Virus record (IMG/VR): IMGVR_UViG_3300000318_000081
Location: 1-58,513 of that record
Reading direction: 5' to 3' (one strand)
Origin: a virus
Lineage: Duplodnaviria > Caudoviricetes
DNA: 58,513 bases
Shown here: positions 1 through 58,513 of the stretch, one piece after another
Layout: every line of letters begins with the position of its first letter
Numbering within the stretch: position 1 is the stretch's first letter
The notes under the pieces: model-generated
What the model saw: the letters and a program-made list of their open reading frames with translations, nothing else
Told to the model about the DNA's origin: nothing
The model's database searches: none
Program-made: the position numbers and the translations under genes

Positions 1-1128
1 CTATACTTGCATAAGCTGGATTAAAATTTGATTGGAAATCATTATCCCTTCGTCCGTTAAACGCAATCTGTTATTGGCAAAAATGACTTTGTTAGTATCT
101 ATAAATGATTTAATATTTTCGTAACAATATTTTCTTAGTTCCGGGCCAAATGTTTGTTCTAAAAACTGGAGGTCTATCCCCTCTAAAGTTCGTAAGGAAA
201 CCATTACATAATCGTTATACCGATCGAAAAGTGTCAGTTCCTCCCTTTCGAATAAAAGAGTGTTATGCTCAATAGCATCTATATATTTAGTGATTGACGC
301 TACATTCCATTGTCTAGAGTTTAAATCGTAGGAGTGAGCCGAAGGACCTATTCCAAGATATGCAGATTGTTTCCAGTAAGATGAATTATGCCGAGAACGG
401 AACCCTTGGGTGGCAAAGTTAGATATTTCATAAGCTTCAAAACCCTTTTCTTTCGTTTTCTTAACCAACAATAAATACATTTCATTCATTATGTCGTCAT
501 CAACAGGCTTGACTTTTCCTTTTTCACGCTGCTTCCACAATGCTGTACCCTCTTCGTAAGTTAGTCCGTATGCCGAAATATGTTGTATGTTAAGACCTAA
601 AGCAGTATTTAGTTGCTGCTCCCAATCAGTAAGAGTCTGTAAAGGTAAACCGTATATCAGATCAATACTAATATTATTGAAACCCGCATTTTGTGAGTTC
701 TTAACAGCCTCAATGGCTTGCTTTGCAGAGTGTCTGCGATTAACTCTTTTCAAATCCTCATCATTGAATGATTGAATACCAATGCTAATTCGATTAAACG
801 GTAAGGAATGTATAGAGTTGAAAAATTCAACAGTCAAATCATCCGGATTGGCCTCAAAGGTAACCTCTGCATCTTTGTCTACGGGATAAGTGCTATAAAT
901 AACATCAAATATCTTCGAGAATTGATCAATTTTCAGGATGCTTGGCGTTCCACCTCCAAAATAAATGGTGTGTATAGGCACATTCTGCAAATAATCTTTG
1001 CGAATTTCGAGCTCTTTTATGATGTTGTCGACTAAAGTAGGTATTAATTTAGGAGCAACTTCTGTGTAAAAATCACAGTAAGTGCATCTCTTTTTACAAA
1101 AAGGAATATGTATGTAAATGCCGGCCAT
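1..1128 (-). CDS. hemW: Radical SAM heme chaperone HemW (HemN-like), host gene
   Basis: YIHIPFCKKRCTYCDF (CxxxCxxC), YFGGGTPS, EANP, YEISNF, HNSSYW motifs. Confidence 0.93.
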   Translation of the reverse strand: MAGIYIHIPFCKKRCTYCDFYTEVAPKLIPTLVDNIIKELEIRKDYLQNVPIHTIYFGGGTPSILKIDQFSKIFDVIYSTYPVDKDAEVTFEANPDDLTVEFFNSIHSLPFNRISIGIQSFNDEDLKRVNRRHSAKQAIEAVKNSQNAGFNNISIDLIYGLPLQTLTDWEQQLNTALGLNIQHISAYGLTYEEGTALWKQREKGKVKPVDDDIMNEMYLLLVKKTKEKGFEAYEISNFATQGFRSRHNSSYWKQSAYLGIGPSAHSYDLNSRQWNVASITKYIDAIEHNTLLFEREELTLFDRYNDYVMVSLRTLEGIDLQFLEQTFGPELRKYCYENIKSFIDTNKVIFANNRLRLTDEGIMISNQILIQLMQV

Positions 1129-1208
1129 TTCTAAGTTTTTATTTTACAGCTATTTGAGATATTCAAATAAGCTTTCTATTATTTTTATTACAAAAATACA
1201 ACAAATAG

Positions 1209-1239
1209 TTTGTTATATCCAAAAAAGCGCGTATCTTTG
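1209..1239 (+). promoter_or_regulatory. Bacteroidota primary-sigma promoter of tRNA-Pro
   Basis: TTTG at 1209-1212 and TATCTTTG (TAnnTTTG) at 1232-1239. Confidence 0.75.
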
Positions 1240-1299
1240 CACTCGCTTTTCAGAAATACATTTGCATTGCAAAACGCAAAACATTTCAAAGAAAACACT

Positions 1300-1374
1300 C
1301 GGGGTGTAGCGCAGTCCGGTTAGCGCACCTGCTTTGGGAGCAGGGGGTCGTGGGTTCGAATCCCGCTACCCCGA
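1300..1374 (+). tRNA. tRNA-Pro(TGG), host; probable prophage attachment site
   Basis: Canonical cloverleaf; anticodon stem CCTGC/GCAGG with loop TTTGGGA; GTTCGAATC T-loop; integrase 170 nt downstream. Confidence 0.96.
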
Positions 1375-1381
1375 CAAATTT

Positions 1382-1432
1382 AAAGAGATTGATTACAAGC
1401 TATTTAAGGCTTGAAATCAGTCTCTTTTTTTT
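1382..1432 (+). terminator. Rho-independent terminator after tRNA-Pro
   Basis: AGAGATTGATT...AATCAGTCTCT hairpin followed by a T run. Confidence 0.7.
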
Positions 1433-1545
1433 GTGAAAATAACTAATGAAAACGGCAACAAAACAGTGACATTGCCGATGAATGAAGGTCATTGAAGATG
1501 ATAAAAACAACATAACAACAACAACAAATAATAAACACCAACATC

Positions 1546-2769
1546 ATGTCAACAGTCAAATTAGTTTTGGTACAAGATCGACCAACAAAAGAAGGTAAGT
1601 ATCCAATAAGACTTCGGTTCGCTGCAAATTCAAAACGCTCCGATGTAAATTTGGATGTATTTGTAGATTCAGAAAATTGGGATGCAAAAGAAATGTATGT
1701 TTTGCCGGGGGAACAAAAATACAAGGCCAAAAATATAATTATCCAAGAAGCATTTGATAAAGCCGAAGATTTTATCAAAGATTTGAATAAGAAAAACAGA
1801 TTTATAAATGACGCAAAACAACTTCGTGATCTATTTTGTAAAAAAGAAGAGTCTGTTATGTTCTTGGATCGGCTATATGAATTAGCACAAAGAAGAGGAG
1901 GTAAGACAAAAGAGACATATATAGGCACCTGGAATAAATTAAAGGCATATACTAAGGATGATATTTATTTTGAGGATATTACTCAATCATGGTTAGAGGA
2001 TTTTGATAACTGGTGTGTAAAGGAAGGAAATAGAGTAAACACGCGTGGTATTCATTTTCGAAACATGAGAGCTGTTTTTAATGCAGCTATTAATGATCGA
2101 GTTATTAGTGCCGATCTTTACCCTTTTCGAAGCTTTAAGATAAGCGTAGAGGAAACAGAGAAGAGAACACTTACACTTATTGAGTTTCAAAAGTTATTAG
2201 CTTACAACGGCTCTATTCAGGAAAATTGGGCTAGAGATGTATTTCTGTTGTCGTTCTACCTACTTGGGATCAATATGAAGGATTTGTTTAGTTTAGAACC
2301 TGTGGAAAATGAAGAAGTAAAATACAGGAGACATAAAACACATAAGCTATTCAATATAGCAATGGAGCCTGAAACATTAGTTTTAATTGAAAGGTATAAG
2401 GGTTCTACTTCATTGTTGAATTTTTCAAATACAATTGCCCATCATGAAAATTTCAGAAAGAAGGTGAATCGGTATCTGAAAAAAATAACTGAAGCAATAA
2501 ATAAAGAAGAGGCGAAGAATAAGAGTGAATTTAGAATTCGGGAATTTACGACTTATGCCGCCCGGCACTCGTGGGCAACTTTCGCTGGGGAACTTGATAT
2601 AGCTGACAAAACTATAAGCATGGCTATGGGCCACGAGTCGGATGGAAATACGACAACAAACATCTACATCCAATTCAATCATAAGAAAGTCATTGAAGCA
2701 AATAGAAAAGTAATTGATTATGTACTAAACAAAAAAGGCGCACTTCACAGTGAACCTTCCTCTTGTTGA
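1546..2769 (+). CDS. int: Tyrosine integrase (Bacteroidota arm-binding + SAM-like + catalytic domains)
   Basis: N-term KEGKYPIRLR; LGINMKDL, YRRHKT, YAARHSWAT, MGH, TNIY. Confidence 0.93.
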   Translation: MSTVKLVLVQDRPTKEGKYPIRLRFAANSKRSDVNLDVFVDSENWDAKEMYVLPGEQKYKAKNIIIQEAFDKAEDFIKDLNKKNRFINDAKQLRDLFCKKEESVMFLDRLYELAQRRGGKTKETYIGTWNKLKAYTKDDIYFEDITQSWLEDFDNWCVKEGNRVNTRGIHFRNMRAVFNAAINDRVISADLYPFRSFKISVEETEKRTLTLIEFQKLLAYNGSIQENWARDVFLLSFYLLGINMKDLFSLEPVENEEVKYRRHKTHKLFNIAMEPETLVLIERYKGSTSLLNFSNTIAHHENFRKKVNRYLKKITEAINKEEAKNKSEFRIREFTTYAARHSWATFAGELDIADKTISMAMGHESDGNTTTNIYIQFNHKKVIEANRKVIDYVLNKKGALHSEPSSC

Positions 2770-2809
2770 TAAAATTTTTGCCTATAATAAAATAATCAAT
2801 CTAAATGCG

Positions 2810-2886
2810 CGGAACTAATCGGACTTAAACCGACTCCCTCTACCGTGACAGGGTAGCATGCAAAGTATCACTCACACCTTAATTCC
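2810..2886 (-). tRNA. Phage tRNA-Asp(GTC), degenerate
   Basis: Acceptor GGAATTA/TAGTTCC; anticodon stem CTACC/GGTAG with loop CTGTCAC; atypical T-loop TTTAAGT; weak D-arm lacking GG. Confidence 0.65.
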
Positions 2887-2893
2887 AATTTAC

Positions 2894-2974
2894 AACAAAT
2901 ACCATCGTAGATTCGAACTACTTACAATCTAAATTAGATTAGCCATTACCAGTCGGACTCTTCCGGTATTTGTT
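2894..2974 (-). ncRNA. tRNA-like RNA with collapsed anticodon loop
   Basis: 10-bp closing stem AACAAATACC/GGTATTTGTT; D-stem AGTC/GGCT around TGGTAA; T-arm GTAG-TTCGAAT-CTAC; middle arm AATCTA-ATT-TAGATT. Confidence 0.55.
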
Positions 2975-2976
2975 TG

Positions 2977-3049
2977 CGCCCCCTGATGGATTCGAACCAC
3001 CGACCATTGCATTAACAGTGCAAAGCTCTGCCAACTGAGCTAAGGAAAC
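2977..3049 (-). tRNA. Phage tRNA-Asn(GTT)
   Basis: TAGCTCAGTTGGCAGAGC D-arm; TTGCA-CTGTTAA-TGCAA anticodon arm; GGTTCGAATCC; three G-U pairs in the acceptor stem. Confidence 0.88.
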
Positions 3050-3182
3050 ATTTACCGGGCTTTTAAAGTTATACCGGCATAAACTTTATTTCTGCGAGTC
3101 TCCTATCCGGTTGTACTTCTCGGAAATAAACGCCAATTGCAATTAACGCTTACTTTCAAAGACTCTTTTCTTGGTTGTTTTG

Positions 3183-3256
3183 TTGCGGGAACAGGATTTG
3201 AACCTGTGACCTTTGGGTTATGAGTCCAACGAGCTACCAGACTGCTCTATCCCGCT
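3183..3256 (-). tRNA. Phage tRNA-Met(CAT), initiator-like
   Basis: GCGGGA/TCCCGC acceptor with 1:72 mismatch; loop CTCATAA; GGTTCAAATCC; anticodon stem TTGGA/CCCAA has one mismatch. Confidence 0.85.
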
Positions 3257-3260
3257 ATAT

Positions 3261-3785
3261 TTATTTCATGTACTTTGAAGCGTAAGCAATGTACCTTTGT
3301 TTTGCTTCGTACTGATCTTGGCTACTCATTTTGTTATTATCACCTTCCGGGGTATAATAGAATGATTCCTTTTTTACATCAACTCTTTTATCAATAAGTT
3401 TCAATGTTCTCATTCTATTGAGTTCATTTCTCATATTGGTTTTTATATCCAATGCAAGCGAATTCTTTTCGCCTATAGACTGATCCGTACTCCAAAGTTT
3501 CTCAATAAGCTCTATTTCACGCTCCTTGTATTTCTCTGCGAAAAAACGCATTTGTCTTGGAGAATAGCAGTTAGTTCTTTTGAGAATTTCAATCTCTTTG
3601 TTGTTTACTGCAACGAGTTTATCACTTGAAGTCAGGATAACGCAATACTGTTTATTTATCGCGCTCTGTTTCATTTTTGCAAGAGATATGGCTAATTTAA
3701 GTTTCAAAGAATGCCTACGATAAAATAGCCATGCTTTTAATATTGAGTAGTATTCTTTGAAATCGAGAATTATAGCTTTGAACAT
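3261..3785 (-). CDS. Hypothetical phage protein downstream of TerL
   Basis: 174-aa ORF with its own promoter. Confidence 0.7.
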   Translation of the reverse strand: MFKAIILDFKEYYSILKAWLFYRRHSLKLKLAISLAKMKQSAINKQYCVILTSSDKLVAVNNKEIEILKRTNCYSPRQMRFFAEKYKEREIELIEKLWSTDQSIGEKNSLALDIKTNMRNELNRMRTLKLIDKRVDVKKESFYYTPEGDNNKMSSQDQYEAKQRYIAYASKYMK

Positions 3786-3799
3786 ATTTCTTTTTTCTG

Positions 3800-3860
3800 C
3801 AAATATAGTCGAACTTTACTATTTATAATACTTTCTAAATAAAAAGTTTTCCACAATTTT
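3800..3860 (-). promoter_or_regulatory. DnaA-box promoter copy A
   Basis: Minus strand TGTGGAAAA (3855-3847), ATTTAGAA-agta-TTATAAAT, TATATTTG (3807-3800); near-identical to 15864-15925. Confidence 0.8.
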
Positions 3861-5952
3861 AAAAACTGCTCTCATTTACGACTCTTCTTCTAACTGGAGC
3901 GTGAGTTATTTCGATTATTCTTGGAATAGGTAAAGTATAACAGATATGATTTCCGATCATTCGAGTAATCAATATATCATCATGGGCCCCCAATTTAGCA
4001 CCGAACGAACCATTTTTCTTCTTCTCGAATACTCTAGCTTCGTTTAATGCTTCTTCTGATCTTTCTTTGTATCCGCGCTCTCTCAAAGAGGCAACATAAT
4101 CATCGATGATCATTGTCTTTGTTGAGGTGTTCATGTGGAAGCCATAAACGACCGCTTCACCTTCAATAATTTTATCAGCCGGGGTTCGAGAATAAAGGTT
4201 ATCATAGAATTCTGCAATTGTATCAAAGATAAATTCCGTGTGATCTCCTTCGTTTTTCTCGGTATCGTGTGTGTTACTTTCAATTACTAATAAAGCATGA
4301 TTGTAATAAACGGCTATTTGTGTACTGATCCAGACCAAAAGGTCATGATCAATATGGCCTTTCCATTCGGCCACTACTTCCGGCTTACCTCCGTACATCA
4401 TCCAATAACGATCAAAAACAGTTATTACAGAATAATCCGCTTTTTCACTCCGGCCTCCGGTGTCAACAACAACTACATATCGATCTGATATTTTTTCCAG
4501 TTCCGGAAAGTTCCATATTTTTAGTTTGTTTCGTTCTTTTATATTCCTAGTCTTTGTATCTGAGGTAGTAAATCCTTCTAAAGCTACTCGATCCTCGGTA
4601 AACTTTACGTTCAATAATACTTCTTTTCTTTTCGATGGGAATAGTTTAGCCGTTGAAGGATTACAATCTCCTGATATGTCCCCAATGGCTGTCGGGAATC
4701 GGCAGTCTTTTCTTAAAGCTTCTACATCTTCAGCTCTAAACACTGGTTGACCTGAGTCTTGGAAGGCTTCAATATCATCACTGGGAAACTCTTGTTTCAT
4801 CAATGAATGTGATGTCATTTCCGACAACTTCCCTCTGTACCAATTAATATTTTCTAAGGTACATTCAATATGATTGATAAATAGATTTGTTTCGTATTCG
4901 GTAAATGTCTTTATGAAATCACTTATTGATCCTTTTACTTTTCTTCCTCTGTGATTATAATACGTTCCATCAAATGGCTCTCTATACATATCAATCAGGT
5001 ACCACGGAACAAATACAGGATCAAAAACAGATTCACCGTTTTTAGATTTTTGCCACTCAGTATGAAAGAAGTCTCCAACTCCTTTGGCAGTACTTTCATA
5101 AGCAACTAACGTAAGCGGAACGCGGGGGATCGAGCCGACAATAGATGAAATCAAATCATCTGTCTTCTTCATTTCCGTATTAGGATAAAGGCCGACTTCC
5201 GAAAAGTGGACCATCTTTGCATCTTGTGACCGGACACTCTCCGGGGTTTCTGCAGAACCTACGGTTATTCTACATCCACGGCCGCTTAGAATCTTGATAT
5301 TTTGAGTTCCTTCAAATGGTTTTAATTCGTACCGTTCATCACAAATAGGTATCATTTTAGAAACGACAAGTGAAAACATCGCTCGAATGTTTATGGCCGC
5401 TTGGTTTACATGGGCGCAAATTACGCTATTCCAGTTCTTTTTATGGATGGTTTGAATCCAGTGCATGTAAAGCTGAATCAAAGTTGAGCCTCCCCACTGG
5501 CGGGCCTTTAGAAGTATTACGCGGATAGGAGAACCGGATACTCTCATTTTCTCTAACCGGTCTAATAACCTTCTTTGTCCTCTGTTTATTTTAAATAGGA
5601 TCGGATCGGCCGTTACTTTATCAAAGATTGTATCACAAGTAATAGCAAAGTATTCAAAATCAAATTTATATCTGGTTTCACAGAATTCTATCCAAAATCT
5701 ATCTATAAATCCTTGTGCTGTATCTTCTTTTGATGCTTCGAGTAATTTTTTAATGGAACCATATTTGAGAAGTTTCTTACAAACGTCTAATTTCATCATT
5801 GGCTTAGGCAGGTACAACAAAGGTAAGGGCGCATCCTCTATACAGATTTGCACCCTTTCCCCTTGACATCCTTCTCCTGTAACCGGATTATAAGGTTTGT
5901 CTATTTGTTTATGTCTTTGGGTATTCTCTAATATGATTTCATTTGTATCCAA
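3859..5952 (-). CDS. terL: Terminase large subunit
   Basis: LLKARQWGGST Walker A, HFSEVG Walker B, ESTAKG, VVVVDTGG..DYS and HDD nuclease motifs. Confidence 0.93.
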   Translation of the reverse strand: MDTNEIILENTQRHKQIDKPYNPVTGEGCQGERVQICIEDAPLPLLYLPKPMMKLDVCKKLLKYGSIKKLLEASKEDTAQGFIDRFWIEFCETRYKFDFEYFAITCDTIFDKVTADPILFKINRGQRRLLDRLEKMRVSGSPIRVILLKARQWGGSTLIQLYMHWIQTIHKKNWNSVICAHVNQAAINIRAMFSLVVSKMIPICDERYELKPFEGTQNIKILSGRGCRITVGSAETPESVRSQDAKMVHFSEVGLYPNTEMKKTDDLISSIVGSIPRVPLTLVAYESTAKGVGDFFHTEWQKSKNGESVFDPVFVPWYLIDMYREPFDGTYYNHRGRKVKGSISDFIKTFTEYETNLFINHIECTLENINWYRGKLSEMTSHSLMKQEFPSDDIEAFQDSGQPVFRAEDVEALRKDCRFPTAIGDISGDCNPSTAKLFPSKRKEVLLNVKFTEDRVALEGFTTSDTKTRNIKERNKLKIWNFPELEKISDRYVVVVDTGGRSEKADYSVITVFDRYWMMYGGKPEVVAEWKGHIDHDLLVWISTQIAVYYNHALLVIESNTHDTEKNEGDHTEFIFDTIAEFYDNLYSRTPADKIIEGEAVVYGFHMNTSTKTMIIDDYVASLRERGYKERSEEALNEARVFEKKKNGSFGAKLGAHDDILITRMIGNHICYTLPIPRIIEITHAPVRRRVVNESSF

Positions 5953-6540
5953 TTATCGTAAAATAAAAAACGTAATCAAACTTCCAATTCCGGCAAACAG
6001 CCATTTTGTATTCTTTCCTTTGTTAGCCTTTACTAAAGACTTACTCAGTCCATCACTTATAGCAATCTGTTTTGTATAGGCATTTCCAACAGTCAAAGCA
6101 ATTGAATCTATTGCCTGCTTTTGATTGTGGCACTCGGCTAATTGAATTGAATCAGATACACTCTTTCTTACTAAACTGTCAGAATATCGTTTCTGTGCAA
6201 CTATAGCACTATCGCAATCAGGTGTCAGGTCTGAATCTTTCAGGGCTTTAGTTACTTTTTTTTCAGAATCGGCTTTTTGCCATTTTATAACCGGCTTTAA
6301 TCCGTCTGAAATTTTCTTTTGAGCTACTTCTAACGCCTTTGAAATTTCGGCTTTGTCAGATAAAAATTTGGTTGTCAAATCAGTTTTCTGTTTATTGAGT
6401 TTTGTGTCAACATCCGATTGCGTTATCACCTTGTCTGTTTTATTTCCAGAGAAGTAAGATATTATTCCTACTGAAAGTAATATTCCTACTGCCAGACATA
6501 TTACAGCAACTTTCCAATGTAATTTAATGTACTCTTTCAT
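5953..6540 (-). CDS. Spanin-like membrane protein (candidate)
   Basis: Hydrophobic segments at both termini, helical middle, directly after the endolysin. Confidence 0.5.
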   Translation of the reverse strand: MKEYIKLHWKVAVICLAVGILLSVGIISYFSGNKTDKVITQSDVDTKLNKQKTDLTTKFLSDKAEISKALEVAQKKISDGLKPVIKWQKADSEKKVTKALKDSDLTPDCDSAIVAQKRYSDSLVRKSVSDSIQLAECHNQKQAIDSIALTVGNAYTKQIAISDGLSKSLVKANKGKNTKWLFAGIGSLITFFILR

Positions 6541-6546
6541 GGTTTT

Positions 6547-7053
6547 TTATTTTGTAAAAAATTGTAGAACTGATTTCGTTGCCAGGATAGCTTCTGATTT
6601 GCGTCTGAATTGCAAACCGAGCTTTGGTACTCCCTGACCAGTTATATAGTGTGTAGTCCACCAATCATAAAGAGCCGGGCTATTTGTATTTACCAACTGA
6701 ATCAAGTCGTGGCTTCCGCCTGTATTCATTGTGTGACAAACTAATGCAGCATAAAGGTTGTCAGATACCTTGGCTGTGAGATGGCGATGAATAAATAGTT
6801 CAGCCGTTTGATTGTCGATTACGAGTTGCGCGTCAGCCTGCGCCGGCGTATGAATTTTAGATAGAGAATACGCGAGTTTCTTATTTTCTATCCCTTTGAT
6901 GAAATTTCCCTTTGAATCGACCATCGCATGCCCCCAACCCTCAGTCCAAATTCCACAACAGTCCATTTTGGGCTGCAATCCTATGAGAGTCAAATCGCCA
7001 TCATTCAAAGATTCATAATGCTCTTCGAGTTGTAATCCATTATTATTTATCAT
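6547..7053 (-). CDS. Endolysin, GH24 lysozyme
   Basis: E...DCCGIWTEGWGH and GLQFRRKSEA motifs. Confidence 0.85.
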   Translation of the reverse strand: MINNNGLQLEEHYESLNDGDLTLIGLQPKMDCCGIWTEGWGHAMVDSKGNFIKGIENKKLAYSLSKIHTPAQADAQLVIDNQTAELFIHRHLTAKVSDNLYAALVCHTMNTGGSHDLIQLVNTNSPALYDWWTTHYITGQGVPKLGLQFRRKSEAILATKSVLQFFTK

Positions 7054-7273
7054 CTTCTTGTTCTTTATAGCTCTGAGCCCACGCTATTACAGCGATTAAA
7101 ACAGAGCTGATATACCAAATACTTTGCGTGAACCAATCGGGTGGATTCCCTAATGCGCCTCTTGAAATAGCCCCAGCTATAAATAATGCAGCTACAGCAA
7201 TATTCCTTATCCGTTTCTTTTTTAATGGAGTGGGGGACATGAAATTACCCCACCATGTTTTTAGTTTATTCAT
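7043..7273 (-). CDS. Small two-TM protein (holin/antiholin candidate)
   Basis: 76 aa, two hydrophobic helices, between holin and endolysin. Confidence 0.55.
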   Translation of the reverse strand: MNKLKTWWGNFMSPTPLKKKRIRNIAVAALFIAGAISRGALGNPPDWFTQSIWYISSVLIAVIAWAQSYKEQEDDK

Positions 7274-7830
7274 TGTTTACCTTTCTTTTTTAAAGTCTTA
7301 TTCTCCTTGTTCGTTTTCATCTTTTCCTTAAATACTTCTTTAGATGCAAGAATCTCTTCAACCTCACTTTCGCTTATTCCTAACTTTGTTGCGACCTCGC
7401 CTTTGAGTGGGATCATAATTGCTTTAAAGAATACAAAATTCGGTTTTAGGATAAGTCCATTTGCAGCAATACTTATCAATTCAACTACAGCAGCTATAGC
7501 GAAACTAAACAAAAGCCCATACACTGTGTGTGTTCCTAGTGTAGTTTCGAATAAGTAAACTGAAGCAAACCAAATAGTATAAAATAGAACTTTCCAACCA
7601 GTCTCGCGCCCTAGATATGACTGTGTGTAATCACCTCGTTTTTTAGCTACTAAAACCCCCAAGACTGCATCTAAAAATATGATTGCTAGAATTGCATAAT
7701 AGATGTACAATGCCGGATGAAAGTAGGCCAGAATAGAAGTTGCAATAACGCTCACCCAACCCCAAGTTTTCGACAAAATGTCTACCGCCTTATCAGCAGT
7801 TTTTATGGCTATTTTTAGTAGATTATCCAT
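7270..7830 (-). CDS. Holin (phage holin family 4-like)
   Basis: IIFLDAVLGV..S..G..K...Y and ELISIAAN patterns; several TM helices; basic C-tail. Confidence 0.78.
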   Translation of the reverse strand: MDNLLKIAIKTADKAVDILSKTWGWVSVIATSILAYFHPALYIYYAILAIIFLDAVLGVLVAKKRGDYTQSYLGRETGWKVLFYTIWFASVYLFETTLGTHTVYGLLFSFAIAAVVELISIAANGLILKPNFVFFKAIMIPLKGEVATKLGISESEVEEILASKEVFKEKMKTNKENKTLKKKGKQ

Positions 7831-7834
7831 TCGA

Positions 7835-8299
7835 TTATTTGGTTTTTGTCATGAATGGGATGAAACGCTGTGTCGTAGTTGGCAGCATCTTGAATTTTCG
7901 AAGAAGATTTCTGTCAAATAGAACTACCTTAATTTCTCGTTCTTTATTCAAATCGTTTAAATACTTAGTATTAAGTTTTTCATACTCTGCATTTTCTTTT
8001 TCTGAAAAAAAAGATTTTCCAAAATCGAATCCAAACTCTTTCAACTGTGGTGATTCGGCCAATTGCTCCTGAGTATATAATTCTTTTTTCTTATCGTTTG
8101 ATAAATTCCAAGCAGTATCTATAAGAGTTTGAAGTCGCTTAGGCATCAACTTTCTTATTTTGTCGATCTCAGGTTCGAGTAATTGTAAATTATCAAATAA
8201 TGCATATTGAATATCAACATCATCAATCTGATTCTTTTCACAAAATTCCAATAAGAACTGTACATTGTTATAGTAATTTTGAATCTCAAATAATTTCAT
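7835..8299 (-). CDS. Hypothetical protein
   Basis: 154-aa ORF in the late operon. Confidence 0.65.
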   Translation of the reverse strand: MKLFEIQNYYNNVQFLLEFCEKNQIDDVDIQYALFDNLQLLEPEIDKIRKLMPKRLQTLIDTAWNLSNDKKKELYTQEQLAESPQLKEFGFDFGKSFFSEKENAEYEKLNTKYLNDLNKEREIKVVLFDRNLLRKFKMLPTTTQRFIPFMTKTK

Positions 8300-8315
8300 T
8301 TTGTTTCGGTTTTAA

Positions 8316-8606
8316 TTAAGCACTTACGTCAGTTAATAATTGATTGTAAATAGCATCAACATCATTAATGACTGTTTGTCTGTCAACTAATAAGGACGAG
8401 TTACTAAAATTGTAATTAATGGAGAAAGTAGAGTTGCTTAAATCTGGAATATTGAAGCTTCCGATGTTAACCCCCTTTTTATTAATCTGCCCGTTTGCAC
8501 TAGCTAATTTGGATTCATTTACTACGTAATTTAATACATAATCAAAATCACCTATAGTCGTTTTGGCACTTCGATTCTTTGTTTCTAATGTTGTTGTAAT
8601 TTCCAT
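8316..8606 (-). CDS. Hypothetical protein, possible tail-fibre accessory
   Basis: 96-aa ORF directly after the fibre gene. Confidence 0.6.
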   Translation of the reverse strand: MEITTTLETKNRSAKTTIGDFDYVLNYVVNESKLASANGQINKKGVNIGSFNIPDLSNSTFSINYNFSNSSLLVDRQTVINDVDAIYNQLLTDVSA

Positions 8607-8637
8607 TTTGTTTATTTTTAATTGTTATAAAATTTAT

Positions 8638-11600
8638 TTAATTATACATAAGCGCTATTTCCCATGCGCAAACTTGTCCTGAAGGGGGATTTGTTCCAGA
8701 TGCGAATGTTATGGTTACTAGAACCTGTGTGCTAGAATAAGTTGTTGTAGATATTTGGGTACTTGTAGAATTTGAGTACCTTCCAGTTCCTGTACTTGCT
8801 ATAAAGTTTGTGGTGGTGGCACCAGGCATATTTAAATAAAATGTATACGTTAATACATTACCGCTGGAAGTAAAATACCCAAAAGCAATTACTGTATAAT
8901 ATCCATTTACACACGTCCATTTACTCCCATTTATAGTGACCGAAGACACATATAAAACCCCTCCACCTCCACTTAAAGTTCCTGCCGAAAAACTAATAGA
9001 AGATGGTGTATATCCTAATGCATTTATTATTTGTGTAGAACTGATTCCAGTCAAATAACCCATCGAAGTCCACGGAGTTCCCGTAACAGCATCAGTTATT
9101 CCATAGCCTGAAACTGTGGTCGGATGGCTTGACAATTCGCTAAATGCATAACTAGGCTTACTAGAAGCCTTAGCCCACGCGTAAACATCAGATGCGGGCG
9201 CACTTCCTGCGGTATTGGCATAATTGACACTAAAGTTTGACGGGTTGTAGACGTACATATTTGTGCCGTCGCTTCCGCCCCATAGCCAAGATGGTTGCCC
9301 TCCTTGACCAGACCAATAGAAATTAATTAATGTTCCATCACTTCGATATGGGTATGCTCTTCCCGCTGTGTTTGCGTAATTTACACTTTGACTACCTATA
9401 TTTGATGTGTTTATAGCAGTAGAAGCTAGTTGGTAGTTGCTAGGCGTGAAGTTTCCATTTGACCATAGGTAGAATTCACTTCCATAGCCACCATTATAGC
9501 GACGAAAATAGATAGTTTCATCCCACATCCGTTGGTATATTTGCCATCCATAATTAGTATCTCCAGGATTTGAACCCATTGTTATTCCATTACAATAACC
9601 CATACTTTCGTTAGACCAGCTGTAAAAGGATTGGATTCCATATCCATTTCGGCTGTTTATACTCGCTACAGGATAAATAAAATTAGAGTAATTAGAACTA
9701 TTTGCATATCTAACTCCTAAGTCTGACGGTTCTGTCCAACCACTACCACTGTACGCTCCATTGTTATAAACTAATCGGGCATAATCAATAAAGTTAGTTC
9801 CTTCCCCCCGATGTGTTGCATATCCAGATAAGTCGGGTGTTCCCGAAATTTCACTGTAGGAATAACTAGGTTTACTTACTGCCTTTGCCCAAGAATATAC
9901 GTCACTTGCCGGCAACGATGTTGGAATAGTAGGAGTTCCGCTTATTTCACTGTATGCATAACTAGGCTTCACACTAGATTTCGCCCACGCGTAAACGTCG
10001 CTTGCCGGCAAGGTTGTTGGCATAAGTTGCCAAGTCTTGTCACCACGCCAATATTGGTTTGGGTATCCGGCTGCAATTATCGGTTCATAAGTTCCCGAAT
10101 GCACATGATCTCCATAAGCTGAAAGGTAATGAGTAGTTCCAAATCCTGGGAAAGTCACGGTTGAGGCCGGAGCAGCATTTACATCTGAATATGTAATTGA
10201 GATGGGCATACTACCATCATAGGTCTTAGAGTATCCAGAAGCACCATTAATGGTAAGCGAATACGGATTCTTTAAAGAACTTGGAAAATCACTTATTTGT
10301 GAAGAGGTTATTGAAATACCTGTTGATTTGTTCCAAGCTGTAAATGCCGGTTCTAATTCTGATTTTAAATATCCGGCAGTAGCATGATTACCCCAGCTGT
10401 AAGCAGTTTCAAGCTCTAATTTATACGCATTCGTAAATCGGTTTACATCGGTAACGGATTCGTAAGCTGCCGCTATTTGAGAAGCAGTCATAACCTGATT
10501 TAGTAAATCAGGATCAGAAATTTTGACGTAGGTTGCATTTGTACCTGTGGTTGTTGCTTTATATAAGGCCCATCTTCCGTCTCCGTCATCTAATACAAAT
10601 ACGTTTGTTGGAAGTGTTTCTACGTTGTAGGCATCCCGAACGGTAATATTTGCAACAGTGGTTTCTCTAAATGAGCTAACTATTAAGTCGTAGAGTTTCT
10701 TCAATGTATCACCACTGGTTGATACACCATTTTTTAAGTCGGTTAGAAGCAAAGCGGCTACCCCGGCTTTTTCAGGAGTGAACCCTAATGCGTTTTGCTT
10801 AGAATTGAACGTATCTATCTCAGCAAGAGTTATAAGTCTATCAGTGCCATTTTTATCTACCTTATTAGAAATATCCTCAATATCAGATAGCTGTGAATTG
10901 GTTACATAATTCTGGTCTTCAGTAAGGACAGAAGCAAATTTTAATTTGGATATTAAATATGCGGCAACTCCTTTATTTTCTTTTGTTGCAAGTTGTTGTG
11001 ATGTTACATAATTAGCAGCTACCTCTCTTATAAAATTGAAATCTTCAAATGATTGTAAACCGTCCGTTGTAGCTGTAGCAAGTTTCGGAATTGCATCAAG
11101 AATTTTCTTGTTAATTTGTGATTTAGAGTATATTGAATCTTGACGGGCATACGTTGTATCAATCTCGTTACCCAGTTTATCATTAGTGGCCGAAATAGAT
11201 GAATTTACACTTTTAGTTGCCAATTGACCTGCATATTCAGATTCAATCATTAAGCCTTTCGCATTAATGACTAAATTAAATGGGTCTGTGCTATCTATTG
11301 TTATGTTTTTCCCTTCAGCTATTGACTGTATTCCTATTTTAAAAGGAATCCAATCTTCTGAATCCATATCCCAATACGCGAAAGTTTTTATATCCTGAAT
11401 AAATGAAAACCATCCCAGTTCGCCTCCTTCTGGATAGAGAACATAAAGGTCATTTATAGAAATACATGGGTCTTTCAAGTACCGAAGTACCGGTATATTT
11501 TCAAAAAGATATTTTTTTTTAAATTGCGTTATTTCTTCGGATGGAGTTACTTTTATACTCCAAATAGTATACAGGCAGTTATTTATAAATGAGAATATTA

Positions 11601-12384
11601 AACCTTCTTGTTGAATTATCTTTCTTTGTCTACCTAAATAATCTGTATAGACAATCAAATTACAAGTAGTCGAAATACCTATTGGATTATTAATAGCATT
11701 GGAACAATCTACTATATATTCGCCATCCTTAAAGTCTATGTTCCATGTAACTATGGATAAAGTTTCAGTTATTAATATAATTTCCCATTCGCCATTTATC
11801 CATTTGTAAAATTTCTGTTCCTCTGAAACAAACGCAAACCAACCATCTTCCCCGTCCATGGGAAATTTAGTATACAAGTCACTCTTTACTGATACTGTTT
11901 TCTTTAAGGTCTTTGGTGGAACTGCATCTATACTTGGATCAAATGTACTAGGGTCTATTATTGCATCGGGGATGATTATAGGGCGTTTTATACATGGTAT
12001 TTCATAGGAAGGAATAACACTACTATCTATTACCGAATACACTTTTCCGTTTACTAGATAATAAGTATTTTGTCCGTTCTGGACTATTCTTTTTTGCTTA
12101 CCAGTATAATCAGTAAAAACAATCAGATTAAGTCCATCGGAGAGCTCCGAAGGTCTGTCTGTGCAAGATGAATCATCAATAATATAAATTCCATCTTCAA
12201 AAGCTTGTACCCATGAAGTGAGAACTAATGTTTCTGTGAATATAACCGCAACCCACTTATCATCTATCCACTCATAGAATTTATTTTCATCTGTAACAAA
12301 TGCAAACCATCCACTCTCTCCACCACTGATATAGTTAGCGTATAGAGCAGAAATATTTGTTACAGTTGGTCTTAATGAAATCAT
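8638..12384 (-). CDS. Tail fibre / receptor-binding protein
   Basis: S/T/G/Y-rich mosaic with fibre repeats (ASDVYAWAK..KPSY, VNYANTAG, LGYTP); ATG 12384 preferred over TTG 12408, which lies in a hairpin. Confidence 0.8.
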   Translation of the reverse strand: MISLRPTVTNISALYANYISGGESGWFAFVTDENKFYEWIDDKWVAVIFTETLVLTSWVQAFEDGIYIIDDSSCTDRPSELSDGLNLIVFTDYTGKQKRIVQNGQNTYYLVNGKVYSVIDSSVIPSYEIPCIKRPIIIPDAIIDPSTFDPSIDAVPPKTLKKTVSVKSDLYTKFPMDGEDGWFAFVSEEQKFYKWINGEWEIILITETLSIVTWNIDFKDGEYIVDCSNAINNPIGISTTCNLIVYTDYLGRQRKIIQQEGLIFSFINNCLYTIWSIKVTPSEEITQFKKKYLFENIPVLRYLKDPCISINDLYVLYPEGGELGWFSFIQDIKTFAYWDMDSEDWIPFKIGIQSIAEGKNITIDSTDPFNLVINAKGLMIESEYAGQLATKSVNSSISATNDKLGNEIDTTYARQDSIYSKSQINKKILDAIPKLATATTDGLQSFEDFNFIREVAANYVTSQQLATKENKGVAAYLISKLKFASVLTEDQNYVTNSQLSDIEDISNKVDKNGTDRLITLAEIDTFNSKQNALGFTPEKAGVAALLLTDLKNGVSTSGDTLKKLYDLIVSSFRETTVANITVRDAYNVETLPTNVFVLDDGDGRWALYKATTTGTNATYVKISDPDLLNQVMTASQIAAAYESVTDVNRFTNAYKLELETAYSWGNHATAGYLKSELEPAFTAWNKSTGISITSSQISDFPSSLKNPYSLTINGASGYSKTYDGSMPISITYSDVNAAPASTVTFPGFGTTHYLSAYGDHVHSGTYEPIIAAGYPNQYWRGDKTWQLMPTTLPASDVYAWAKSSVKPSYAYSEISGTPTIPTSLPASDVYSWAKAVSKPSYSYSEISGTPDLSGYATHRGEGTNFIDYARLVYNNGAYSGSGWTEPSDLGVRYANSSNYSNFIYPVASINSRNGYGIQSFYSWSNESMGYCNGITMGSNPGDTNYGWQIYQRMWDETIYFRRYNGGYGSEFYLWSNGNFTPSNYQLASTAINTSNIGSQSVNYANTAGRAYPYRSDGTLINFYWSGQGGQPSWLWGGSDGTNMYVYNPSNFSVNYANTAGSAPASDVYAWAKASSKPSYAFSELSSHPTTVSGYGITDAVTGTPWTSMGYLTGISSTQIINALGYTPSSISFSAGTLSGGGGVLYVSSVTINGSKWTCVNGYYTVIAFGYFTSSGNVLTYTFYLNMPGATTTNFIASTGTGRYSNSTSTQISTTTYSSTQVLVTITFASGTNPPSGQVCAWEIALMYN

Positions 12385-12399
12385 GGAGTAATTATTATA

Positions 12400-12421
12400 A
12401 GGGTACAAATTAATGTACCCT
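12400..12421. other. Hairpin with AATTAA loop, no U tract
   Basis: AGGGTACA-AATTAA-TGTACCCT perfect 8-bp stem. Confidence 0.6.
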
Positions 12422-12425
12422 CATG

Positions 12426-13127
12426 TTATTGTTTTACTGTTGCGTTTGTTCCTTTCAAAGAAATAAGTCCGGGGAGCATCGCTTCGGCTCTTGCTTCAAG
12501 TGCTGCTGCAATGGTTGGCTTTTCTAATATGGTAAAGACAGTTGCAGCCGATAAATAAGCCAAAGGAGCTATGATCTGATCGCTTATTCCTAAATCATAA
12601 TCATCGGATTTGTCTTTTAAGTCAGCTACAGTCGGAACATATATAGCTGTATCAATCAAATGTGCTGTAAGCCCTTTTTGAAGAGAATAATAGTATAATA
12701 CCGGAGTAATTACACCATCGACATCAACGTTGTCAATAACTACGGCCGGGCGCATGGTAGAACCTCTCGTCCATTCATTAGATTGCATATTTGCAACCCT
12801 CGAATTATTTAAAGCTGCTTCCATAGCTGCAACTTTCCATCCATTCATTTTGAATTTAGAAAGCAGATAGAAATCTGTTGGCAGTGCAACATATCCGGTC
12901 CCGTCAGTAAGATTAGGGACAGGTACACTTGCAGTGAAGCTTTTATTTCCGAGCCAAGTCCTTGGTGCGACTTTAGCTACCCGTCTCCATGCATCAACAT
13001 AAGAACCTTCGATTAGTCTATCAATTCCAACTGCATCGGCACCCACAAATGAGTTTCCTGCTGCATCGTAAAGACCGGGTTCATTCATTACTGACATTAC
13101 CCTACTTGTAAATTCTGACTTTATCAT
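12426..13127 (-). CDS. Putative head-tail adaptor / ring protein
   Basis: GYVALPTDF motif; position between capsid and fibre genes. Confidence 0.55.
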   Translation of the reverse strand: MIKSEFTSRVMSVMNEPGLYDAAGNSFVGADAVGIDRLIEGSYVDAWRRVAKVAPRTWLGNKSFTASVPVPNLTDGTGYVALPTDFYLLSKFKMNGWKVAAMEAALNNSRVANMQSNEWTRGSTMRPAVVIDNVDVDGVITPVLYYYSLQKGLTAHLIDTAIYVPTVADLKDKSDDYDLGISDQIIAPLAYLSAATVFTILEKPTIAAALEARAEAMLPGLISLKGTNATVKQ

Positions 13128-13137
13128 GGTTTATTAT

Positions 13138-13167
13138 AAAAAAGGCTGCCGGTATCAGCAGCCTTTT
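13138..13167 (-). terminator. Terminator after the capsid operon
   Basis: AAAAGGCTGC-N8-GCAGCCTTTT with U tract on the minus strand. Confidence 0.75.
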
Positions 13168-13170
13168 GGG

Positions 13171-13563
13171 TTATTTTAAATTTGGAAAACTGACTTTCAT
13201 TAATTCCGCTTGATCTTTTATCTGATCGGGCGTTTTGACTTTTGAATAGTGAATCCTGTAAGGTTCTTTCTTCAAAATATCGGCTGCATCCTGAAAATCC
13301 GTAATTTCAGGAAAGATTGCCGGATCAATTACGACGGCTGGAATAATGTTTTGCTTTGGTATTACCTTATTTTCAACTTTCGCGGTAGCGAACAAGATAA
13401 TATACTTAAGAGCAAACATTGTAGACCCTTCGATATAGTCTTGCAATTGTTTGTCCAAGGTATTGAATGTATTATCTTGATCGGTGAACTCACAGTACAC
13501 AATCTTTCCTCCCTTTAATGCAGGGAGGATTAATTGTGATTGTGCCTTATAAGTTTTTAGCAT
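13171..13563 (-). CDS. Hypothetical protein following the capsid gene
   Basis: 130-aa ORF. Confidence 0.7.
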   Translation of the reverse strand: MLKTYKAQSQLILPALKGGKIVYCEFTDQDNTFNTLDKQLQDYIEGSTMFALKYIILFATAKVENKVIPKQNIIPAVVIDPAIFPEITDFQDAADILKKEPYRIHYSKVKTPDQIKDQAELMKVSFPNLK

Positions 13564-13566
13564 GGG

Positions 13567-14952
13567 TTAGGCGGCTACTTGAGGGAATAACTCAACACGG
13601 ATATGAGCATTTGGATTCTGCAATACAAGTGCTGATTCTTCAGATATTGTACGAGCATCTACGTTTCTTTCACCCGATTTTCTCAAATCAAGATCAGTAG
13701 CTTTCAATTCTCCGATAGAATACTTACGTAAAAAGTCTGTATCTACGATCAAACCCGAATTAGTCATTTCATTTTCATCAAATGATTCATCGTGAATAAC
13801 CCATAGTGTACCGAAATTTGTGGTAATTTCTTTGAAGGTAAGACCGTATTTCACGAAGGTCGTTGCTGCATCTTTTTGATTAGTACCGTAATTGATTAAA
13901 GATAGATTTGTCATCAATCCTGATCCTACATAGAAAATCTTTTCTTTATTACCTGCATTACCGGTGAATGCTGCTTCTGTCAATTTTACTAATTCAGCGA
14001 AGGTAATTTGTGTTACTCCTTGAGAACCATAAGTAAAATCTTTACCAGCTTGCCAGTAGATACCACCAGTCATATAAACATCATTGCTATCATCATCCTG
14101 AACAATACCCATTGCACCAATCAAAAAGTTCTTATTCATTCCTCGTGTCATATCGAAGATGGCTTCTTGTTCTTGGTCATTAAATGTCCAATCAACTTGC
14201 TTATTGGCAATCTTTTCTAATGTAGATTGTTCAATCTGACATTTAAAGTTTTGTAGATATTGGATAGTAGGAGTTGGCAGGTTTGCAAATTTTCCTGTTT
14301 GAATATCAAACTCATTATGAGCGCGACCAGCACGTATAATGATAGAATTTGCAGGGAGCGAAGGCATTCCGATTACGTTACCAATTTTCTTTCCGTTTAC
14401 TGGCTTGATTACTAATTTTTTATCATTAGTTTTCGAAGTGATATAGCACATCAAGAATTGTTTAGTCTGAGTAACACCGTCTTTTTTATATCCGGGAACT
14501 CCAGGAAAGAAAATGGTTTCTTTTGCTGAAAAAATTGCATTGTTATTGGTATCAATAGTTGCATTAATATCAGCATTTCCTCCTGCGGCTTCTTCAGCAT
14601 AAGCCGTTTTCAAAGTAGTCTTTACTGGCAAAACATCGGTAGAGAAGTACTCTTGTACACGTGATGTAGCTGATTTTCGAGCGACAAACCGCGAAGTTGT
14701 GGCCAGTGGATTACCCATAGGTCGAATAACGACAACTTTCCTTTCAATGTCGTTAAGGTTTAAACCGGGTACTAACGACCGCGTAGCTTGATCTGAACTA
14801 ATCTCGTCAACCTGAACAAGACCAAGACCACCGTCTGGAGTTACTACATCGGCAGTCATGGCAGAAGCACCGCCTACGCCAAATAATGAACACATAAGCA
14901 ATACTAATATCATTAGTAATCCGCTGTCCTTAAAGCTAAATTTCTTTTTCAT
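13567..14952 (-). CDS. Major capsid protein with N-terminal signal/TM segment
   Basis: Follows the scaffold-like gene and precedes a terminator; QYLQNFK, YMTGGI, ITTNFGTLWVIHD, LVLQNPNAH resemble HK97-fold capsids; N-term MKKK + 20 hydrophobic residues + ASA. Confidence 0.78.
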   Translation of the reverse strand: MKKKFSFKDSGLLMILVLLMCSLFGVGGASAMTADVVTPDGGLGLVQVDEISSDQATRSLVPGLNLNDIERKVVVIRPMGNPLATTSRFVARKSATSRVQEYFSTDVLPVKTTLKTAYAEEAAGGNADINATIDTNNNAIFSAKETIFFPGVPGYKKDGVTQTKQFLMCYITSKTNDKKLVIKPVNGKKIGNVIGMPSLPANSIIIRAGRAHNEFDIQTGKFANLPTPTIQYLQNFKCQIEQSTLEKIANKQVDWTFNDQEQEAIFDMTRGMNKNFLIGAMGIVQDDDSNDVYMTGGIYWQAGKDFTYGSQGVTQITFAELVKLTEAAFTGNAGNKEKIFYVGSGLMTNLSLINYGTNQKDAATTFVKYGLTFKEITTNFGTLWVIHDESFDENEMTNSGLIVDTDFLRKYSIGELKATDLDLRKSGERNVDARTISEESALVLQNPNAHIRVELFPQVAA

Positions 14953-14975
14953 TGTTTTGTTTTTAAAATTATTAA

Positions 14976-15767
14976 TTATCGTTTACCGGGGAAGCCACTG
15001 AAGAAGTTGCCACCGTTTTGTACTTGTGTTTTTACTGGAATTACTTTCCCTGCACCGGTTCCGTTTCCGAGGTCTGGCATTGGTGCCTTAGAAATATTTT
15101 TCATCTTATTGTCGATAACTTGATTCTTTCCTTCAACTAAACCAGTATCGGCAGCATCTTGAATATCCTTATCATAAGTATTTCCTTTGTCGATCACCGC
15201 CCAGTTATCTTTTGAAATAATACCATTAAGCATATTGTCGGCAAGGTCGAATCCTTTGCCCCGGATGATTCCTTTTTCTGCATCCGTTTTATTATTATCG
15301 GTACAATATTTATCGAGTGCGGTCATTGACTTTTCAATGTTTTTTGAAGCCTGTTCCTGTAATTTTTGACTTTCAGCCATTTTAGCAAGGTTCTCTTGAT
15401 AGCCTTTTTCAAATTCTTCGGCTTCATCTCCTTCTAATCCTTGTCCATCTTTTCCAAATACCTTTCCATAGGCGTAAGGAATAGATTTTGGATCATCTCC
15501 GGCAAACATTGACAGGAACGCACCTGCTTTTGGGTCTTGGGATACTCGCGCAGCCAATCGAGAATTTGAGTCACGATGTTTTGTAAGCTCAGCATCTTTG
15601 GCCGAATATTGAGCATGGGCATCATCGAATAGTTGGTCATCGTTTGCAGGTGCATAATCAGGATTTTGAGCCTGCATTATTGCCATGAATGCAGCGCGAC
15701 CTTTTGGAGTTTGATTAGCTTCTTTCGCTGCTTCTGCTGTTGGTTCTTTTTCGTCTTTGGTAGCCAT
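14976..15767 (-). CDS. Putative capsid scaffolding protein
   Basis: Charged helical 263-aa protein immediately upstream of the capsid gene, P/G-rich C-tail. Confidence 0.65.
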   Translation of the reverse strand: MATKDEKEPTAEAAKEANQTPKGRAAFMAIMQAQNPDYAPANDDQLFDDAHAQYSAKDAELTKHRDSNSRLAARVSQDPKAGAFLSMFAGDDPKSIPYAYGKVFGKDGQGLEGDEAEEFEKGYQENLAKMAESQKLQEQASKNIEKSMTALDKYCTDNNKTDAEKGIIRGKGFDLADNMLNGIISKDNWAVIDKGNTYDKDIQDAADTGLVEGKNQVIDNKMKNISKAPMPDLGNGTGAGKVIPVKTQVQNGGNFFSGFPGKR

Positions 15768-15811
15768 AATATTTTAATTTGAGAATCAAATGTTTATTTT
15801 TAATCAAAGCA

Positions 15812-15856
15812 CAAAAAAACTCAATTAAAATAGGCTTGTTAGCACTTGACGCTAAA
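15812..15856 (-). promoter_or_regulatory. Putative late promoter 1 (scaffold/capsid)
   Basis: TTTAGCGTCAAG (15856-15845)-N22-GAGTTTTTTTG. Confidence 0.72.
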
Positions 15857-15863
15857 ACGATTA

Positions 15864-15925
15864 AAAATTGTGGAAAACTTTTTATTTAGAAAGAGTTCTA
15901 AATAGTTCAAGAACCTTTATCTTTG
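15864..15925 (+). promoter_or_regulatory. DnaA-box promoter copy B
   Basis: TGTGGAAAA 15869-15877; ATTTAGAA-agag-TTCTAAAT 15884-15903; TATCTTTG 15918-15925. Confidence 0.82.
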
Positions 15926-15947
15926 AAGAAAAAAACAGGAATAGTCT

Positions 15948-16385
15948 ATGAAATTGTTTTATCAAGAGGATCGAGATAATGACTTTTATAATGTTTGTGA
16001 ACGCATTAGGGGACAGAACCCCGGATACATATCGGTATCAGATATAGTAAAACAAGCAATCTACTGTGAAGCAGAATCCTTTTATCTTTCCGAATTAATA
16101 ATAGCAAGGATGATTGATAAAATAAAGAAAGGAGAAAAGCCGACTACTAAAAAGGAAGCAAAACAAGAGCTTTATAAGGAGATAGAAAAAAGATTTAGAG
16201 AATTGGATCAGTCTTTATCTTCAATTAAACAGGGTAAATTAATCGACCAACAGACAGCACCAAGGTTCTACATTTCAGAGACAAGAGCTACATGTTTATA
16301 TTATGACTTACTAAAATCAAAACGCAAAGAAAATGCAATACGCAATCGTGCTCGTGTTCTTAATAGTTTTTTCCGTCTTCAATAA
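15948..16385 (+). CDS. Hypothetical protein with an internal duplication, possible DNA-binding regulator
   Basis: Two related motifs EAESFYLSE and TAPRFYISE; basic and helical. Confidence 0.6.
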   Translation: MKLFYQEDRDNDFYNVCERIRGQNPGYISVSDIVKQAIYCEAESFYLSELIIARMIDKIKKGEKPTTKKEAKQELYKEIEKRFRELDQSLSSIKQGKLIDQQTAPRFYISETRATCLYYDLLKSKRKENAIRNRARVLNSFFRLQ

Positions 16386-16914
16386 CGGAGGCTATACAGA
16401 CTCTTCAGCTTTTTACACTCATTTCACGTACATGTTCCAACATCAAAACATTGTACATCTAATTTTGAACTCATTGTCTTTTATCGGAATGTTCCGGTTA
16501 ATGAAAAGGTTCATCAACAAATACACTTTACTATTTACAATCATTCTTATAGGCTTCTTTGCATCGTTCTTGTCAGAGTATGAATTACCTACCGTCGGGG
16601 CTTCTTCAATGATCTACGCTTTAATAGGCCTATTCTTCGGGATGGTTACTTTTGGAAAGTTGAAAGTAACTGACAAAAGACAGTTTTTAATTTTTATCGG
16701 GACTATAACGGCATCATTTTTAATAAGCCTTTTGAAACATAACAGTAATACCTTGGTTCACTTCTATTCTTTATTGATGGGGATTATGTGTTTTTGGGTA
16801 GGTAAAATAAATCTTCGGAAATTATTTAAAAGAGATGATGACATAAAGTTGATTCTTGTGAAATATGAACAAAAACTATTTATAAAATATGAAAAAACTA
16901 ACAACGGGGGATAA
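16333..16914 (+). CDS. Rhomboid-family intramembrane serine protease (minimal)
   Basis: FTYMFQHQNIVHLILN, TVGASSMIY (catalytic Ser), LVHFYSLLMG (catalytic His), multiple TM helices. Confidence 0.85.
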   Translation: MQYAIVLVFLIVFSVFNNGGYTDSSAFYTHFTYMFQHQNIVHLILNSLSFIGMFRLMKRFINKYTLLFTIILIGFFASFLSEYELPTVGASSMIYALIGLFFGMVTFGKLKVTDKRQFLIFIGTITASFLISLLKHNSNTLVHFYSLLMGIMCFWVGKINLRKLFKRDDDIKLILVKYEQKLFIKYEKTNNGG

Positions 16915-17086
16915 TATTGTATCCTCTCAATTTCCGGAATCTATTCAAAAAAAGTATCCATTTATGGACTTTGCAACTTTTGAAGAGTATTATCAAAATA
17001 AAGCGGTATTCCGTTTCGATATACCAGAGTCAGAAAGACTGACATTCAACGGGTCCCGCGTTGGGAGATTTATAACAGAGTTATGA
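16889..17086 (+). CDS. Hypothetical protein
   Basis: 65 aa, overlaps neighbouring ORFs in an operon. Confidence 0.5.
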   Translation: MKKLTTGDNIVSSQFPESIQKKYPFMDFATFEEYYQNKAVFRFDIPESERLTFNGSRVGRFITEL

Positions 17087-17322
17087 AAGAAGTAACACCC
17101 CAAATAATACAATTAGATAATTCTGAAAGAGAAACTATCAAAATGTTAGAACTTCAATTAAAAATGATGTATGACATAACCGGAATTCCAAAAGAACTAT
17201 TTGGAAGCCCAGCTGAGAGTTTCAATTGTAGTATACGAAACGAACGTTACATTAAATTATTTGAACAAAATAACTCTTTAAAAAAACCTCTCACTGTACA
17301 GGCAAGTGACATTAAATTATGA
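17083..17322 (+). CDS. Hypothetical protein
   Basis: 79 aa, 4-nt overlaps with neighbours. Confidence 0.6.
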   Translation: MKEVTPQIIQLDNSERETIKMLELQLKMMYDITGIPKELFGSPAESFNCSIRNERYIKLFEQNNSLKKPLTVQASDIKL

Positions 17323-17672
17323 AAAAGTTTTTAAAATGTTTCTGGGTTTGTATTTTAGAATTAGGATTGACTATATGCATGGTCATATGTACAATTAATT
17401 CAAGTGGCCGCTGCGAAGCAATAGCTTCTTTTGTTGCTGGCATGGCCTTTATCCAATTTGTAGAACACCTTATTTATGGAATTCGAGATTATTATTACGA
17501 TAATATTGAAGAAGATGATGACGAAGCGAAAACAATAAGTATAAATGTTGAATCTCCATATATTAGAACGTGGTGTATTGAACAAGCATTAAAATCTTCA
17601 CAAGTAGGATGTGTAGTTGAAATAGCTAAGGGAATTGAGAATTATGTAACAAATGCAGATAAAAGTGAATAA
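17319..17672 (+). CDS. Hypothetical membrane protein
   Basis: Two N-terminal hydrophobic helices and an acidic linker. Confidence 0.6.
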   Translation: MKKFLKCFWVCILELGLTICMVICTINSSGRCEAIASFVAGMAFIQFVEHLIYGIRDYYYDNIEEDDDEAKTISINVESPYIRTWCIEQALKSSQVGCVVEIAKGIENYVTNADKSE

Positions 17673-17676
17673 AAGC

Positions 17677-18135
17677 ATGAAAAGATATTTAGGAGTAAAG
17701 ATTATTGGAGCAATTCCAATGACAAGATTAGAATACAATGTTTTTCGTGGGTGGAAGTTGTCGGAAGATGAAAACGGAGCCGATGAGGGGTTTTTAGTGG
17801 AGTATGAACCTAACGGTAATCCGAATACAAAAGAGTATAAAGGTTATGTGTCTTGGTCTCCCTATGGCGTATTCCATGAAGCATATCGAGAAACTACCGG
17901 TTTGAATTTCGGACTTGCAATTGAAGCATTGAAAAAAGGTTACAAAGTGGCTCGTACTGGTTGGAATGGAAAAGGTATGTGGCTTAAATACATGAATGGA
18001 AAAAATGGTGAATTACCGCGTGGTTCAAAATATTTACTCCCTTTTATTGGCATGAAAACATCTGATGATGGATTTGTTCCATGGCTTGCAAGTCAAACGG
18101 ATATTCTCGCTGAGGATTGGGAAATTGTAGGATAA
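17677..18135 (+). CDS. tad2: Tad2/DUF2829 anti-defence sponge fused to an N-terminal SWSP domain
   Basis: LNFGLAIEALKKGYKVARTGWNGKGMWL...PWLASQTDILAEDW; N-domain YLGVK..AIPM...GFLVEY...GYVSWSP..VF..AY. Confidence 0.82.
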   Translation: MKRYLGVKIIGAIPMTRLEYNVFRGWKLSEDENGADEGFLVEYEPNGNPNTKEYKGYVSWSPYGVFHEAYRETTGLNFGLAIEALKKGYKVARTGWNGKGMWLKYMNGKNGELPRGSKYLLPFIGMKTSDDGFVPWLASQTDILAEDWEIVG

Positions 18136-18209
18136 ATACAGATAAAAATGAATAGAATTTATATGTCGATGGGTAAAACAGATGGGTAAACCAACACGAG
18201 TATAAAATC

Positions 18210-18245
18210 AAGAAAGCCTTCAGAAATTAATCTGAAGGCTTTCTT
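18210..18245. terminator. Bidirectional terminator
   Basis: AGAAAGCCTTCAGA-AATTAA-TCTGAAGGCTTTCT between convergent genes. Confidence 0.85.
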
Positions 18246-18755
18246 TTAAAAGTATTGTCCTCTTCTTATTGTCGGTTTAGTCCGCATACCTAAATACTTT
18301 TTTAATTCATCCAAATGCTCATTACTTCGGACTTTGTAGATTCCTGCTTCATTTGGTAGTTTCGTTTCCAACCAACGGTACATAATGTACGCAATGATGT
18401 AATCCTTCATCTCAATAGCTATAGACTCCCTGATAGGCATTAGAAAAGTACTCGGCATGAATAATTGAATTACATAATCCTTTTCAGTGCTGAAATCTTG
18501 TGAATCAAAATAAGCCGGATCATCTGGCAACTTTAAATAAGCCGAGCATGCAGATGTCAGTTTTGATCTCGTTGAAAAAAACAGGCTACGAAACAGAACT
18601 AAGTATTCTTCATCAAACACCAGTATGTCTAATAGATCATTTCCTTGTGCATCTGACTTTCGTTTCGCTAAATACGAACTTTCCATCTTGACACCTTTCA
18701 AGATGTCATCATGGGTCTGTATTAATGTCAGTAATATAGGTTTCTCGCATCTCAT
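18246..18755 (-). CDS. Hypothetical virion protein, possible head-completion adaptor
   Basis: 169 aa helical ORF in the portal operon. Confidence 0.55.
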   Translation of the reverse strand: MRCEKPILLTLIQTHDDILKGVKMESSYLAKRKSDAQGNDLLDILVFDEEYLVLFRSLFFSTRSKLTSACSAYLKLPDDPAYFDSQDFSTEKDYVIQLFMPSTFLMPIRESIAIEMKDYIIAYIMYRWLETKLPNEAGIYKVRSNEHLDELKKYLGMRTKPTIRRGQYF

Positions 18756-19552
18756 TGTTTGCTTGGTGTTGGGAACCCCGCGAAAAATCCTTTCTTTACC
18801 GGCTCAGGTTCTGTGTTAGTATAAAACTTTGATCTTGTATTATCTTGTTTTGCAATATCCGGTGCCGGCACATTTGGTTTTGGATTGTTTTTCTCCATGT
18901 ATTTATCATACATAGATGGTTGCCATTGTGATTTATCTGCAAACTGATCTACCTTTTTGGGGTCAGGGTCATTGGCTACATTATCAGATGAACTAAGCGG
19001 ATACGCTGAATCTAATTCTTTCAGTTTCATATTTCTGTCAGAATCTTTCCATTTAGAATTGGCATCTGTAATTCGGGGATCTCCATCCTGGATCAAATTA
19101 CCATCATTGTCGAAATGCCTTGTTTTACGTATTTCGTAATCGATGTTTTGACCTTGACTTCCTGCGGCCGTATTGAATCTTACCGGATAATTGTTGAGTT
19201 TCTTTGATGCAACATAATCCCATGGACTGATTTCTTTAGAATCGTTGCCTCCACTTTCCAGATAGTCTTCTTTATATCCCGTGTAAGGATTTGCTGCGGG
19301 AGCTGGAGCGGGCTGTTCGTCCATAAACTTTTTTATGTATTTATGGACGGGCCCCACTTTCATATCAGATGCGTATTTCAATAAATCATCTTTAGAGTTC
19401 ACATAACCAGTCGATTTAAGATCGGTTAATGCTTTATCTAACAATGTAGGATCACTGACTAGTCTCTGAACTGACTCTTCATAGTCAGGAGTGTAGCCAT
19501 TCTTATCAATTCCCCAAAAATTACCGTTGTCATTCGTAGATGCTGGTTCCAT
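18752..19552 (-). CDS. Hypothetical protein with a scaffold-like C-terminal motif
   Basis: 266 aa, D/N/P-rich, ends GFFAGFPTPSKQ. Confidence 0.65.
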   Translation of the reverse strand: MEPASTNDNGNFWGIDKNGYTPDYEESVQRLVSDPTLLDKALTDLKSTGYVNSKDDLLKYASDMKVGPVHKYIKKFMDEQPAPAPAANPYTGYKEDYLESGGNDSKEISPWDYVASKKLNNYPVRFNTAAGSQGQNIDYEIRKTRHFDNDGNLIQDGDPRITDANSKWKDSDRNMKLKELDSAYPLSSSDNVANDPDPKKVDQFADKSQWQPSMYDKYMEKNNPKPNVPAPDIAKQDNTRSKFYTNTEPEPVKKGFFAGFPTPSKQ

Positions 19553-19583
19553 AATTAGCTTTTTATAATGTTTTTGTTTCTAT

Positions 19584-21584
19584 TTATTGTTGTTCTGTAC
19601 GTAATTGTTGAACGCCTGGTTGTGCCTGCGAACCAACCGGTTGAGCCTGTTGTGGTGTTTGTTGAGCCTGTTGTCCTGCTTGAATTTGTTGTTGAACATC
19701 AGGAGGAACAACTTGTCCCATTGGCTGTTGTTGTGCCGCTGCTTGTTTATTTGATTCAATACTTTGAAGTAACTTATCTGCGAATGGAAATGCCCCTGTT
19801 TTTAGTAACTCTTCAATACTTATTTGACCGGCATTGAAAATTTGCATCAAAAAATCATTCATGATCATTCTGTATGCCGGAGTAGCTGTACTTTCTGCAA
19901 TAGATAAGTCAAATTCAGCGTTTCGTACTTCATCTGGAGTATAAACGACATTCTTTGCATCTTGGCCAACAAGATTAATGTATCTTGTATCCTCCCACGA
20001 TTGTTGCACCAGTTTAAGGTTTTTCAAATCTCTTGTTTCCCTCAAATCTCGGAACGATTCAAACATATCAGTTAATGAAGTCTGCGAGTTCTGAGTTTGC
20101 TGCATGAATAGAGAAGCAGGAGTTCCGGCACTTGGTGCTTGGCCCTGTAGTGAACCTTGTACTCCGCTGACATCTTCCAACATTTTAAGTTGGACGTTAA
20201 GCATGTCATACAACCCAGTTTGAGAAGAGTTTGTTATTACTTGTTTTGGTGCATCTACTCCGGGCTTCGGAACATAATACATCACGCTGTCATACTGTGC
20301 CCATTGATCTGCGTAATCATCTTCACTAATATTGTCTGGTTTAGAACCAACAGGCATCATAAGTACTCCTTTGGCCGAAGCCTTAGAAATAAAATCCTGC
20401 ATGGTAATGATCCGGTTTATATATCGTTGTTGGTCGATGAAATCGCCTACAAATGGATATACCCGACCATTATAGAAAGGATAAATTTTTAATGAGTATG
20501 GATGTGAATCATGCCAGTAAGGTGTTTCACCCTCTTTCAATACTTCACCGGTTGGAGTTTGAAAATAATAGTACCAATAGTTGTCAACGAACCATTTGTA
20601 CTCAATAAGCTTCATGTTTTCCGGTGTGATACCTTGTTGTGTTTGTTCCTTTAGACGAATAGCATTTTCTGTTTTCAGCACCAGTTCGTCCGTGAGTTCT
20701 GCCTTGTAGTATTCACCAGTTAACCGGTCATGAACCTGTAATCTAGCTTTTGATTCTTTTCTCCATGTAGATATTACCCGGCACTGTGTTTCATCTTCTG
20801 GAATAAAGAAGTTTCTATTCTGCGTTCTATCCCTTGTTAGGTTTTCAATCCATGAAACTTGGCGTTCTGAATTTTGGTTGGCATATAGTAGTCGTATTTC
20901 TTCTGCTTTTTCTTTTGATCCATCAGCAAATTGGGCCATTACATCATATAATCCCATGTCTGAAATCTCACCTATTAAATGACAATCCCAATGGCGAGGG
21001 TCTTTCATGTGGTTATCAAAGAAAATGTCGTTGTAATTTGGAAGATAAGTCCAGACATCATATTTACCATCTCTCCAGCCATAAGTACTCCTGAAAATAG
21101 AAACACCGGTTATAAGAAAGTATTCTAATGCTCTTCGGTCAAGTTCCCAAAGTTTATTCTCCTGATATACATATTGAATAGCTGCCGACATTGTCTCGCC
21201 TTTGCTCTGGTCGTCTCTGTTCCTTGATACGCAAACAGGTTCAGTCTGTTGACCAGAAAAAACGCCTAAAACGCTTCGGACAATACCTCTAATTCTATTG
21301 TTTTGAAGCGGGACATTACCCTTTTGGATTATGCGTTGCCGTTCTGTAATAGAACCCTTTCCATCGTTATGATCTTCCTTATCTCCCCATTGGTCTGAGA
21401 AAGTGTACCTTTCATTCCGAAAGGCGTTCCGTCTAAACTCATCTAACCCTGACCAAGCACGAAATGAGTCTTCAAGTACCTGAAGGTTTCTATTAAAAGA
21501 GTCCGTATTTTTTACGGTATCAATTTTAGGTTTAGCGGGATATAGTTTGGATGCTAGTTTTAGGTTCTGCTGTCTCATATTCAC
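19584..21584 (-). CDS. Portal protein (P22-like)
   Basis: Y..DQW, PLQNNRI, FIDQQRYINR, SAKGVL, VSGVQGSLQG, Q-rich C-tail. Confidence 0.87.
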   Translation of the reverse strand: MNMRQQNLKLASKLYPAKPKIDTVKNTDSFNRNLQVLEDSFRAWSGLDEFRRNAFRNERYTFSDQWGDKEDHNDGKGSITERQRIIQKGNVPLQNNRIRGIVRSVLGVFSGQQTEPVCVSRNRDDQSKGETMSAAIQYVYQENKLWELDRRALEYFLITGVSIFRSTYGWRDGKYDVWTYLPNYNDIFFDNHMKDPRHWDCHLIGEISDMGLYDVMAQFADGSKEKAEEIRLLYANQNSERQVSWIENLTRDRTQNRNFFIPEDETQCRVISTWRKESKARLQVHDRLTGEYYKAELTDELVLKTENAIRLKEQTQQGITPENMKLIEYKWFVDNYWYYYFQTPTGEVLKEGETPYWHDSHPYSLKIYPFYNGRVYPFVGDFIDQQRYINRIITMQDFISKASAKGVLMMPVGSKPDNISEDDYADQWAQYDSVMYYVPKPGVDAPKQVITNSSQTGLYDMLNVQLKMLEDVSGVQGSLQGQAPSAGTPASLFMQQTQNSQTSLTDMFESFRDLRETRDLKNLKLVQQSWEDTRYINLVGQDAKNVVYTPDEVRNAEFDLSIAESTATPAYRMIMNDFLMQIFNAGQISIEELLKTGAFPFADKLLQSIESNKQAAAQQQPMGQVVPPDVQQQIQAGQQAQQTPQQAQPVGSQAQPGVQQLRTEQQ

Positions 21585-21595
21585 ATATTAATTGG

Positions 21596-21640
21596 CAAAT
21601 TAAGACAATAAGTATTTTATACTTAATCCTTGACGCTAAA
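21596..21640 (-). promoter_or_regulatory. Putative late promoter 2 (portal)
   Basis: TTTAGCGTCAAG (21640-21629)-N22-GTCTTAATTTG. Confidence 0.78.
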
Positions 21641-21650
21641 AGGATTGAAT

Positions 21651-21709
21651 TTTGTGGATAACTTTTTATTTAGAATTTGTTCTAAATAGTAATAAAGGAG
21701 TTATCTTTG
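21651..21709 (+). promoter_or_regulatory. DnaA-box promoter copy C
   Basis: TGTGGATAA 21653-21661 (perfect TTATCCACA); ATTTAGAA-tttg-TTCTAAAT 21668-21687; TATCTTTG 21702-21709. Confidence 0.82.
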
Positions 21710-21719
21710 AAATAAAAAT

Positions 21720-21998
21720 ATGAAATTTGATAAAATTGAGTTCGAAACGATAGTAGGTTCAAGACCTGAAGGATCGGGAGCCGAATGGATGACTGATGAA
21801 GATTGGAAAAAACATGATGAATATGTGGAAAGATGCAAATTAGATGGTTCTTATGGAACTAAACAGAGACAAACGCTATTTGTAATGTCAGACCCAATAT
21901 TTGACAATTGTAAAAATAATAATATTGTCTTGGATGAATCAACTTTAGTTAAATTTGAAATTAATGATTTATCAAAAACAAAAATACTAGGACTATGA
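21720..21998 (+). CDS. Hypothetical protein
   Basis: 92 aa, first gene after promoter C. Confidence 0.65.
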   Translation: MKFDKIEFETIVGSRPEGSGAEWMTDEDWKKHDEYVERCKLDGSYGTKQRQTLFVMSDPIFDNCKNNNIVLDESTLVKFEINDLSKTKILGL

Positions 21999-22777
21999 AA
22001 ACACTAAATCTATTTTTAAAAATGCACTTCACTAGCCTTTCACCTGATGGACAACCTATTAGTTTGGCAATTGTAAGTGATCCATTTTTATCAAAAGTAA
22101 ATGTTGGTGATGAAACTTTATTTGGGGGAAATATTCAACAACAATCAAATGCTCAGTACATAAATAATTCTAAATCGTTTTACGCTGAGTTCTCAGGATT
22201 CGACATTAGACGGTGTGATGATTGGGTAAAAGAGAATGTTGTGAGTAAATTACAGTTTAATCATGAAATATATTCTTTTCAACCTAAAGCTTTTACATAT
22301 CAGTCAATTGAGGTTAAAGCTAAAAGTTGGGATATTAAATACTTAATTGATTGTTGGATTTCTCAATTCTCTGACTATAAACTAAACTTCGTGGTTGATT
22401 GTGGTTGGTTTTGTTGGGGAAAGTTTGTTGAATTAATGGGGGAGTGGGAAAATATAAGTCTTGATTTTGATTATTCAAATTGCAATCCAATGCAACGATA
22501 TGAAATTGAGCGGGCATTAAAATTAAAGAGAGGTCTTCCAAAACTTCCAGCTAACTTTCCGCCCGTTCCACAAGACCTTAATGATCTTATATCTCAAAAG
22601 AAGGGAATTAGCGTAAGTGAAGCGTTTGAACTGGATAGAGAAGAACTTGCAAGTGGGATGCATTCATCATCCTTATGTTCTGGTAATGTTATTTGCAATG
22701 ATGGATCATTACCTCATAAGTATAACGCTCTTTGGGATGCAAAAGTAACTAAAGCTATTTATGAAAAACTAAAGTAA
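21995..22777 (+). CDS. DEDDh 3'-5' exonuclease-like protein (DUF5051/RNase AS-like), catalytically degenerate
   Basis: ISLAIVSD, SFYAE, DDWVKENV, NALWDAK; motif I reads FLKMHFT instead of FFDTEFT. Confidence 0.65.
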   Translation: MKTLNLFLKMHFTSLSPDGQPISLAIVSDPFLSKVNVGDETLFGGNIQQQSNAQYINNSKSFYAEFSGFDIRRCDDWVKENVVSKLQFNHEIYSFQPKAFTYQSIEVKAKSWDIKYLIDCWISQFSDYKLNFVVDCGWFCWGKFVELMGEWENISLDFDYSNCNPMQRYEIERALKLKRGLPKLPANFPPVPQDLNDLISQKKGISVSEAFELDREELASGMHSSSLCSGNVICNDGSLPHKYNALWDAKVTKAIYEKLK

Positions 22778-22779
22778 TC

Positions 22780-23229
22780 ATGAAACTACCACGCTCACTA
22801 AAGCTCCCCAGAAAACTCAAAAAAGAGTTGAAAAAAGGATTTAGACAAAACATACATCCTTTTTTCCCGAATATCAATAAAGTTGGTATTCTTAGCGGAA
22901 ATTATTCTATTAGCTGTCATCAAAACATTACCTATTCCGGTAGCAATACGAAATCATTCTTCCGTCTATGCAGATATGCTCGTAAAGAACAAGTACGAAT
23001 GATGAAAATTCGTATGGATTTTGAAATTGAATCAAATAAGATTTTATTTGCTCAATTAAATACTCCTACATATGACAAACGTGATTTTATTCGTGAGCAG
23101 GAAGCAAAATTAGACCTACAATTTATCCAAGAGCATGGTTTTGTTTATAAACCGGATGCTCACATGGTTTTATGGAAGCATGGAATTCTTGAAACCGGAT
23201 GTTCCATTCACAATGGGCCATGGGAATAG
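22780..23229 (+). CDS. Hypothetical basic protein
   Basis: 149 aa, N-terminal KLPRSLKLPRKLKK. Confidence 0.6.
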   Translation: MKLPRSLKLPRKLKKELKKGFRQNIHPFFPNINKVGILSGNYSISCHQNITYSGSNTKSFFRLCRYARKEQVRMMKIRMDFEIESNKILFAQLNTPTYDKRDFIREQEAKLDLQFIQEHGFVYKPDAHMVLWKHGILETGCSIHNGPWE

Positions 23230-23256
23230 ACATTAGTTTTCCTAAATTAAAAATAA

Positions 23257-23293
23257 AGAAAGCCACTTGAAATTAATCAAGTGGCTTTTTTTT
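23257..23293. terminator. Bidirectional terminator
   Basis: AAAGCCACTTGA-AATTAA-TCAAGTGGCTTT followed by a T run. Confidence 0.85.
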
Positions 23294-23612
23294 ATCTTCT
23301 AAAGTTGGTAATATCTATTTGTGTCGGGGGAACGTAGTCGCGCTTTGTCATCCAGTAATAAACGATATTCTTTTCATTCACATAGAGCATCTTGTAGTCG
23401 TAGTAAGCCTTTCCAGTTCCATACACAGAGCCTTGAAAAGCATAAACAAGTATTGTCCCCGTTCCGCCGTCTGATGTAGTCCGAGCCGGCGGGCCCCATT
23501 TCAATATAACTTCTTTCTGAGTATGCCCAAGCCAGGTATTCATCGCATCTCTTGTGCTAACACAAGACATTAAGAATAAAACAAATAGCACTACTATAAG
23601 TCTGCTTTTCAT
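23292..23612 (-). CDS. Small lipoprotein moron
   Basis: MKSRLIVVLFVLFLMS-C lipobox; WGPP motif; own promoter and terminator. Confidence 0.75.
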   Translation of the reverse strand: MKSRLIVVLFVLFLMSCVSTRDAMNTWLGHTQKEVILKWGPPARTTSDGGTGTILVYAFQGSVYGTGKAYYDYKMLYVNEKNIVYYWMTKRDYVPPTQIDITNFRR

Positions 23613-23635
23613 ATATTGTATTATTAATTGATCCA

Positions 23636-23663
23636 CAAATGTAAGTATAATTGATAAAACAAA
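23636..23663 (-). promoter_or_regulatory. Primary-sigma promoter of the lipoprotein gene
   Basis: Minus strand TTTG (23663-23660) and TACATTTG (23643-23636). Confidence 0.6.
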
Positions 23664-23688
23664 CATTATTTTATTAATTATTAATTAT

Positions 23689-26600
23689 TTATTCTGCTGC
23701 ATCATCTACCAAATCACCGTCATAGTTTATGTTCTGACTCTTTTTAAATACGACATTATCCACTTTAGGTTTTCTATGTTTATTATTGCTTATACCATTC
23801 TTTTCAGCAAATGCAGATACTTCATTTGGGTTATTACTCAAATCCTTTGATTCAGCCAGTGCCTTTTCCCGACTTTCAATTAATTGCTGTATCTCTGCTT
23901 GTTTTACAGGATCAGTACTATAACTCTTCATATCTGATTCAGCATCCTTAATATCCTTGATGATTCTTTCTTGAACTACATGTTTGAATGTGTTCATCTT
24001 CATGAATTTTTGTTGTTGCTCTGATATGGTCAAAGGGTCAGCTCCCGATTTGTATAATTCATTCGCCTTCTCTTGAATTCCACTAAGAATGATATTTGTA
24101 TTTTTAACCTCTGCTTCTACTGCTTTCACCTTAATGTCATTGGGGTTTGGCATTTTTTCCGAAGAAACATTAAAACCTAAACCTCTTGTCATTGCGGTGA
24201 ATCCATCCATTTCACCTTGTAGCATGTTAGTAATACCTTGTATTGGAACTGGTATCATTCTTCTTATTTCAGAAAGGAGAAACGATGGCATCTCATTTAT
24301 TTGAACTGCTCCAGTATCATAAGGTTTTCCATATTTTGTAAACTCTCCGGTCATTCTTCCACCTTTTGGGTCTCCAATATGTATTCCTTTTTTCGGAATA
24401 CTTCTTGCATAAAGTCCTTTATCATCTATCCCTAGTAATTCATCTATTGTTGTGAATCGTTTCCCTTGCCAATCCTTCCCTGTGAGCCCATCAAGTGCAA
24501 TACTTGTCATTATACTAGCTTTGTGTTTTAATGATGTTGCAGGGTCAATAATCCACTTAATTGGGTCTTTGAAGTGTCCAAGTATTGAGAAGTAGTCTTC
24601 TTCATTTTCCGGCATTTCCTTTCCCAGAAGTTTATGGATAGATTCATTAATAGGCGTAATGTCTGCATCTAAGAAATGAGATTTAGCAACAAAATCACGT
24701 ATAGTATTGAATCCAGTCAAGAAAGAAGCATCATCCCAATCAAAGTTCAATAGTGGTTGAATTATTTTAGTGTATAGTTTCTCAACTTCATTCCAATAAG
24801 TATCTTCGGCATCTGAATCTTTATGATTTAGTAATGCCCAAGGTGCCGCAATTGCCAAAGACCAGAACGTACTTGTCAAGGCAGATTTAAGTAATGACTT
24901 TCCTAAAACCTTTTGATACATTTGTCTTTCGTGTTTTTCATAGTCTTTCGAACCTTTTTGTTCTTTGGAATAATCCCAACCAAAAGCCTTTACAAGAGTT
25001 TTAATGTTTGATTCCGTCCAGTCAGTTGCTAACAATGTCAATCTTGTAAGGTGTTGCATCGTTTTATTTCTGCCCATTCTTTCAAGATTTAAACCTCCGA
25101 AAAGATTATTCATCATCTCACCAACTCTTTTTGCAATAAGATTAGGGTCTTCATCTGGGAACATCTGTACTTGCTTGTTGTACTCTAATACTCCAGACTT
25201 GACTTTTAGTCCTAGTCCAAATTGTTTAAACAAGAAATCGGTTTGTGTTTTATGCAAATCCATTATTTTGTCTGAAATAGACTTTGTAACTTTCGCTTTG
25301 TCAAGTATTTTTGTGATGAAATTTTTTTGTTCAACTAAATCTTCCTGCCAGTCTTGAACTCTACCAAGTGTCATTCCATTTCTAATGAGTGTTTCAACTT
25401 CAGGAGACATATTCATAAACATATCTAGCCCGGCTTTATACGCTCTCATAGGATTGCTGTCAGCTATATTTTCTTTAGAGGCTGCAAATAGATAAGCTCT
25501 TGTAAATGCTTGATGATGATAGAATGAGAAAGAAAGCATTGTTGTCTTTGCAATAGCATTGAACTTAGTTAGGCCATCTATGAAAGGAAGTCCATTCAAT
25601 TTTGATTCACCAAGAACATTATTCAACTTATCGGCAATAGGAGCAGGGGCATATACTTTCTTTTTCTCAAATATCTTTCCATCTTTATCAACGGCCCAGT
25701 TTTCACCACGTAGATCAATACTTGAATCAACATTCTTTTGTTGTACCCATTTTCTAAAATTTGGGTGTTTTATTTCTTTGTAACCGGTTTCATTATCAAG
25801 TCTAAATAAAGGAACTCCGTTTGAAGCAAATGTTTTAAGTCCTGCATTCATTAGTTGTTTATTGGCAATTACAGCATGAATTTCATCTCTCAATGCTTGT
25901 AAGTTGTTTGTTGCACCTGCTGTTTTAAGGTTCAACCCTCCGGCCTGTCCTTCTAAAATACTTCCTAACTTACGTTGTTTTGCATGAGATGTAGAAGTAG
26001 AGAACTTTGCCCAGAAGTCTTTTGTGTTTTCTCCGCCTGATAAGTCCCATGTTCTTCTAACATAATTATCAATTATGTTACCTATTACTTCTTCATCGAG
26101 TGCAGATTGTCCTAGCTTTACGTATTCTTCATTGATTTTATCGGCTACTTCTATTTGCTCAGGAGTTAAGTTTTGAGCTATATCGGCAATCCGTTTTTGT
26201 TCATCGGTCAATTCAGGATAGTATTTTTTGTATGCTTCTGGATCATTCTTCATATCATTATAGATATGAATGGCTTTGTCAATATCTTTCCAATTTACAT
26301 CCGTACCCTTCACAGAATCCTTAAGCTTAGTTTGAAGTTTAATTGTGTCAGACATAGCTTTAGCGTTCTCTACATCTTTATTTCCAAACCAATCGTTCTC
26401 AATTTCATTGTATAACTTTCTCAATTCTGGAATATCATTCTGCACAATTTCATCTTTAACCTCTTTTACCCCGGATAATATAATTCTGTGACGTTTCTTT
26501 TCTGCCGGTTCAAGACTGTTATTGATCGCCTGAATTTCCTTGAAGTACTCTTGTTTTGCTTTTCGATAATCGCTCATTGATTTACCAGCGTAATCGGATA

Positions 26601-29600
26601 CTTTCGGCATTTTCATACCTTCAACCTTTTCTTTAGCTACATCGGCTTTCTTAGCCTCTTTCTTAGAGCCTTTCTTTAGTTCTTCGTAGTATTTAACCGT
26701 ATCTTCTGAAAACTTCAGTACATCACCGTCATAGTCTTTGTAATCGGGCTTATTGATAAGGGTTGATCGCTTATACGTTGGAGATTCTTGTTTGTTTTCA
26801 ACTTCATCTAAGAATTTCTGTCTGTTATCAGGGTTTTTGAAGAAGAATCCATTTTGAATATTATCGGCTTTGTTTTGATAACTGCTGTAATTTCCACCAT
26901 GTTTTTTTGCTATTGCTAATGTAGCCTTATAATCAGAGATAGATTTCTTCGATTTTGCCATAAACATAGCCTCACCAGTCTTGCTATTGTTCTGATCGAA
27001 TACGTCATAGTTACTTGTTTCAGATACTTCGTTACTTACTTCTGGAATAGGTTCATGTTCTATAACTTGTTTTTCTCCACTTCGTGGTGTAATATTCATA
27101 TCTTCAATCTCTGAAAATAGATCATTTACATTCTTTGAATCTGAAAGATCAATGTTTTCAGTTCGTGGTATTGAATCAAGTTGTTTCTGTAATTCTGTTT
27201 GAACTTTACTTGTCAGTTCATCTTCTAAAATATATGGATTATTCCGTTTTATTTCCTGTTTAATAGAGAATTCGCTTTGTTGTTCGATCTTATCAATAAC
27301 AACTATTCTTGTATTTATTGCTGTACCTGCCTGTTCAAAGGCAATAGAAGGAAGTTTAATTGAAGCAATCAAATGGGCAGTAGGATGTAATAGTTTTCCT
27401 TTATCATCTTCTCCATTTAAAAACTTATCCAAACGCTTATCGGCTTGTCCTTGTGGAATTATAGCTACAATACGGCCATTATTATGAAGATGTTCAAATG
27501 CCTTCTCTACATGATCTATTGCAGTTTTACCTCCACTTCCAAAAGGAGGGTTCATAGCTATGCCATGATATTTGTTTACAACATTATGATTCTCGAATAT
27601 ATCGTTGATTATTTTTCTGTTTCCACCACCAGCGCGCGCATTAAGTTTGGAAAACAAAGAATATGAAGGCTCGATAACTGTTGCATTAGCCTTCTCAGGA
27701 AACCACATTGCAATAGCTCCGTGACCGGCTGACGGTTCCATAACCGATTCACCTGGATTAATGTCTAACCATTCAACCATCTTTTGACCTAATGGTTCTG
27801 CAGTCGCGTAATAGTCTTTGCCTTGTCTTGAATCTCTACTACCTCTATTCTTTTGATTACTATCATATATCAACATGGCTTTTTTAAACTCAGTCATGTC
27901 TAATTGAGTAGCTTTTTTATCGTATTCTTTTCCTCCGACTCCTTGTTCTTTGTTGGGTTTATCCTTTCCAGAATTGAATAAGACTCCTTCAGCAAATGAC
28001 CGCAATAAATCTCTAGCTTGACTCCCGATAGCTAAATTCTCAGTAGTAGAAAGTTTCTTGTTTATCTTTTGGCCAAAATCGGCTATTTCCATATCCAATC
28101 CTAAGAGTGGATTTTCAAACACGGCATTAGTAGCTTGTCCAATTCTATAAACACGACCTTCAATTTGTAGCGCTGTAGTGGATGAAATAGGCAACGAAAG
28201 GTTTATAAGTACGCGTTGATGTTCTCCACTTGTATCATGTAAACTGATTCCTTCTTTTCCGGCTTCTTCTTGAATAACAATTATGTCTTTCCCTGAATTA
28301 TCATCATTGAACTTAACAATGTTCCCTGATTTGTCTTTTTTAGCTGTATCTCCATTAATGAATACTACCTTACCGGGGAATGCACTATTAAGCTGATCAA
28401 TGGCCGGATCATAGTTTAATGTCTGTTCAAACTTCAATAATTCAGAATATTTTATTTTGAAGTCTTCAATCTGGTTCTTTACATTTTCAAGGTTTTCTTT
28501 CGCTTCATCGACTTTATAAGCACTTGCAATGGCTAATCCCATTTTCTCATGCGCTTTAATCAGTGAATTGTCCAAAATCATTTGGAATGGCGGTGCCACA
28601 TTGGCTTGTTTTCTCCTGTGGAATACAACAACCTTTCTACCTAAGTCTAAATGATCCTGAATGCGAGGAATAACCATTGAGGCGCGCAATGACTCCAATA
28701 GTTTAGTTGTGTAGTTATAATCATAAAACACTTCTCTTGCAGCTTCATTCAATCCCTTAAATAAAGGGTTTTCTCTATAATTGAAAATGTCATTGAATGC
28801 CTTATTGAAGTCTTCTGAATGGTCCAGTGCCACAAGTGGAAATTCTCTTGAATAATCTTTGTCACTTTCAAGTGCTCTACCTGACATTGCACCCTGAGCC
28901 ATCAACTTGTCTGCAAATTCAACCTCTTGCATTGCGATTGCTTCCGCATTGGCTTTGGACTTAGATTGAAGTTGGTTATTCTTCCATTCATAGGCTGATC
29001 CGAAGTTATCCATAAAGAATCTTCCTTCCGGATTAACGCGACTCATTCCTACACTTTTTTGTTCGTAAGTTGTTTCATCACCCCAATCAAATAGGGAGTG
29101 ATTAGCATATCTAAGATTAAAGTGTCCTTTGAATGGTGTTGCCGATAAGAAAACAACCTTTGTATTGTCGAACGCTTTTTGTGCACGCTCTTCTAATTTC
29201 GGCTTTATTTTGGTGTCATACTGCTCTTGAAGTTTCTTTTCTTCTTCAGAAGGTTCTACGCCGTGTTCTCTTTCTTCTTGTAACTCTCGTAATTTTAAAT
29301 AGTGGGGATCAACAGACTGAATACGATTAAATGCCTGTTGTTTTGTCACATTGGATGTTTCATAATGCGTATAAGTGGTAGATGATGCCTTTCCGCTCTT
29401 TTCTTCCATTAAACGATGTGACTCATCGTACATAACAAGATCAAAATCTCTTGTTTTAAGCGCGTTATTTGAACGAAAGTTCGCGTATGTAGTAATTACG
29501 GCATTCTTACCTTTATCTTTTGTAGATAGAATAGGAGTGATGTCTAAACCAATGTTTCGTCCATCTGATACCCAATCATTTATTTTTGGTTCAGAAGGAA

Positions 29601-32600
29601 CAACAATAAGTATATTTTTCTTTCCTTGTTTAGCGAAACGTTTAGCGATACCAAGACCACTGTAAGTTTTACCGGTACCTGTTCCGTTGGTGAATAACAT
29701 ACCCTTTCCATGGGCAGCCTGTGAAGTCTTATGCTTTTCGCCGAAGAATCTATTTTCAGCTTTCAGAACATCGTCTTGTTGTTCGGGTAGGAGTAGGGGA
29801 AGGGTCTCGCGGATGTTGTCTTCATCCATAAGCTTAACCGGAATAGGTTCAGCTTTGATTTGTTCTTGTATTAATCTTGCTGTTCGTTCCTTAAATGTTT
29901 CTGGTACGCTAGAGTTATCTTTACGATCTGATTCATTTGGGCTTCGTCCAATGTCATTATGTCCGCTTTCGCTATCCAACTCATTTCCTCTGCCGTCAAA
30001 ATCTCCGGCATCACTGTTCGTAAGCTCTGGTTCTTTGATTTCTTGATGTAACTCGTTATAGCCTGATTCTCCAAATAAATCGGTAAATAAACCGCTACCG
30101 CTCTTGCGACCTGACTGTCTGATTCCTTTTCCACTGTTGTTCGCAGGTTCATTTCCCACTGATCCGCCTGTTCCTCCGTCATTAGGAATAACTTCTGCAT
30201 CTGTGGGTATTTCATTCTTGTTGTCCGGGCTATTTGATTGGCCACGTCCTGATCTATTAGATACATGATCTTTATGATTAAATTGTTGTATATCGAATTT
30301 TGCTACATCTACGGGGCTGCTCATTCCTTCTTGTGGAATACTAGCCCGTGAAAGTTCATAGAACCCTTTAAGATATGGTTTAATACCTTCGCCTAAAGTA
30401 TCTATCATTTTTGCTGAATAATCAGGGAATGAAACATCTCCATCTTCAAACAGCATCTCTGACATATCAAGAGCCAAGTCGTTTACTTCTGAACTAAGGC
30501 GTTTGTATCTAATATCAGAATTGTTTTCGTCAAATTCTCCGTTGTTTTCTGTGGCTGATTTTATTTGAGTCGGTTCCCATGAAATATATTCATCTGCTGT
30601 TGTCCAAATAATACCATCATAACCTTTATCTTGTAGTTTATTTATATCGGAACGTTTTACAATCATTGTATCAAATGATTGTTTGTTACTCCTATTTTTA
30701 TAAATACTTTCAGTTCCATATAGTTGCTTCAATAAATCATCTGCTCCTATACTTCCTTTAACAACTAAAGGGTTTTGAATACTTAAATATTCTTCATAAA
30801 GATGACCTTGAGACCCGTATTTTCTTGCATATGATTTGGCATTATCAATAATTGAACTAAAGTAAATTCCTCCTCCAACATATCCTTTTGAACCTCTTCT
30901 GAATTTATTAAATTCATCGTAGTTTGTTGTCCCATGATAAACTACCAAAGGCCGTCCACTTTCGTCTACAACCTTACTATCACCAAACCATTTCCAGAAG
31001 TTTCGTACTCCTTCTTCTGTGCTATGTATCGGCTTCCCTAAGTTGTTGGTCGTTGGACGGGGCTGTCCGTCAACAATAATAGTTTTAGCAAGTTTTTTAT
31101 ATTGTGGTTCATCGAGACCTAAACCTTTCTTTAGTTTTTCGGCTATTTCTCTGAACTTTCTTTCTCTTTCTGTTTCAACTGGTTTATTAGTTTCAACTGT
31201 TGTTCGCAGGTCATTTCCGGCGTCTTCTGGCTTAAGAACTCCGCCTTGATTTTCGAACTTATCATTAGTTTCCACGAGTCCGTCTCGTCCGATATTCTCA
31301 ATACTTCCTTTGTATTTTCCATTTGTTAATATGTTAAGTGACTTTAATACAGGTTCTTTAATATCTTTAGGTAAAGATAATTCAATTTCTCCGTTTTTAA
31401 TTTGTTCAGGAGTATATTTCTTTAATAAATCTGCAATGACATGAGAAATTGCTTCGTCGTTTCGTACTCCAATAGATTGATCGTGATACTGTGAAGGAAT
31501 ATAACTGTCTACATTATTTATTTCAAGATTTGAAAGTTGTTTTTGTGTAAAAGCTTTTTTTGTTGATTCATGTGCCTGTTCGTGAAGCCACGTATCGATC
31601 AACTCATTGTAACTTGGATTATGTTCTACATTGATAAATATCTTATTAGATAATCGAACACCAGGCAAAGTTTCGCCATCAGAGAGCATATTCAATGCTT
31701 CATTGAAATAACTATCACTAATTAATGGTTTGATAGCTTCTAAGAAGTCATTTGTAGAAGAAAGAACTTTTGCTTTTACGGGAGTCTTGAATAGTTTTTC
31801 AAGTCCAGTGACAATCTCTTTTGCAATTGCGTGACGTTCTTCGGGTGATGAGTCATTGTATCTTTCAGAAAGTTGTTTAGGTTCATTTATTTTTGAATCT
31901 ATTTCTTGTTTCCCACTATTAATTGGACTAGGAGTATCTTTATATTCTGCAAAAGGTTTACGTTGTTTAGCTCCATCGTAAAGCCACTTTTTAAAATCTT
32001 CAACACCTACTTCGGTAATGTCAGACAATCCCATCCAGTTCTTATCGTAGTTCTTCATGTAGGCACTTTCAGCTTCTCCAGCCGTGTTGTAACCTAACAT
32101 AACCTTAGATTCATCAAATAGTCCGGATTTATCGCCACTGGTAAATACCTGATCAATTACGAAAACTTTTTTACTGTTTTCATCGGGACCAACAAAACAA
32201 TCTATATGATCTCCGTCTTTACCTTCTGTTCCTTTGAAATACCCATAATTAGAAAACATCTCATTACTCCATTTCTTACCATCTTCGGAAATTCCGGATC
32301 GGATTGATCCTTTTGGATTTTCAATTGAGATGTCCATTCCTTGAAATGTAATATGAGCCATCTTATAATTACCGGCTTCTTTCTGTGCTTCTGTTGGGTT
32401 TAGATTTGGTTCTTGAGATTGGATTTGATTGTCGATTCCTTCGATAGCTTTTTCTTTATTCTCTTTTACTGCTTCTTCAACCTTATTGTCTATTGGTGTA
32501 ACTTCTTCCTGATTGTTTTCAGGTGTTTCCATTTTGGAAATAACTTCTTCTTTGGGCTTCAATGATTCATTTACTCCATTCCAATAATCAAGTTGACTAT

Positions 32601-35550
32601 TAAGAACTTCGGAGTTTGTTTTCATATCCTTCTTAGTCTGAATATCCTTTTGAATATCTCCGGTAGGTTTGTAAGTAGAAGTTTTCTTGATTTGGTCTTG
32701 AATTTCCTTTATCTTAGCATCAACAGTGCTTTGAACTTCTTCGGGAGAATCAAATATTTCATTAAGGGCACTGATAGTTTTATCTACTGGTGCTTGTTCA
32801 AATAACATGTTCCCCTCTTTATCTTCAGGAATCTGTTTTTCTTCTTCCGAAACATTCGGTTTCAATTCACTTGTAGAATCCTTAGCGGTGTTGTCTGCTG
32901 TTATTACTGGTTCAGGTATCGGGTTTCCGACCTTCTTTATGGATGAAATAGGGACAAGTGTATCATCAACTTGAACTAAACCCTCAGCTCTTGCCTCTAA
33001 TTGTTCTTTATCAGTTGGATCGTATTGATATTCTCCTTGTTTCAGTTGACCAGAAGCGTCAGTATAGCTTACCTGTTCGCCATTTTGAACACCGGCAATA
33101 TTATCTTCATTCACAATAGCACGAGGTTCAATATTGGCCATTAATCCCTGTTGGTCTTTAAATAGATATGTTCCGTCTTGATTAGTTCCTTCGATAGTCC
33201 CTAAAGTAAACGTTCCATTTCCATGATCTATCCTTACAACTTCACCCGGATTATACGGTCTTACAGCTTGATTGGCATAAGTAGACGATAATTGACCGGC
33301 TACATGGTCCTGTGCATTTTGAATGGCTTGTTCAGAAGGTGTATTCTCAGTTACACCAGCAATGTTTCCAATAGGAGCTACTTGTTTGTTACCTTGGTTA
33401 TCGGTATAGTAAACTTGTTTGTCTGAATTGGTTTCATCAATAGTTCCATCAGGGTTTTGACGAATAACTCCTTTCGTTATACGAACCGGTTCGCTTTCCC
33501 CGTCAACATTCGCATAAATGATTGAATTTGTATCAGGGTTGATCTCAGGTGTAACCATAGCTGCAGCTTTTTGTCGTGCTTCAGCTATAGTTTGATCCTG
33601 TTGTGCTTTTACTTCTTCCGGTGAAGGTAATGTGGGTTGATTGTTTGTCGTTTGTTTTTGACCGTTTACTTCATCATACTTATCCATGATAGATTTATGA
33701 ACGTCGGCTATGTTAGCTGATTCCCATTTAGAATTAGCATCGTTCATTATCGTTTTAGAAAAAGTACTTATAGGGATAGTTACCGGATCGGATTGAATCG
33801 GGTTATTGTTTTCATCAATAGTATTTGGTGGCTGAATGGTAAGATTACTATCTGAAATATTTGTGATCCTACCTTGTGGAATATCTTGTCCAACTTCAAA
33901 GTTTGGTGTTTGGACTTGTCCAACATTGCTTGTCTCTCCATTTCCGTTAACCCCGATGATGTTACCATCTTTATCAACTCTACTAATGTAGTTTCGATTT
34001 CCTTCCGAGTCGGTAATAGTTTGAACGTTTCCTTCTGAAGTTTGGAAATTATTCAATACTGATTTTACTCTATTTGAAAATACATTCCGTTTTAAGTCCT
34101 GATCAGTTGGCTGACCTGATTTAAACTTATCAAGTAAATCGTAGAAATGATTAGTTTCTATTTGAAATGAGTTATTTATTGCACTTTGATCTACATCAAC
34201 AAGTTTATTGTCTGGTGTTAGTCCTTTCCAACCTCCTTGTGTTTCTATAAGCTCAACCGGTTTCCCGTTATTCATTGAGATGGTAACATCTTTCTGAGCT
34301 GTTCTTCTTGCCAGTGTAGCTTCGTCCTGTGCGTTCATTGAGAATGGAGCAATAGCAGTAAACAAAAGAGAGGATACGGCCGCGCTTGCTGCTGTATCTA
34401 CCCATTGTTTGACCGATTGATTTTGTCCGGCCATAGCATTTATTGCTAATTTAGAGCCTTCCATTCCTTCCATCGTAGCTAAGTTACCCAATCCGGCCTT
34501 TACTAATCTTGAAACTGTTGAAGGTTGACTTTTAGCGTAGTTTTCAAATAGCTCTTTTGCTCCCCCTTCAAATGTTCCGGGGTTTGACTTGAATATGTCT
34601 GAAATAGCATCTCCAACGATTGGTGTTTTACTTAGTGCAATAGCTCCTTTAGAACCGATAATAGAACCTAGAGCATTCATTGTTCCCAACATTACGGCTG
34701 AATATCCTAATCCGGCACCTGTACGGGCAAATTCATTACCTTGTTCGTTGTTTTCCTTCTTAATATCATCATAAGCTCGTATTCCGTCACCATATCCACT
34801 GGCAGCAAAAGAGCCGGTTATCGCGGGAGTTAATGTTCCACCTGAATAAACATCAGCTACAGTTGCAATTGCCATTGGTACAACACCACCTATAGCCTTT
34901 CCATATTCATTTGAATACTCAGAGTCAGTTTGCTTGACCTGATTGGAAACTGCATTAGATTGGTTTGTAAAGAAAGTACCTACATCTTTAAGAGCTTTTG
35001 AATTTCCCCACATTGAACTCATTTTGTTCGCATAATCTCCAATAGTTCCCTCAATTGAACCTCCTAATGCATTTGTTGAATTAACTGCACCAGAAAGCAT
35101 TGATCTATCAAAGTTGTCATCTAATACAGCAGGATGATCTTCATCTATCCGCGGGTTACTGTTTGTCGGATCAATCTTAGCTTTTGTATCAGCTAAATCA
35201 ATGGTTTGATTTACGGGATTGATTGCATCCTGAGCCAATGTTATCGGAGCATCTAATTTGGTATTATCAATCGAAGGAGTATTCTTATCATAAAGAATAT
35301 CATGTGTAGTTTTATGAACTGAAGGTTGTTCGTCTGGGGCTACTATTTTGGGCTCTGAATTAGGAACAATCGCAAAGTTTTGTTTAGCAGGAGCAAGTAC
35401 ATCACTACCTCCTAAATCAACAGAGTTTTTATAAACAGGATATTTTGATACTATTTTTTGAGCTAATGTAGCATCATCTATATCGTTATATTCAGGGTAT
35501 TTAGATTTAATCTTACCTGAAAACTCCTGAATTGACATTGGGTTTGGCAT
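23689..35550 (-). CDS. Giant polyvalent (DarB-like) virion protein: inorganic pyrophosphatase-like, zincin HExxH, ADP-ribosyltransferase-like, SF2 helicase and N6-adenine MTase domains
   Basis: PTEAQKEAGNYK..DGDHID; LHEQAHE; WFGDSKVVD..PLVVYHGT..GIYFS..GYDGII; GTGTGKT, DESH, SAT, QIEGRVYR; EPSAGHG, MNPPF. Confidence 0.88.
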   Translation of the reverse strand: MPNPMSIQEFSGKIKSKYPEYNDIDDATLAQKIVSKYPVYKNSVDLGGSDVLAPAKQNFAIVPNSEPKIVAPDEQPSVHKTTHDILYDKNTPSIDNTKLDAPITLAQDAINPVNQTIDLADTKAKIDPTNSNPRIDEDHPAVLDDNFDRSMLSGAVNSTNALGGSIEGTIGDYANKMSSMWGNSKALKDVGTFFTNQSNAVSNQVKQTDSEYSNEYGKAIGGVVPMAIATVADVYSGGTLTPAITGSFAASGYGDGIRAYDDIKKENNEQGNEFARTGAGLGYSAVMLGTMNALGSIIGSKGAIALSKTPIVGDAISDIFKSNPGTFEGGAKELFENYAKSQPSTVSRLVKAGLGNLATMEGMEGSKLAINAMAGQNQSVKQWVDTAASAAVSSLLFTAIAPFSMNAQDEATLARRTAQKDVTISMNNGKPVELIETQGGWKGLTPDNKLVDVDQSAINNSFQIETNHFYDLLDKFKSGQPTDQDLKRNVFSNRVKSVLNNFQTSEGNVQTITDSEGNRNYISRVDKDGNIIGVNGNGETSNVGQVQTPNFEVGQDIPQGRITNISDSNLTIQPPNTIDENNNPIQSDPVTIPISTFSKTIMNDANSKWESANIADVHKSIMDKYDEVNGQKQTTNNQPTLPSPEEVKAQQDQTIAEARQKAAAMVTPEINPDTNSIIYANVDGESEPVRITKGVIRQNPDGTIDETNSDKQVYYTDNQGNKQVAPIGNIAGVTENTPSEQAIQNAQDHVAGQLSSTYANQAVRPYNPGEVVRIDHGNGTFTLGTIEGTNQDGTYLFKDQQGLMANIEPRAIVNEDNIAGVQNGEQVSYTDASGQLKQGEYQYDPTDKEQLEARAEGLVQVDDTLVPISSIKKVGNPIPEPVITADNTAKDSTSELKPNVSEEEKQIPEDKEGNMLFEQAPVDKTISALNEIFDSPEEVQSTVDAKIKEIQDQIKKTSTYKPTGDIQKDIQTKKDMKTNSEVLNSQLDYWNGVNESLKPKEEVISKMETPENNQEEVTPIDNKVEEAVKENKEKAIEGIDNQIQSQEPNLNPTEAQKEAGNYKMAHITFQGMDISIENPKGSIRSGISEDGKKWSNEMFSNYGYFKGTEGKDGDHIDCFVGPDENSKKVFVIDQVFTSGDKSGLFDESKVMLGYNTAGEAESAYMKNYDKNWMGLSDITEVGVEDFKKWLYDGAKQRKPFAEYKDTPSPINSGKQEIDSKINEPKQLSERYNDSSPEERHAIAKEIVTGLEKLFKTPVKAKVLSSTNDFLEAIKPLISDSYFNEALNMLSDGETLPGVRLSNKIFINVEHNPSYNELIDTWLHEQAHESTKKAFTQKQLSNLEINNVDSYIPSQYHDQSIGVRNDEAISHVIADLLKKYTPEQIKNGEIELSLPKDIKEPVLKSLNILTNGKYKGSIENIGRDGLVETNDKFENQGGVLKPEDAGNDLRTTVETNKPVETERERKFREIAEKLKKGLGLDEPQYKKLAKTIIVDGQPRPTTNNLGKPIHSTEEGVRNFWKWFGDSKVVDESGRPLVVYHGTTNYDEFNKFRRGSKGYVGGGIYFSSIIDNAKSYARKYGSQGHLYEEYLSIQNPLVVKGSIGADDLLKQLYGTESIYKNRSNKQSFDTMIVKRSDINKLQDKGYDGIIWTTADEYISWEPTQIKSATENNGEFDENNSDIRYKRLSSEVNDLALDMSEMLFEDGDVSFPDYSAKMIDTLGEGIKPYLKGFYELSRASIPQEGMSSPVDVAKFDIQQFNHKDHVSNRSGRGQSNSPDNKNEIPTDAEVIPNDGGTGGSVGNEPANNSGKGIRQSGRKSGSGLFTDLFGESGYNELHQEIKEPELTNSDAGDFDGRGNELDSESGHNDIGRSPNESDRKDNSSVPETFKERTARLIQEQIKAEPIPVKLMDEDNIRETLPLLLPEQQDDVLKAENRFFGEKHKTSQAAHGKGMLFTNGTGTGKTYSGLGIAKRFAKQGKKNILIVVPSEPKINDWVSDGRNIGLDITPILSTKDKGKNAVITTYANFRSNNALKTRDFDLVMYDESHRLMEEKSGKASSTTYTHYETSNVTKQQAFNRIQSVDPHYLKLRELQEEREHGVEPSEEEKKLQEQYDTKIKPKLEERAQKAFDNTKVVFLSATPFKGHFNLRYANHSLFDWGDETTYEQKSVGMSRVNPEGRFFMDNFGSAYEWKNNQLQSKSKANAEAIAMQEVEFADKLMAQGAMSGRALESDKDYSREFPLVALDHSEDFNKAFNDIFNYRENPLFKGLNEAAREVFYDYNYTTKLLESLRASMVIPRIQDHLDLGRKVVVFHRRKQANVAPPFQMILDNSLIKAHEKMGLAIASAYKVDEAKENLENVKNQIEDFKIKYSELLKFEQTLNYDPAIDQLNSAFPGKVVFINGDTAKKDKSGNIVKFNDDNSGKDIIVIQEEAGKEGISLHDTSGEHQRVLINLSLPISSTTALQIEGRVYRIGQATNAVFENPLLGLDMEIADFGQKINKKLSTTENLAIGSQARDLLRSFAEGVLFNSGKDKPNKEQGVGGKEYDKKATQLDMTEFKKAMLIYDSNQKNRGSRDSRQGKDYYATAEPLGQKMVEWLDINPGESVMEPSAGHGAIAMWFPEKANATVIEPSYSLFSKLNARAGGGNRKIINDIFENHNVVNKYHGIAMNPPFGSGGKTAIDHVEKAFEHLHNNGRIVAIIPQGQADKRLDKFLNGEDDKGKLLHPTAHLIASIKLPSIAFEQAGTAINTRIVVIDKIEQQSEFSIKQEIKRNNPYILEDELTSKVQTELQKQLDSIPRTENIDLSDSKNVNDLFSEIEDMNITPRSGEKQVIEHEPIPEVSNEVSETSNYDVFDQNNSKTGEAMFMAKSKKSISDYKATLAIAKKHGGNYSSYQNKADNIQNGFFFKNPDNRQKFLDEVENKQESPTYKRSTLINKPDYKDYDGDVLKFSEDTVKYYEELKKGSKKEAKKADVAKEKVEGMKMPKVSDYAGKSMSDYRKAKQEYFKEIQAINNSLEPAEKKRHRIILSGVKEVKDEIVQNDIPELRKLYNEIENDWFGNKDVENAKAMSDTIKLQTKLKDSVKGTDVNWKDIDKAIHIYNDMKNDPEAYKKYYPELTDEQKRIADIAQNLTPEQIEVADKINEEYVKLGQSALDEEVIGNIIDNYVRRTWDLSGGENTKDFWAKFSTSTSHAKQRKLGSILEGQAGGLNLKTAGATNNLQALRDEIHAVIANKQLMNAGLKTFASNGVPLFRLDNETGYKEIKHPNFRKWVQQKNVDSSIDLRGENWAVDKDGKIFEKKKVYAPAPIADKLNNVLGESKLNGLPFIDGLTKFNAIAKTTMLSFSFYHHQAFTRAYLFAASKENIADSNPMRAYKAGLDMFMNMSPEVETLIRNGMTLGRVQDWQEDLVEQKNFITKILDKAKVTKSISDKIMDLHKTQTDFLFKQFGLGLKVKSGVLEYNKQVQMFPDEDPNLIAKRVGEMMNNLFGGLNLERMGRNKTMQHLTRLTLLATDWTESNIKTLVKAFGWDYSKEQKGSKDYEKHERQMYQKVLGKSLLKSALTSTFWSLAIAAPWALLNHKDSDAEDTYWNEVEKLYTKIIQPLLNFDWDDASFLTGFNTIRDFVAKSHFLDADITPINESIHKLLGKEMPENEEDYFSILGHFKDPIKWIIDPATSLKHKASIMTSIALDGLTGKDWQGKRFTTIDELLGIDDKGLYARSIPKKGIHIGDPKGGRMTGEFTKYGKPYDTGAVQINEMPSFLLSEIRRMIPVPIQGITNMLQGEMDGFTAMTRGLGFNVSSEKMPNPNDIKVKAVEAEVKNTNIILSGIQEKANELYKSGADPLTISEQQQKFMKMNTFKHVVQERIIKDIKDAESDMKSYSTDPVKQAEIQQLIESREKALAESKDLSNNPNEVSAFAEKNGISNNKHRKPKVDNVVFKKSQNINYDGDLVDDAAE

Positions 35551-35565
35551 GGTTTAGTATTTTAA

Positions 35566-36792
35566 TTATTTAATACCAAGAGGATCATTTGTTGGATTCG
35601 TTGGTTTCACTGGTATTAAGGAAGGAACACGATTTGGAACTACCGTAACACCGGCTGCCGTATTCACTCCGGGTTGATGCCATCCATTACCAGATAGTTC
35701 TTTTACACGTTGCTCTTTTGATGCATTATCAGAAGCATGTATATCTTTTTGAGCTTTAATATTATTCGCATTATTCGCGGAACTCGTACTATTGCTCCGA
35801 GCATTATTTGTTAGACTTGTAGTGTTGTTACGTATGTTGTTTTCTTTTTCAGCCGCAATCAAGGCAGCATCATGTGCAACTTTCTCTTTATAGTCTAATG
35901 CAGCCTGTGCCCATTTAGCTTTGGAATCAGAGGCTTTTAATCCTTGTTCAATGGCCCATTGATTAAATTTCTGTTGTTCAACGGCTGCCTGTGCTTGTGC
36001 GGCCAATGATTGACGAACATATTGAATTGCCTCGGCTCTGTTTTTATCAAAAGTGCCACTTTGTTCTTCGTAATCTCTAATCTTTGCATTTACATCACCA
36101 TTATCATAAGCATCTTGTTGCTGCAAGTAAAGGTTTCTAAGGTCTTTCTCTTTCTTGTCGTTTGAATCAGTATTCGACAATGAATTATCCCTCTTAGATA
36201 TGTGCGCGCCATTATGGGCACCAACCATTTCAGCAAGTGAACCGAAAGTATCACCTAAACTTGCAGCAATGCGAGCAGCCTTTAATCCATCTTCTGAAAG
36301 TGGTTTAGGTTTTTTCTTAGTACTTTCATATATTTTCTGAAGTATCGGAGTGGTATCATTCGGGTCATATTCTCCTTGTTTTATAGTGTCAAGAGCATCC
36401 TGAGATAATTGATTATTCGCTGCTGCAAGATTACTTATTGGTTTTACAGGAGCAGTTTGAACTTGTGGTGGTGCGGGAGTTTCTTCATCATCATCACTAT
36501 TATCATCCGAATTGTCCGTTTTTGGTATGTTTTTGTTCAAAACAGGCAAATCGTTAGCCTTAGGTTGGGCTGTAGCATTTTGAACTGTACCAATGGCTGG
36601 TACATTCGACTGTTGACTCGTTGCGGAGGGTGCGGATGGCGCAGATTGGGGTGTTATGGCTATTTGTGGAGTTGTTGGAGCTTCGTATGGTTGCTCCATG
36701 ATAGGAGTAATAGGAGCAGGACTATTTGGGATAGGAGCCTTACCACTTAAAATTGCAGCTGTATTTCTATTGATTGAATCTTGAAGTCCCAT
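35566..36792 (-). CDS. Putative internal virion / ejection protein
   Basis: Low-complexity P/A/Q/N-rich with coiled coil; upstream of the giant protein. Confidence 0.6.
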   Translation of the reverse strand: MGLQDSINRNTAAILSGKAPIPNSPAPITPIMEQPYEAPTTPQIAITPQSAPSAPSATSQQSNVPAIGTVQNATAQPKANDLPVLNKNIPKTDNSDDNSDDDEETPAPPQVQTAPVKPISNLAAANNQLSQDALDTIKQGEYDPNDTTPILQKIYESTKKKPKPLSEDGLKAARIAASLGDTFGSLAEMVGAHNGAHISKRDNSLSNTDSNDKKEKDLRNLYLQQQDAYDNGDVNAKIRDYEEQSGTFDKNRAEAIQYVRQSLAAQAQAAVEQQKFNQWAIEQGLKASDSKAKWAQAALDYKEKVAHDAALIAAEKENNIRNNTTSLTNNARSNSTSSANNANNIKAQKDIHASDNASKEQRVKELSGNGWHQPGVNTAAGVTVVPNRVPSLIPVKPTNPTNDPLGIK

Positions 36793-37418
36793 TATTTTAC
36801 GGTTAAAGTTGCATCTGGTATTTGAAGAGATGCAGGATTGTTATTGATTGAAGTTTGTTGTGCGATTGCAGAACGTGTTCCTGTAACAGGAGCGGGAGTA
36901 CCTAAAGCTGTTGCCAACCCACTGGCTCCGTTACCAATTTGTTTAATACCGTTCGACATTAGGTTCTCGTAGCTGTTTGCATTTGTAGCCATGTTATTGT
37001 ATTCTTGATTTCCTAACTGATTCTTACGAGCCATGTACTTATCGGTTAGTCCGTCTTTCCACTGTTGGCCAATTGCAGCAACCCTTGAAGTTGTATCTGT
37101 AAGTGTTTTGTTGGATTGTTCTTTAGCTACTGCTGTAGCCTCTGGGGTAGCGCCGGTAACGGCAGCAGTATTTGCAGCTACTTCGTTGTTCTTTTTTAGT
37201 GCGTCCCTTGTATTCTTCATTAAGGCTTGTGTGTCTGCTCTATTTGTATAGTCAGAGTAATAGTTCTTATTGTACCAGTTTTCGTTATCAGCCTGTTGTC
37301 CGTTAAGATAAGACTGCATCTTTTTGTTTTCCTGCCCAGCCTTTATACCTCCGTAAATACTTTCACCTAGACCGACCGCTGTGCCTAGTCCCGGCACTAA
37401 TGAATCTAATAATCCCAT
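36792..37418 (-). CDS. Putative ejection / DNA-pilot protein
   Basis: Gly-rich N-term GLGTAVGLGESIYGG followed by an A/N/Q-rich helix. Confidence 0.65.
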   Translation of the reverse strand: MGLLDSLVPGLGTAVGLGESIYGGIKAGQENKKMQSYLNGQQADNENWYNKNYYSDYTNRADTQALMKNTRDALKKNNEVAANTAAVTGATPEATAVAKEQSNKTLTDTTSRVAAIGQQWKDGLTDKYMARKNQLGNQEYNNMATNANSYENLMSNGIKQIGNGASGLATALGTPAPVTGTRSAIAQQTSINNNPASLQIPDATLTVK

Positions 37419-37437
37419 AATTGTATATTTTAATTTA

Positions 37438-37482
37438 CAAATTAAGACTAAACAGGTTCAAATCTTACCACTTGACGCTAAA
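37438..37482 (-). promoter_or_regulatory. Putative late promoter 3 (ejection operon)
   Basis: TTTAGCGTCAAG (37482-37471)-N22-GTCTTAATTTG, same elements as promoter 2. Confidence 0.78.
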
Positions 37483-37493
37483 TAATGAGCCAT

Positions 37494-37550
37494 TGTGCAT
37501 AAGTAATGAGTATGAGAGGGATGTATGAATGAAATAAACATTTAGCTTTG
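37494..37550 (+). promoter_or_regulatory. DnaA-box promoter copy D (no palindrome)
   Basis: TGTGCATAA 37494-37502 and TAGCTTTG 37543-37550, same 56-nt spacing as copies B and C. Confidence 0.7.
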
Positions 37551-37574
37551 CATTTATTTGAATTTATCAAAGCC

Positions 37575-37892
37575 ATGGAAACTGAAAAGAAAACTGTAAA
37601 TAAGGGGGGATTGAAGAAAGGTCAAACTAATAATCCCAAAGGAAAACCGAAAGGAACAAAGAATAAACTAACTGTTGATGTAAAGCAAAAGATAGCTGAT
37701 TACATAGGGGAGGGGTTTGATGATTTCAAAAAAACTGTTTCTGCTATCACTAATAAAACAGATCAGGCAAGAATATACATTGAGCTATGTAAGATGATAA
37801 TTCCAAAGCCTGTTGATCCTATCGCCAAGAAGGAAGAAGACAAGTTCCACACCGAGTTCATGAAGCGTTTATTCCCTAATAGAGATGAATAA
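37575..37892 (+). CDS. Putative terminase small subunit
   Basis: KKGQTNNPKGKPKGTKNKLT motif typical of TerS-like/DUF5681 N-termini; ATG 37575. Confidence 0.6.
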   Translation: METEKKTVNKGGLKKGQTNNPKGKPKGTKNKLTVDVKQKIADYIGEGFDDFKKTVSAITNKTDQARIYIELCKMIIPKPVDPIAKKEEDKFHTEFMKRLFPNRDE

Positions 37893-37956
37893 TTTAACGC
37901 ATTCATATCTGTTTTAATTATAATACATTAGTCTACTTCTGTCACAGGGTGGAGAC

Positions 37957-37991
37957 AAAAAAAAGCCAGTCAAATTAATGATTGGCTTTTT
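37957..37991. terminator. Bidirectional terminator
   Basis: AAAAAGCCAGTCA-AATTAA-TGATTGGCTTTTT. Confidence 0.82.
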
Positions 37992-38019
37992 ATTAGTTTG
38001 TATCCAAACTGAAGTTACA

Positions 38020-38535
38020 TTATTGTATTTGTTTTTCAAGTTGTAATCCTCTTTCACATGCTTCCAATGAAGTTTTAAATGTATCCTCTACATCTATGGT
38101 AACACCTGTTTCATTGTCTTTGACATAAAGAATCCAAGGTTCTTCCAAATCTTCACGTTCAGCCTTATTTATAAAATAATTGTCGCTGCTCCACTTTGAA
38201 CATCTTTCGTCCAAAATTTCGTTTAAAACTTCAATCTGTTTTTCATACTCCAAGAGTTCAGGATCATTTTCTTCATAATCATAAGCATTGATTGATTGCA
38301 TAAGGTTTGCATACTTTGAGAATTCTTCTGGAGTAAATAGCTCTTCATAGATATTTACGCTAATGAATTTACTATTTGATCTGATAATTTCATTCATAAA
38401 TTCATCAGAGGCTTCTTTTAGAGCAGCTTCTAATACATCTTCGTCAGAATCTAAATGCCTTTCTGATACAGCTTCTAATTTAGCTTCTAACATACATTGT
38501 TCTTGATAAGTAAGAATTTCTTCAGGTGATTTCAT
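38020..38535 (-). CDS. Hypothetical acidic protein
   Basis: 171 aa, very E/D-rich. Confidence 0.7.
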   Translation of the reverse strand: MKSPEEILTYQEQCMLEAKLEAVSERHLDSDEDVLEAALKEASDEFMNEIIRSNSKFISVNIYEELFTPEEFSKYANLMQSINAYDYEENDPELLEYEKQIEVLNEILDERCSKWSSDNYFINKAEREDLEEPWILYVKDNETGVTIDVEDTFKTSLEACERGLQLEKQIQ

Positions 38536-38566
38536 AATGTTATGTTTTAAATGTTTGGCAACTGGT

Positions 38567-38770
38567 TTACGCTATTGCTTTAATACCTTTTGCGGCCACC
38601 TTCGCTGTTTCTTTAATGTTCTCGTAACTCATTTCAAGTGTTTCCTCATAGCCTATGCCATACGTCCGATCTTCTCCCTCTTTTCTCAACTGATTTAGTG
38701 TTTGGTACTTTGTGATCTGAAGCAATGCGGTGCGCATCTTATTGAAATTTGCTTTCTCTTTATCGTTCAT
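38567..38770 (-). CDS. Hypothetical protein
   Basis: 67 aa, overlaps the HTH gene. Confidence 0.65.
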   Translation of the reverse strand: MNDKEKANFNKMRTALLQITKYQTLNQLRKEGEDRTYGIGYEETLEMSYENIKETAKVAAKGIKAIA

Positions 38771-38976
38771 GGTTCCGATTTTATTATGTCTATTTTACTA
38801 TCCAATTCTTTTGCAATCCGAACAAGAACATCAAGTCCGGGGGAATACTTCGCGTTTTCTATTCTGTTTAAATCTACTCTTGTTACTCCTGATAGATTAG
38901 CAAGTTCTAACTGTGTAAGATGTTTTTGTTTCCTGAGTTTTGAAATCTTCTTTCCAATGCGCTCTCTATCGTTCAT
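38767..38976 (-). CDS. XRE/Cro-family HTH regulator
   Basis: IGKKISKLRKQKHLTQLELANLSGV....NRIENAKYSP. Confidence 0.9.
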   Translation of the reverse strand: MNDRERIGKKISKLRKQKHLTQLELANLSGVTRVDLNRIENAKYSPGLDVLVRIAKELDSKIDIIKSEP

Positions 38977-39217
38977 ACCATTCTGGGTTATTTTTTCGTG
39001 ACTTATAACAATGATTATTTGTTTCTCTCAATTTCTTTAGATCAGCTAATGCCTTTCCTGTTACATCTTTAAACTGAAGTAAATTATCAGACTCGAAATT
39101 TTCTTCTATAAACTGTTTTGTTTCATCAGTAAGTCCTACGTATTGTTTGAGGACTTCATTAGCAGTTCTATTTATCCTCTTTAAAGCCCGAAGGTCTGAA
39201 GTTGTTGGTGTATTCAT
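38966..39217 (-). CDS. Hypothetical protein
   Basis: 83 aa, first gene of the moron operon. Confidence 0.65.
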   Translation of the reverse strand: MNTPTTSDLRALKRINRTANEVLKQYVGLTDETKQFIEENFESDNLLQFKDVTGKALADLKKLRETNNHCYKSRKNNPEWYER

Positions 39218-39249
39218 ACTCTTTATTTTTTTGATTGTTTTTTACTTCA

Positions 39250-39294
39250 CAAATGTAGTAGTTATACATGAAATGTATCCTTATTACGATACAT
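39250..39294 (-). promoter_or_regulatory. Moron promoter with palindromic operator
   Basis: TACATTTG (39257-39250); ATGTATC-N8-GATACAT at 39273-39294. Confidence 0.65.
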
Positions 39295-39320
39295 ATTTAA
39301 CTATGATTAACCATAAACGA

Positions 39321-39350
39321 AAACCCCCTACAATTTAATGCAAGGGGTTT
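39321..39350 (-). terminator. Terminator
   Basis: Minus-strand RNA AAACCCCUUGCA-UUAAAU-UGUAGGGGGUUU, fully paired with G-U. Confidence 0.7.
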
Positions 39351-39370
39351 ACTTATTATTTTAATCAATT

Positions 39371-39766
39371 CTAATCCTCTTCTGGTAGAAAATCGGAAAG
39401 GTCTGCATCTTCTAACCAGTTTGTGATCGTTCCGGTTTCATCAATGTCCAACTCTAAATAATCACCATACTCACCCGGAAGTAAAGCGTTAGGCACATAG
39501 TTACTTTCGATTGATAAGACTTCTTTCCCTTCTACATCCTGTAAGAAATACGATCCTTCATCACATATCTTCATACAGAATGATCCGGTTTTCCCCTGTG
39601 GCCAATCAATGATCTTTCCTTTATCAATATCAATAGTTGCGATCCACATGTCACCAACTCTAAATGGGAAGTCATTTGGAATGTCTTCTTCACCATACCT
39701 TACGGCTATTTCTACTCTTACTGTCTTAATCTCCACTTCAGTGGGAACATAAATTGTTACTTTCAT
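39371..39766 (-). CDS. Hypothetical acidic phage protein
   Basis: 131 aa, KICDEGSY and GDYLELDID motifs. Confidence 0.7.
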   Translation of the reverse strand: MKVTIYVPTEVEIKTVRVEIAVRYGEEDIPNDFPFRVGDMWIATIDIDKGKIIDWPQGKTGSFCMKICDEGSYFLQDVEGKEVLSIESNYVPNALLPGEYGDYLELDIDETGTITNWLEDADLSDFLPEED

Positions 39767-39790
39767 TTTGTTGTTTTTAAATTGATAATC

Positions 39791-42736
39791 TTATCTCATT
39801 TTTTCATTATTATATTCTACTTCGGCTTCGGCTTCTATTTGCGATATTTCGCTTTGTTCGTCTAAAGCTGCCGCGAAACAGTAAATAAATTGCCTATGTT
39901 TGTTCTGTGTCATTAATCCCAAGTCAATATCTTTATAGTTTCCCGAATTAAACGTCATTCCTTGTACTGGCACGAAGTTTATACCATCATTGGAACAATG
40001 GTTCATTGCTATCATATTCTTAGCCCCTATGAGCCTTGCACGAAGTATTAGCCTATCCAATTTCTTTTTATCTGGTGTTGAAAAATTGAATGGTCTCGTT
40101 ACGATTGATACATTAGCCTTATCGTATGTGGTAACATTTACTAGGGTAGTTGTCTTAGGAAGTGAGTAATCCTTCAAGTAAGTATGATCCGTTGTTTCAG
40201 TGACTAATAATTCAGGATAAACACCTCCAACCACTTTATCAATCTTCTCTGTTGACTGATACATTTCCCTTGTATCAATATTCAGAACGAAATTATAATC
40301 CATAGAAGAATTTACAATTATTATCTCATTATTAAGATTGTCGTAAATAATATCTGTTATGGTTTCCAAGTAGGTAGAGAACCATTCGTTCCATGTCTTC
40401 AGTCCTGAAATAGTTGGAACGCTTGTTATAGATGGCAATGTAATATTGTAAGGTGTTGGCTCTTGTTCTAACTTTGGAGTTAAGGAATCTACCTGCTGAC
40501 CATTTATAATAAATAAACCACGTTTTCCAATAAAAACAACCCCAAAAGGTGTTGAACAAATAATGTCTGAAATTGGAGTCTCATTGCTTATTGGAGTTTC
40601 ATTAGAATAGACCACATCCCCGGACCCTACATTTAATGCGTACACGTTCTCAGAGGTTAATACATACATAGGATATTGGCCAAATTGTCCATCGCTTGTA
40701 CGCATTGCATTTGACCTGGCATTTCTTATAAACCCTGAGCCCACTAAATAAGTATTTATAGAAAGGAAGTCGAAAGGATTATTTAGCTTAGACACTTTCA
40801 TCCCATTACGATAAATATCTTCCCGTTGAACCTCAGATGGCACATTCTCAATTGCTCCAGAAGTAAAAGAAGTAAAAGGTATTGGTTTTAAATCATCCGG
40901 TATGTAGTATGAATAATTCTGATAGTCACTTGATGTTAGTTTGAATGTTTGCTTCGCATAGAACGAACCAGTATAGTTATTGTAAAACTGATATATAGTC
41001 ATTTCAGTTGCTCTCGAATCCGGGTAACTAAGCATCCCTAAATCCGTGAATGAACTTAAATCAGTGCTATATCTAACTACTTTTGATATTCCGATAGTCG
41101 TTTTTATTGAAACTTCAATGTAATACATGAAAGTAGCACTATTTGGGGTTACAGAAGTAGCTAAAAACTGTCCAGCTCCTTGTTTAGCTTGTAAATAATT
41201 TAGTGGGAATCCGCGAGAAAACAATGTTTTATAGTCAATGGCATGAAGTCTTGAATTATAAACCATCTGCTTTTTCGGAACTAAGGCATGATGTGTAAAA
41301 TTATCAACAGGAAGTAATTCTAAATTTATAAGAGAATCTCCGAGTTTATCCTTCAAATCAATATCAATCCAATCGCCTGAAACTATTTCATCAAATGTAA
41401 TTTCATGTACCTTATAAAACTCTGTAAGTGTTTCTATATCTGTTTTAAGTTCCGCATTAGTCTTGATTACGGGAAAATGATTCTCTGCACAGTAATTTGA
41501 ATTACTAGAGTCCATATATCTGGATTGTTCAATAAATGATGATTTTCCAGATACTTTATAAAGTTGGGTAGAAGGAGTTATAAAAACTGATATTGATTTA
41601 ATAAGAGGTTCAAAAGACTTATCAATATTTTGGTTTATCTTAAATTGAAGTTTATTATAAGAAGCCCACATCCATGTTGGCTTTGCTATTACATTCCCAT
41701 CTGAATATCTCTTATCATAATACCCCATCAAATTGGGTATATAGTCTAACTCTGTAGCTACTTTATTTGTTGAAGCTGGAACAAAAGCATAAGAGCCTCC
41801 AAGACCCGCTTTAAAACTTCCATCATCTTCTGGCGTTATGGTTGTATAAGTACCATCTCCATGTTCTATCTTAAGATTAATTCCATCAATGACAAGATCA
41901 CATCCATTTAAAATTGATCCTCCATCTACTATTGGCCAAAATATGGCTTGTTTTGACTTATAATCAAAAGTTTGACTATCAGCAATTAATTCCGAATACC
42001 GTGTTTTTTCATCCCATGCTTCACCACATAAAACAGGATTTGATTGAAGAATGTAAGAACCATCATATAGTTCAACAGCCGTACATGCAAAAAAGAATCC
42101 GGTGAGTTTACCTTCTGCTTGAAGCAAACTAATAGCTTTATTCATCAATCCATTTGTAGAATCAGCTCTTAACTGACGGTTTGTTGACGAATCAGAATCA
42201 CCCGTACTCGAATATCCAAACGTTGTATCACTCTTATAAAGTCTTACTTCTCTCTTTCCTGCTGTACCCAAATATCCGGTGTCCCCCATAACTCCAGTTA
42301 CTCTTAAATCTACTTCTCCAATAGGAGTAATAACATTATCTGTCTGAAGTCCATCGTAATTTGTAGAAATTAATCTATACGAGTTATCATACCACATAAT
42401 GTATTTGAATCCAGTAGAGTCAAGTATATTTAAAATGTTACCAATTTGGGTTATTGTCGGAATACTAGATACGGCGCAAACTAATGTTTCCGTTGAATCG
42501 GTGAAGAAATACACATTGTTGTTTCTTATTCCGATCCAATTTTCACCAGTACTAGGAAGGTTGTGCACAAACAAGACATCATAATAATTATTTAGCTGTT
42601 TTGTTATCTGTCTTGGAGTAACCGGCTTTAAAGCTCCGTTTTTCTTTCGAAGGTTTACTAAGGACATACAGTCTCCATCTGGATAGGCGGACGAAGTTGT
42701 TATCCCTGTAATTGGGATTTGAGTTCTGATTGACAT
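39791..42736 (-). CDS. Tail stabilisation / nozzle protein (P22 gp10-like)
   Basis: 981 aa beta-rich; DGDCMSLVNLR, GQFGQYPMY, VVFIGKRGL, TRPFNF; preceded by the late motif. Confidence 0.68.
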   Translation of the reverse strand: MSIRTQIPITGITTSSAYPDGDCMSLVNLRKKNGALKPVTPRQITKQLNNYYDVLFVHNLPSTGENWIGIRNNNVYFFTDSTETLVCAVSSIPTITQIGNILNILDSTGFKYIMWYDNSYRLISTNYDGLQTDNVITPIGEVDLRVTGVMGDTGYLGTAGKREVRLYKSDTTFGYSSTGDSDSSTNRQLRADSTNGLMNKAISLLQAEGKLTGFFFACTAVELYDGSYILQSNPVLCGEAWDEKTRYSELIADSQTFDYKSKQAIFWPIVDGGSILNGCDLVIDGINLKIEHGDGTYTTITPEDDGSFKAGLGGSYAFVPASTNKVATELDYIPNLMGYYDKRYSDGNVIAKPTWMWASYNKLQFKINQNIDKSFEPLIKSISVFITPSTQLYKVSGKSSFIEQSRYMDSSNSNYCAENHFPVIKTNAELKTDIETLTEFYKVHEITFDEIVSGDWIDIDLKDKLGDSLINLELLPVDNFTHHALVPKKQMVYNSRLHAIDYKTLFSRGFPLNYLQAKQGAGQFLATSVTPNSATFMYYIEVSIKTTIGISKVVRYSTDLSSFTDLGMLSYPDSRATEMTIYQFYNNYTGSFYAKQTFKLTSSDYQNYSYYIPDDLKPIPFTSFTSGAIENVPSEVQREDIYRNGMKVSKLNNPFDFLSINTYLVGSGFIRNARSNAMRTSDGQFGQYPMYVLTSENVYALNVGSGDVVYSNETPISNETPISDIICSTPFGVVFIGKRGLFIINGQQVDSLTPKLEQEPTPYNITLPSITSVPTISGLKTWNEWFSTYLETITDIIYDNLNNEIIIVNSSMDYNFVLNIDTREMYQSTEKIDKVVGGVYPELLVTETTDHTYLKDYSLPKTTTLVNVTTYDKANVSIVTRPFNFSTPDKKKLDRLILRARLIGAKNMIAMNHCSNDGINFVPVQGMTFNSGNYKDIDLGLMTQNKHRQFIYCFAAALDEQSEISQIEAEAEVEYNNEKMR

Positions 42737-42749
42737 AGTCGTTTATTCG

Positions 42750-42794
42750 CAAAAATAAACGACTACAAATCAAAAGCTAATCCTTGACACTAAA
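42750..42794 (-). promoter_or_regulatory. Putative late promoter 4 (tail)
   Basis: TTTAGTGTCAAG (42794-42783)-N22-GTTTATTTTTG. Confidence 0.7.
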
Positions 42795-43052
42795 ACATTT
42801 ATGATCAGACTCTATTTGTTTGAACTTTTCATCATTAGTAGATCGAAGAGCATCAATAATAACTAGACTATTAATTACTGTTGCATGGTCCCGGTTGAAC
42901 ACTTGTCCTATTTGATTCAATGTCATGCCTGATTTACGTAAGCATTCAATACATAGATTCCTTTTTATTCTAACCTCCATCTTTCTGGACTCTCCAAATA
43001 GTTCATCCTCGGCTATTCCGGTCATTTCTGATTGATATTCGCGTGTACACAT
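42777..43052 (-). CDS. DnaA domain IV (Bac_DnaA_C)-only DNA-binding protein
   Basis: LFGESR..EVRIKR...MTLNQIGQVFNRDHATVINS matches the DnaA signature SLxxIGxxFxxRDHTTV. Confidence 0.82.
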   Translation of the reverse strand: MCTREYQSEMTGIAEDELFGESRKMEVRIKRNLCIECLRKSGMTLNQIGQVFNRDHATVINSLVIIDALRSTNDEKFKQIESDHKCFSVKD

Positions 43053-43053
43053 G

Positions 43054-43362
43054 TTATTTATAGTTTATAGGTCTCCATTTTATAACTTTAAATTTAAAAT
43101 CGTTACCGTTATCATGCCAAACTTCCTCATCAGATAATTCCAATGCAGTAAAATCGGTGCATTCTGGAACAATTTCATATTCAACGAATACTTTAATATC
43201 TGGCTGAGGTAATCGTTCGGTTACCGAAATCCATCTTTGAACTGCATCTATGGCGAACCTTGAAGCAATTCTCAACTTATTCTTATCAGATTGAGACTGG
43301 TCTTCACCGGGAACCTTGCAGATGTTTTCTGCAAGGTTTAGAATATCATTAATTGTTTTCAT
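43054..43362 (-). CDS. DUF551-like hypothetical protein
   Basis: RWISVTERLP...VIKWRPI. Confidence 0.7.
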   Translation of the reverse strand: MKTINDILNLAENICKVPGEDQSQSDKNKLRIASRFAIDAVQRWISVTERLPQPDIKVFVEYEIVPECTDFTALELSDEEVWHDNGNDFKFKVIKWRPINYK

Positions 43363-43609
43363 ACGTTTTATTTGATTTGTCTTTGTACATATTTACTAAA
43401 ATGCAGTATTCTTCTTTAGTAATTACCAATTCCTGCCTGCAATACCACTTAGTCCAAAACTTTCGAGACTTTTGATATAACCCTGCAATAGCATTGTTCT
43501 CTGTTAGTACATGTTTGTGCAGTACAAATGCACTTCTATACTGGAATAGTTCTAAAGTGTGTATCTCTCCATCGTCATATATCTGCTTAATAATTATAGT
43601 GGCTTTCAT
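43349..43609 (-). CDS. Hypothetical protein
   Basis: 86 aa, coupled ORF. Confidence 0.55.
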   Translation of the reverse strand: MKATIIIKQIYDDGEIHTLELFQYRSAFVLHKHVLTENNAIAGLYQKSRKFWTKWYCRQELVITKEEYCILVNMYKDKSNKTYENN

Positions 43610-43935
43610 CTATTTAGAGTTATTAGTTCGAATTCAAAATACTCGTTTCCCTTTTCTACAAGTTCGGTATCAACAACAGCTCTTCTAATTAGCTTATCGT
43701 TGAATCCGTACTTTTTACTGAGAATGTCTTGTAATGGTTTTACTGGGTTATCCCAGTCGGCCAAAGGAGAGCTAAAGCCAAATTTTAGATGAATCTCATA
43801 AGGGGGAGGAGGGAGCTTTATTTTTGGTAGTATCCAAAGAAGTTTCGTTTGATAAGCACAATACTCATCCGTTTTATATCGTTTTCCTCTCCAAACCTCA
43901 TTTACTGATAGGGGTTTTACATTTAGTCTAGGCAT
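43606..43935 (-). CDS. rusA: RusA-like Holliday junction resolvase
   Basis: PLSVN; DWDNPVKPLQD; FNDKLI. Confidence 0.82.
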   Translation of the reverse strand: MPRLNVKPLSVNEVWRGKRYKTDEYCAYQTKLLWILPKIKLPPPPYEIHLKFGFSSPLADWDNPVKPLQDILSKKYGFNDKLIRRAVVDTELVEKGNEYFEFELITLNR

Positions 43936-44252
43936 TTCGGCCTTTCTCTTTTGTAGTTTGGGTCGATCTCACGACCTTTTACCTTGTCTTCTGACATCTC
44001 TAACAATTCAGCCTGATAAAGCCCAAGAAGGTGAGCGAAATGACTTAGGACAGAATATAGATCACTTGTTTCATCTTTCAAATGGGCTAATCGTTGTTCC
44101 GATTGTCCAAATGAGGGTATCTCTAAATATTCATTTAATGCTTCTTCTAGTTCCTCGAATTCTTCTTTAAGTTTAAAGAATCTACTTTTTAAATTTGTTC
44201 CAAACTTCTTGTCACACATTTGCGTAAAGGTATGTTCTGCTATATTCTTCAT
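43923..44252 (-). CDS. MazG-like NTP pyrophosphohydrolase
   Basis: KLKEEFEEL...DETSD (EExxE / ExxD). Confidence 0.72.
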   Translation of the reverse strand: MKNIAEHTFTQMCDKKFGTNLKSRFFKLKEEFEELEEALNEYLEIPSFGQSEQRLAHLKDETSDLYSVLSHFAHLLGLYQAELLEMSEDKVKGREIDPNYKRERPKCLD

Positions 44253-44659
44253 TCTATTGGTGTTAATTCTTGTGATTTAAAAAGATAAATCATAGCATTG
44301 ATTGAAAACTTACCTTTTGCAGGTTTCAACGGTGTTATGAAAGATTCTCCATGTTTCTCAACATATTCTACTAAATTGCATTGTTTCCAACTTACCGATC
44401 CGGTTTCAAAGTTCAAGAAGGTAATCCTTGATATTATTTCTTTGTTCCCATTTGTGGGAAAGAATTTTTGACCTTTATTGATATATTCGTCATATATTCT
44501 TTTTGCTTCTTCGTAGTCCTTTTTTTCTTCTTCGGTCTGCGCTTCGGTCTGTTCTCCAATTTTAAAACTGGCAATACAATTAAGTCCTACTGCGTGATTT
44601 CCGAGTCCCCAACAAATCACCTCCTTGTATGGAATTAAACTAAAATCTACTTTTAACAT
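44249..44659 (-). CDS. Hypothetical protein
   Basis: 136 aa. Confidence 0.65.
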   Translation of the reverse strand: MLKVDFSLIPYKEVICWGLGNHAVGLNCIASFKIGEQTEAQTEEEKKDYEEAKRIYDEYINKGQKFFPTNGNKEIISRITFLNFETGSVSWKQCNLVEYVEKHGESFITPLKPAKGKFSINAMIYLFKSQELTPIE

Positions 44660-44660
44660 G

Positions 44661-45608
44661 TCAATATCTAAATTTAGTGAAGTGAATTATTGCAATCGGT
44701 TTCGATAAGTCTGCTTTACGAAACCAAGCTTTAAAGTCTGGAAGAGATAAGCCGTCATTATGCGCAATGGTTGACAACGATAAACCACCATTACCATTAG
44801 AGTCAGTTAAAGCAACATCGTTGTTTTTTAAAGCTCCATGTATCATGATATCAGAAAGATTAAGCTTTTGTACTCCAATCCCTGAATCCTTATCAAACCG
44901 GGCAATCTCAACCGGATGACTACCGTCGTGTAATCGGTTGTAAGGACTTTCCGACCACATTCGGAGTGAAAGAATAGCCTCACCGCGGTTTACTTCGTCA
45001 ATCTTTCGTTTCCACCCTTCGTAATTTTCTCGGCAGGTGTGAAGCTTAGGATCAAGTCCAATAAATTTACTATCATGTTGGTGTTTGAACTTGACTTCAC
45101 CGTGAAGTCCAATAAGTATTTTTTCAACAAAATAGGTTGGTTCTCCTTTTCTTGGGTGATCGTGCGGGAATCGTGGAGAAACCCAAAGAACGTGCGTTTT
45201 GATTTTCTTAGATGAAATATTTCTATCAATATTAAAATGAGTAAGTTCTATTTCATTCCTTTTGGATAGTTTGCATTTACCAGAAAGTAGATTTAACATG
45301 CATTTATCAATATCTTCTTGATCTTTGTAATCATATGGATTGAATATAAAGTCGTTCCTACCTCGTTTCATGCGTTCAAAATCAATGATTGTATAAACTA
45401 CTTCATTTTTTAGATCATCAAATGCTTGTTTTTTTGTGCAATAAGCATCCATATCTACTTTGTATTGTAGTAAATTATCATCTTCTTTTTTATCTAATTT
45501 ACGTGTACAAATCGCAAATTTTCCCTTAACTGCTTTTACCATATAAGGTAATTTTTCTTCACTAAAAGTGATAAAATCATTAACTTTTATCCCTGATTTA
45601 TTCTTCAT
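44661..45608 (-). CDS. Hypothetical two-domain protein
   Basis: 315 aa; C-half with KLHTCRENY..W and IAHNDGL...F.AWF. Confidence 0.7.
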   Translation of the reverse strand: MKNKSGIKVNDFITFSEEKLPYMVKAVKGKFAICTRKLDKKEDDNLLQYKVDMDAYCTKKQAFDDLKNEVVYTIIDFERMKRGRNDFIFNPYDYKDQEDIDKCMLNLLSGKCKLSKRNEIELTHFNIDRNISSKKIKTHVLWVSPRFPHDHPRKGEPTYFVEKILIGLHGEVKFKHQHDSKFIGLDPKLHTCRENYEGWKRKIDEVNRGEAILSLRMWSESPYNRLHDGSHPVEIARFDKDSGIGVQKLNLSDIMIHGALKNNDVALTDSNGNGGLSLSTIAHNDGLSLPDFKAWFRKADLSKPIAIIHFTKFRY

Positions 45609-45614
45609 ATCTGT

Positions 45615-45926
45615 TTAAAATTTATGTACGAATTGGGTTAATTCAATTGAAACTTCAGTTTCTGTACGTTGGTAGAAATCAATTACTATCGGTTGATCCA
45701 ATAACAAGTTAATAAATACCATTAGTTTGTACATTTGAATCGGATTGAAAGTATAAGCTATTATACATTCACGTGGGTTTAATTCAATTTCTAATTCTAA
45801 GTTGTTATGCTCGCAGACAAAACGAATTTCCTTTTTAGAAGGAGTTATAGCAATGTTCTTGCAGTTATCTAAAATAGCCGCTTCGATACACTTAGAAAAT
45901 GCTTTTGTTGATACTATTATTTTCAT
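45615..45926 (-). CDS. Hypothetical protein
   Basis: 103 aa. Confidence 0.6.
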   Translation of the reverse strand: MKIIVSTKAFSKCIEAAILDNCKNIAITPSKKEIRFVCEHNNLELEIELNPRECIIAYTFNPIQMYKLMVFINLLLDQPIVIDFYQRTETEVSIELTQFVHKF

Positions 45927-45927
45927 A

Positions 45928-46188
45928 TTATTCTGTTGCTTTTTTGATTACGTCCCTTAAAATAAAACCTATTTCAGAATGTCCTCCTTGATGCCGTTCT
46001 AATGCTTTTATACATGCTTCCAATAATTCAGGGGCAGCAGCAATTAGTTTTGCGTTGGATTCTGATTCTTAAAAATCCATATCGTAAGATAATATTTCAG
46101 CTATGTAATGGCTTTTATCGGCTCCAATATGAATTTTTCTTTCTGACGGTCTTACAACTGTGTACCAATTTCCTTTAGTATGTGCCAT
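45928..46188 (-). pseudogene. Third HTKGxW..NAKLIAAAP paralog with an in-frame TAA
   Basis: MAHTKGNW...MDF*ESESNAKLIAAAPELLEA...IKKATE; stop at 46071-46069. Confidence 0.85.
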
Positions 46189-46507
46189 ATTATTCGGTTG
46201 CTTTTTTGATTGTTTGTTTTGCGTTTCTAAGAGCTATTACTTTATGATGTTCAGCATTACCTGTGTCATCAAGTACGGAGTTAACCATATCAATTAATGC
46301 TTCTAATAATTCAGGCGCTGCGGCTATAAGTTTTGCGTTTGCACGATATTCTTCATATTCAATAAATGTTGAATTCACAGTTGCGATAGTTGGATATGTC
46401 TTAATCCCATCTCCGTTATGTCTACTTTGGATAGTTGGGTATTTATCACCCTGTACAAACCAATTTCCTTTAGTGTGTGCCATATTATTCGGTTGCTTTT
46501 TTGATTG
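46164..46507. repeat. 49-bp direct repeat at paralog junctions
   Basis: 46164-46212 vs 46459-46507, one mismatch; partial third copy at 45924-45949. Confidence 0.9.
46190..46483 (-). CDS. HTKGxW..NAKLIAAAP family phage protein, copy 2
   Basis: ATG at 46483 MAHTKGNW; ends IKKATE. Confidence 0.8.
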   Translation of the reverse strand: MAHTKGNWFVQGDKYPTIQSRHNGDGIKTYPTIATVNSTFIEYEEYRANAKLIAAAPELLEALIDMVNSVLDDTGNAEHHKVIALRNAKQTIKKATE

Positions 46508-46763
46508 CATTTTCAATAAACTCATATGTTTCTTGTGTGGGTACTTCTTTTTTAGTATGCCAAAAACCAATTAATTCTTTAGTTTTTAGTAATGCTTCAA
46601 GCATTTTAGGCGATGCAGCGATTAGTTTTGCGTTCGAAATTTGCTCGTTAAACGAAACGTCTCTATCTGGAATTATCGCAATCTTTGGAGTTCCTATTGC
46701 CCATATTTTTATATTACCACCATCTTTGGGGCTAATTTTCCATTCTCCTTTTGTATGTTCCAT
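46485..46763 (-). CDS. HTKGxW..NAKLIAAAP family phage protein, copy 1
   Basis: MEHTKGEW...NAKLIAASP...IKKATE. Confidence 0.8.
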   Translation of the reverse strand: MEHTKGEWKISPKDGGNIKIWAIGTPKIAIIPDRDVSFNEQISNAKLIAASPKMLEALLKTKELIGFWHTKKEVPTQETYEFIENAIKKATE

Positions 46764-46813
46764 ATTATTGACCGGTTTACCTATTCACCGGAAGGCTTTA
46801 TTATTGATAATTA

Positions 46814-48616
46814 TTATACTGCTATTCTCATTTGTTCTATCAGTTTAGCTGAAACTGCTTCACAGAGAACTCTAGCCATTGTTACCTCCACGGCATTTCC
46901 AATGTATTTCTTTTGCTCTGCCTGTGTTCCGATTAACTTGTAATCTTTTGGAAAACCCATTATCAATTTTAGTTCAGGTATTTTCAACATTCTCATTTTA
47001 ATATCAACAATACCATAGATTGACATGAATTCTTTGATTTTTACGGTAAATTCAGAATCATCTGTATCTATCCGGATAGATACATTACCATTTTCGGCAA
47101 TCACCAAATAAGGAGGTGCTTTATCCATTCTTGCAATGAGCGTAAAACTTGGTTCTTCAATTGATTTTACCTGGTTCCCGAATTGTGGATTCATCAGGTA
47201 ATGCCACTTTCTGTTAGCGGTGATCACTTGTGAGGGTTCGTCAATCGAACTACCAACGTTATTGAAGTTCGTATTCATTATCCAAGGTTTCAGTGTAATT
47301 AGATTCTGCTTTGGAGTCGATAAAACAGCAGGACACGGATTATTTACGTCTGAATGTTGACCACCACCTGAATACTGATTCATAATAAATCTATTGCATG
47401 TTACCAGGTTATACTTTGGATTTGAAGTTAATGCACCGCATGGTTTTTCAACTGATGCAGGCTTTGACTGTCCAAATTGTTGGTCAATAAACCGTGGAGA
47501 AACTAAAGCCAATCTGTCTTTTGTGGTTACGGTTGGACTTGGATTATTCACAGAACTAACATTGTCGCCATTTCCATAGTAAGCTGAAAGGAAATCACAT
47601 TTTATAAGTGAGTGGTGATCTTTAGTGGTGATAACTCCAGCAGGTTCATCAACCGAAACATTTTTGCTATCAGGGTGACCGGAATAATACTTTGAAATAA
47701 AATTAGCGGTAACTATTCCTAATCTATTCTGACAGCTTACAACCGGACACGGTTCATCAATTGACGGTGGATTATGTTTTCCAGTTTTTCCATTCGTGGA
47801 ATTGTATTTCAAAATCCATTTGTCTTTTCCACCGGCTACGAACTTAATCAGTCCCGCATAAATCCGTTCAAGTGTTTTTTCGGATAAATCTTTCTTTCTG
47901 GTAAAAATTGAAACACCCTCATCTGTAAAGTCAAGTACATCCTTAACCGGCTTCCATTTTTTGAAAGCAAACATTCCTGTAGAACCTCCTTTACAATGTG
48001 TCGGCTCTGGCCATGATATAGGAAGACCGGACTTTGCGAATTGAATGAAAAGTCTTTTTCTTGATGTATAAGCACCAAAATCAGCTGAGTTTAAAATTCT
48101 GAAATCACTTTCATATCCATGAGAGCATACTTGCTTCATCCATCTGGTGTAGTCCTTTCCTTTAGTTTTGCTTACTGGTTTACCATTTTCATCAAGCTCT
48201 CCCCAACTCATGAATTCCTCTACATTTTCAATATGGATGTAATCAGGGTTAAGAGCTTCAATGTATCTGAAAAGATGCTCTGCTAATGTTCGACTATCAC
48301 CGTCCCTTGGTTGCCCTCCTTTTGCCTTGCTGAAATTTGTACATTCCAAACTGGCCCAAAGAACAAGTTTTGCAGTTGGGTAAAGCGTTCTCATAAATTG
48401 GACATGTGCAATAAGCTTTGATAAATCAAGCGTTCTTATATCCTCAGTAAAATGTAATGCATCCGGATGGTTTTCTTCGTGAGAAGCAATTGCATTTTTG
48501 TCGTGATTTACACACGCAATAACCTTAGCACATCGTTCTCTTCTGATTTTTGCACTCTCAACACCCGTGGAAGTTCCCCCGGCACCGCAAAACAAATCAA
48601 CATATAATAAATTCAT
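46814..48616 (-). CDS. DNA cytosine-C5 methyltransferase
   Basis: DLFCGAGG, SLECTNFS, IENVEEF, RKRLF, IGNAV; repeated segments in the variable region. Confidence 0.92.
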   Translation of the reverse strand: MNLLYVDLFCGAGGTSTGVESAKIRRERCAKVIACVNHDKNAIASHEENHPDALHFTEDIRTLDLSKLIAHVQFMRTLYPTAKLVLWASLECTNFSKAKGGQPRDGDSRTLAEHLFRYIEALNPDYIHIENVEEFMSWGELDENGKPVSKTKGKDYTRWMKQVCSHGYESDFRILNSADFGAYTSRKRLFIQFAKSGLPISWPEPTHCKGGSTGMFAFKKWKPVKDVLDFTDEGVSIFTRKKDLSEKTLERIYAGLIKFVAGGKDKWILKYNSTNGKTGKHNPPSIDEPCPVVSCQNRLGIVTANFISKYYSGHPDSKNVSVDEPAGVITTKDHHSLIKCDFLSAYYGNGDNVSSVNNPSPTVTTKDRLALVSPRFIDQQFGQSKPASVEKPCGALTSNPKYNLVTCNRFIMNQYSGGGQHSDVNNPCPAVLSTPKQNLITLKPWIMNTNFNNVGSSIDEPSQVITANRKWHYLMNPQFGNQVKSIEEPSFTLIARMDKAPPYLVIAENGNVSIRIDTDDSEFTVKIKEFMSIYGIVDIKMRMLKIPELKLIMGFPKDYKLIGTQAEQKKYIGNAVEVTMARVLCEAVSAKLIEQMRIAV

Positions 48617-48677
48617 ATTTTCCCATGTAAAAAATCGACCTATTAAAGGTTGATTCTAATTTAATTCTCATTTTTTT

Positions 48678-49058
48678 CTAATTTAATTCTAATCTCTTGA
48701 TTTTCTTTTTGAAGTAAGAAATCATCTCTCTACCGTCTACATCTGACATCTTGTAGGTTGTACGGCTCAATCTCTCTAGTTCTTCAAATTTCACTATCCC
48801 GATTTTCTTTATTAGAGCTTCTTTGAATTGATCATCTGTATTTGTATACTGGTTGCAGTTTTTACATTGAGGCCAACAATCATTTTCATTCCATCGTACC
48901 GCATGGTTACCGCGTTTAAAACAATGGCCATTGTCTATTTGCGAGGGTGGGTAAGGTGCTCCACATACAATGCAATTACAATAGCCATCAACTGATTTCT
49001 TTTTTCGGATATAAAGACTAAACACCCGGTCTAATTCCTTTTCTATTTTTCCATTCAT
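48678..49058 (-). CDS. NinG/Rap-like recombination nuclease
   Basis: LDRVFSLYIR, CIVCG, DNGH, QCKNCN. Confidence 0.82.
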   Translation of the reverse strand: MNGKIEKELDRVFSLYIRKKKSVDGYCNCIVCGAPYPPSQIDNGHCFKRGNHAVRWNENDCWPQCKNCNQYTNTDDQFKEALIKKIGIVKFEELERLSRTTYKMSDVDGREMISYFKKKIKRLELN

Positions 49059-49701
49059 AGCGTTTTCGTTTTTTCTTTATTTGAAAAATCCTTTTTCTTT
49101 TTTCGGCTAGGTATTTAGAATAGCCGTTTATTATCAACTCTCTATTATCTCTATTTCTATTTTCTTCTTCCTGTTGAACTTTATCTCTGTTCCTGTTTAG
49201 AGCCAATATTCTATCAGATAGAAATTTATTTTTTGCTGTCATTATTTTTAGTGGATCAACAATTCCGTAAAACTCTCCAAACTTTCCTAGTTTATAACTG
49301 AGGAAGAATAAAGCAACTTCGGCTATGTTTAGAGAATAGCAATCACAATAGAATAAATTAGCAGATTGAGTTATTTGATCTTCGGACATTTTTTCTTTTA
49401 CTCCAACGAATTTGTTTAAGTCAAAGAATTGAATTTTTAACCATTCTACAACACCATCATTCCCGTATGTATGTCCGAGCAATGCCAAAGAAGGATATTT
49501 CATGTATTTGCATTCTACAAACCCAGCTCTACGATTTGCAATGGTATTTTGAATATTTGGATTGAATCTTTTTACAAACTCACCATACGATCCTAAATCA
49601 GTTCGTACCTGCAATGTCTTTTGCTGCAATTCTGGCAACATTTCCAGCGATTGAGTTGGCAATTTCTGTTTCGTTACTAATTGTTTCAAATTTCTTTCCA
49701 T
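49018..49701 (-). CDS. Replication accessory protein (start uncertain)
   Basis: Follows the initiator; K.GKFGEFYGIVDP motif. Confidence 0.6.
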   Translation of the reverse strand: MERNLKQLVTKQKLPTQSLEMLPELQQKTLQVRTDLGSYGEFVKRFNPNIQNTIANRRAGFVECKYMKYPSLALLGHTYGNDGVVEWLKIQFFDLNKFVGVKEKMSEDQITQSANLFYCDCYSLNIAEVALFFLSYKLGKFGEFYGIVDPLKIMTAKNKFLSDRILALNRNRDKVQQEEENRNRDNRELIINGYSKYLAEKRKRIFQIKKKRKRYEWKNRKGIRPGV

Positions 49702-50431
49702 ACGATTTTTTTTGTTTCTCTAAATTATACCAATTGTAAAAATGACCTTTTGCATCATTCGGAGTTTTTGAAGTTTCGCCACGCCCTTTTAAAACTTCCA
49801 CAAAATCCTCAATAAGTTTATCGACTTGTTCAGGAACCAATTTATTTTGCATGCAAATAACTTCTTTCCATTGTTCCTCTGACTTTAGAAATTCTTCTAC
49901 TTCTGGAATATCAAGTAAAAAAAGTGGGAGAGGTATTTTTTCTTCTTCTCTCTCTTGTATATTAGTAGTATTAGTAATAGGTATATCTATACATACAATG
50001 TTGGAGGCAGTGCCGGGGGCAGTGCTTAGCGTAGTGGTGAGGGCAGTGTCGGAGGCAGTGGTTTGGTATTTTTTACCATATCTAGTACTAGCCTTAGATA
50101 GCGCTTTGGATGTTGGTTTGGTATTTTTTACCAAGCCAATAACATTAGCAGAATATTGATTTTCGCTTTTTTGGAGTAGCAAAATAAATCCCCAACTAAT
50201 CAAATCTTTAAATGTATTTGAAAATGTTTTATAGTTCCTTATGCCTATAGCATCCATTGCCATCTGCCTAGGAAGCCCGAACTTTCTTTTCCATCCCAAT
50301 GCATTGCAATGTTGTAAAATGAAGAAATACATAGCGGAATGATTCGGATTGATAAGTTCGGGATTATCGTAACAGAAGTTGAACCAATCCTTCATAAGGT
50401 CATAAATACTCAATTCTGTTTCTGGTTTCAT
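49598..50431 (-). CDS. Phage replication initiator (O-like)
   Basis: N-terminal wHTH-like region (CNALGW..F, FKDLISWGFI), T-rich linker carrying iterons, C-terminal HFYNW. Confidence 0.72.
   Translation of the reverse strand: MKPETELSIYDLMKDWFNFCYDNPELINPNHSAMYFFILQHCNALGWKRKFGLPRQMAMDAIGIRNYKTFSNTFKDLISWGFILLLQKSENQYSANVIGLVKNTKPTSKALSKASTRYGKKYQTTASDTALTTTLSTAPGTASNIVCIDIPITNTTNIQEREEEKIPLPLFLLDIPEVEEFLKSEEQWKEVICMQNKLVPEQVDKLIEDFVEVLKGRGETSKTPNDAKGHFYNWYNLEKQKKSYGKKFETISNETEIANSIAGNVARIAAKDIAGTN
50003..50133. repeat. Iterons / putative replication origin
   Basis: Five 12-bp units (GGAGGCAGTGnn-like) at 50003-50062; 20-bp direct repeat TGGTTTGGTATTTTTTACCA at 50059 and 50114. Confidence 0.75.
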
Positions 50432-50820
50432 ATCCTCGCGTTTAATTCGGCTTTTGCCTTACTGATTACAGTTCTACACCATTCTGTTTGGTGAGTTGCC
50501 GTTGCGTTCAATCTGTCGCACCAGTCTACTAAATACTGTTCTTCTTTAGCTACTGATTTTATAAGAGCATTTTGAATACCTGCCGAATACTTTTTATCAA
50601 GAATTTTCTCGATAATTTTTATCGTTTCACACTCCATCTTTGAATTTTTATGATACTTCGCGTCAGCAAGCATCTTCCCTGTTCGAGCAATGTATGTGAT
50701 TAGAGTGTTTCCTCTCTCTACAGCTTCGTTTGGGTCTTCTGACATAGTTACGTTCATAAACTCGTCAATAGCTTTACATTCGGTAAGTAGCTCCCTAAAA
50801 GGGGTTATTTGGGTTAGCAT
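50428..50820 (-). CDS. Hypothetical helical protein
   Basis: 130 aa. Confidence 0.7.
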   Translation of the reverse strand: MLTQITPFRELLTECKAIDEFMNVTMSEDPNEAVERGNTLITYIARTGKMLADAKYHKNSKMECETIKIIEKILDKKYSAGIQNALIKSVAKEEQYLVDWCDRLNATATHQTEWCRTVISKAKAELNARI

Positions 50821-51368
50821 TACACATAAAGTTTGCCTCCGCTCAATTCACAGAGAAATGTTGATACTAATTCCATTTCAGGATTTCTAAACGCATGGTT
50901 TAAATAGCACCGAGGGTTGTCGTAATGATAGCCGTTTTTAGATATGTGCAATTTGCAGGCTTTTGCGGTGAAGAAAGTATTCTCGTATTTTTTAATTGTA
51001 GTTACCTCAACTCTTCTATATCCATGTTCCTCTAGCCATGCTTCAATATCACCTTCATCCATTTGGTCAAATAAGAAAGTGGCTTCACATACAGCTTCAT
51101 CTCCATCTAAATAAAATAGTTCTGAATCGTTTTCTAAATGATGATTTATAATGTATTCTTTTATATCTTCATCAGTTCTCAATTCACTTCCATCACCATC
51201 TACCCATGTTTCAGTGCCATTTCCTTCGTAAGCCGCTACTTCTTTAGTAGTTTCAATTTGGAACATGTGAGGCATTCTAGTTCCCAACATATCTTGAGAT
51301 GTCATCTCTTTCGATAACTCCATTAGTGAATCATACATCTCGTCTGTTACTTCAATAGTTTTACTCAT
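50820..51368 (-). CDS. Hypothetical protein
   Basis: 182 aa, acidic. Confidence 0.72.
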   Translation of the reverse strand: MSKTIEVTDEMYDSLMELSKEMTSQDMLGTRMPHMFQIETTKEVAAYEGNGTETWVDGDGSELRTDEDIKEYIINHHLENDSELFYLDGDEAVCEATFLFDQMDEGDIEAWLEEHGYRRVEVTTIKKYENTFFTAKACKLHISKNGYHYDNPRCYLNHAFRNPEMELVSTFLCELSGGKLYV

Positions 51369-51421
51369 TTTATTTTAATTAGTTAGTTCCTAAAGAATCG
51401 GTCAGGATCATAAAGAAAATA

Positions 51422-51467
51422 AAGGGATTCAAAGTCCTTTGTGAGCATTAGCTTCTTTGAATCCCTT
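51422..51467. other. Intergenic inverted repeat
   Basis: AAGGGATTCAAAG-N20-CTTTGAATCCCTT. Confidence 0.6.
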
Positions 51468-51472
51468 ATCTG

Positions 51473-52213
51473 TTATTTTTCGATAATTGCTATATCCGGT
51501 GCGAGCTCGCGGAATAGTTTAATTTGTTCATCGATTACTTCATCTCGCATTTCTTCAAGTAATTGTACAGCACCGGGGGAGAATAATTGCAATTCAATGC
51601 TTCTTCCATTTACGGAACAGTAAAATTCAACTTCCAATTGTTCAGCGGGAACTCCTTTGAAAATTGGCAAGTTCACCAAGAATGATCCAGGCAAATTTGT
51701 TGTTACAAGTCCGCTGTAATTATCTTTAAAAGAACCATTTTCGTTTTTTTCTTTTTCAGCTTTTACAGCAATGTCAGCAACAAAGTTTTTTAATTGAGCA
51801 ACAAGGGTCATGTTTGCTGTCTTGTCGGAGAAGAAAACTTTATTCATTTTTAGAAACTGGCCCAATTCATTTACATCCCAACTCTTGCCGGAGTTTATAC
51901 CGAATTCTGTAAACTTTGGATGCTTTGTCAATTGGCCTAATACGGAACCTTTCAGGTATTCATCATTATCATTGATGATAAGAAGCATTGAAACATCCTC
52001 CCGATCAACAATAAGAACACATCGGTCAATTTCAAACTGTCCTCTGTTAATTCTTCGTTGTAAAAACTCATACGGTGATCCAATTACTCCTGATAAGTTC
52101 ACTTTTACCGGAGGTTTTAAGTCCAATATGTTTTGCGATTCACCTTCGCGGATTACTAACTCGGCTACTGTTGAGCCTTCTGGGAATACTACTTGCAACT
52201 TTTCGTTGTCCAT
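51473..52213 (-). CDS. Hypothetical protein (DUF2303/YfdQ-like, tentative)
   Basis: 246 aa; LPGSFLVNLPIFKG. Confidence 0.6.
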   Translation of the reverse strand: MDNEKLQVVFPEGSTVAELVIREGESQNILDLKPPVKVNLSGVIGSPYEFLQRRINRGQFEIDRCVLIVDREDVSMLLIINDNDEYLKGSVLGQLTKHPKFTEFGINSGKSWDVNELGQFLKMNKVFFSDKTANMTLVAQLKNFVADIAVKAEKEKNENGSFKDNYSGLVTTNLPGSFLVNLPIFKGVPAEQLEVEFYCSVNGRSIELQLFSPGAVQLLEEMRDEVIDEQIKLFRELAPDIAIIEK

Positions 52214-52241
52214 TTTTTTTGTTTGTTTTGAAAATTAATAA

Positions 52242-52682
52242 TTAAACTGCCTGACGGTCAGCAAACGGAATTGTTTTTTGATATTCATCTTGTGTCATAG
52301 GCCGAAAAGAAACTAAATCACCTTCAGAATTATAAAAGCAAGCCATTCGTGCTTCTTCATTCAAAAATTTGAAACAGCTTTCGGTAACTAGTTCGGCCTT
52401 TTGTTTGATATTGAGAAGAAGTAATTTTCTTTCAACATTCAAAGGCTTCAATCGATCCGCGTAAGCACTTGCAGCTTCCTTCTTTTCGATTTCAATGTCA
52501 TTAATAATAATTGAAGTGTCTGAAAGATCATTTTTCAGTTTAGCTACTGTTTCAGGATCGAAGCGTTTCATGTAATCCATTGTCTCCGTTCCGTCTGCGT
52601 TAGCTCTTAAAAAATTAATTCTTTCAATAGGATCAGCTATTTCCTGTCCCAATTGTTTGTCAAATACTGCTGCTTTAGCCAT
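52242..52682 (-). CDS. Hypothetical coiled-coil protein
   Basis: 146 aa. Confidence 0.7.
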   Translation of the reverse strand: MAKAAVFDKQLGQEIADPIERINFLRANADGTETMDYMKRFDPETVAKLKNDLSDTSIIINDIEIEKKEAASAYADRLKPLNVERKLLLLNIKQKAELVTESCFKFLNEEARMACFYNSEGDLVSFRPMTQDEYQKTIPFADRQAV

Positions 52683-52703
52683 AATAATTTGTTGTTTTAA
52701 AAT

Positions 52704-52937
52704 TTAATTAATTGTTTTTATTTTGATAATATATTCATCCTTTTGTCTCAATTGAATTCTTAAGCCTGAGATTACAGAAGTCAGATAATCGCACCTGTTT
52801 CTACTTCCGATAGCTTCACGTTGAGCTTGTTCTTTTTCAGCTACAAGCTTAGGAGCGAATTTTCCAGTATTACCATGATATGGATTTCGCTTTTTCTTCT
52901 TTGGAATTTCGTCTTCTTCAAATAGTGTTTTTGCCAT
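52704..52937 (-). CDS. Hypothetical protein
   Basis: 77 aa. Confidence 0.6.
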   Translation of the reverse strand: MAKTLFEEDEIPKKKKRNPYHGNTGKFAPKLVAEKEQAQREAIGSRNRCDYLTSVISGLRIQLRQKDEYIIKIKTIN

Positions 52938-54627
52938 GATTTAATAGATTAATGATTGAATTGTAGGTTGTTTCTTCTGCATCGTCAATAGCTCCGGTAC
53001 ATGCTGAACTCATTTCCCTTTTGTCTAAAATAGCTTGGTAGTGTTGTTCATCTATCGTGTTTCGTCCAATAAAGAAAGCTGATTGAACTGCGTTTTTTTG
53101 AGAGTTTCTATGTTCCCGGCTTTCATCTTGTTCGACATCGGCTGCCGTCCATGGTAATTCTAAGTGTGCACAAATAGAAGCTGCCGTAAGAGTAATACCG
53201 ACACCACCACTTTTATAGCTGATGAACATTAGTTGATGTTCTGACGGTGCAAATTCATGATCTGAACCTTCATGCCGTTCAAACTTCTTGTCACATACCG
53301 TACATTTTTGAAAATCATGTTTCGCTTTTGCTTTTTCTTTATCAGTTTGTGTTCCTGTATAGAATAAAGCCTTTGGATAGCGTATCTTTAATTCATCTGC
53401 TACCTCATGTAAGTAAATGAACACAACTATTTTTTCACCACTTTCAAGTACATCGTCAATGTATTGGCATGCATCATATATTTTACCTCTTGCAGAAATA
53501 TTCTTCAATACTCCAATCTGAACCATAACCTTACCTTTCATTGATTTGGCTATTTGAGAATTTGATGCCTGTTTCCAATCTCGGAGGTATGTTTCGAGGT
53601 CGGCCATTGCTGCATCGTATTCAGATTGATTAGTTATTGAGCAAAATATTTTCTGTCGTGTAAGGTCTGGTAAGTCCGTTAGGACATCTTTCTTTTCTCT
53701 CCTGAAATAGCAATTAGCTCTAAGGATAGAATTTATCTCCGGCCAGCGTTCATTATCAGCGCACATCTCGCGGAAGTTCTTTATTGTTCCGAAGTGTCGA
53801 AGATTATTTGTAATGGCTAATTGGGGTAGGAGGTCAATTGGTTTATTTATAATTGGGGTGCCTGATAGAGCATTTACAAATTCTACTGTCGGTTGTGTAC
53901 AAATCCCGTATACCAATTTACTTTGAATTGTCGAAGGGTCTTTAATTCTATGACTTTCATCTACAATCACCGATTTGAAATTCTTAATGTTGGGGTGAAA
54001 AACTACATCTTTTACTGTCCAGTTCCTTCTATCTTTATTTAATCTTACTACGAAATACTTCTTTAAAGATTCATAGTTGACAATGAATATGTCATACATT
54101 CCCATTTGATTAAATACGGGCCACGTATGCTTGGTAGAATTTGTAAGAATAAGAGCCTTGTGTTTATCAGTCCACAATGCTACTTCTTCTTCCCAATTGT
54201 CCTTTAAATTTGCCGGAGGAATAATCAAACACGGGAAAAGCCCTAATGCAATTACAGTTGCTAAAGCTTCCATTGTCTTACCACAACCAGGAGCATCACC
54301 ATTTATACAACTCCCTTTTTCAATCCCGTAAGCTATTGCCGGCTCCTGATACGCATAAGGTTTAAGAAGTAAGTCAATATTTTGTGTCAGTTCTGGAAGT
54401 TCTACTGGAACGCTGAATACATTTCGTTTTGATTTACCATCTGGAAGATCAAAGCCAAAGTTTTGTCCAAAATTAAATACTTGTTCATGGTGTTTAATAG
54501 AAACTTCCCAACGTTTGTATTTTGTATTATACTCTGCGTTGGGAAGTTTCTTAGCTGCGCTAGTTATCTTTCGGTCAAAATCGAATGAAATGTAGAAGAG
54601 GGTTTCTTTCTCTATGATTGTTCTCAT
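52918..54627 (-). CDS. SNF2-family (HARP-like) helicase
   Basis: GDAPGCGKT, VDESHRIK, LSGTP, GVGITLTAA, QDESREHR. Confidence 0.9.
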   Translation of the reverse strand: MRTIIEKETLFYISFDFDRKITSAAKKLPNAEYNTKYKRWEVSIKHHEQVFNFGQNFGFDLPDGKSKRNVFSVPVELPELTQNIDLLLKPYAYQEPAIAYGIEKGSCINGDAPGCGKTMEALATVIALGLFPCLIIPPANLKDNWEEEVALWTDKHKALILTNSTKHTWPVFNQMGMYDIFIVNYESLKKYFVVRLNKDRRNWTVKDVVFHPNIKNFKSVIVDESHRIKDPSTIQSKLVYGICTQPTVEFVNALSGTPIINKPIDLLPQLAITNNLRHFGTIKNFREMCADNERWPEINSILRANCYFRREKKDVLTDLPDLTRQKIFCSITNQSEYDAAMADLETYLRDWKQASNSQIAKSMKGKVMVQIGVLKNISARGKIYDACQYIDDVLESGEKIVVFIYLHEVADELKIRYPKALFYTGTQTDKEKAKAKHDFQKCTVCDKKFERHEGSDHEFAPSEHQLMFISYKSGGVGITLTAASICAHLELPWTAADVEQDESREHRNSQKNAVQSAFFIGRNTIDEQHYQAILDKREMSSACTGAIDDAEETTYNSIINLLNHGKNTI

Positions 54628-55274
54628 GTTGCTTTCTCCTTCCCAAAGAATAAGTAATGTTTATATGCTAATTCCAAGTATTTTTCTTTACCAACCTTGT
54701 AGAAATCGCTATCCCGATTGATGAATATTTTAAATACCTTGTGATTCTTCTTAGAAATTCCGATTATCACATCACGTTCAGCTCCTTCAATGTCCATGTA
54801 CCACGCCCGTGAACGATCATAGTTGAAGAATTTGCAAGCTGCTTCAAACTGTGTTTGTGTTTCGGTTGCCGTACTCTTTATATCACCGCCCCATTTCCAA
54901 TCTTCTCGCCAAATATCCCATTTGCATCGAACGTTTAAAACAAATTCTACTCCGTTCCATTGATAAAGCTTATCATGTGCAATACTTATTTTTTGAGCAT
55001 CGGCACCGTCCATCATCATTCGACAGAAGTCATCTCTAAAGAAAGCTTTCTTCATTTCAATTGTATTGTCAAATGTTGATTTTTTATAAACGACATCTTC
55101 TCGTGTTCTTTTGAAATAGTTTACTTTATAAGCTTCGGTAATCATTGCATCAAGTAGGTTGCCGTCTGCGTAGGCTTGTGTAGGGTCAATAAAGTTCGCC
55201 TTCGGATTGAGTTGATCCAGTAACCAACCCAAATCCGAATTTGATACTTCAGGACGTCCAAAATAGGCATCCAT
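54624..55274 (-). CDS. PD-(D/E)XK exonuclease (RecE/DUF3799-like)
   Basis: ATG 55274; VSNSDL, RCKWD, GGDIKST, YDRSRAWY. Confidence 0.75.
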   Translation of the reverse strand: MDAYFGRPEVSNSDLGWLLDQLNPKANFIDPTQAYADGNLLDAMITEAYKVNYFKRTREDVVYKKSTFDNTIEMKKAFFRDDFCRMMMDGADAQKISIAHDKLYQWNGVEFVLNVRCKWDIWREDWKWGGDIKSTATETQTQFEAACKFFNYDRSRAWYMDIEGAERDVIIGISKKNHKVFKIFINRDSDFYKVGKEKYLELAYKHYLFFGKEKAT

Positions 55275-55465
55275 TACTTTCTTGCCATTGAAAGAATGAA
55301 CATAAGTCCAATGAACAATAATGCTATTGCTAACCCTCCCCATAGTGGAACTGTAACCCACCACCAAGACCAGTCGATGTAATGTGTAAGTTTAAGAACT
55401 ATAAAAACGATTGTCAATAATCCGGGAAATCCTATACCATAGGAAGAACTTGAATTTGTACTCAT
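55274..55465 (-). CDS. Small phage membrane protein
   Basis: LTIVFIVLKL..IDWSWWWV..PLW. Confidence 0.8.
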   Translation of the reverse strand: MSTNSSSSYGIGFPGLLTIVFIVLKLTHYIDWSWWWVTVPLWGGLAIALLFIGLMFILSMARK

Positions 55466-55587
55466 AATGTTTTATTTTTTTTGTTTTGAAAAATAAGTAT
55501 GGGTTTATAACCCTGTGTTTGTTGTCCTGTCTGGGTGAGAAAATCCTGAACCTCGTACCGTTCTCTGCCGATACACCCACACTTAAA

Positions 55588-56955
55588 TTATTTTGCTTTA
55601 TAAACCGGTGTGTAAATAATCAATTTAGAATCGATCATCTCGTCATTCTTTACAGCCCATTTTTCGCAGAATGCTCTTATTTGAGCGATTGACTTGTTTT
55701 CAATCTTTTCGGTAGAAAGTAATTTACCTTCATTCTGAAACCAAAACTGAATAAGAAGTAAGTACGCTTCGGGGTTGGTAACTTGAATTGAATAGCCCTC
55801 TTTTATTTTCGGTGCCTCAGTAAATAGATTTGCTTGATTATCTACCATTGCACTTGCTGATTTTGCAGTGGCTTGTACGTTAGCTTGTGAAAGTAATTTT
55901 TGCTGAGACTCTTTGGCTTCTAATACGAGTTTTTCAGCGGCTTCTTTTCGCCTTAACTTTTCTTCGGCTTCTGTTTTCTCTGCCAATTCATCCCTTTTCT
56001 GTTTCTCTTCGGCTAATTTCTGTTTTTTGATAGCTTCTAATCTTTCAGTCTCGGCAAGTTGAGCATCTAATAATTTTTTCTTTGATGCATCCGCCAGCTC
56101 GGCTTCTTTCTTTAGTCTTTCCTTTTCGATGTTGGCTAATCTAAGTCTTTCGGCTTCATCTTCCTGCGCTTTCACTTCAAGAAGTCTTGCTGTTTCAAGT
56201 TCTTCAAGCTGTGTTTTTTTAGATGGAATTAAGTCAATCAACTCTCTTTTATATTCAGAGACATCTTCCTTGAATTTATCAAGTGCACTGTAGCACAATG
56301 AAATTGTAGGAACTATTTCATTGTATTCAACTTCGGTATGATGAATAAGAGTTGGAGTTTCAACAGGGAACATGAAAGTGCCGTCCGAAAGGTTATTATC
56401 AAATAAAGCAATTTTCAAAGTTGCCGTTTCAATAGTTTCCAATGTCAGACTGTCAAACCAGTCATTTTTCTCCGTTTTGAATTTAAGAAGGTAATTAGAA
56501 TAAGCCTCTGCATGCTTTACGGTGTAAAGTCTTACAATTTCGATAGCCTCTTGTTCCTTTGCAAGTTTTAAAGCTGCTAATCGTTCTTCCTCTAATCGAT
56601 CATTCATTACCTTAGTGGCCCATTCATCTCTAAAAGCTTGACATTTTATAATCGGAACTTTTACATCCGTTTCAAGTGTTGTAAATTCCTTTGCTACCGC
56701 TGTCAGAATTTGAGTTATTGGGCTACGGTCTCTATTCATGTTTTTGACCGTTGTGTTTATCTTCACGATATAATCGGATAATTGCTTATCTACCGTGGCA
56801 TCCATTTTAAGCTCTGCTAAAGCTATCAATTCATCACCTCGTGCGATTGCCTTAGATAATGATAGTTTGTTCGCTGCAAGTATTGCAGGGGCCGTTGATA
56901 CTAACGATGTGAATGCTTCAATATCGAATGATTCTTTTTTTGCTATTTCTTCCAT
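55588..56955 (-). CDS. Coiled-coil protein of the recombination module
   Basis: 455 aa E/K/A-rich, between the RecT-like and exonuclease genes. Confidence 0.7.
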   Translation of the reverse strand: MEEIAKKESFDIEAFTSLVSTAPAILAANKLSLSKAIARGDELIALAELKMDATVDKQLSDYIVKINTTVKNMNRDRSPITQILTAVAKEFTTLETDVKVPIIKCQAFRDEWATKVMNDRLEEERLAALKLAKEQEAIEIVRLYTVKHAEAYSNYLLKFKTEKNDWFDSLTLETIETATLKIALFDNNLSDGTFMFPVETPTLIHHTEVEYNEIVPTISLCYSALDKFKEDVSEYKRELIDLIPSKKTQLEELETARLLEVKAQEDEAERLRLANIEKERLKKEAELADASKKKLLDAQLAETERLEAIKKQKLAEEKQKRDELAEKTEAEEKLRRKEAAEKLVLEAKESQQKLLSQANVQATAKSASAMVDNQANLFTEAPKIKEGYSIQVTNPEAYLLLIQFWFQNEGKLLSTEKIENKSIAQIRAFCEKWAVKNDEMIDSKLIIYTPVYKAK

Positions 56956-56957
56956 AA

Positions 56958-57842
56958 TTAAAATCCTCCATTATCTTCTTCGTCTTCTTTTTCGACTACT
57001 ACTGGTTTAATTTCTTCTTTATCTGAAAATCCATTTGGGTTTTCAATTTCTTCGGCTTCAATATCATCTATGCTCTTTTCGAACTGGATGTTGTCGGAGA
57101 CTTTTAGTTTTGTATAAGCCCTCATGGCATGCTTTATACATTTTGCTTCCAAAAATCCTGGGTCAATCTGTCCGTTATTAGCTGTGTAAAGCTTATTTGC
57201 AGTTCCTCCCTGATATTTTGGTGTTGAGTATTCCATCAATCTTTTAATGTCAGCTTCGAGTAACCATTTAAAATCAATCCCATTATGAGGAAGATAAACA
57301 GCACACCAGACACCAACGATAACATTACTTGTACGAGGAATTTCAGCCACGTAATCAATTGTAAGTTCTCCACGTCCGGTAGTACGAGGTTGGAAGTGAT
57401 CCTTTTCATAAATTACAATCGGATTTGACATTCTAATAATCTGTCCGGCTTTGATACGCATATTCAATTCTCCATACGCACTTACAGATAATGCGGCTAC
57501 TTCGATGTAGACATCTCTACCTTCTTTTTTTTCGCCGGTTTTAGTTCCTCGGCTTTCAATGAAAGCATCCGCTTTGCTTCCGGGTTGAAGAGATAACCCT
57601 GTAATTGCGATTTCAAAGAATGCAGAACAAAGGCTTATTCCGGTTGCGGACTTTAATTTTGTTGATGCAGATACAAGCCGTTTAAAGTATCTGGCTTCTC
57701 GTTCATACGTTGCTTCTGCATCTTCTATTGAATCATGATGCATTTTCATTCTTGTACTGATGAATGATTCCTTGATAGGGGTTTGATCGACAAGTGTTGT
57801 CTTGTCTACAACCGTAAAGTCGGGTTTTTCTTTTTCTGACAT
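56958..57842 (-). CDS. RecT/Redbeta-like single-strand annealing protein
   Basis: SLCSAFFEIAITGLSL, VSAYGEL..RIKAG, K.IKHA; acidic tail. Confidence 0.7.
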   Translation of the reverse strand: MSEKEKPDFTVVDKTTLVDQTPIKESFISTRMKMHHDSIEDAEATYEREARYFKRLVSASTKLKSATGISLCSAFFEIAITGLSLQPGSKADAFIESRGTKTGEKKEGRDVYIEVAALSVSAYGELNMRIKAGQIIRMSNPIVIYEKDHFQPRTTGRGELTIDYVAEIPRTSNVIVGVWCAVYLPHNGIDFKWLLEADIKRLMEYSTPKYQGGTANKLYTANNGQIDPGFLEAKCIKHAMRAYTKLKVSDNIQFEKSIDDIEAEEIENPNGFSDKEEIKPVVVEKEDEEDNGGF

Positions 57843-57846
57843 ATTG

Positions 57847-58095
57847 TTAAGATATTATTGGATCAATTTGAGCTAATAATGAATTGATTAATCCTTCAGA
57901 CGTACTGAATGCTTGTCCTGATTCGATAGTGTCGTAATCTCCAATAGTGTATATTACTGTTTTTTGTCCATCGGGAACGGTTATTTTACTACTCCCACTC
58001 CAAACTGAACCTTCATGTGTTGAAACTCCTTTAATAGTTCCTTTTTTCATTTTGTTTCCTGACATGTAGAAAACTTCATCTTTAATTTTTGCCAT
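57847..58095 (-). CDS. Hypothetical protein
   Basis: 82 aa. Confidence 0.65.
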   Translation of the reverse strand: MAKIKDEVFYMSGNKMKKGTIKGVSTHEGSVWSGSSKITVPDGQKTVIYTIGDYDTIESGQAFSTSEGLINSLLAQIDPIIS

Positions 58096-58111
58096 TTTGA
58101 TTGTCGTTTAA

Positions 58112-58513
58112 TTATTTCACTAAATAGGTTTGTAAAAACTGTTTTACTGTTATTTCAAGGAATGTGCATGTTTTGAAACTATACTCGGAACTTGACTTAT
58201 AAAGGCTGCCATTTTCTACAAATAGAAATAGGTCATTCAAGCTTGACACTTCTCGATTTCCATTAGCCCAGAATATTCCATTTTTAAAAAGTACCAATTG
58301 TATTCCCTTACTTTCACTCGGTGTTACCCGAATTTTGAACGGTTCGCCAACTTTCAATTTGATTTCTGACTTCTTATTTAATTCAAGTCTTTTAATTGTC
58401 AAATTCTTCAATAGCAATTTGAACTGTAAAGAAAAATTTTCAATTTGTGATTTCTGGAGATCATCTTTCAACCTCGAAAGTTTTTTTGTACTGATAATTT
58501 GTAATCTTAACAT
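58112..58513 (-). CDS. Hypothetical protein, begins at the window edge
   Basis: 133 aa. Confidence 0.5.
   Translation of the reverse strand: MLRLQIISTKKLSRLKDDLQKSQIENFSLQFKLLLKNLTIKRLELNKKSEIKLKVGEPFKIRVTPSESKGIQLVLFKNGIFWANGNREVSSLNDLFLFVENGSLYKSSSEYSFKTCTFLEITVKQFLQTYLVK

Follow-up and report, generated by a model that had tools for sequence, protein, structure and literature searches.

A box at a fixed upstream position marks four promoters of a temperate Bacteroidales phage, which also encodes a protein reduced to domain IV of DnaA, referred to here as mini-DnaA (P0001). We lean towards mini-DnaA being a phage activator that acts at this box, about 56 nt upstream of promoters devoid of a -33 element. 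The window, i.e., the whole stretch of 58,513 nucleotides analysed, covers most of the phage, including its left end (attL at tRNA-Pro) and its portal, major head protein, terminase, and integrase genes. According to a sequence-only reading, a promoter regulon whose DnaA boxes lie at one set upstream distance goes together with a phage-encoded protein limited to domain IV. The box promoters and the protein are indeed both present, and the pairing is supported by related phages. The circuit had also been put forward as new, which has to be tempered since DnaA domain IV-like activators (GafY, GafA) of phage-derived structural genes have already been published. The comparison points to a phage-made activator circuit with a domain IV-like protein, earlier descriptions of which are confined to gene transfer agents.

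Box promoters and the genes behind them

The four sites (3800-3855 on the minus strand; 15869-15925, 21653-21709, and 37494-37550 on the plus strand) were all found where they had been placed, with the same distances between the first base of the box and the last G of the TAnnTTTG element (55 nt at P1, 56 nt at P2, P3, and P4).

3847..3855, minus: P1 box, TGTGGAAAA on the minus strand, 4 nt past the TerL stop codon
3800..3807, minus: P1 -7 element, TATATTTG, 55 nt from last G to first box base
15869..15877, plus: P2 box, TGTGGAAAA
15918..15925, plus: P2 -7 element, TATCTTTG, distance 56
21653..21661, plus: P3 box, TGTGGATAA, the perfect TTATCCACA
21702..21709, plus: P3 -7 element, TATCTTTG, distance 56
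37494..37502, plus: P4 box, TGTGCATAA
37543..37550, plus: P4 -7 element, TAGCTTTG, distance 56

The box sequences are TTTTCCACA at P1 and P2, TTATCCACA at P3, and TTATGCACA at P4, and the consensus of this 9-bp box in the window promoters is TGTG[G/C]AWAA. TAnnTTTG at -7 has been reported as the Bacteroidota sigma-ABfr promoter consensus (PMC7366714). It is found in 4/4 window promoters and in 11 of the 13 box promoters across the clade, the other two having near-matches. Of these 13 promoters, 12 have no TTTG at about -33 (16-23 nt ahead of the -7 element); in the window, P3 has it and P1, P2, and P4 do not, and the host tRNA-Pro promoter of the same window has it as well. Its absence from 12 of 13 box promoters would fit a dependence on an activator.

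A palindrome, TTTAGAA-N4-TTCTAAA, is present at three of the promoters and absent from P4.

15885..15902: palindrome at P2, between the box and the -7 element
21669-21686: palindrome at P3
3822-3839: palindrome at P1, with one mismatch

Lying over the -33 region of P1-P3, this palindrome may be what actually controls these promoters. A 69-aa HTH_3 protein, the only Pfam-recognisable DNA-binding protein in the window besides mini-DnaA, was considered as its reader and is unsupported, its own promoter region lacking this palindrome and having a different one. A further motif, element 2, belongs to promoters that point leftward.

15845..15856, minus: element 2 of the divergent leftward promoter at P2, TTTAGCGTCAAG on the minus strand, 12 nt from the box
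21629-21640 and 37471-37482: further copies of element 2
42783-42794: copy at the promoter of the 981-aa gene, one mismatch, no adjacent box

The genes behind the promoters are as follows.

3261..3785, minus: conserved 174-aa ORF, driven by P1 and first after it
3182-3256: tRNA-Met, after the 174-aa ORF
2976-3049: tRNA-Asn, after the 174-aa ORF
15948..18135, plus: P2 operon (145-aa gene, rhomboid, three small ORFs, Tad2-like)
15948-16385, plus: conserved 145-aa gene of the P2 operon
16333-16914, plus: rhomboid of the P2 operon
17653-18135, plus: Tad2-like gene of the P2 operon
21720..23229, plus: P3 operon (92-aa ORF, 260-aa RNase H-like protein of phrog_2259, 149-aa ORF)
37548..37892, plus: ORF after P4, ATG at 37575, weak DUF5681 match below cut-off

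The rhomboid and Tad2-like genes announced behind P2 are thus both there. P1 had been described as leading into a tRNA array; the two tRNA genes do follow, but only after the conserved 174-aa ORF. The supposed exonuclease gene exists behind P3, but the PHROG that it matches is named RNase H. A gene is likewise present after P4, but its description as TerS-like is not borne out, the sole match being DUF5681 at 25.2 bits for a 27.5-bit cut-off.

TTWTNCACA is not enriched in the whole window (9 matches vs 8.88 expected), yet intergenic DNA, which accounts for 3.9% of the window, holds 4/9 of the matches. The combined pattern of box, spacing, and -7 element has an expectation of 0.01 for one spacing, and four cases were observed over three spacings. 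Among the 65 TAnnTTTG sites, a perfect box at 54-57 nt is found at P1-P4 only (0/61 for the others). A block of 46-48 nt is common to P1, P2, and P3, with 83-91% identity, and these three promoters are thus paralogous copies rather than independent cases inside the window. P4 has in common with them only the box and an upstream element. Since three of the four window promoters are paralogous, the decision rests on relatives.

Box position in related phages

A spacing not kept in relatives had been named beforehand as a refutation of the circuit; the test spoke in its favour, with the box at 55-56 nt in nine promoters of seven other contigs. Among the 36 lineage-box occurrences examined, 13 promoters from eight contigs have the box 55/56 nt from the -7 element: G000 (this phage, four promoters), L355, G013:C105, L142, L353, L358, G012:C218 (three promoters), and L357. 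The chance expectation is 0.17 with a relaxed -7 pattern, for 13 observed, and 0.05 with the strict TAnnTTTG, for 11 observed. Seven of the nine promoters in the seven other Bacteroidales phage contigs are located directly before a homologue of one or the other of two conserved genes. Box promoters precede homologues of the 174-aa gene in six other contigs, and those of the 145-aa gene in five, at 55 nt in L142 and G012:C218 and at 76-77 nt instead in the three P2 orthologues of G003, G005, and G006.

When the 13 promoters are aligned on their -7 element, two blocks stand out as conserved, the GAAAAC half of the box and the -7 element itself; within the spacer, only a few scattered columns reach 7-9 of 13 rows. 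Compared between lineages, the spacers of the P1 orthologue are identical at 4-21 of 38 positions. What related phages keep is where the box stands, not the sequence of the spacer.

Some relatives depart from this picture. L360 does not conform to the box-promoter pattern. G004 encodes two mini-DnaA-like proteins, one of them with RDHTT, and no common box was found 55-56 nt upstream of its TAnnTTTG sites. L030, with a 45% identical mini-DnaA, has two boxes, both in coding sequence and with no -7 element at 56 nt. Megablast of positions 36000-46000 against phage records gave no match, and neither did the exact promoter-block pattern in viral contigs (0 matches). A looser version of the block returned 20 single matches, including one that resembles it, in L020, a 52%-complete record with no mini-DnaA match. 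Nearly all of the 80 stretches listed, among 94, for GAAATGAAAAA-N-TGTAGAWAA correspond to a coding repeat of unrelated phages, with one new relative (L069) among these 80. None of the 186 matches to CTTGACGCTAAA-N-TGTG in metagenome and viral contigs contains the module, and a search for related loci using the 981-aa protein alone found none.

Mini-DnaA and its pairing with the box

The identification of ORF 42777-43052 as a DnaA domain IV-only protein was confirmed by Pfam PF08299 (Bac_DnaA_C), which matches residues 8-63 with 43.3 bits for a cut-off of 31.5.

42777..43052, minus: mini-DnaA P0001, 91 aa, DnaA domain IV only, last gene of the leftward block 43052-58513
39791..42736, minus: 981-aa gene, its promoter directly downstream of the mini-DnaA gene
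48678-49058: NinG, upstream of the mini-DnaA gene

Profiles of the P0001 family match PDB DnaA chains (E 6.7e-14 to 1.3e-11; 1J1V at 1e-08); phmmer with P0001 against the PDB gave no match, and a word-index protein search returned P0001 only. The ESM Atlas model of P0001 (pTM 0.52) compares with DnaA C-terminal domains at a TM of 0.73-0.78 over 86-90 residues. The AAA+ domain III and domains I-II are missing, and P0001 is not a chromosomal initiator DnaA; NCBIfam DnaA models give it 33-44 bits for cut-offs of 344-657. A weak match to NF004687 (16.4 bits, cut-off 181) says nothing about membership in the GafY/HdaB family. This single 91-aa domain has no evident RNA-polymerase-contact module.

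The basic-loop Arg is retained, as had been claimed; its counterpart in the KRR of E. coli 1J1V is the second Arg. The RDHxT motif reads R-D-H-A-T, compared with R-D-H-T-T in E. coli 1J1V, with RDH and the last T kept. R23 and R31 are invariant in 8/8 mini-DnaAs of the clade and align with R399 and R407 of 1J1V, the chain start of which we take to be residue 374. The six base-contacting residues of E. coli DnaA are reported to include R399, D433, H434, and T435, together with P423 and H439 (PMC2533591). D433 and H434 are kept in P0001 as D55 and H56, and three of the six contacts differ (P423->N46, T435->A57, H439->N61). The same Ala is found at the T435 position in the G013 host DnaA. P0001 and this host DnaA share 32% identity over 47 residues, which led us to reject the idea that domain IV was recently captured from the host.

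The mini-DnaA gene is syntenic in all lineages that have boxes, and a homologue of the 981-aa gene follows it in every examined relative where both were seen. Its upstream neighbour (43054-43362) has a sub-threshold DUF551 match only, and a weak similarity, 30% over 70 aa, to the corresponding neighbour in G005 alone. Pfam recognised no further DNA-binding protein in the early block.

In relatives, box and mini-DnaA vary jointly: five lineage-specific versions of the box occur, and each is accompanied by a particular version of the mini-DnaA recognition helix.

Helix RDHAT: box TGTG[G/C]AWAA, this phage
Helix R[T/S/K]H[S/T]T: box TGTAGAWAA, three records
Helices RKQHST and RKAHST: box TGTCGAAAA, two genomes
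Helix RRKQT: box GGCAGAAAA, three records
Helix RKPET: box TATAGAAAA, one record

This phage is the only one in which the box is a canonical DnaA box and the helix has the RDHAT motif seen in a Bacteroidales host DnaA. Constancy in the box half GAAAA (TTTTC; equivalent to positions 1-5 of the DnaA box) is matched by the invariant Arg that aligns with E. coli R399, and variation in the other half by the variable helix. In the TGTAGAWAA clade, T, S, or K occupies the D433 position with no change of the box, and a simple residue-to-base code was rejected for this reason.

Possible readers of the box and related systems

In the proposed mechanism, the box would be bound by the 91-aa domain IV-only protein that the phage itself encodes. 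Mini-DnaA, whose gene closes the early block, would then switch on P1-P4 from an upstream activator position, these promoters being of the host sigma-A type with a good -7 element. We infer from sequence features that mini-DnaA binds the box, that it activates rather than represses, and when it does so.

The box may alternatively be a real position-constrained element read by another lineage-specific phage or host factor, which we consider rather unlikely. Mini-DnaA would then act elsewhere; it might bind element 2, act at a phage origin, or interfere with host DnaA control, the role initially suggested for HdaB. Box and helix types both follow the TerL tree (five clades, at least four changes), and any other lineage-specific factor would thus correlate equally well. 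Element 2 is as lineage-specific as the box, with TTTAGCGTCAAG in this phage, TTTTTCATTTC in G003, G005, and G006, and TTTTCGTTTC in G013, and the early block contains many small ORFs without family match. In addition, HdaB (the same protein as GafY) reportedly binds HdaA and raises initiation (PMC7049699), and L45 of P0001 aligns with E. coli L422, described in that source as critical for the contact with Hda. However, in the lineage with the RDHAT helix, 4/4 promoter boxes match the canonical TTWTNCACA, the invariant Arg goes with the invariant box half, element 2 does not resemble a DnaA box, and synteny of the mini-DnaA gene extends to all box-bearing lineages.

DnaA itself is an established transcription factor at DnaA boxes. 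Host DnaA could be the main reader of the four boxes, tying the operons to replication state, with mini-DnaA modulating or competing. All four boxes indeed fit TTWTNCACA, one of them perfectly, and the variation of the P4 box falls at position 5, which the consensus leaves free. This reading looks quite improbable given that relatives keep the architecture with a consensus broken at position 6 or beyond (TTWTCTACA, TTTTCGACA, TTTTCTGCC, TTTTCTATA), a drift with phage lineage that is unexpected for a host-read site. Host DnaA as general ligand, which the sequence-only reading had allowed, is disfavoured by four of the five lineages, whose boxes depart from TTWTNCACA; one such prophage (G013) uses TTTTCGACA, although the DnaA encoded by its host genome carries the RDHAT helix (RDHATVLHA).

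Since the box is a canonical DnaA box and the helix carries the Bacteroidales DnaA motif, cross-reading by host DnaA is possible in this particular phage, but would not be the general mechanism. That activator and sites converged on the host DnaA code, or kept it, with a two-way coupling between phage transcription and host replication, seems unlikely. If true, the regulon would be co-read by host DnaA, and phage gene timing would sense the initiation potential of the host; mini-DnaA, without AAA+ domain, would occupy host DnaA boxes (oriC, DnaA regulon) and block host initiation. As the box of this phage is identical to the host DnaA box, whether the control of its genes is tied to host replication can be tested directly.

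It is very improbable that the main role of the box is at the divergent late (structural) promoters, the rightward distance being a by-product of compact divergent regions. In P2, P3, and P4, the box and element 2 of the leftward promoter are indeed 11-12 nt apart, element 2 is followed by TTTG after 29 nt in 4/4 cases, and 13/13 box-plus-element modules (six contigs) precede a late-type gene. At G003:21382 and G006:960, the box is inverted, 55 nt from the portal TTTG, with the portal gene as sole available target; the box is thus not bound to one orientation. Nevertheless, P1 and its orthologues (L353, L355, L357, L358, and G012, directly past the TerL stop codon) have no divergent promoter and still keep 55-56 nt, the late-side distances differ (55, 64, 65), and element 2 occurs without a box in front of the 981-aa gene, at its promoter. 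A stricter version, with boxes serving leftward late operons only and an unconserved rightward spacing (77 vs 56), was reversed by the 55-56 nt seen in relatives. Finally, the coincidental presence of a DnaA-box-like 9-mer in a duplicated promoter cassette would suit the likeness of P1-P3 and the lack of TTWTNCACA enrichment in the window, but is extremely improbable, because P4 has the box and spacing without the cassette, and the nine promoters of seven other contigs keep the position with unrelated spacers, for a chance expectation of 0.05-0.17.

Coming back to mini-DnaA as activator, the closest known systems are GafY (HdaB) and GafA of gene transfer agents, likened to P0001 by their descriptions rather than by sequence comparison. 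GafY (HdaB, CCNA_01111) and GafZ have been described for the gene transfer agent of Caulobacter crescentus (PMC9632790, PMC11150451). According to these sources, GafY is, like P0001, a small stand-alone DnaA domain IV homologue from a phage-derived element; it is an activator working through the housekeeping sigma factor, and binds an upstream element at about 20 packaging, structural, and accessory promoters of degenerate -35. The same reports indicate several differences: the element is an alphaproteobacterial gene transfer agent and no infectious phage, the site lies far upstream (-123 to -113) and needs IHF, it has an ACTATG core and is no DnaA box, and the sigma-like partner GafZ is encoded adjacent. 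No GafZ-like partner was found beside the P0001 gene. HdaB reportedly has no equivalent of Arg-399 (PMC7049699), whereas all phage mini-DnaAs considered here keep the Arg.

The N-terminal DnaA-like helix-turn-helix of GafA is reported to be required for RcGTA structural promoters, and the DnaA-like part of GafA to be a separate small gene in Hyphomicrobiales (PMC9638019). GafA is described there as a 42-kDa fusion, with a central RNA polymerase omega-binding domain and a sigma-like C-terminal domain, in contrast to P0001, which is a DNA-binding domain alone. Chromosomal DnaA probably resembles P0001 in fold; the 9-bp box of this phage is also that of DnaA, and a Bacteroidales DnaA has the same RDHAT motif. 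The gene of lambda Q occupies a comparable position, but Q is an antiterminator and not an upstream activator. RinA, LtrC, and ArpU are likewise described as products of a small activator gene that ends the early region and switches on packaging/morphogenesis operons (PMC3753634). These three and lambda Q differ by their unrelated folds and their Gram-positive or enterobacterial hosts.

The transcriptional programmes of Bacteroidales phages are almost unknown, and no assigned phage function was found for stand-alone DnaA domain IV proteins in the literature searched. The clade offers a testable one, as upstream activator of promoters without a -33 element. Its five box/helix pairs form a natural series that could show how domain IV reads site positions 6-9, and could become orthogonal activator-promoter sets for Bacteroides engineering. 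P0001 matches 368 representative clusters at E <= 0.001, and the clusters of stand-alone DnaA domain IV proteins are large, with 62 to 266 members, and mostly viral.

Box promoters and their spacing

Four promoters of the prophage carry a DnaA-box-like 9-mer (TGTG[G/C]AWAA, that is TTWTNCACA on the other strand) at an almost fixed distance from a TAnnTTTG -7 element.

Box promoters of the window
P1: 3800-3855, minus strand, 55 nt
P2: 15869-15925, plus strand, 56 nt
P3: 21653-21709, plus strand, 56 nt
P4: 37494-37550, plus strand, 56 nt

These sites are present as the sequence-only reading had described them. TTWTNCACA shows no overall enrichment in the window (nine observed for 8.88 expected), yet four of the nine lie in intergenic DNA, which amounts to 3.9% of the sequence. 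No perfect box was seen at 54-57 nt from the remaining TAnnTTTG sites (65 sites checked in the window). P1, P2 and P3 have in common a 46-48-nt block of 83-91% identity, including the box and a palindrome, and P4 shares with them only the box and an upstream element; the window alone thus provides about two independent cases. This palindrome (TTTAGAA-N4-TTCTAAA) overlies the -33 region of the three promoters, at 3822-3839 (one mismatch), 15885-15902 and 21669-21686 (no mismatch in either). It has no further copy with fewer than two mismatches elsewhere in the window, and looks like the operator of a dimeric protein.

All the related Bacteroidales phages have a TerL homologue (51-60% identity). 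Most of them share an orthologous locus 3' of TerL, with the stop codon, a promoter region and a homologue of the 174-aa gene found behind P1 (3261-3785, minus strand). A box with a -7-like element occurs there in L353, L355, L357, L358 and contig G012:C218. Homologues of this gene and of the 145-aa gene that opens the P2 operon (15948-16385, plus strand) lie behind box promoters of the relatives, and the G012 box promoter at 8586 points to a 105-aa ORF preceding TerL.

The lineage-specific boxes were tallied, 36 occurrences in all, the duplicate record L354 being left out. At 13 of them, the distance between the first base of the box and the end of a -7-like element is 55 or 56 nt.

Promoters at 55/56 nt, by record or contig
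This phage (G000): four
G012:C218: three
L355, G013:C105, L142, L353, L358 and L357: one each

The strict TAnnTTTG is found at 11 of the 13; chance expectation is 0.17 for the relaxed element (13 observed) and 0.05 for the strict one (11 observed), both figures taking no account of common ancestry among orthologous promoters. From one lineage to another the spacers are unrelated: 4-21 of 38 positions are identical at the P1 orthologue. The spacing, on which the initial proposal had been made to depend, is thus conserved in the relatives. The -33 TTTG of the Bacteroidota promoter consensus, as given in PMC7366714, is absent from 12 of the 13 promoters. In the P2 orthologues of G003, G005 and G006, the distance is 76-77 nt, which is 21 nt longer. 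L142 carries two tandem TTTTCGACA boxes 22 nt apart (13593-13623) before its homologue of the 145-aa gene, the nearer at 55 nt and the farther at 77 nt from the -7 element; both distances occur singly in other lineages.

The mini-DnaA and its proposed box recognition

The 91-aa protein P0001, encoded at 42777-43052 on the minus strand, is indeed restricted to DnaA domain IV: Bac_DnaA_C is its sole domain (43.3 bits for a cut-off of 31.5). Alignment with E. coli domain IV (1J1V) bears out the retention of the basic-loop Arg and of the RDHxT motif (R-D-H-A-T against R-D-H-T-T). In its closest subfamily (P0001, P0002, P0004, P0007 and P0009; alignment A2), C2, C34, C37 and H84 are invariant and four of the five sequences have a Cys at position 86. 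This Cys/His set, absent from the clade's other mini-DnaAs and from DnaA, may form a metal site joining the domain ends.

Profile searches revealed mini-DnaA genes in the portal relatives G003, G004, G005 and G006 and in the MAG genomes G012 and G013. A profile of the 981-aa protein encoded next to the mini-DnaA (39791-42736, minus strand) led to L353, L354/L355, L357 and L358. In these four and in G012 and G013, the mini-DnaA gene lies directly upstream of the 981-aa homologue; none was found in the 16 kb of L360 examined. Five box variants are observed, each with one helix variant of the mini-DnaA.

Helix variants and box variants
RDHAT: TGTG[G/C]AWAA, this phage
R[T/S/K]H[S/T]T: TGTAGAWAA, in G003, G005 and G006
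RKQHST or RKAHST: TGTCGAAAA, in G013 and L355
RRKQT: GGCAGAAAA, in G012, L353 and L358
RKPET: TATAGAAAA, in L357

The box half GAAAA (DnaA-box positions 1-5) and the Arg aligned to R399 are constant, and the other box half and the helix co-vary. Which DnaA-box positions R399 reads is reportedly described in Fujikawa 2003. PMC2533591 lists R399, P423, D433, H434, T435 and H439 as the residues through which E. coli DnaA contacts bases, and R399 reads the minor groove according to PMC9638019. The five types coincide with five TerL clades, so that the association between box and helix is confounded with descent. The residue aligned to D433 is T, S or K, all with one box type, and G004 departs from the pattern.

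Host DnaA had been put forward as another possible ligand. The DnaA of the G013 genome has the RDHATVLHA helix and the prophage box is TTTTCGACA, which speaks against a general role of host DnaA in reading the box. What stands of the original interpretation is a fixed-distance box regulon paired with a mini-DnaA.

The evidence tilts slightly towards the mini-DnaA being the activator of this regulon; that it binds the box, that it activates rather than represses and when it acts are all inferred. Its gene closes the early block; once made, the protein would occupy the box, whose centre is about 52 nt ahead of the last base of the -7 element, and would activate promoters devoid of a -33 element. 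The predicted targets of P1 to P4 are, respectively, the 174-aa gene with two tRNAs, the 145-aa/rhomboid/Tad2-like operon, an RNase H-like operon and a DUF5681-like gene.

GTA-type domain IV activators are already known. According to PMC9632790 and PMC11150451, the stand-alone domain IV homologue GafY (also named HdaB) turns on about 20 GTA promoters by way of an upstream element, acting via sigma-70 with IHF and GafZ. GafA has a domain of this kind at its N-terminal end; in Hyphomicrobiales it is encoded by a small gene of its own (PMC9638019). HdaB was first described as a replication regulator and, in PMC7049699, is reported without Arg-399, whereas the phage mini-DnaAs retain the equivalent residue. 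Unlike that of GafY, the phage sites are DnaA-box-like, promoter-proximal and at a fixed position, and the mini-DnaAs belong to infectious-type temperate phages of another phylum. No GafZ-like neighbour, as known for GafY, was found adjoining the phage mini-DnaA, and a literature search, supplements excluded, returned no described phage case of such regulation.

Leftward promoters

A second promoter class is defined by a 12-nt element, TTTAGCGTCAAG / TTTAGYGTCAAG, on the opposite strand and 11-12 nt from the P2, P3 and P4 boxes.

Copies of element 2 (minus-strand sense)
15845-15856
21629-21640
37471-37482
42783-42794, without a box, directly after the mini-DnaA gene and before the 981-aa gene

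In all four, a TTTG comes exactly 29 nt later, after which a leftward structural operon or the 981-aa gene begins. In relatives, the equivalent place is taken by an element of their own: TTTTTCATTTC in G003, G005, G006 and L069, TTTTCGTTTC in G013, and in G012, after the box, a similar CCCG(T)ATTATC(C)GCA, read by eye. These lineage-own elements prompted the idea that the boxes are part of late promoters only, which was overturned by the conserved box-to-(-7) distances in relatives. Together, the palindrome of P1-P3 and element 2 imply additional readers besides the mini-DnaA.

G003 (~21382) and G006 (~960) each have a single box upstream of the portal gene (loci L042/L043 and L044), downstream of the terminator that closes the preceding gene, the divergent gene being absent. 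Compared with the other box promoters, these boxes have the opposite orientation, yet they lie at the same distance, 55 nt, from the portal TTTG.

Layout of the prophage

The window is the whole virus record (58,513 bp, 36% G+C). Portal relatives occur in Bacteroidales MAGs (Dysgonamonadaceae, Prevotella, Tannerella).

Main features
1-1128, minus strand: HemN-like radical-SAM gene, host DNA at the left end
1300-1375: tRNA-Pro of the host flank, with a full -33/-7 promoter
1546-2769: Bacteroidota-type tyrosine integrase (Arm-DNA-bind_5, Phage_int_SAM_5)
3859-5952: TerL-like protein
8638-12408: tail fibre
13567-14952: major head protein
16333-16914: rhomboid-family protein
17653-18135: Tad2-like (Thoeris anti-defence) domain protein, sharing a box-controlled operon with the rhomboid-family protein
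19584-21584: portal
23689-35550: giant DarB-like protein (3953 aa)
58513 down to 42777: leftward block with a RecT-like protein, a PDDEXK protein, a helicase, NinG and a methyltransferase

Positions 1-2769 resemble an attL formed at the tRNA-Pro 3' end. Since the host flank and tRNA-Pro are followed by the integrase, the window corresponds to the attL side of a prophage continuing past the right end.

The hairpin terminators closing the P2 and P3 rightward operons (18204-18248 and 23250-23294) are related (78% identity over 45 nt); it looks as though a cassette frame of promoter plus terminator had been duplicated. Within the leftward block, 45924-46787 holds a unit of about 290 nt repeated three times in tandem, each copy with the same upstream sequence. 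Two copies hold intact paralogous genes (46190-46525 and 46485-46763), whose proteins start with MAHTKGNW and MEHTKGEW and have NAKLIAA-P in common; the third survives as a truncated remnant (46014-46081). A small leftward operon encodes a 69-aa HTH_3 protein (Cro/CI-type, RstR-like; 38767-38976, minus strand), possibly a regulator of the immunity or antitoxin type. Its promoter region (39250-39320) contains TACATTTG at 39250-39257 and an inverted repeat, ATGTATC-N8-GATACAT, unlike the palindrome of P1-P3.

Follow-up and report, generated by a model that had tools for sequence, protein, structure and literature searches.

A leader-bearing major capsid protein beside a compact rhomboid in a temperate Bacteroidales phage hints at a membrane step in capsid maturation

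Prohead proteases such as HK97 gp4, T4 gp21 and T5 pb11 mature HK97-fold major capsid proteins (MCPs) by cutting away an N-terminal delta domain or propeptide; these enzymes are soluble, have the herpesvirus-protease fold or are ClpP-like, and are packaged within the procapsid. In T4 the prohead initiates at the inner membrane, where the gp20 portal is tethered via gp40, a known case of a tailed-phage head that begins to assemble at the cytoplasmic side of this membrane. Among rhomboid proteases, AarA of Providencia stuartii is described in PMC3712462 as cutting a short N-terminal extension off TatA, thereby activating a small membrane protein; as maturation by N-terminal removal this is the nearest functional parallel to the role that we propose below for a phage rhomboid.

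We analyzed a 58,513-nucleotide stretch of viral DNA (IMG/VR record IMGVR_UViG_3300000318_000081, hereafter the window) whose source is a temperate Bacteroidales phage. As in the prohead-protease systems, a protease-type gene lies in the head-morphogenesis locus and the MCP carries an apparently dispensable N-terminal extension. Unlike those proteases, the candidate enzyme is a predicted intramembrane serine protease with six transmembrane (TM) segments, and the extension is a membrane-targeting leader that would have to be cleaved. Whereas in T4 a separate membrane protein tethers the portal and the MCP is soluble, here the MCP itself bears the hydrophobic segment. The leader-bearing MCP and the adjacent rhomboid together hint that capsid maturation includes a membrane step not described before; our literature search found no paper describing the removal of a leader from a capsid protein by a phage rhomboid or by host enzymes.

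The capsid protein and its leader

The MCP precursor (461 aa; 13567..14952, minus strand) starts with MKKKFSFKDSGLLMILVLLMCSLFGVGGASAM, the N-terminus that had been read from this ORF in the earlier note. Its assignment as a capsid protein of the HK97 fold, which that note proposed to check by Foldseek, holds: the protein matches Pfam SU10_MCP (PF17236, E 5.8e-34) and phrog_26635 (E 3.7e-66, aligned from residue 3), and the best PDB matches of its AlphaFold2 model (pLDDT 75.5; helix at 11-23, disorder at 25-50 and a folded body thereafter) are the phage capsids VP1 9in6 (E 5e-21), phicrAss001 7qof, SU10 7z45 and HK97 1ohg, consistent with an SU10-type protein. The head-module context includes a P22_portal match at 19584-21584 (E 2.7e-36) and a weak SU10_adaptor match at 12426-13127, which at E 0.0017 falls below the cut-off.

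The leader comprises residues 1-34 (14851..14952, minus strand), with a basic n-region (1-10), a hydrophobic core (11-27) overlapping the predicted helix, and a small/polar c-region ending in A-M-T-A34, followed by D35. A flexible linker rich in Gly, Thr and Asp (approximately residues 35-60; 14773..14850, minus strand) joins it to the HK97 body; this region is of low complexity, pLDDT is below 50 at residues 25-50, and the linker length varies among homologues. When a leader was scored as a 15-residue window with a mean Kyte-Doolittle value of at least 1.9 within the first 80 residues, 111 of 118 full-length MCP homologues had one, and a comparable window beyond the first 80 residues was found in none of the 118. 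Within the leader, the alignment of 38 clade-A homologues is strongly constrained at C21 (35/38), G25 (38/38), D28 (31/38), A34 (38/38) and D/E35 (36/38), a position-specific conservation that exceeds what is expected of a generic signal peptide. The Met following the leader is replaced by Leu or Ile in 8 of the 38. The prevalence of the leader, its conserved residues and the variability of this internal Met rule out a downstream translation start, and with it the view of the leader as a start-codon or annotation artefact.

Leaderless MCPs occur in six lineages with informative flanks, and in one without, among 102 dereplicated lineages. These proteins start at the leader end or just past it, a pattern that fits a removable propeptide, and their existence indicates that the leader is dispensable for the capsid lattice. 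A cut near A34/D35 is the candidate position that we infer.

The rhomboid and its gene neighborhood

The rhomboid is encoded by ORF 16333..16914 on the plus strand (193 aa, predicted to form six TM helices and a basic C-terminal helix). It matches Pfam PF01694 (MEROPS S54) at E 5.9e-11 with 43.2 bits against a cut-off of 22.6, and a profile of 26 homologues matches PDB GlpG at E 3.8e-6. The AlphaFold2 model (pLDDT 85.4; helices 2-16, 40-58, 63-80, 89-107, 115-134 and 140-158) has GlpG or iRhom as all of its top 37 Foldseek matches in PDB, with TM-scores of about 0.6 and a best E value of 1.4e-3. In alignments of 16 and 26 sequences, H42-x3-N46, G89-A-S91 and H143 are invariant or nearly so and S47 is invariant; among dereplicated phage rhomboids the GxS motif is kept in 33/33 and HxxxN in 32/33. 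The earlier description of a compact rhomboid that retains the catalytic Ser and His (S91 and H143), in an operon divergent from that of the putative scaffold and MCP, was thus borne out, and fold and catalytic motifs agree with those of E. coli GlpG and of AarA.

The phage enzymes are small (147-210 aa), with a short L1 loop and no extra domain, and have diverged so far that BLASTP against Bacteroides-MAG host rhomboids gives no significant match over the full length: one such host protein gives a non-significant E of 0.11, and its tandem partner only a 21-residue local match (E 0.004). This near-absence of similarity argues that the phage rhomboid is no recent capture.

Directly upstream of the MCP gene, across a 23-nt gap, lies a putative scaffolding protein (263 aa; 14976..15767, minus strand), so called from position and composition; it belongs to phrog_22323, of no known function, has no Pfam match, and members of its family occur in 43 of the 47 loci compared. 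The divergent intergenic region (15768..15947) contains a single TAnnTTTG (15918-15925, plus strand), 23 nt upstream of the ATG at 15948; over the whole window this motif shows no enrichment (65 observed versus 76 expected). The rhomboid operon begins with a 145-aa protein (15948..16385, plus strand) whose gene shares its last 53 nt with the rhomboid ORF; it matches phrog_27246, a family without known function, and is a candidate small terminase by position. In rhomboid-less relatives its homologue stands directly upstream of a terminase-like gene of ~660-700 aa, with nothing between the two in L010, L011 and L018, and in the cultured TP phages it precedes the rhomboid and the terminase-like gene, with an overlap of 40-43 nt. 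The rest of the operon (16889..18135, plus strand) consists of a Tad2-like gene (17653-18135; Pfam E 6.9e-27) and three small ORFs of 65, 79 and 117 aa, of which the 117-aa product has a TM segment at its N-terminus; none of these four is conserved beside the rhomboid in the TP phages.

In a TM scan the MCP alone among the proteins of the morphogenesis module had a TM segment, portal and scaffold having none; elsewhere such segments occur in the holin (7270-7830), in a 195-aa protein with an N-terminal TM (5953-6540), and in proteins of 76 aa (7043-7273) and 117 aa (17319-17672). No prohead protease of the S49/ClpP, U9/U35 or S77/S78/S80 families was found among 26 ORFs scanned against Pfam and 18 against PHROGs (overlapping sets, drawn from outside the replication half at 38-58 kb with its ~35 ORFs of at least 100 aa), in agreement with the earlier remark that no conventional enzyme of this kind is recognizable. 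Scaffold-dependent podophages, P22 among them, do without such an enzyme, so that its absence is in itself not unusual.

Distribution of leader and rhomboid

Each of the 33 dereplicated lineages with a rhomboid also has a leader MCP (161/161 loci before dereplication). When IMG/VR loci were collected via the rhomboid alone, a leader MCP was encoded 1.3-4 kb from it on the other strand in 65 of 66, the remaining locus lying on a contig too short to judge; the cultured relatives BF1-TP2, BKO1-TP3 and BS-TP4, whose MCPs are 32-35% identical, share the same synteny. The rhomboid-bearing clades comprise 39 rows, 36 of them informative, and both features are present in 33. The only leaderless lineage inside these clades, L012/L050, also lacks the rhomboid, including in a 46.5-kb record with terminal repeats; it sits on a long branch whose inner placement has 81-93% support, within an enclosing clade supported at 99%. 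Pairwise identities of rhomboids and MCPs are correlated (Mantel r 0.85, with none of 999 permutations as high), and the two genes have evidently been inherited together, in an old and vertical association across two deep Bacteroidales phage clades. Such a correlation is expected for any vertically inherited neighbor and therefore does not discriminate between a rhomboid linked to the capsid and one that is not. In the 47 compared loci, no other protein family was universal to rhomboid-bearing loci yet absent elsewhere; together with the lack of other TM-bearing proteins in the morphogenesis module, this leaves no conserved candidate substrate but the MCP.

The leader occurs in many more lineages than the rhomboid does. 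Among 79 dereplicated leader lineages with informative flanks (at least 3 kb upstream), 46, one entire clade, lack a rhomboid within 8-10 kb. The genomes of eight clade-B prophage hosts contain no phage rhomboid, only distant host-type rhomboids of 239-318 aa, mostly as tandem pairs on other contigs, three of them possibly on the prophage contig at coordinates ~90-130 kb apart. Four near-complete virus records searched as a whole (estimated completeness including 93%, 100% and 88%) likewise yielded none. L169, from a Tannerella MAG, is an apparent counter-example within the clade-A type: its 24-kb contig encodes a leader of this type but no rhomboid, the whole TerS-like operon being missing at that spot. 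The rhomboid-less lineages indicate that the leader is independent of a phage rhomboid. Of the co-occurrence predicted earlier, one direction therefore stands, the rhomboid being always beside a leader MCP, and the reverse does not. The phylogenetic signal is thin, amounting to about two rhomboid gain or loss events, only one of which coincides with the loss of the leader.

A possible membrane step and its alternatives

The leader shares with Sec and lipoprotein signal peptides a basic n-region, a hydrophobic h-region and a c-region of small residues. The motif A29-x-A31 occurs in ~26/38 clade-A leaders, and M32-T-A34 fits all 38 if Met, Leu or Ile is allowed at -3. Position 31 is Val or Ile in 10/38, residues that, to our knowledge, SPase I does not accept at -1, and only the A34 site suits the full set. 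The lipobox, which we take from PROSITE to be [LIVMFWSTAG]2-[LIVMFYSTAGCQ]-[AGS]-C at the end of the h-region, has no match in the leader of the window, where Cys21 is preceded by Leu-Met; lipobox-like sequences are found in 1/23 clade-A, 3/13 TP-clade and 26/58 clade-B leaders. Given this resemblance to an ordinary secretory signal, in which the leaders of the rhomboid-less lineages share, host signal peptidases could suffice for cleavage. Unlike usual signal peptides, the leader is more conserved in sequence, is followed by a long disordered linker, and its passenger is a capsid protein needed in the cytoplasm for DNA packaging, with which export of the capsid domain would conflict.

With K2, K4 and K8 on the N-terminal side of its core and D28 and D/E35 on the other, the leader is predicted from charge to be oriented N-in/C-out, opposite to TatA. 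The positive-inside rule assigns the basic loops of the rhomboid (residues 55-63, 108-116 and the C-tail) to the cytoplasm, which would place its active site on the periplasmic side, the side of the leader c-region if the leader is N-in. PMC2941825 gives N-out/C-in as the orientation of known rhomboid substrates, and only proposes loop-back binding, for the type II protein Star. By charge prediction the leader does not match that orientation. Cleavage of an N-in/C-out leader by a rhomboid would require such loop-back binding. Against the motif of Strisovsky et al. 2009 (small P1, large hydrophobic P4, hydrophobic P2' and helix-destabilizing residues), the candidates are L19-L-C-S22|L-F24, F7-K-D-S10|G-L12 and A31-M-T-A34|D-V36, the last with a small P4, and none stands out; G25 is a helix breaker invariant in the 38 clade-A sequences.

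We tentatively propose, as a reading that is possible but falls short of an even chance, that the MCP carries a cleavable membrane-targeting leader, which the phage rhomboid removes on the periplasmic side in lineages that have one and host enzymes remove in the others. The leader would direct nascent MCP chains to the inner membrane and insert N-in. Its conserved c-region, with (A/V)-M-T-A34 ahead of D/E35, would then face the periplasm, where the periplasm-open active site of the rhomboid, acting as a phage-owned maturation protease, would sever the leader. The new N-terminus and the linker would return to the cytoplasm, and the HK97 body would assemble there on the scaffold. In rhomboid-less relatives, host rhomboids, signal peptidase I or, for lipobox leaders, signal peptidase II may substitute.

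Host signal peptidases might instead cut the leader throughout, SPase I in the clade of the window and SPase II where there is a lipobox, leaving the rhomboid to clear freed leaders or stranded precursor from the membrane, as a signal-peptide peptidase or in quality control, or simply to add capacity. We regard this as unlikely though deserving serious attention: the Sec-type layout with A29-x-A31 and the invariant A34, the lipoboxes that end 26 of 58 clade-B leaders and the 46 lineages that do without a phage rhomboid all suit it, and the mismatch in orientation vanishes if the rhomboid acts on a freed N-in peptide or on something else. It sits poorly with Val or Ile at position 31. SppA and RseP are the bacterial signal-peptide-clearing enzymes, and we know of no bacterial rhomboid in that role. 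The joint loss of leader and rhomboid in L012/L050 is also unexplained unless the sole job of the rhomboid concerns the leader, in which case it is still tied to the MCP.

That the rhomboid is unrelated to the MCP, cutting a host or another phage membrane protein and lying near the capsid genes by way of the terminase operon, seems rather improbable. Possible purposes would be the timing of lysis (holin or spanin), superinfection exclusion or the disabling of a membrane-bound defense effector, and the Tad2-like anti-defense gene in the operon of the window, the position of the TP-phage rhomboid between the TerS-like and terminase-like genes, the other TM proteins of the phage and the existence of leader MCPs without a rhomboid are compatible with this. 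Yet no other TM protein family is common to all rhomboid-bearing loci, rhomboid-less relatives have lysis genes as well, and the one-way co-occurrence in 33/33 lineages and the joint absence in L012/L050 would be mere coincidence. Very improbable, in our view, is a leader that is never inserted into the membrane or cleaved there but serves as a hydrophobic assembly element, for instance packing against the scaffold within the procapsid like a short delta domain, and is retained in the particle or trimmed by an unrecognized protease. HK97-type MCPs often have N-terminal assembly domains, and a core of ~15-17 residues is short for a TM helix; however, a 15-residue window with a mean Kyte-Doolittle value of 2.9 after a basic stretch is a classic membrane-targeting signature, many relatives have cores of 20-22 residues and lipoboxes, leaderless lineages assemble without a hydrophobic N-terminus, and the conserved rhomboid would be left unexplained.

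The earlier proposal of a membrane-tethered precursor freed by the rhomboid is accordingly retained in part: the leader, the intact catalytic motifs and the adjacency of the genes speak for it, whereas the many leaders without a rhomboid and the opposite orientation speak against it. A wider reading, which we consider speculative and doubtful, is that a large group of Bacteroidales podophages and prophages routes its HK97-fold MCP through secretion-type membrane insertion, a periplasm-facing protease clipping the leader while the body stays cytoplasmic. Leader and flexible linker would enter as an abortive translocation hairpin, and the clipping protease would be the minimal phage rhomboid or, in other clades, a host rhomboid, SPase I or SPase II.

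This Bacteroidales group includes gut phages that, according to PMC12694917, are present in about one third of the metaviromes of one cohort. If the proposed removal of the MCP leader is true, the phage rhomboid would be the first viral intramembrane capsid-maturation protease, and the clipping of the leader would be a checkpoint that times capsid assembly or localizes it at the membrane.

The capsid protein and its leader

The window comes from a temperate Bacteroidales phage, a 58.5 kb virus record that encodes an integrase (1546-2769), a lysozyme (6547-7053), a holin (7270-7830), a P22-type portal (19584-21584), an SU10-type major capsid protein (MCP; 13567-14952, minus strand), a weakly matching SU10 adaptor (12426-13127) and an ORF of 697 aa that matches a terminase PHROG (3859-5952). 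Its relatives recovered from species genomes all lie within Bacteroidales MAGs or isolates. No prohead protease was recognised among 26 window ORFs searched against Pfam and 18 searched against PHROGs; podophages that rely on a scaffold, P22 for instance, are not known to have one either. The region 23689-35550 (minus strand) encodes a 3953-aa polyvalent protein in which InPase and ART-PolyVal (ADP-ribosyltransferase) domains are combined with multiple helicase/ResIII domains.

By the textbook account the capsid proteins of tailed phages are cytoplasmic, and a signal-peptide-like leader on an HK97-fold MCP is unexpected in itself. The MCP ORF begins with the sequence that the earlier note reported, and its HK97 fold, also proposed there, is borne out: the protein is a member of SU10_MCP, and its AlphaFold2 model (pLDDT 75.5) shows a helix at residues 11-23, disorder at 25-50 and an HK97 fold in the remainder, resembling the capsids of VP1, phicrAss001, SU10 and HK97. 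Of 120 homologues listed at 38-79% identity, 118 are full-length; a strongly hydrophobic 15-residue window occurs within residues 1-80 in 111 of these, and beyond residue 80 in not one of the 118. In clade A, the window's own group in the MCP tree, the leader is conserved position by position across 38 sequences, starting with MK..., followed by F/L-K-D/E-S/G-G, a hydrophobic core with C21 (35/38) and G25 (38/38), and then D28, A-M-T-A34 (A34 in 38/38) and D/E35. Altogether 95 of the 102 dereplicated lineages of Bacteroidales phages carry the leader, cultured gut phages among them.

Translation from a start downstream of the hydrophobic segment, which the earlier note named as fatal to its proposal, is excluded because the methionine after the leader is not conserved: Met32 is replaced by L or I in 8 of the 38 clade-A homologues, and the 31 codons upstream of it are conserved at the protein level. 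The first MCP ATG lies 23 nt past the scaffold stop and is preceded by an A-rich stretch. Natural leaderless MCPs (for example P0062, P0102, P0105/6, L012, L050, L109, L176, L178, L182 and L185-7) start at the leader's end or just past it, and therefore the capsid body does not need the leader, a dispensability to be expected of a removable propeptide. An environmental MCP clade from IMG/VR (L340-L346), 28-32% identical to the window MCP, carries an N-terminal hydrophobic leader in loci where the rhomboid is absent. As these distant proteins also have a leader, it predates the Bacteroidales gut clades.

Leaders of clade B, another group of the MCP tree, are remodelled: the basic n-region is longer, and a Cys follows the core. 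A PROSITE-like lipobox pattern matches 26 of 58 clade-B leaders, but a single one of 23 clade-A leaders and three of the 13 from the TP clade, the clade of the cultured relatives BF1-TP2, BKO1-TP3 and BS-TP4 (TP phages). The clade-B lipoboxes (LILGGC, LLISC and ILASC, for example, in loci such as L037, L046, L092, L170 and L183) close the hydrophobic stretch, and on paper the clade-B HK97 capsid protein looks like a lipoprotein precursor.

The phage rhomboid

The rhomboid (16333-16914, plus strand) is identified by Pfam (E 5.9e-11) and by a profile match to GlpG. Its model (pLDDT 85.4) shows six TM helices; each of the 37 best PDB matches is GlpG or iRhom. Alignments show little or no variation at H42/N46, G89-x-S91 and H143, in agreement with the earlier note's claim that the catalytic Ser and His are intact; the protein shows every sequence and fold feature of family S54 that was examined, its activity being a prediction. 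By the positive-inside rule the basic loops and C-tail are predicted to be cytoplasmic, which would leave the active site facing the periplasm, as usual.

Recent capture of the gene from the host was ruled out, as BLASTP against one Bacteroides-MAG host rhomboid gave no significant match (E 0.11); the tandem partner of that host protein has only a 21-residue local BLASTP match to the phage rhomboid (E 0.004). In the Bacteroidales hosts examined (G011-G020) the rhomboids are mostly adjacent tandem pairs, one of ~240-260 aa beside one of ~300-350 aa. When a Bacteroides host rhomboid was used in tblastn, matches were obtained in four unannotated phage records (LR745206.1, LR756502.1, ON170356.1 and OR844995.1). 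They belong to a pair of uncultured megaphages of ~635 kb, to Ralstonia phage YO382_2 and to a Staphylococcus Kay-type phage (partial match), and therefore other phages may encode unrelated rhomboids.

Upstream of the rhomboid, and overlapping it by 53 nt in a different frame, lies a 145-aa gene resembling the small terminase (TerS-like; 15948-16385, plus strand). The annotated overlap in all three TP phages is 40-43 nt, and the arrangement may reflect translational coupling. A single copy of the Bacteroides-type promoter motif TAnnTTTG lies 23 nt upstream of this gene, but across the window the motif shows no enrichment (65 copies observed, 76 expected), and the copy is therefore not informative. 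The operon closes with a Tad2-like (anti-Thoeris) protein (17653-18135, plus strand; PF11195, E 6.9e-27), whose gene is missing at the corresponding site of the TP phages.

Leader and rhomboid across phage loci

Loci were collected from the three cultured phages, from MCP searches (29 IMG/VR, 80 metagenome and 80 species-genome loci), from a rhomboid search of IMG/VR (66), from a TP-clade MCP query (80) and from a clade-A MCP query (20, of which 12 were already in the set), and HMMs made from alignments A1 and A2 were run on each of them. Among the 312 loci with a full-length MCP, dereplicated at 90% to 102 rows, leader and rhomboid occur together in 161 loci (33 dereplicated). The leader is present with the rhomboid absent within the flank in 89 (46) and with too short a flank in 43 (16), whereas leaderless MCPs lack a rhomboid in 13 (6) and have too short a flank in 6 (1). 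The co-occurrence anticipated by the earlier note thus holds in one direction: a rhomboid never accompanies a leaderless MCP (0 of 312 loci; 0 dereplicated), but the leader is often found without a rhomboid, as in the 89 loci. Where both are present, the leader-bearing MCP and the intact viral rhomboid are conserved in linkage.

MCP trees (IQ-TREE quick, 61 rows; FastTree, 102 rows) resolve three groups. The 102-row tree omits MCPs shorter than 400 aa or without [KV][IVM]RP in the first 200 residues; L193-L195, L200 and L201, in which locus scans find both leader and rhomboid, and L340-L346 are not in it as drawn. The rhomboid is present in 13 of 13 TP-clade rows and in 19 of 25 clade-A rows, three others being uninformative and three without it (L012 and L050, which are leaderless too, and L169). 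L210 forms a separate long branch and has the rhomboid. In clade B it occurs in none of 63 rows, 49 of them informative. Nor was it found on virus records rated 93%, 100% and 88% complete. At L010, L011 and L018, which belong to clade B, the terminase-like gene follows directly on the 145-aa gene, and in the host genomes of eight clade-B prophages the rhomboids are all of host type and lie elsewhere. In a search for a replacement protease, BLAST clustering of the ORFs of 47 loci, several of whose rhomboid-less members have host DNA as their upstream flank, yielded no family specific to the rhomboid-less relatives.

Identities among the rhomboids track those among the MCPs (Mantel r 0.85; none of 999 permutations reached this value). 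As they do so, and as neither member of the host tandem pair compared gives a significant full-length match, we conclude that the pairing is old and vertically inherited. Its distribution comes down to about two gains or losses, of which one coincides with loss of the leader and the other with a remodelled leader.

One candidate counter-example, L277, was set aside. This record, rated 100% complete, has a TP4-like MCP with a leader identical to that of TP4 and no rhomboid; where the TerS-like gene, the rhomboid and the terminase-like gene would be expected, it has unrelated same-strand genes instead. Since the adjacent terminase-like gene is missing too, the record is probably a fragment or chimera despite its completeness estimate.

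What may cut the leader, and what it would mean

We infer membrane targeting of the MCP, removal of its leader and the identity of the enzyme that cuts it. That this enzyme is the phage rhomboid is our tentative reading, somewhat short of probable. The leader's charges predict a signal-peptide-like N-in/C-out orientation, and therefore the conserved c-region would lie on the same side as the rhomboid active site. Canonical rhomboid substrates are N-out/C-in, with small P1, large hydrophobic P4 and hydrophobic P2' residues, and loop-back binding of the type II substrate Star is only a proposal (PMC2941825); the predicted orientation of the leader is thus not that of a canonical substrate. We speculate that the leader spans the membrane as an abortive insertion hairpin, that the disordered Gly/Thr/Asp-rich linker goes back through the translocon, and that the c-region is clipped at the periplasmic face, whereupon the new N-terminus would slip back. 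Such a hairpin is, speculatively, one way to reconcile a membrane leader with a cytoplasmic capsid. If the leader is removed, the mature protein would be expected to start near D35 in the window MCP and after V-M-M-A in TP3 and TP4.

Because the hairpin would serve SPase I or SPase II equally well, cleavage of the leader by these host signal peptidases, with the rhomboid in an accessory role, remains a strong rival, even if we hold it to be rather unlikely. An unrelated target of the rhomboid is a shade less likely still; other possible substrates are small proteins with N-terminal hydrophobic segments (17319-17672, plus strand; 5953-6540, 7043-7273 and 23292-23666, minus strand). Among them are a spanin-like protein of 195 aa and a protein of 124 aa bearing a lipobox-like LFLMSC motif. 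We consider it improbable that the MCP N-terminus is an uncleaved, non-membrane helix. A complex prediction that paired the rhomboid (26 aligned sequences) with residues 1-60 of the MCP (38 aligned sequences) scored 0.02 against a mark of 0.32 in a run without controls and weighs neither way.

The rhomboid/MCP pair would work most like a prohead protease with its MCP propeptide, and also like AarA trimming TatA; it belongs to none of the described families of capsid-maturation proteases. In our literature searches no paper described a phage-encoded rhomboid or a signal-leader MCP, nor did any combine rhomboid, phage-encoded and intramembrane. Titles and abstracts retrieved for rhomboid with phage/capsid or bacteriophage/Bacteroides mention no phage rhomboid, 'virus' and 'phage' do not occur in the available portion of a 2025 rhomboid review, and 'rhomboid', 'transmembrane' and 'mass spectrometry' do not occur in the available text of the TP-phage paper, whose supplementary tables could hold virion proteomics. 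Removal of a propeptide by a phage protease is an already known kind of process; the membrane route, if confirmed, would be categorically new.

The leader is directly testable with the three cultured relatives. If the rhomboid removes it, capsid-maturation proteases would gain a new class, a virus-encoded rhomboid would have its first assigned function, and there would be a rare bacterial-type rhomboid with a clear natural substrate, the lack of which is a long-standing gap in this family. If host signal peptidases cut instead, capsid assembly in these phages would depend on host envelope machinery, a dependence that, if true, would bear on host range and on how gut viromes are annotated, leader-type MCPs being presently labelled DUF5309 or DUF2951 there.
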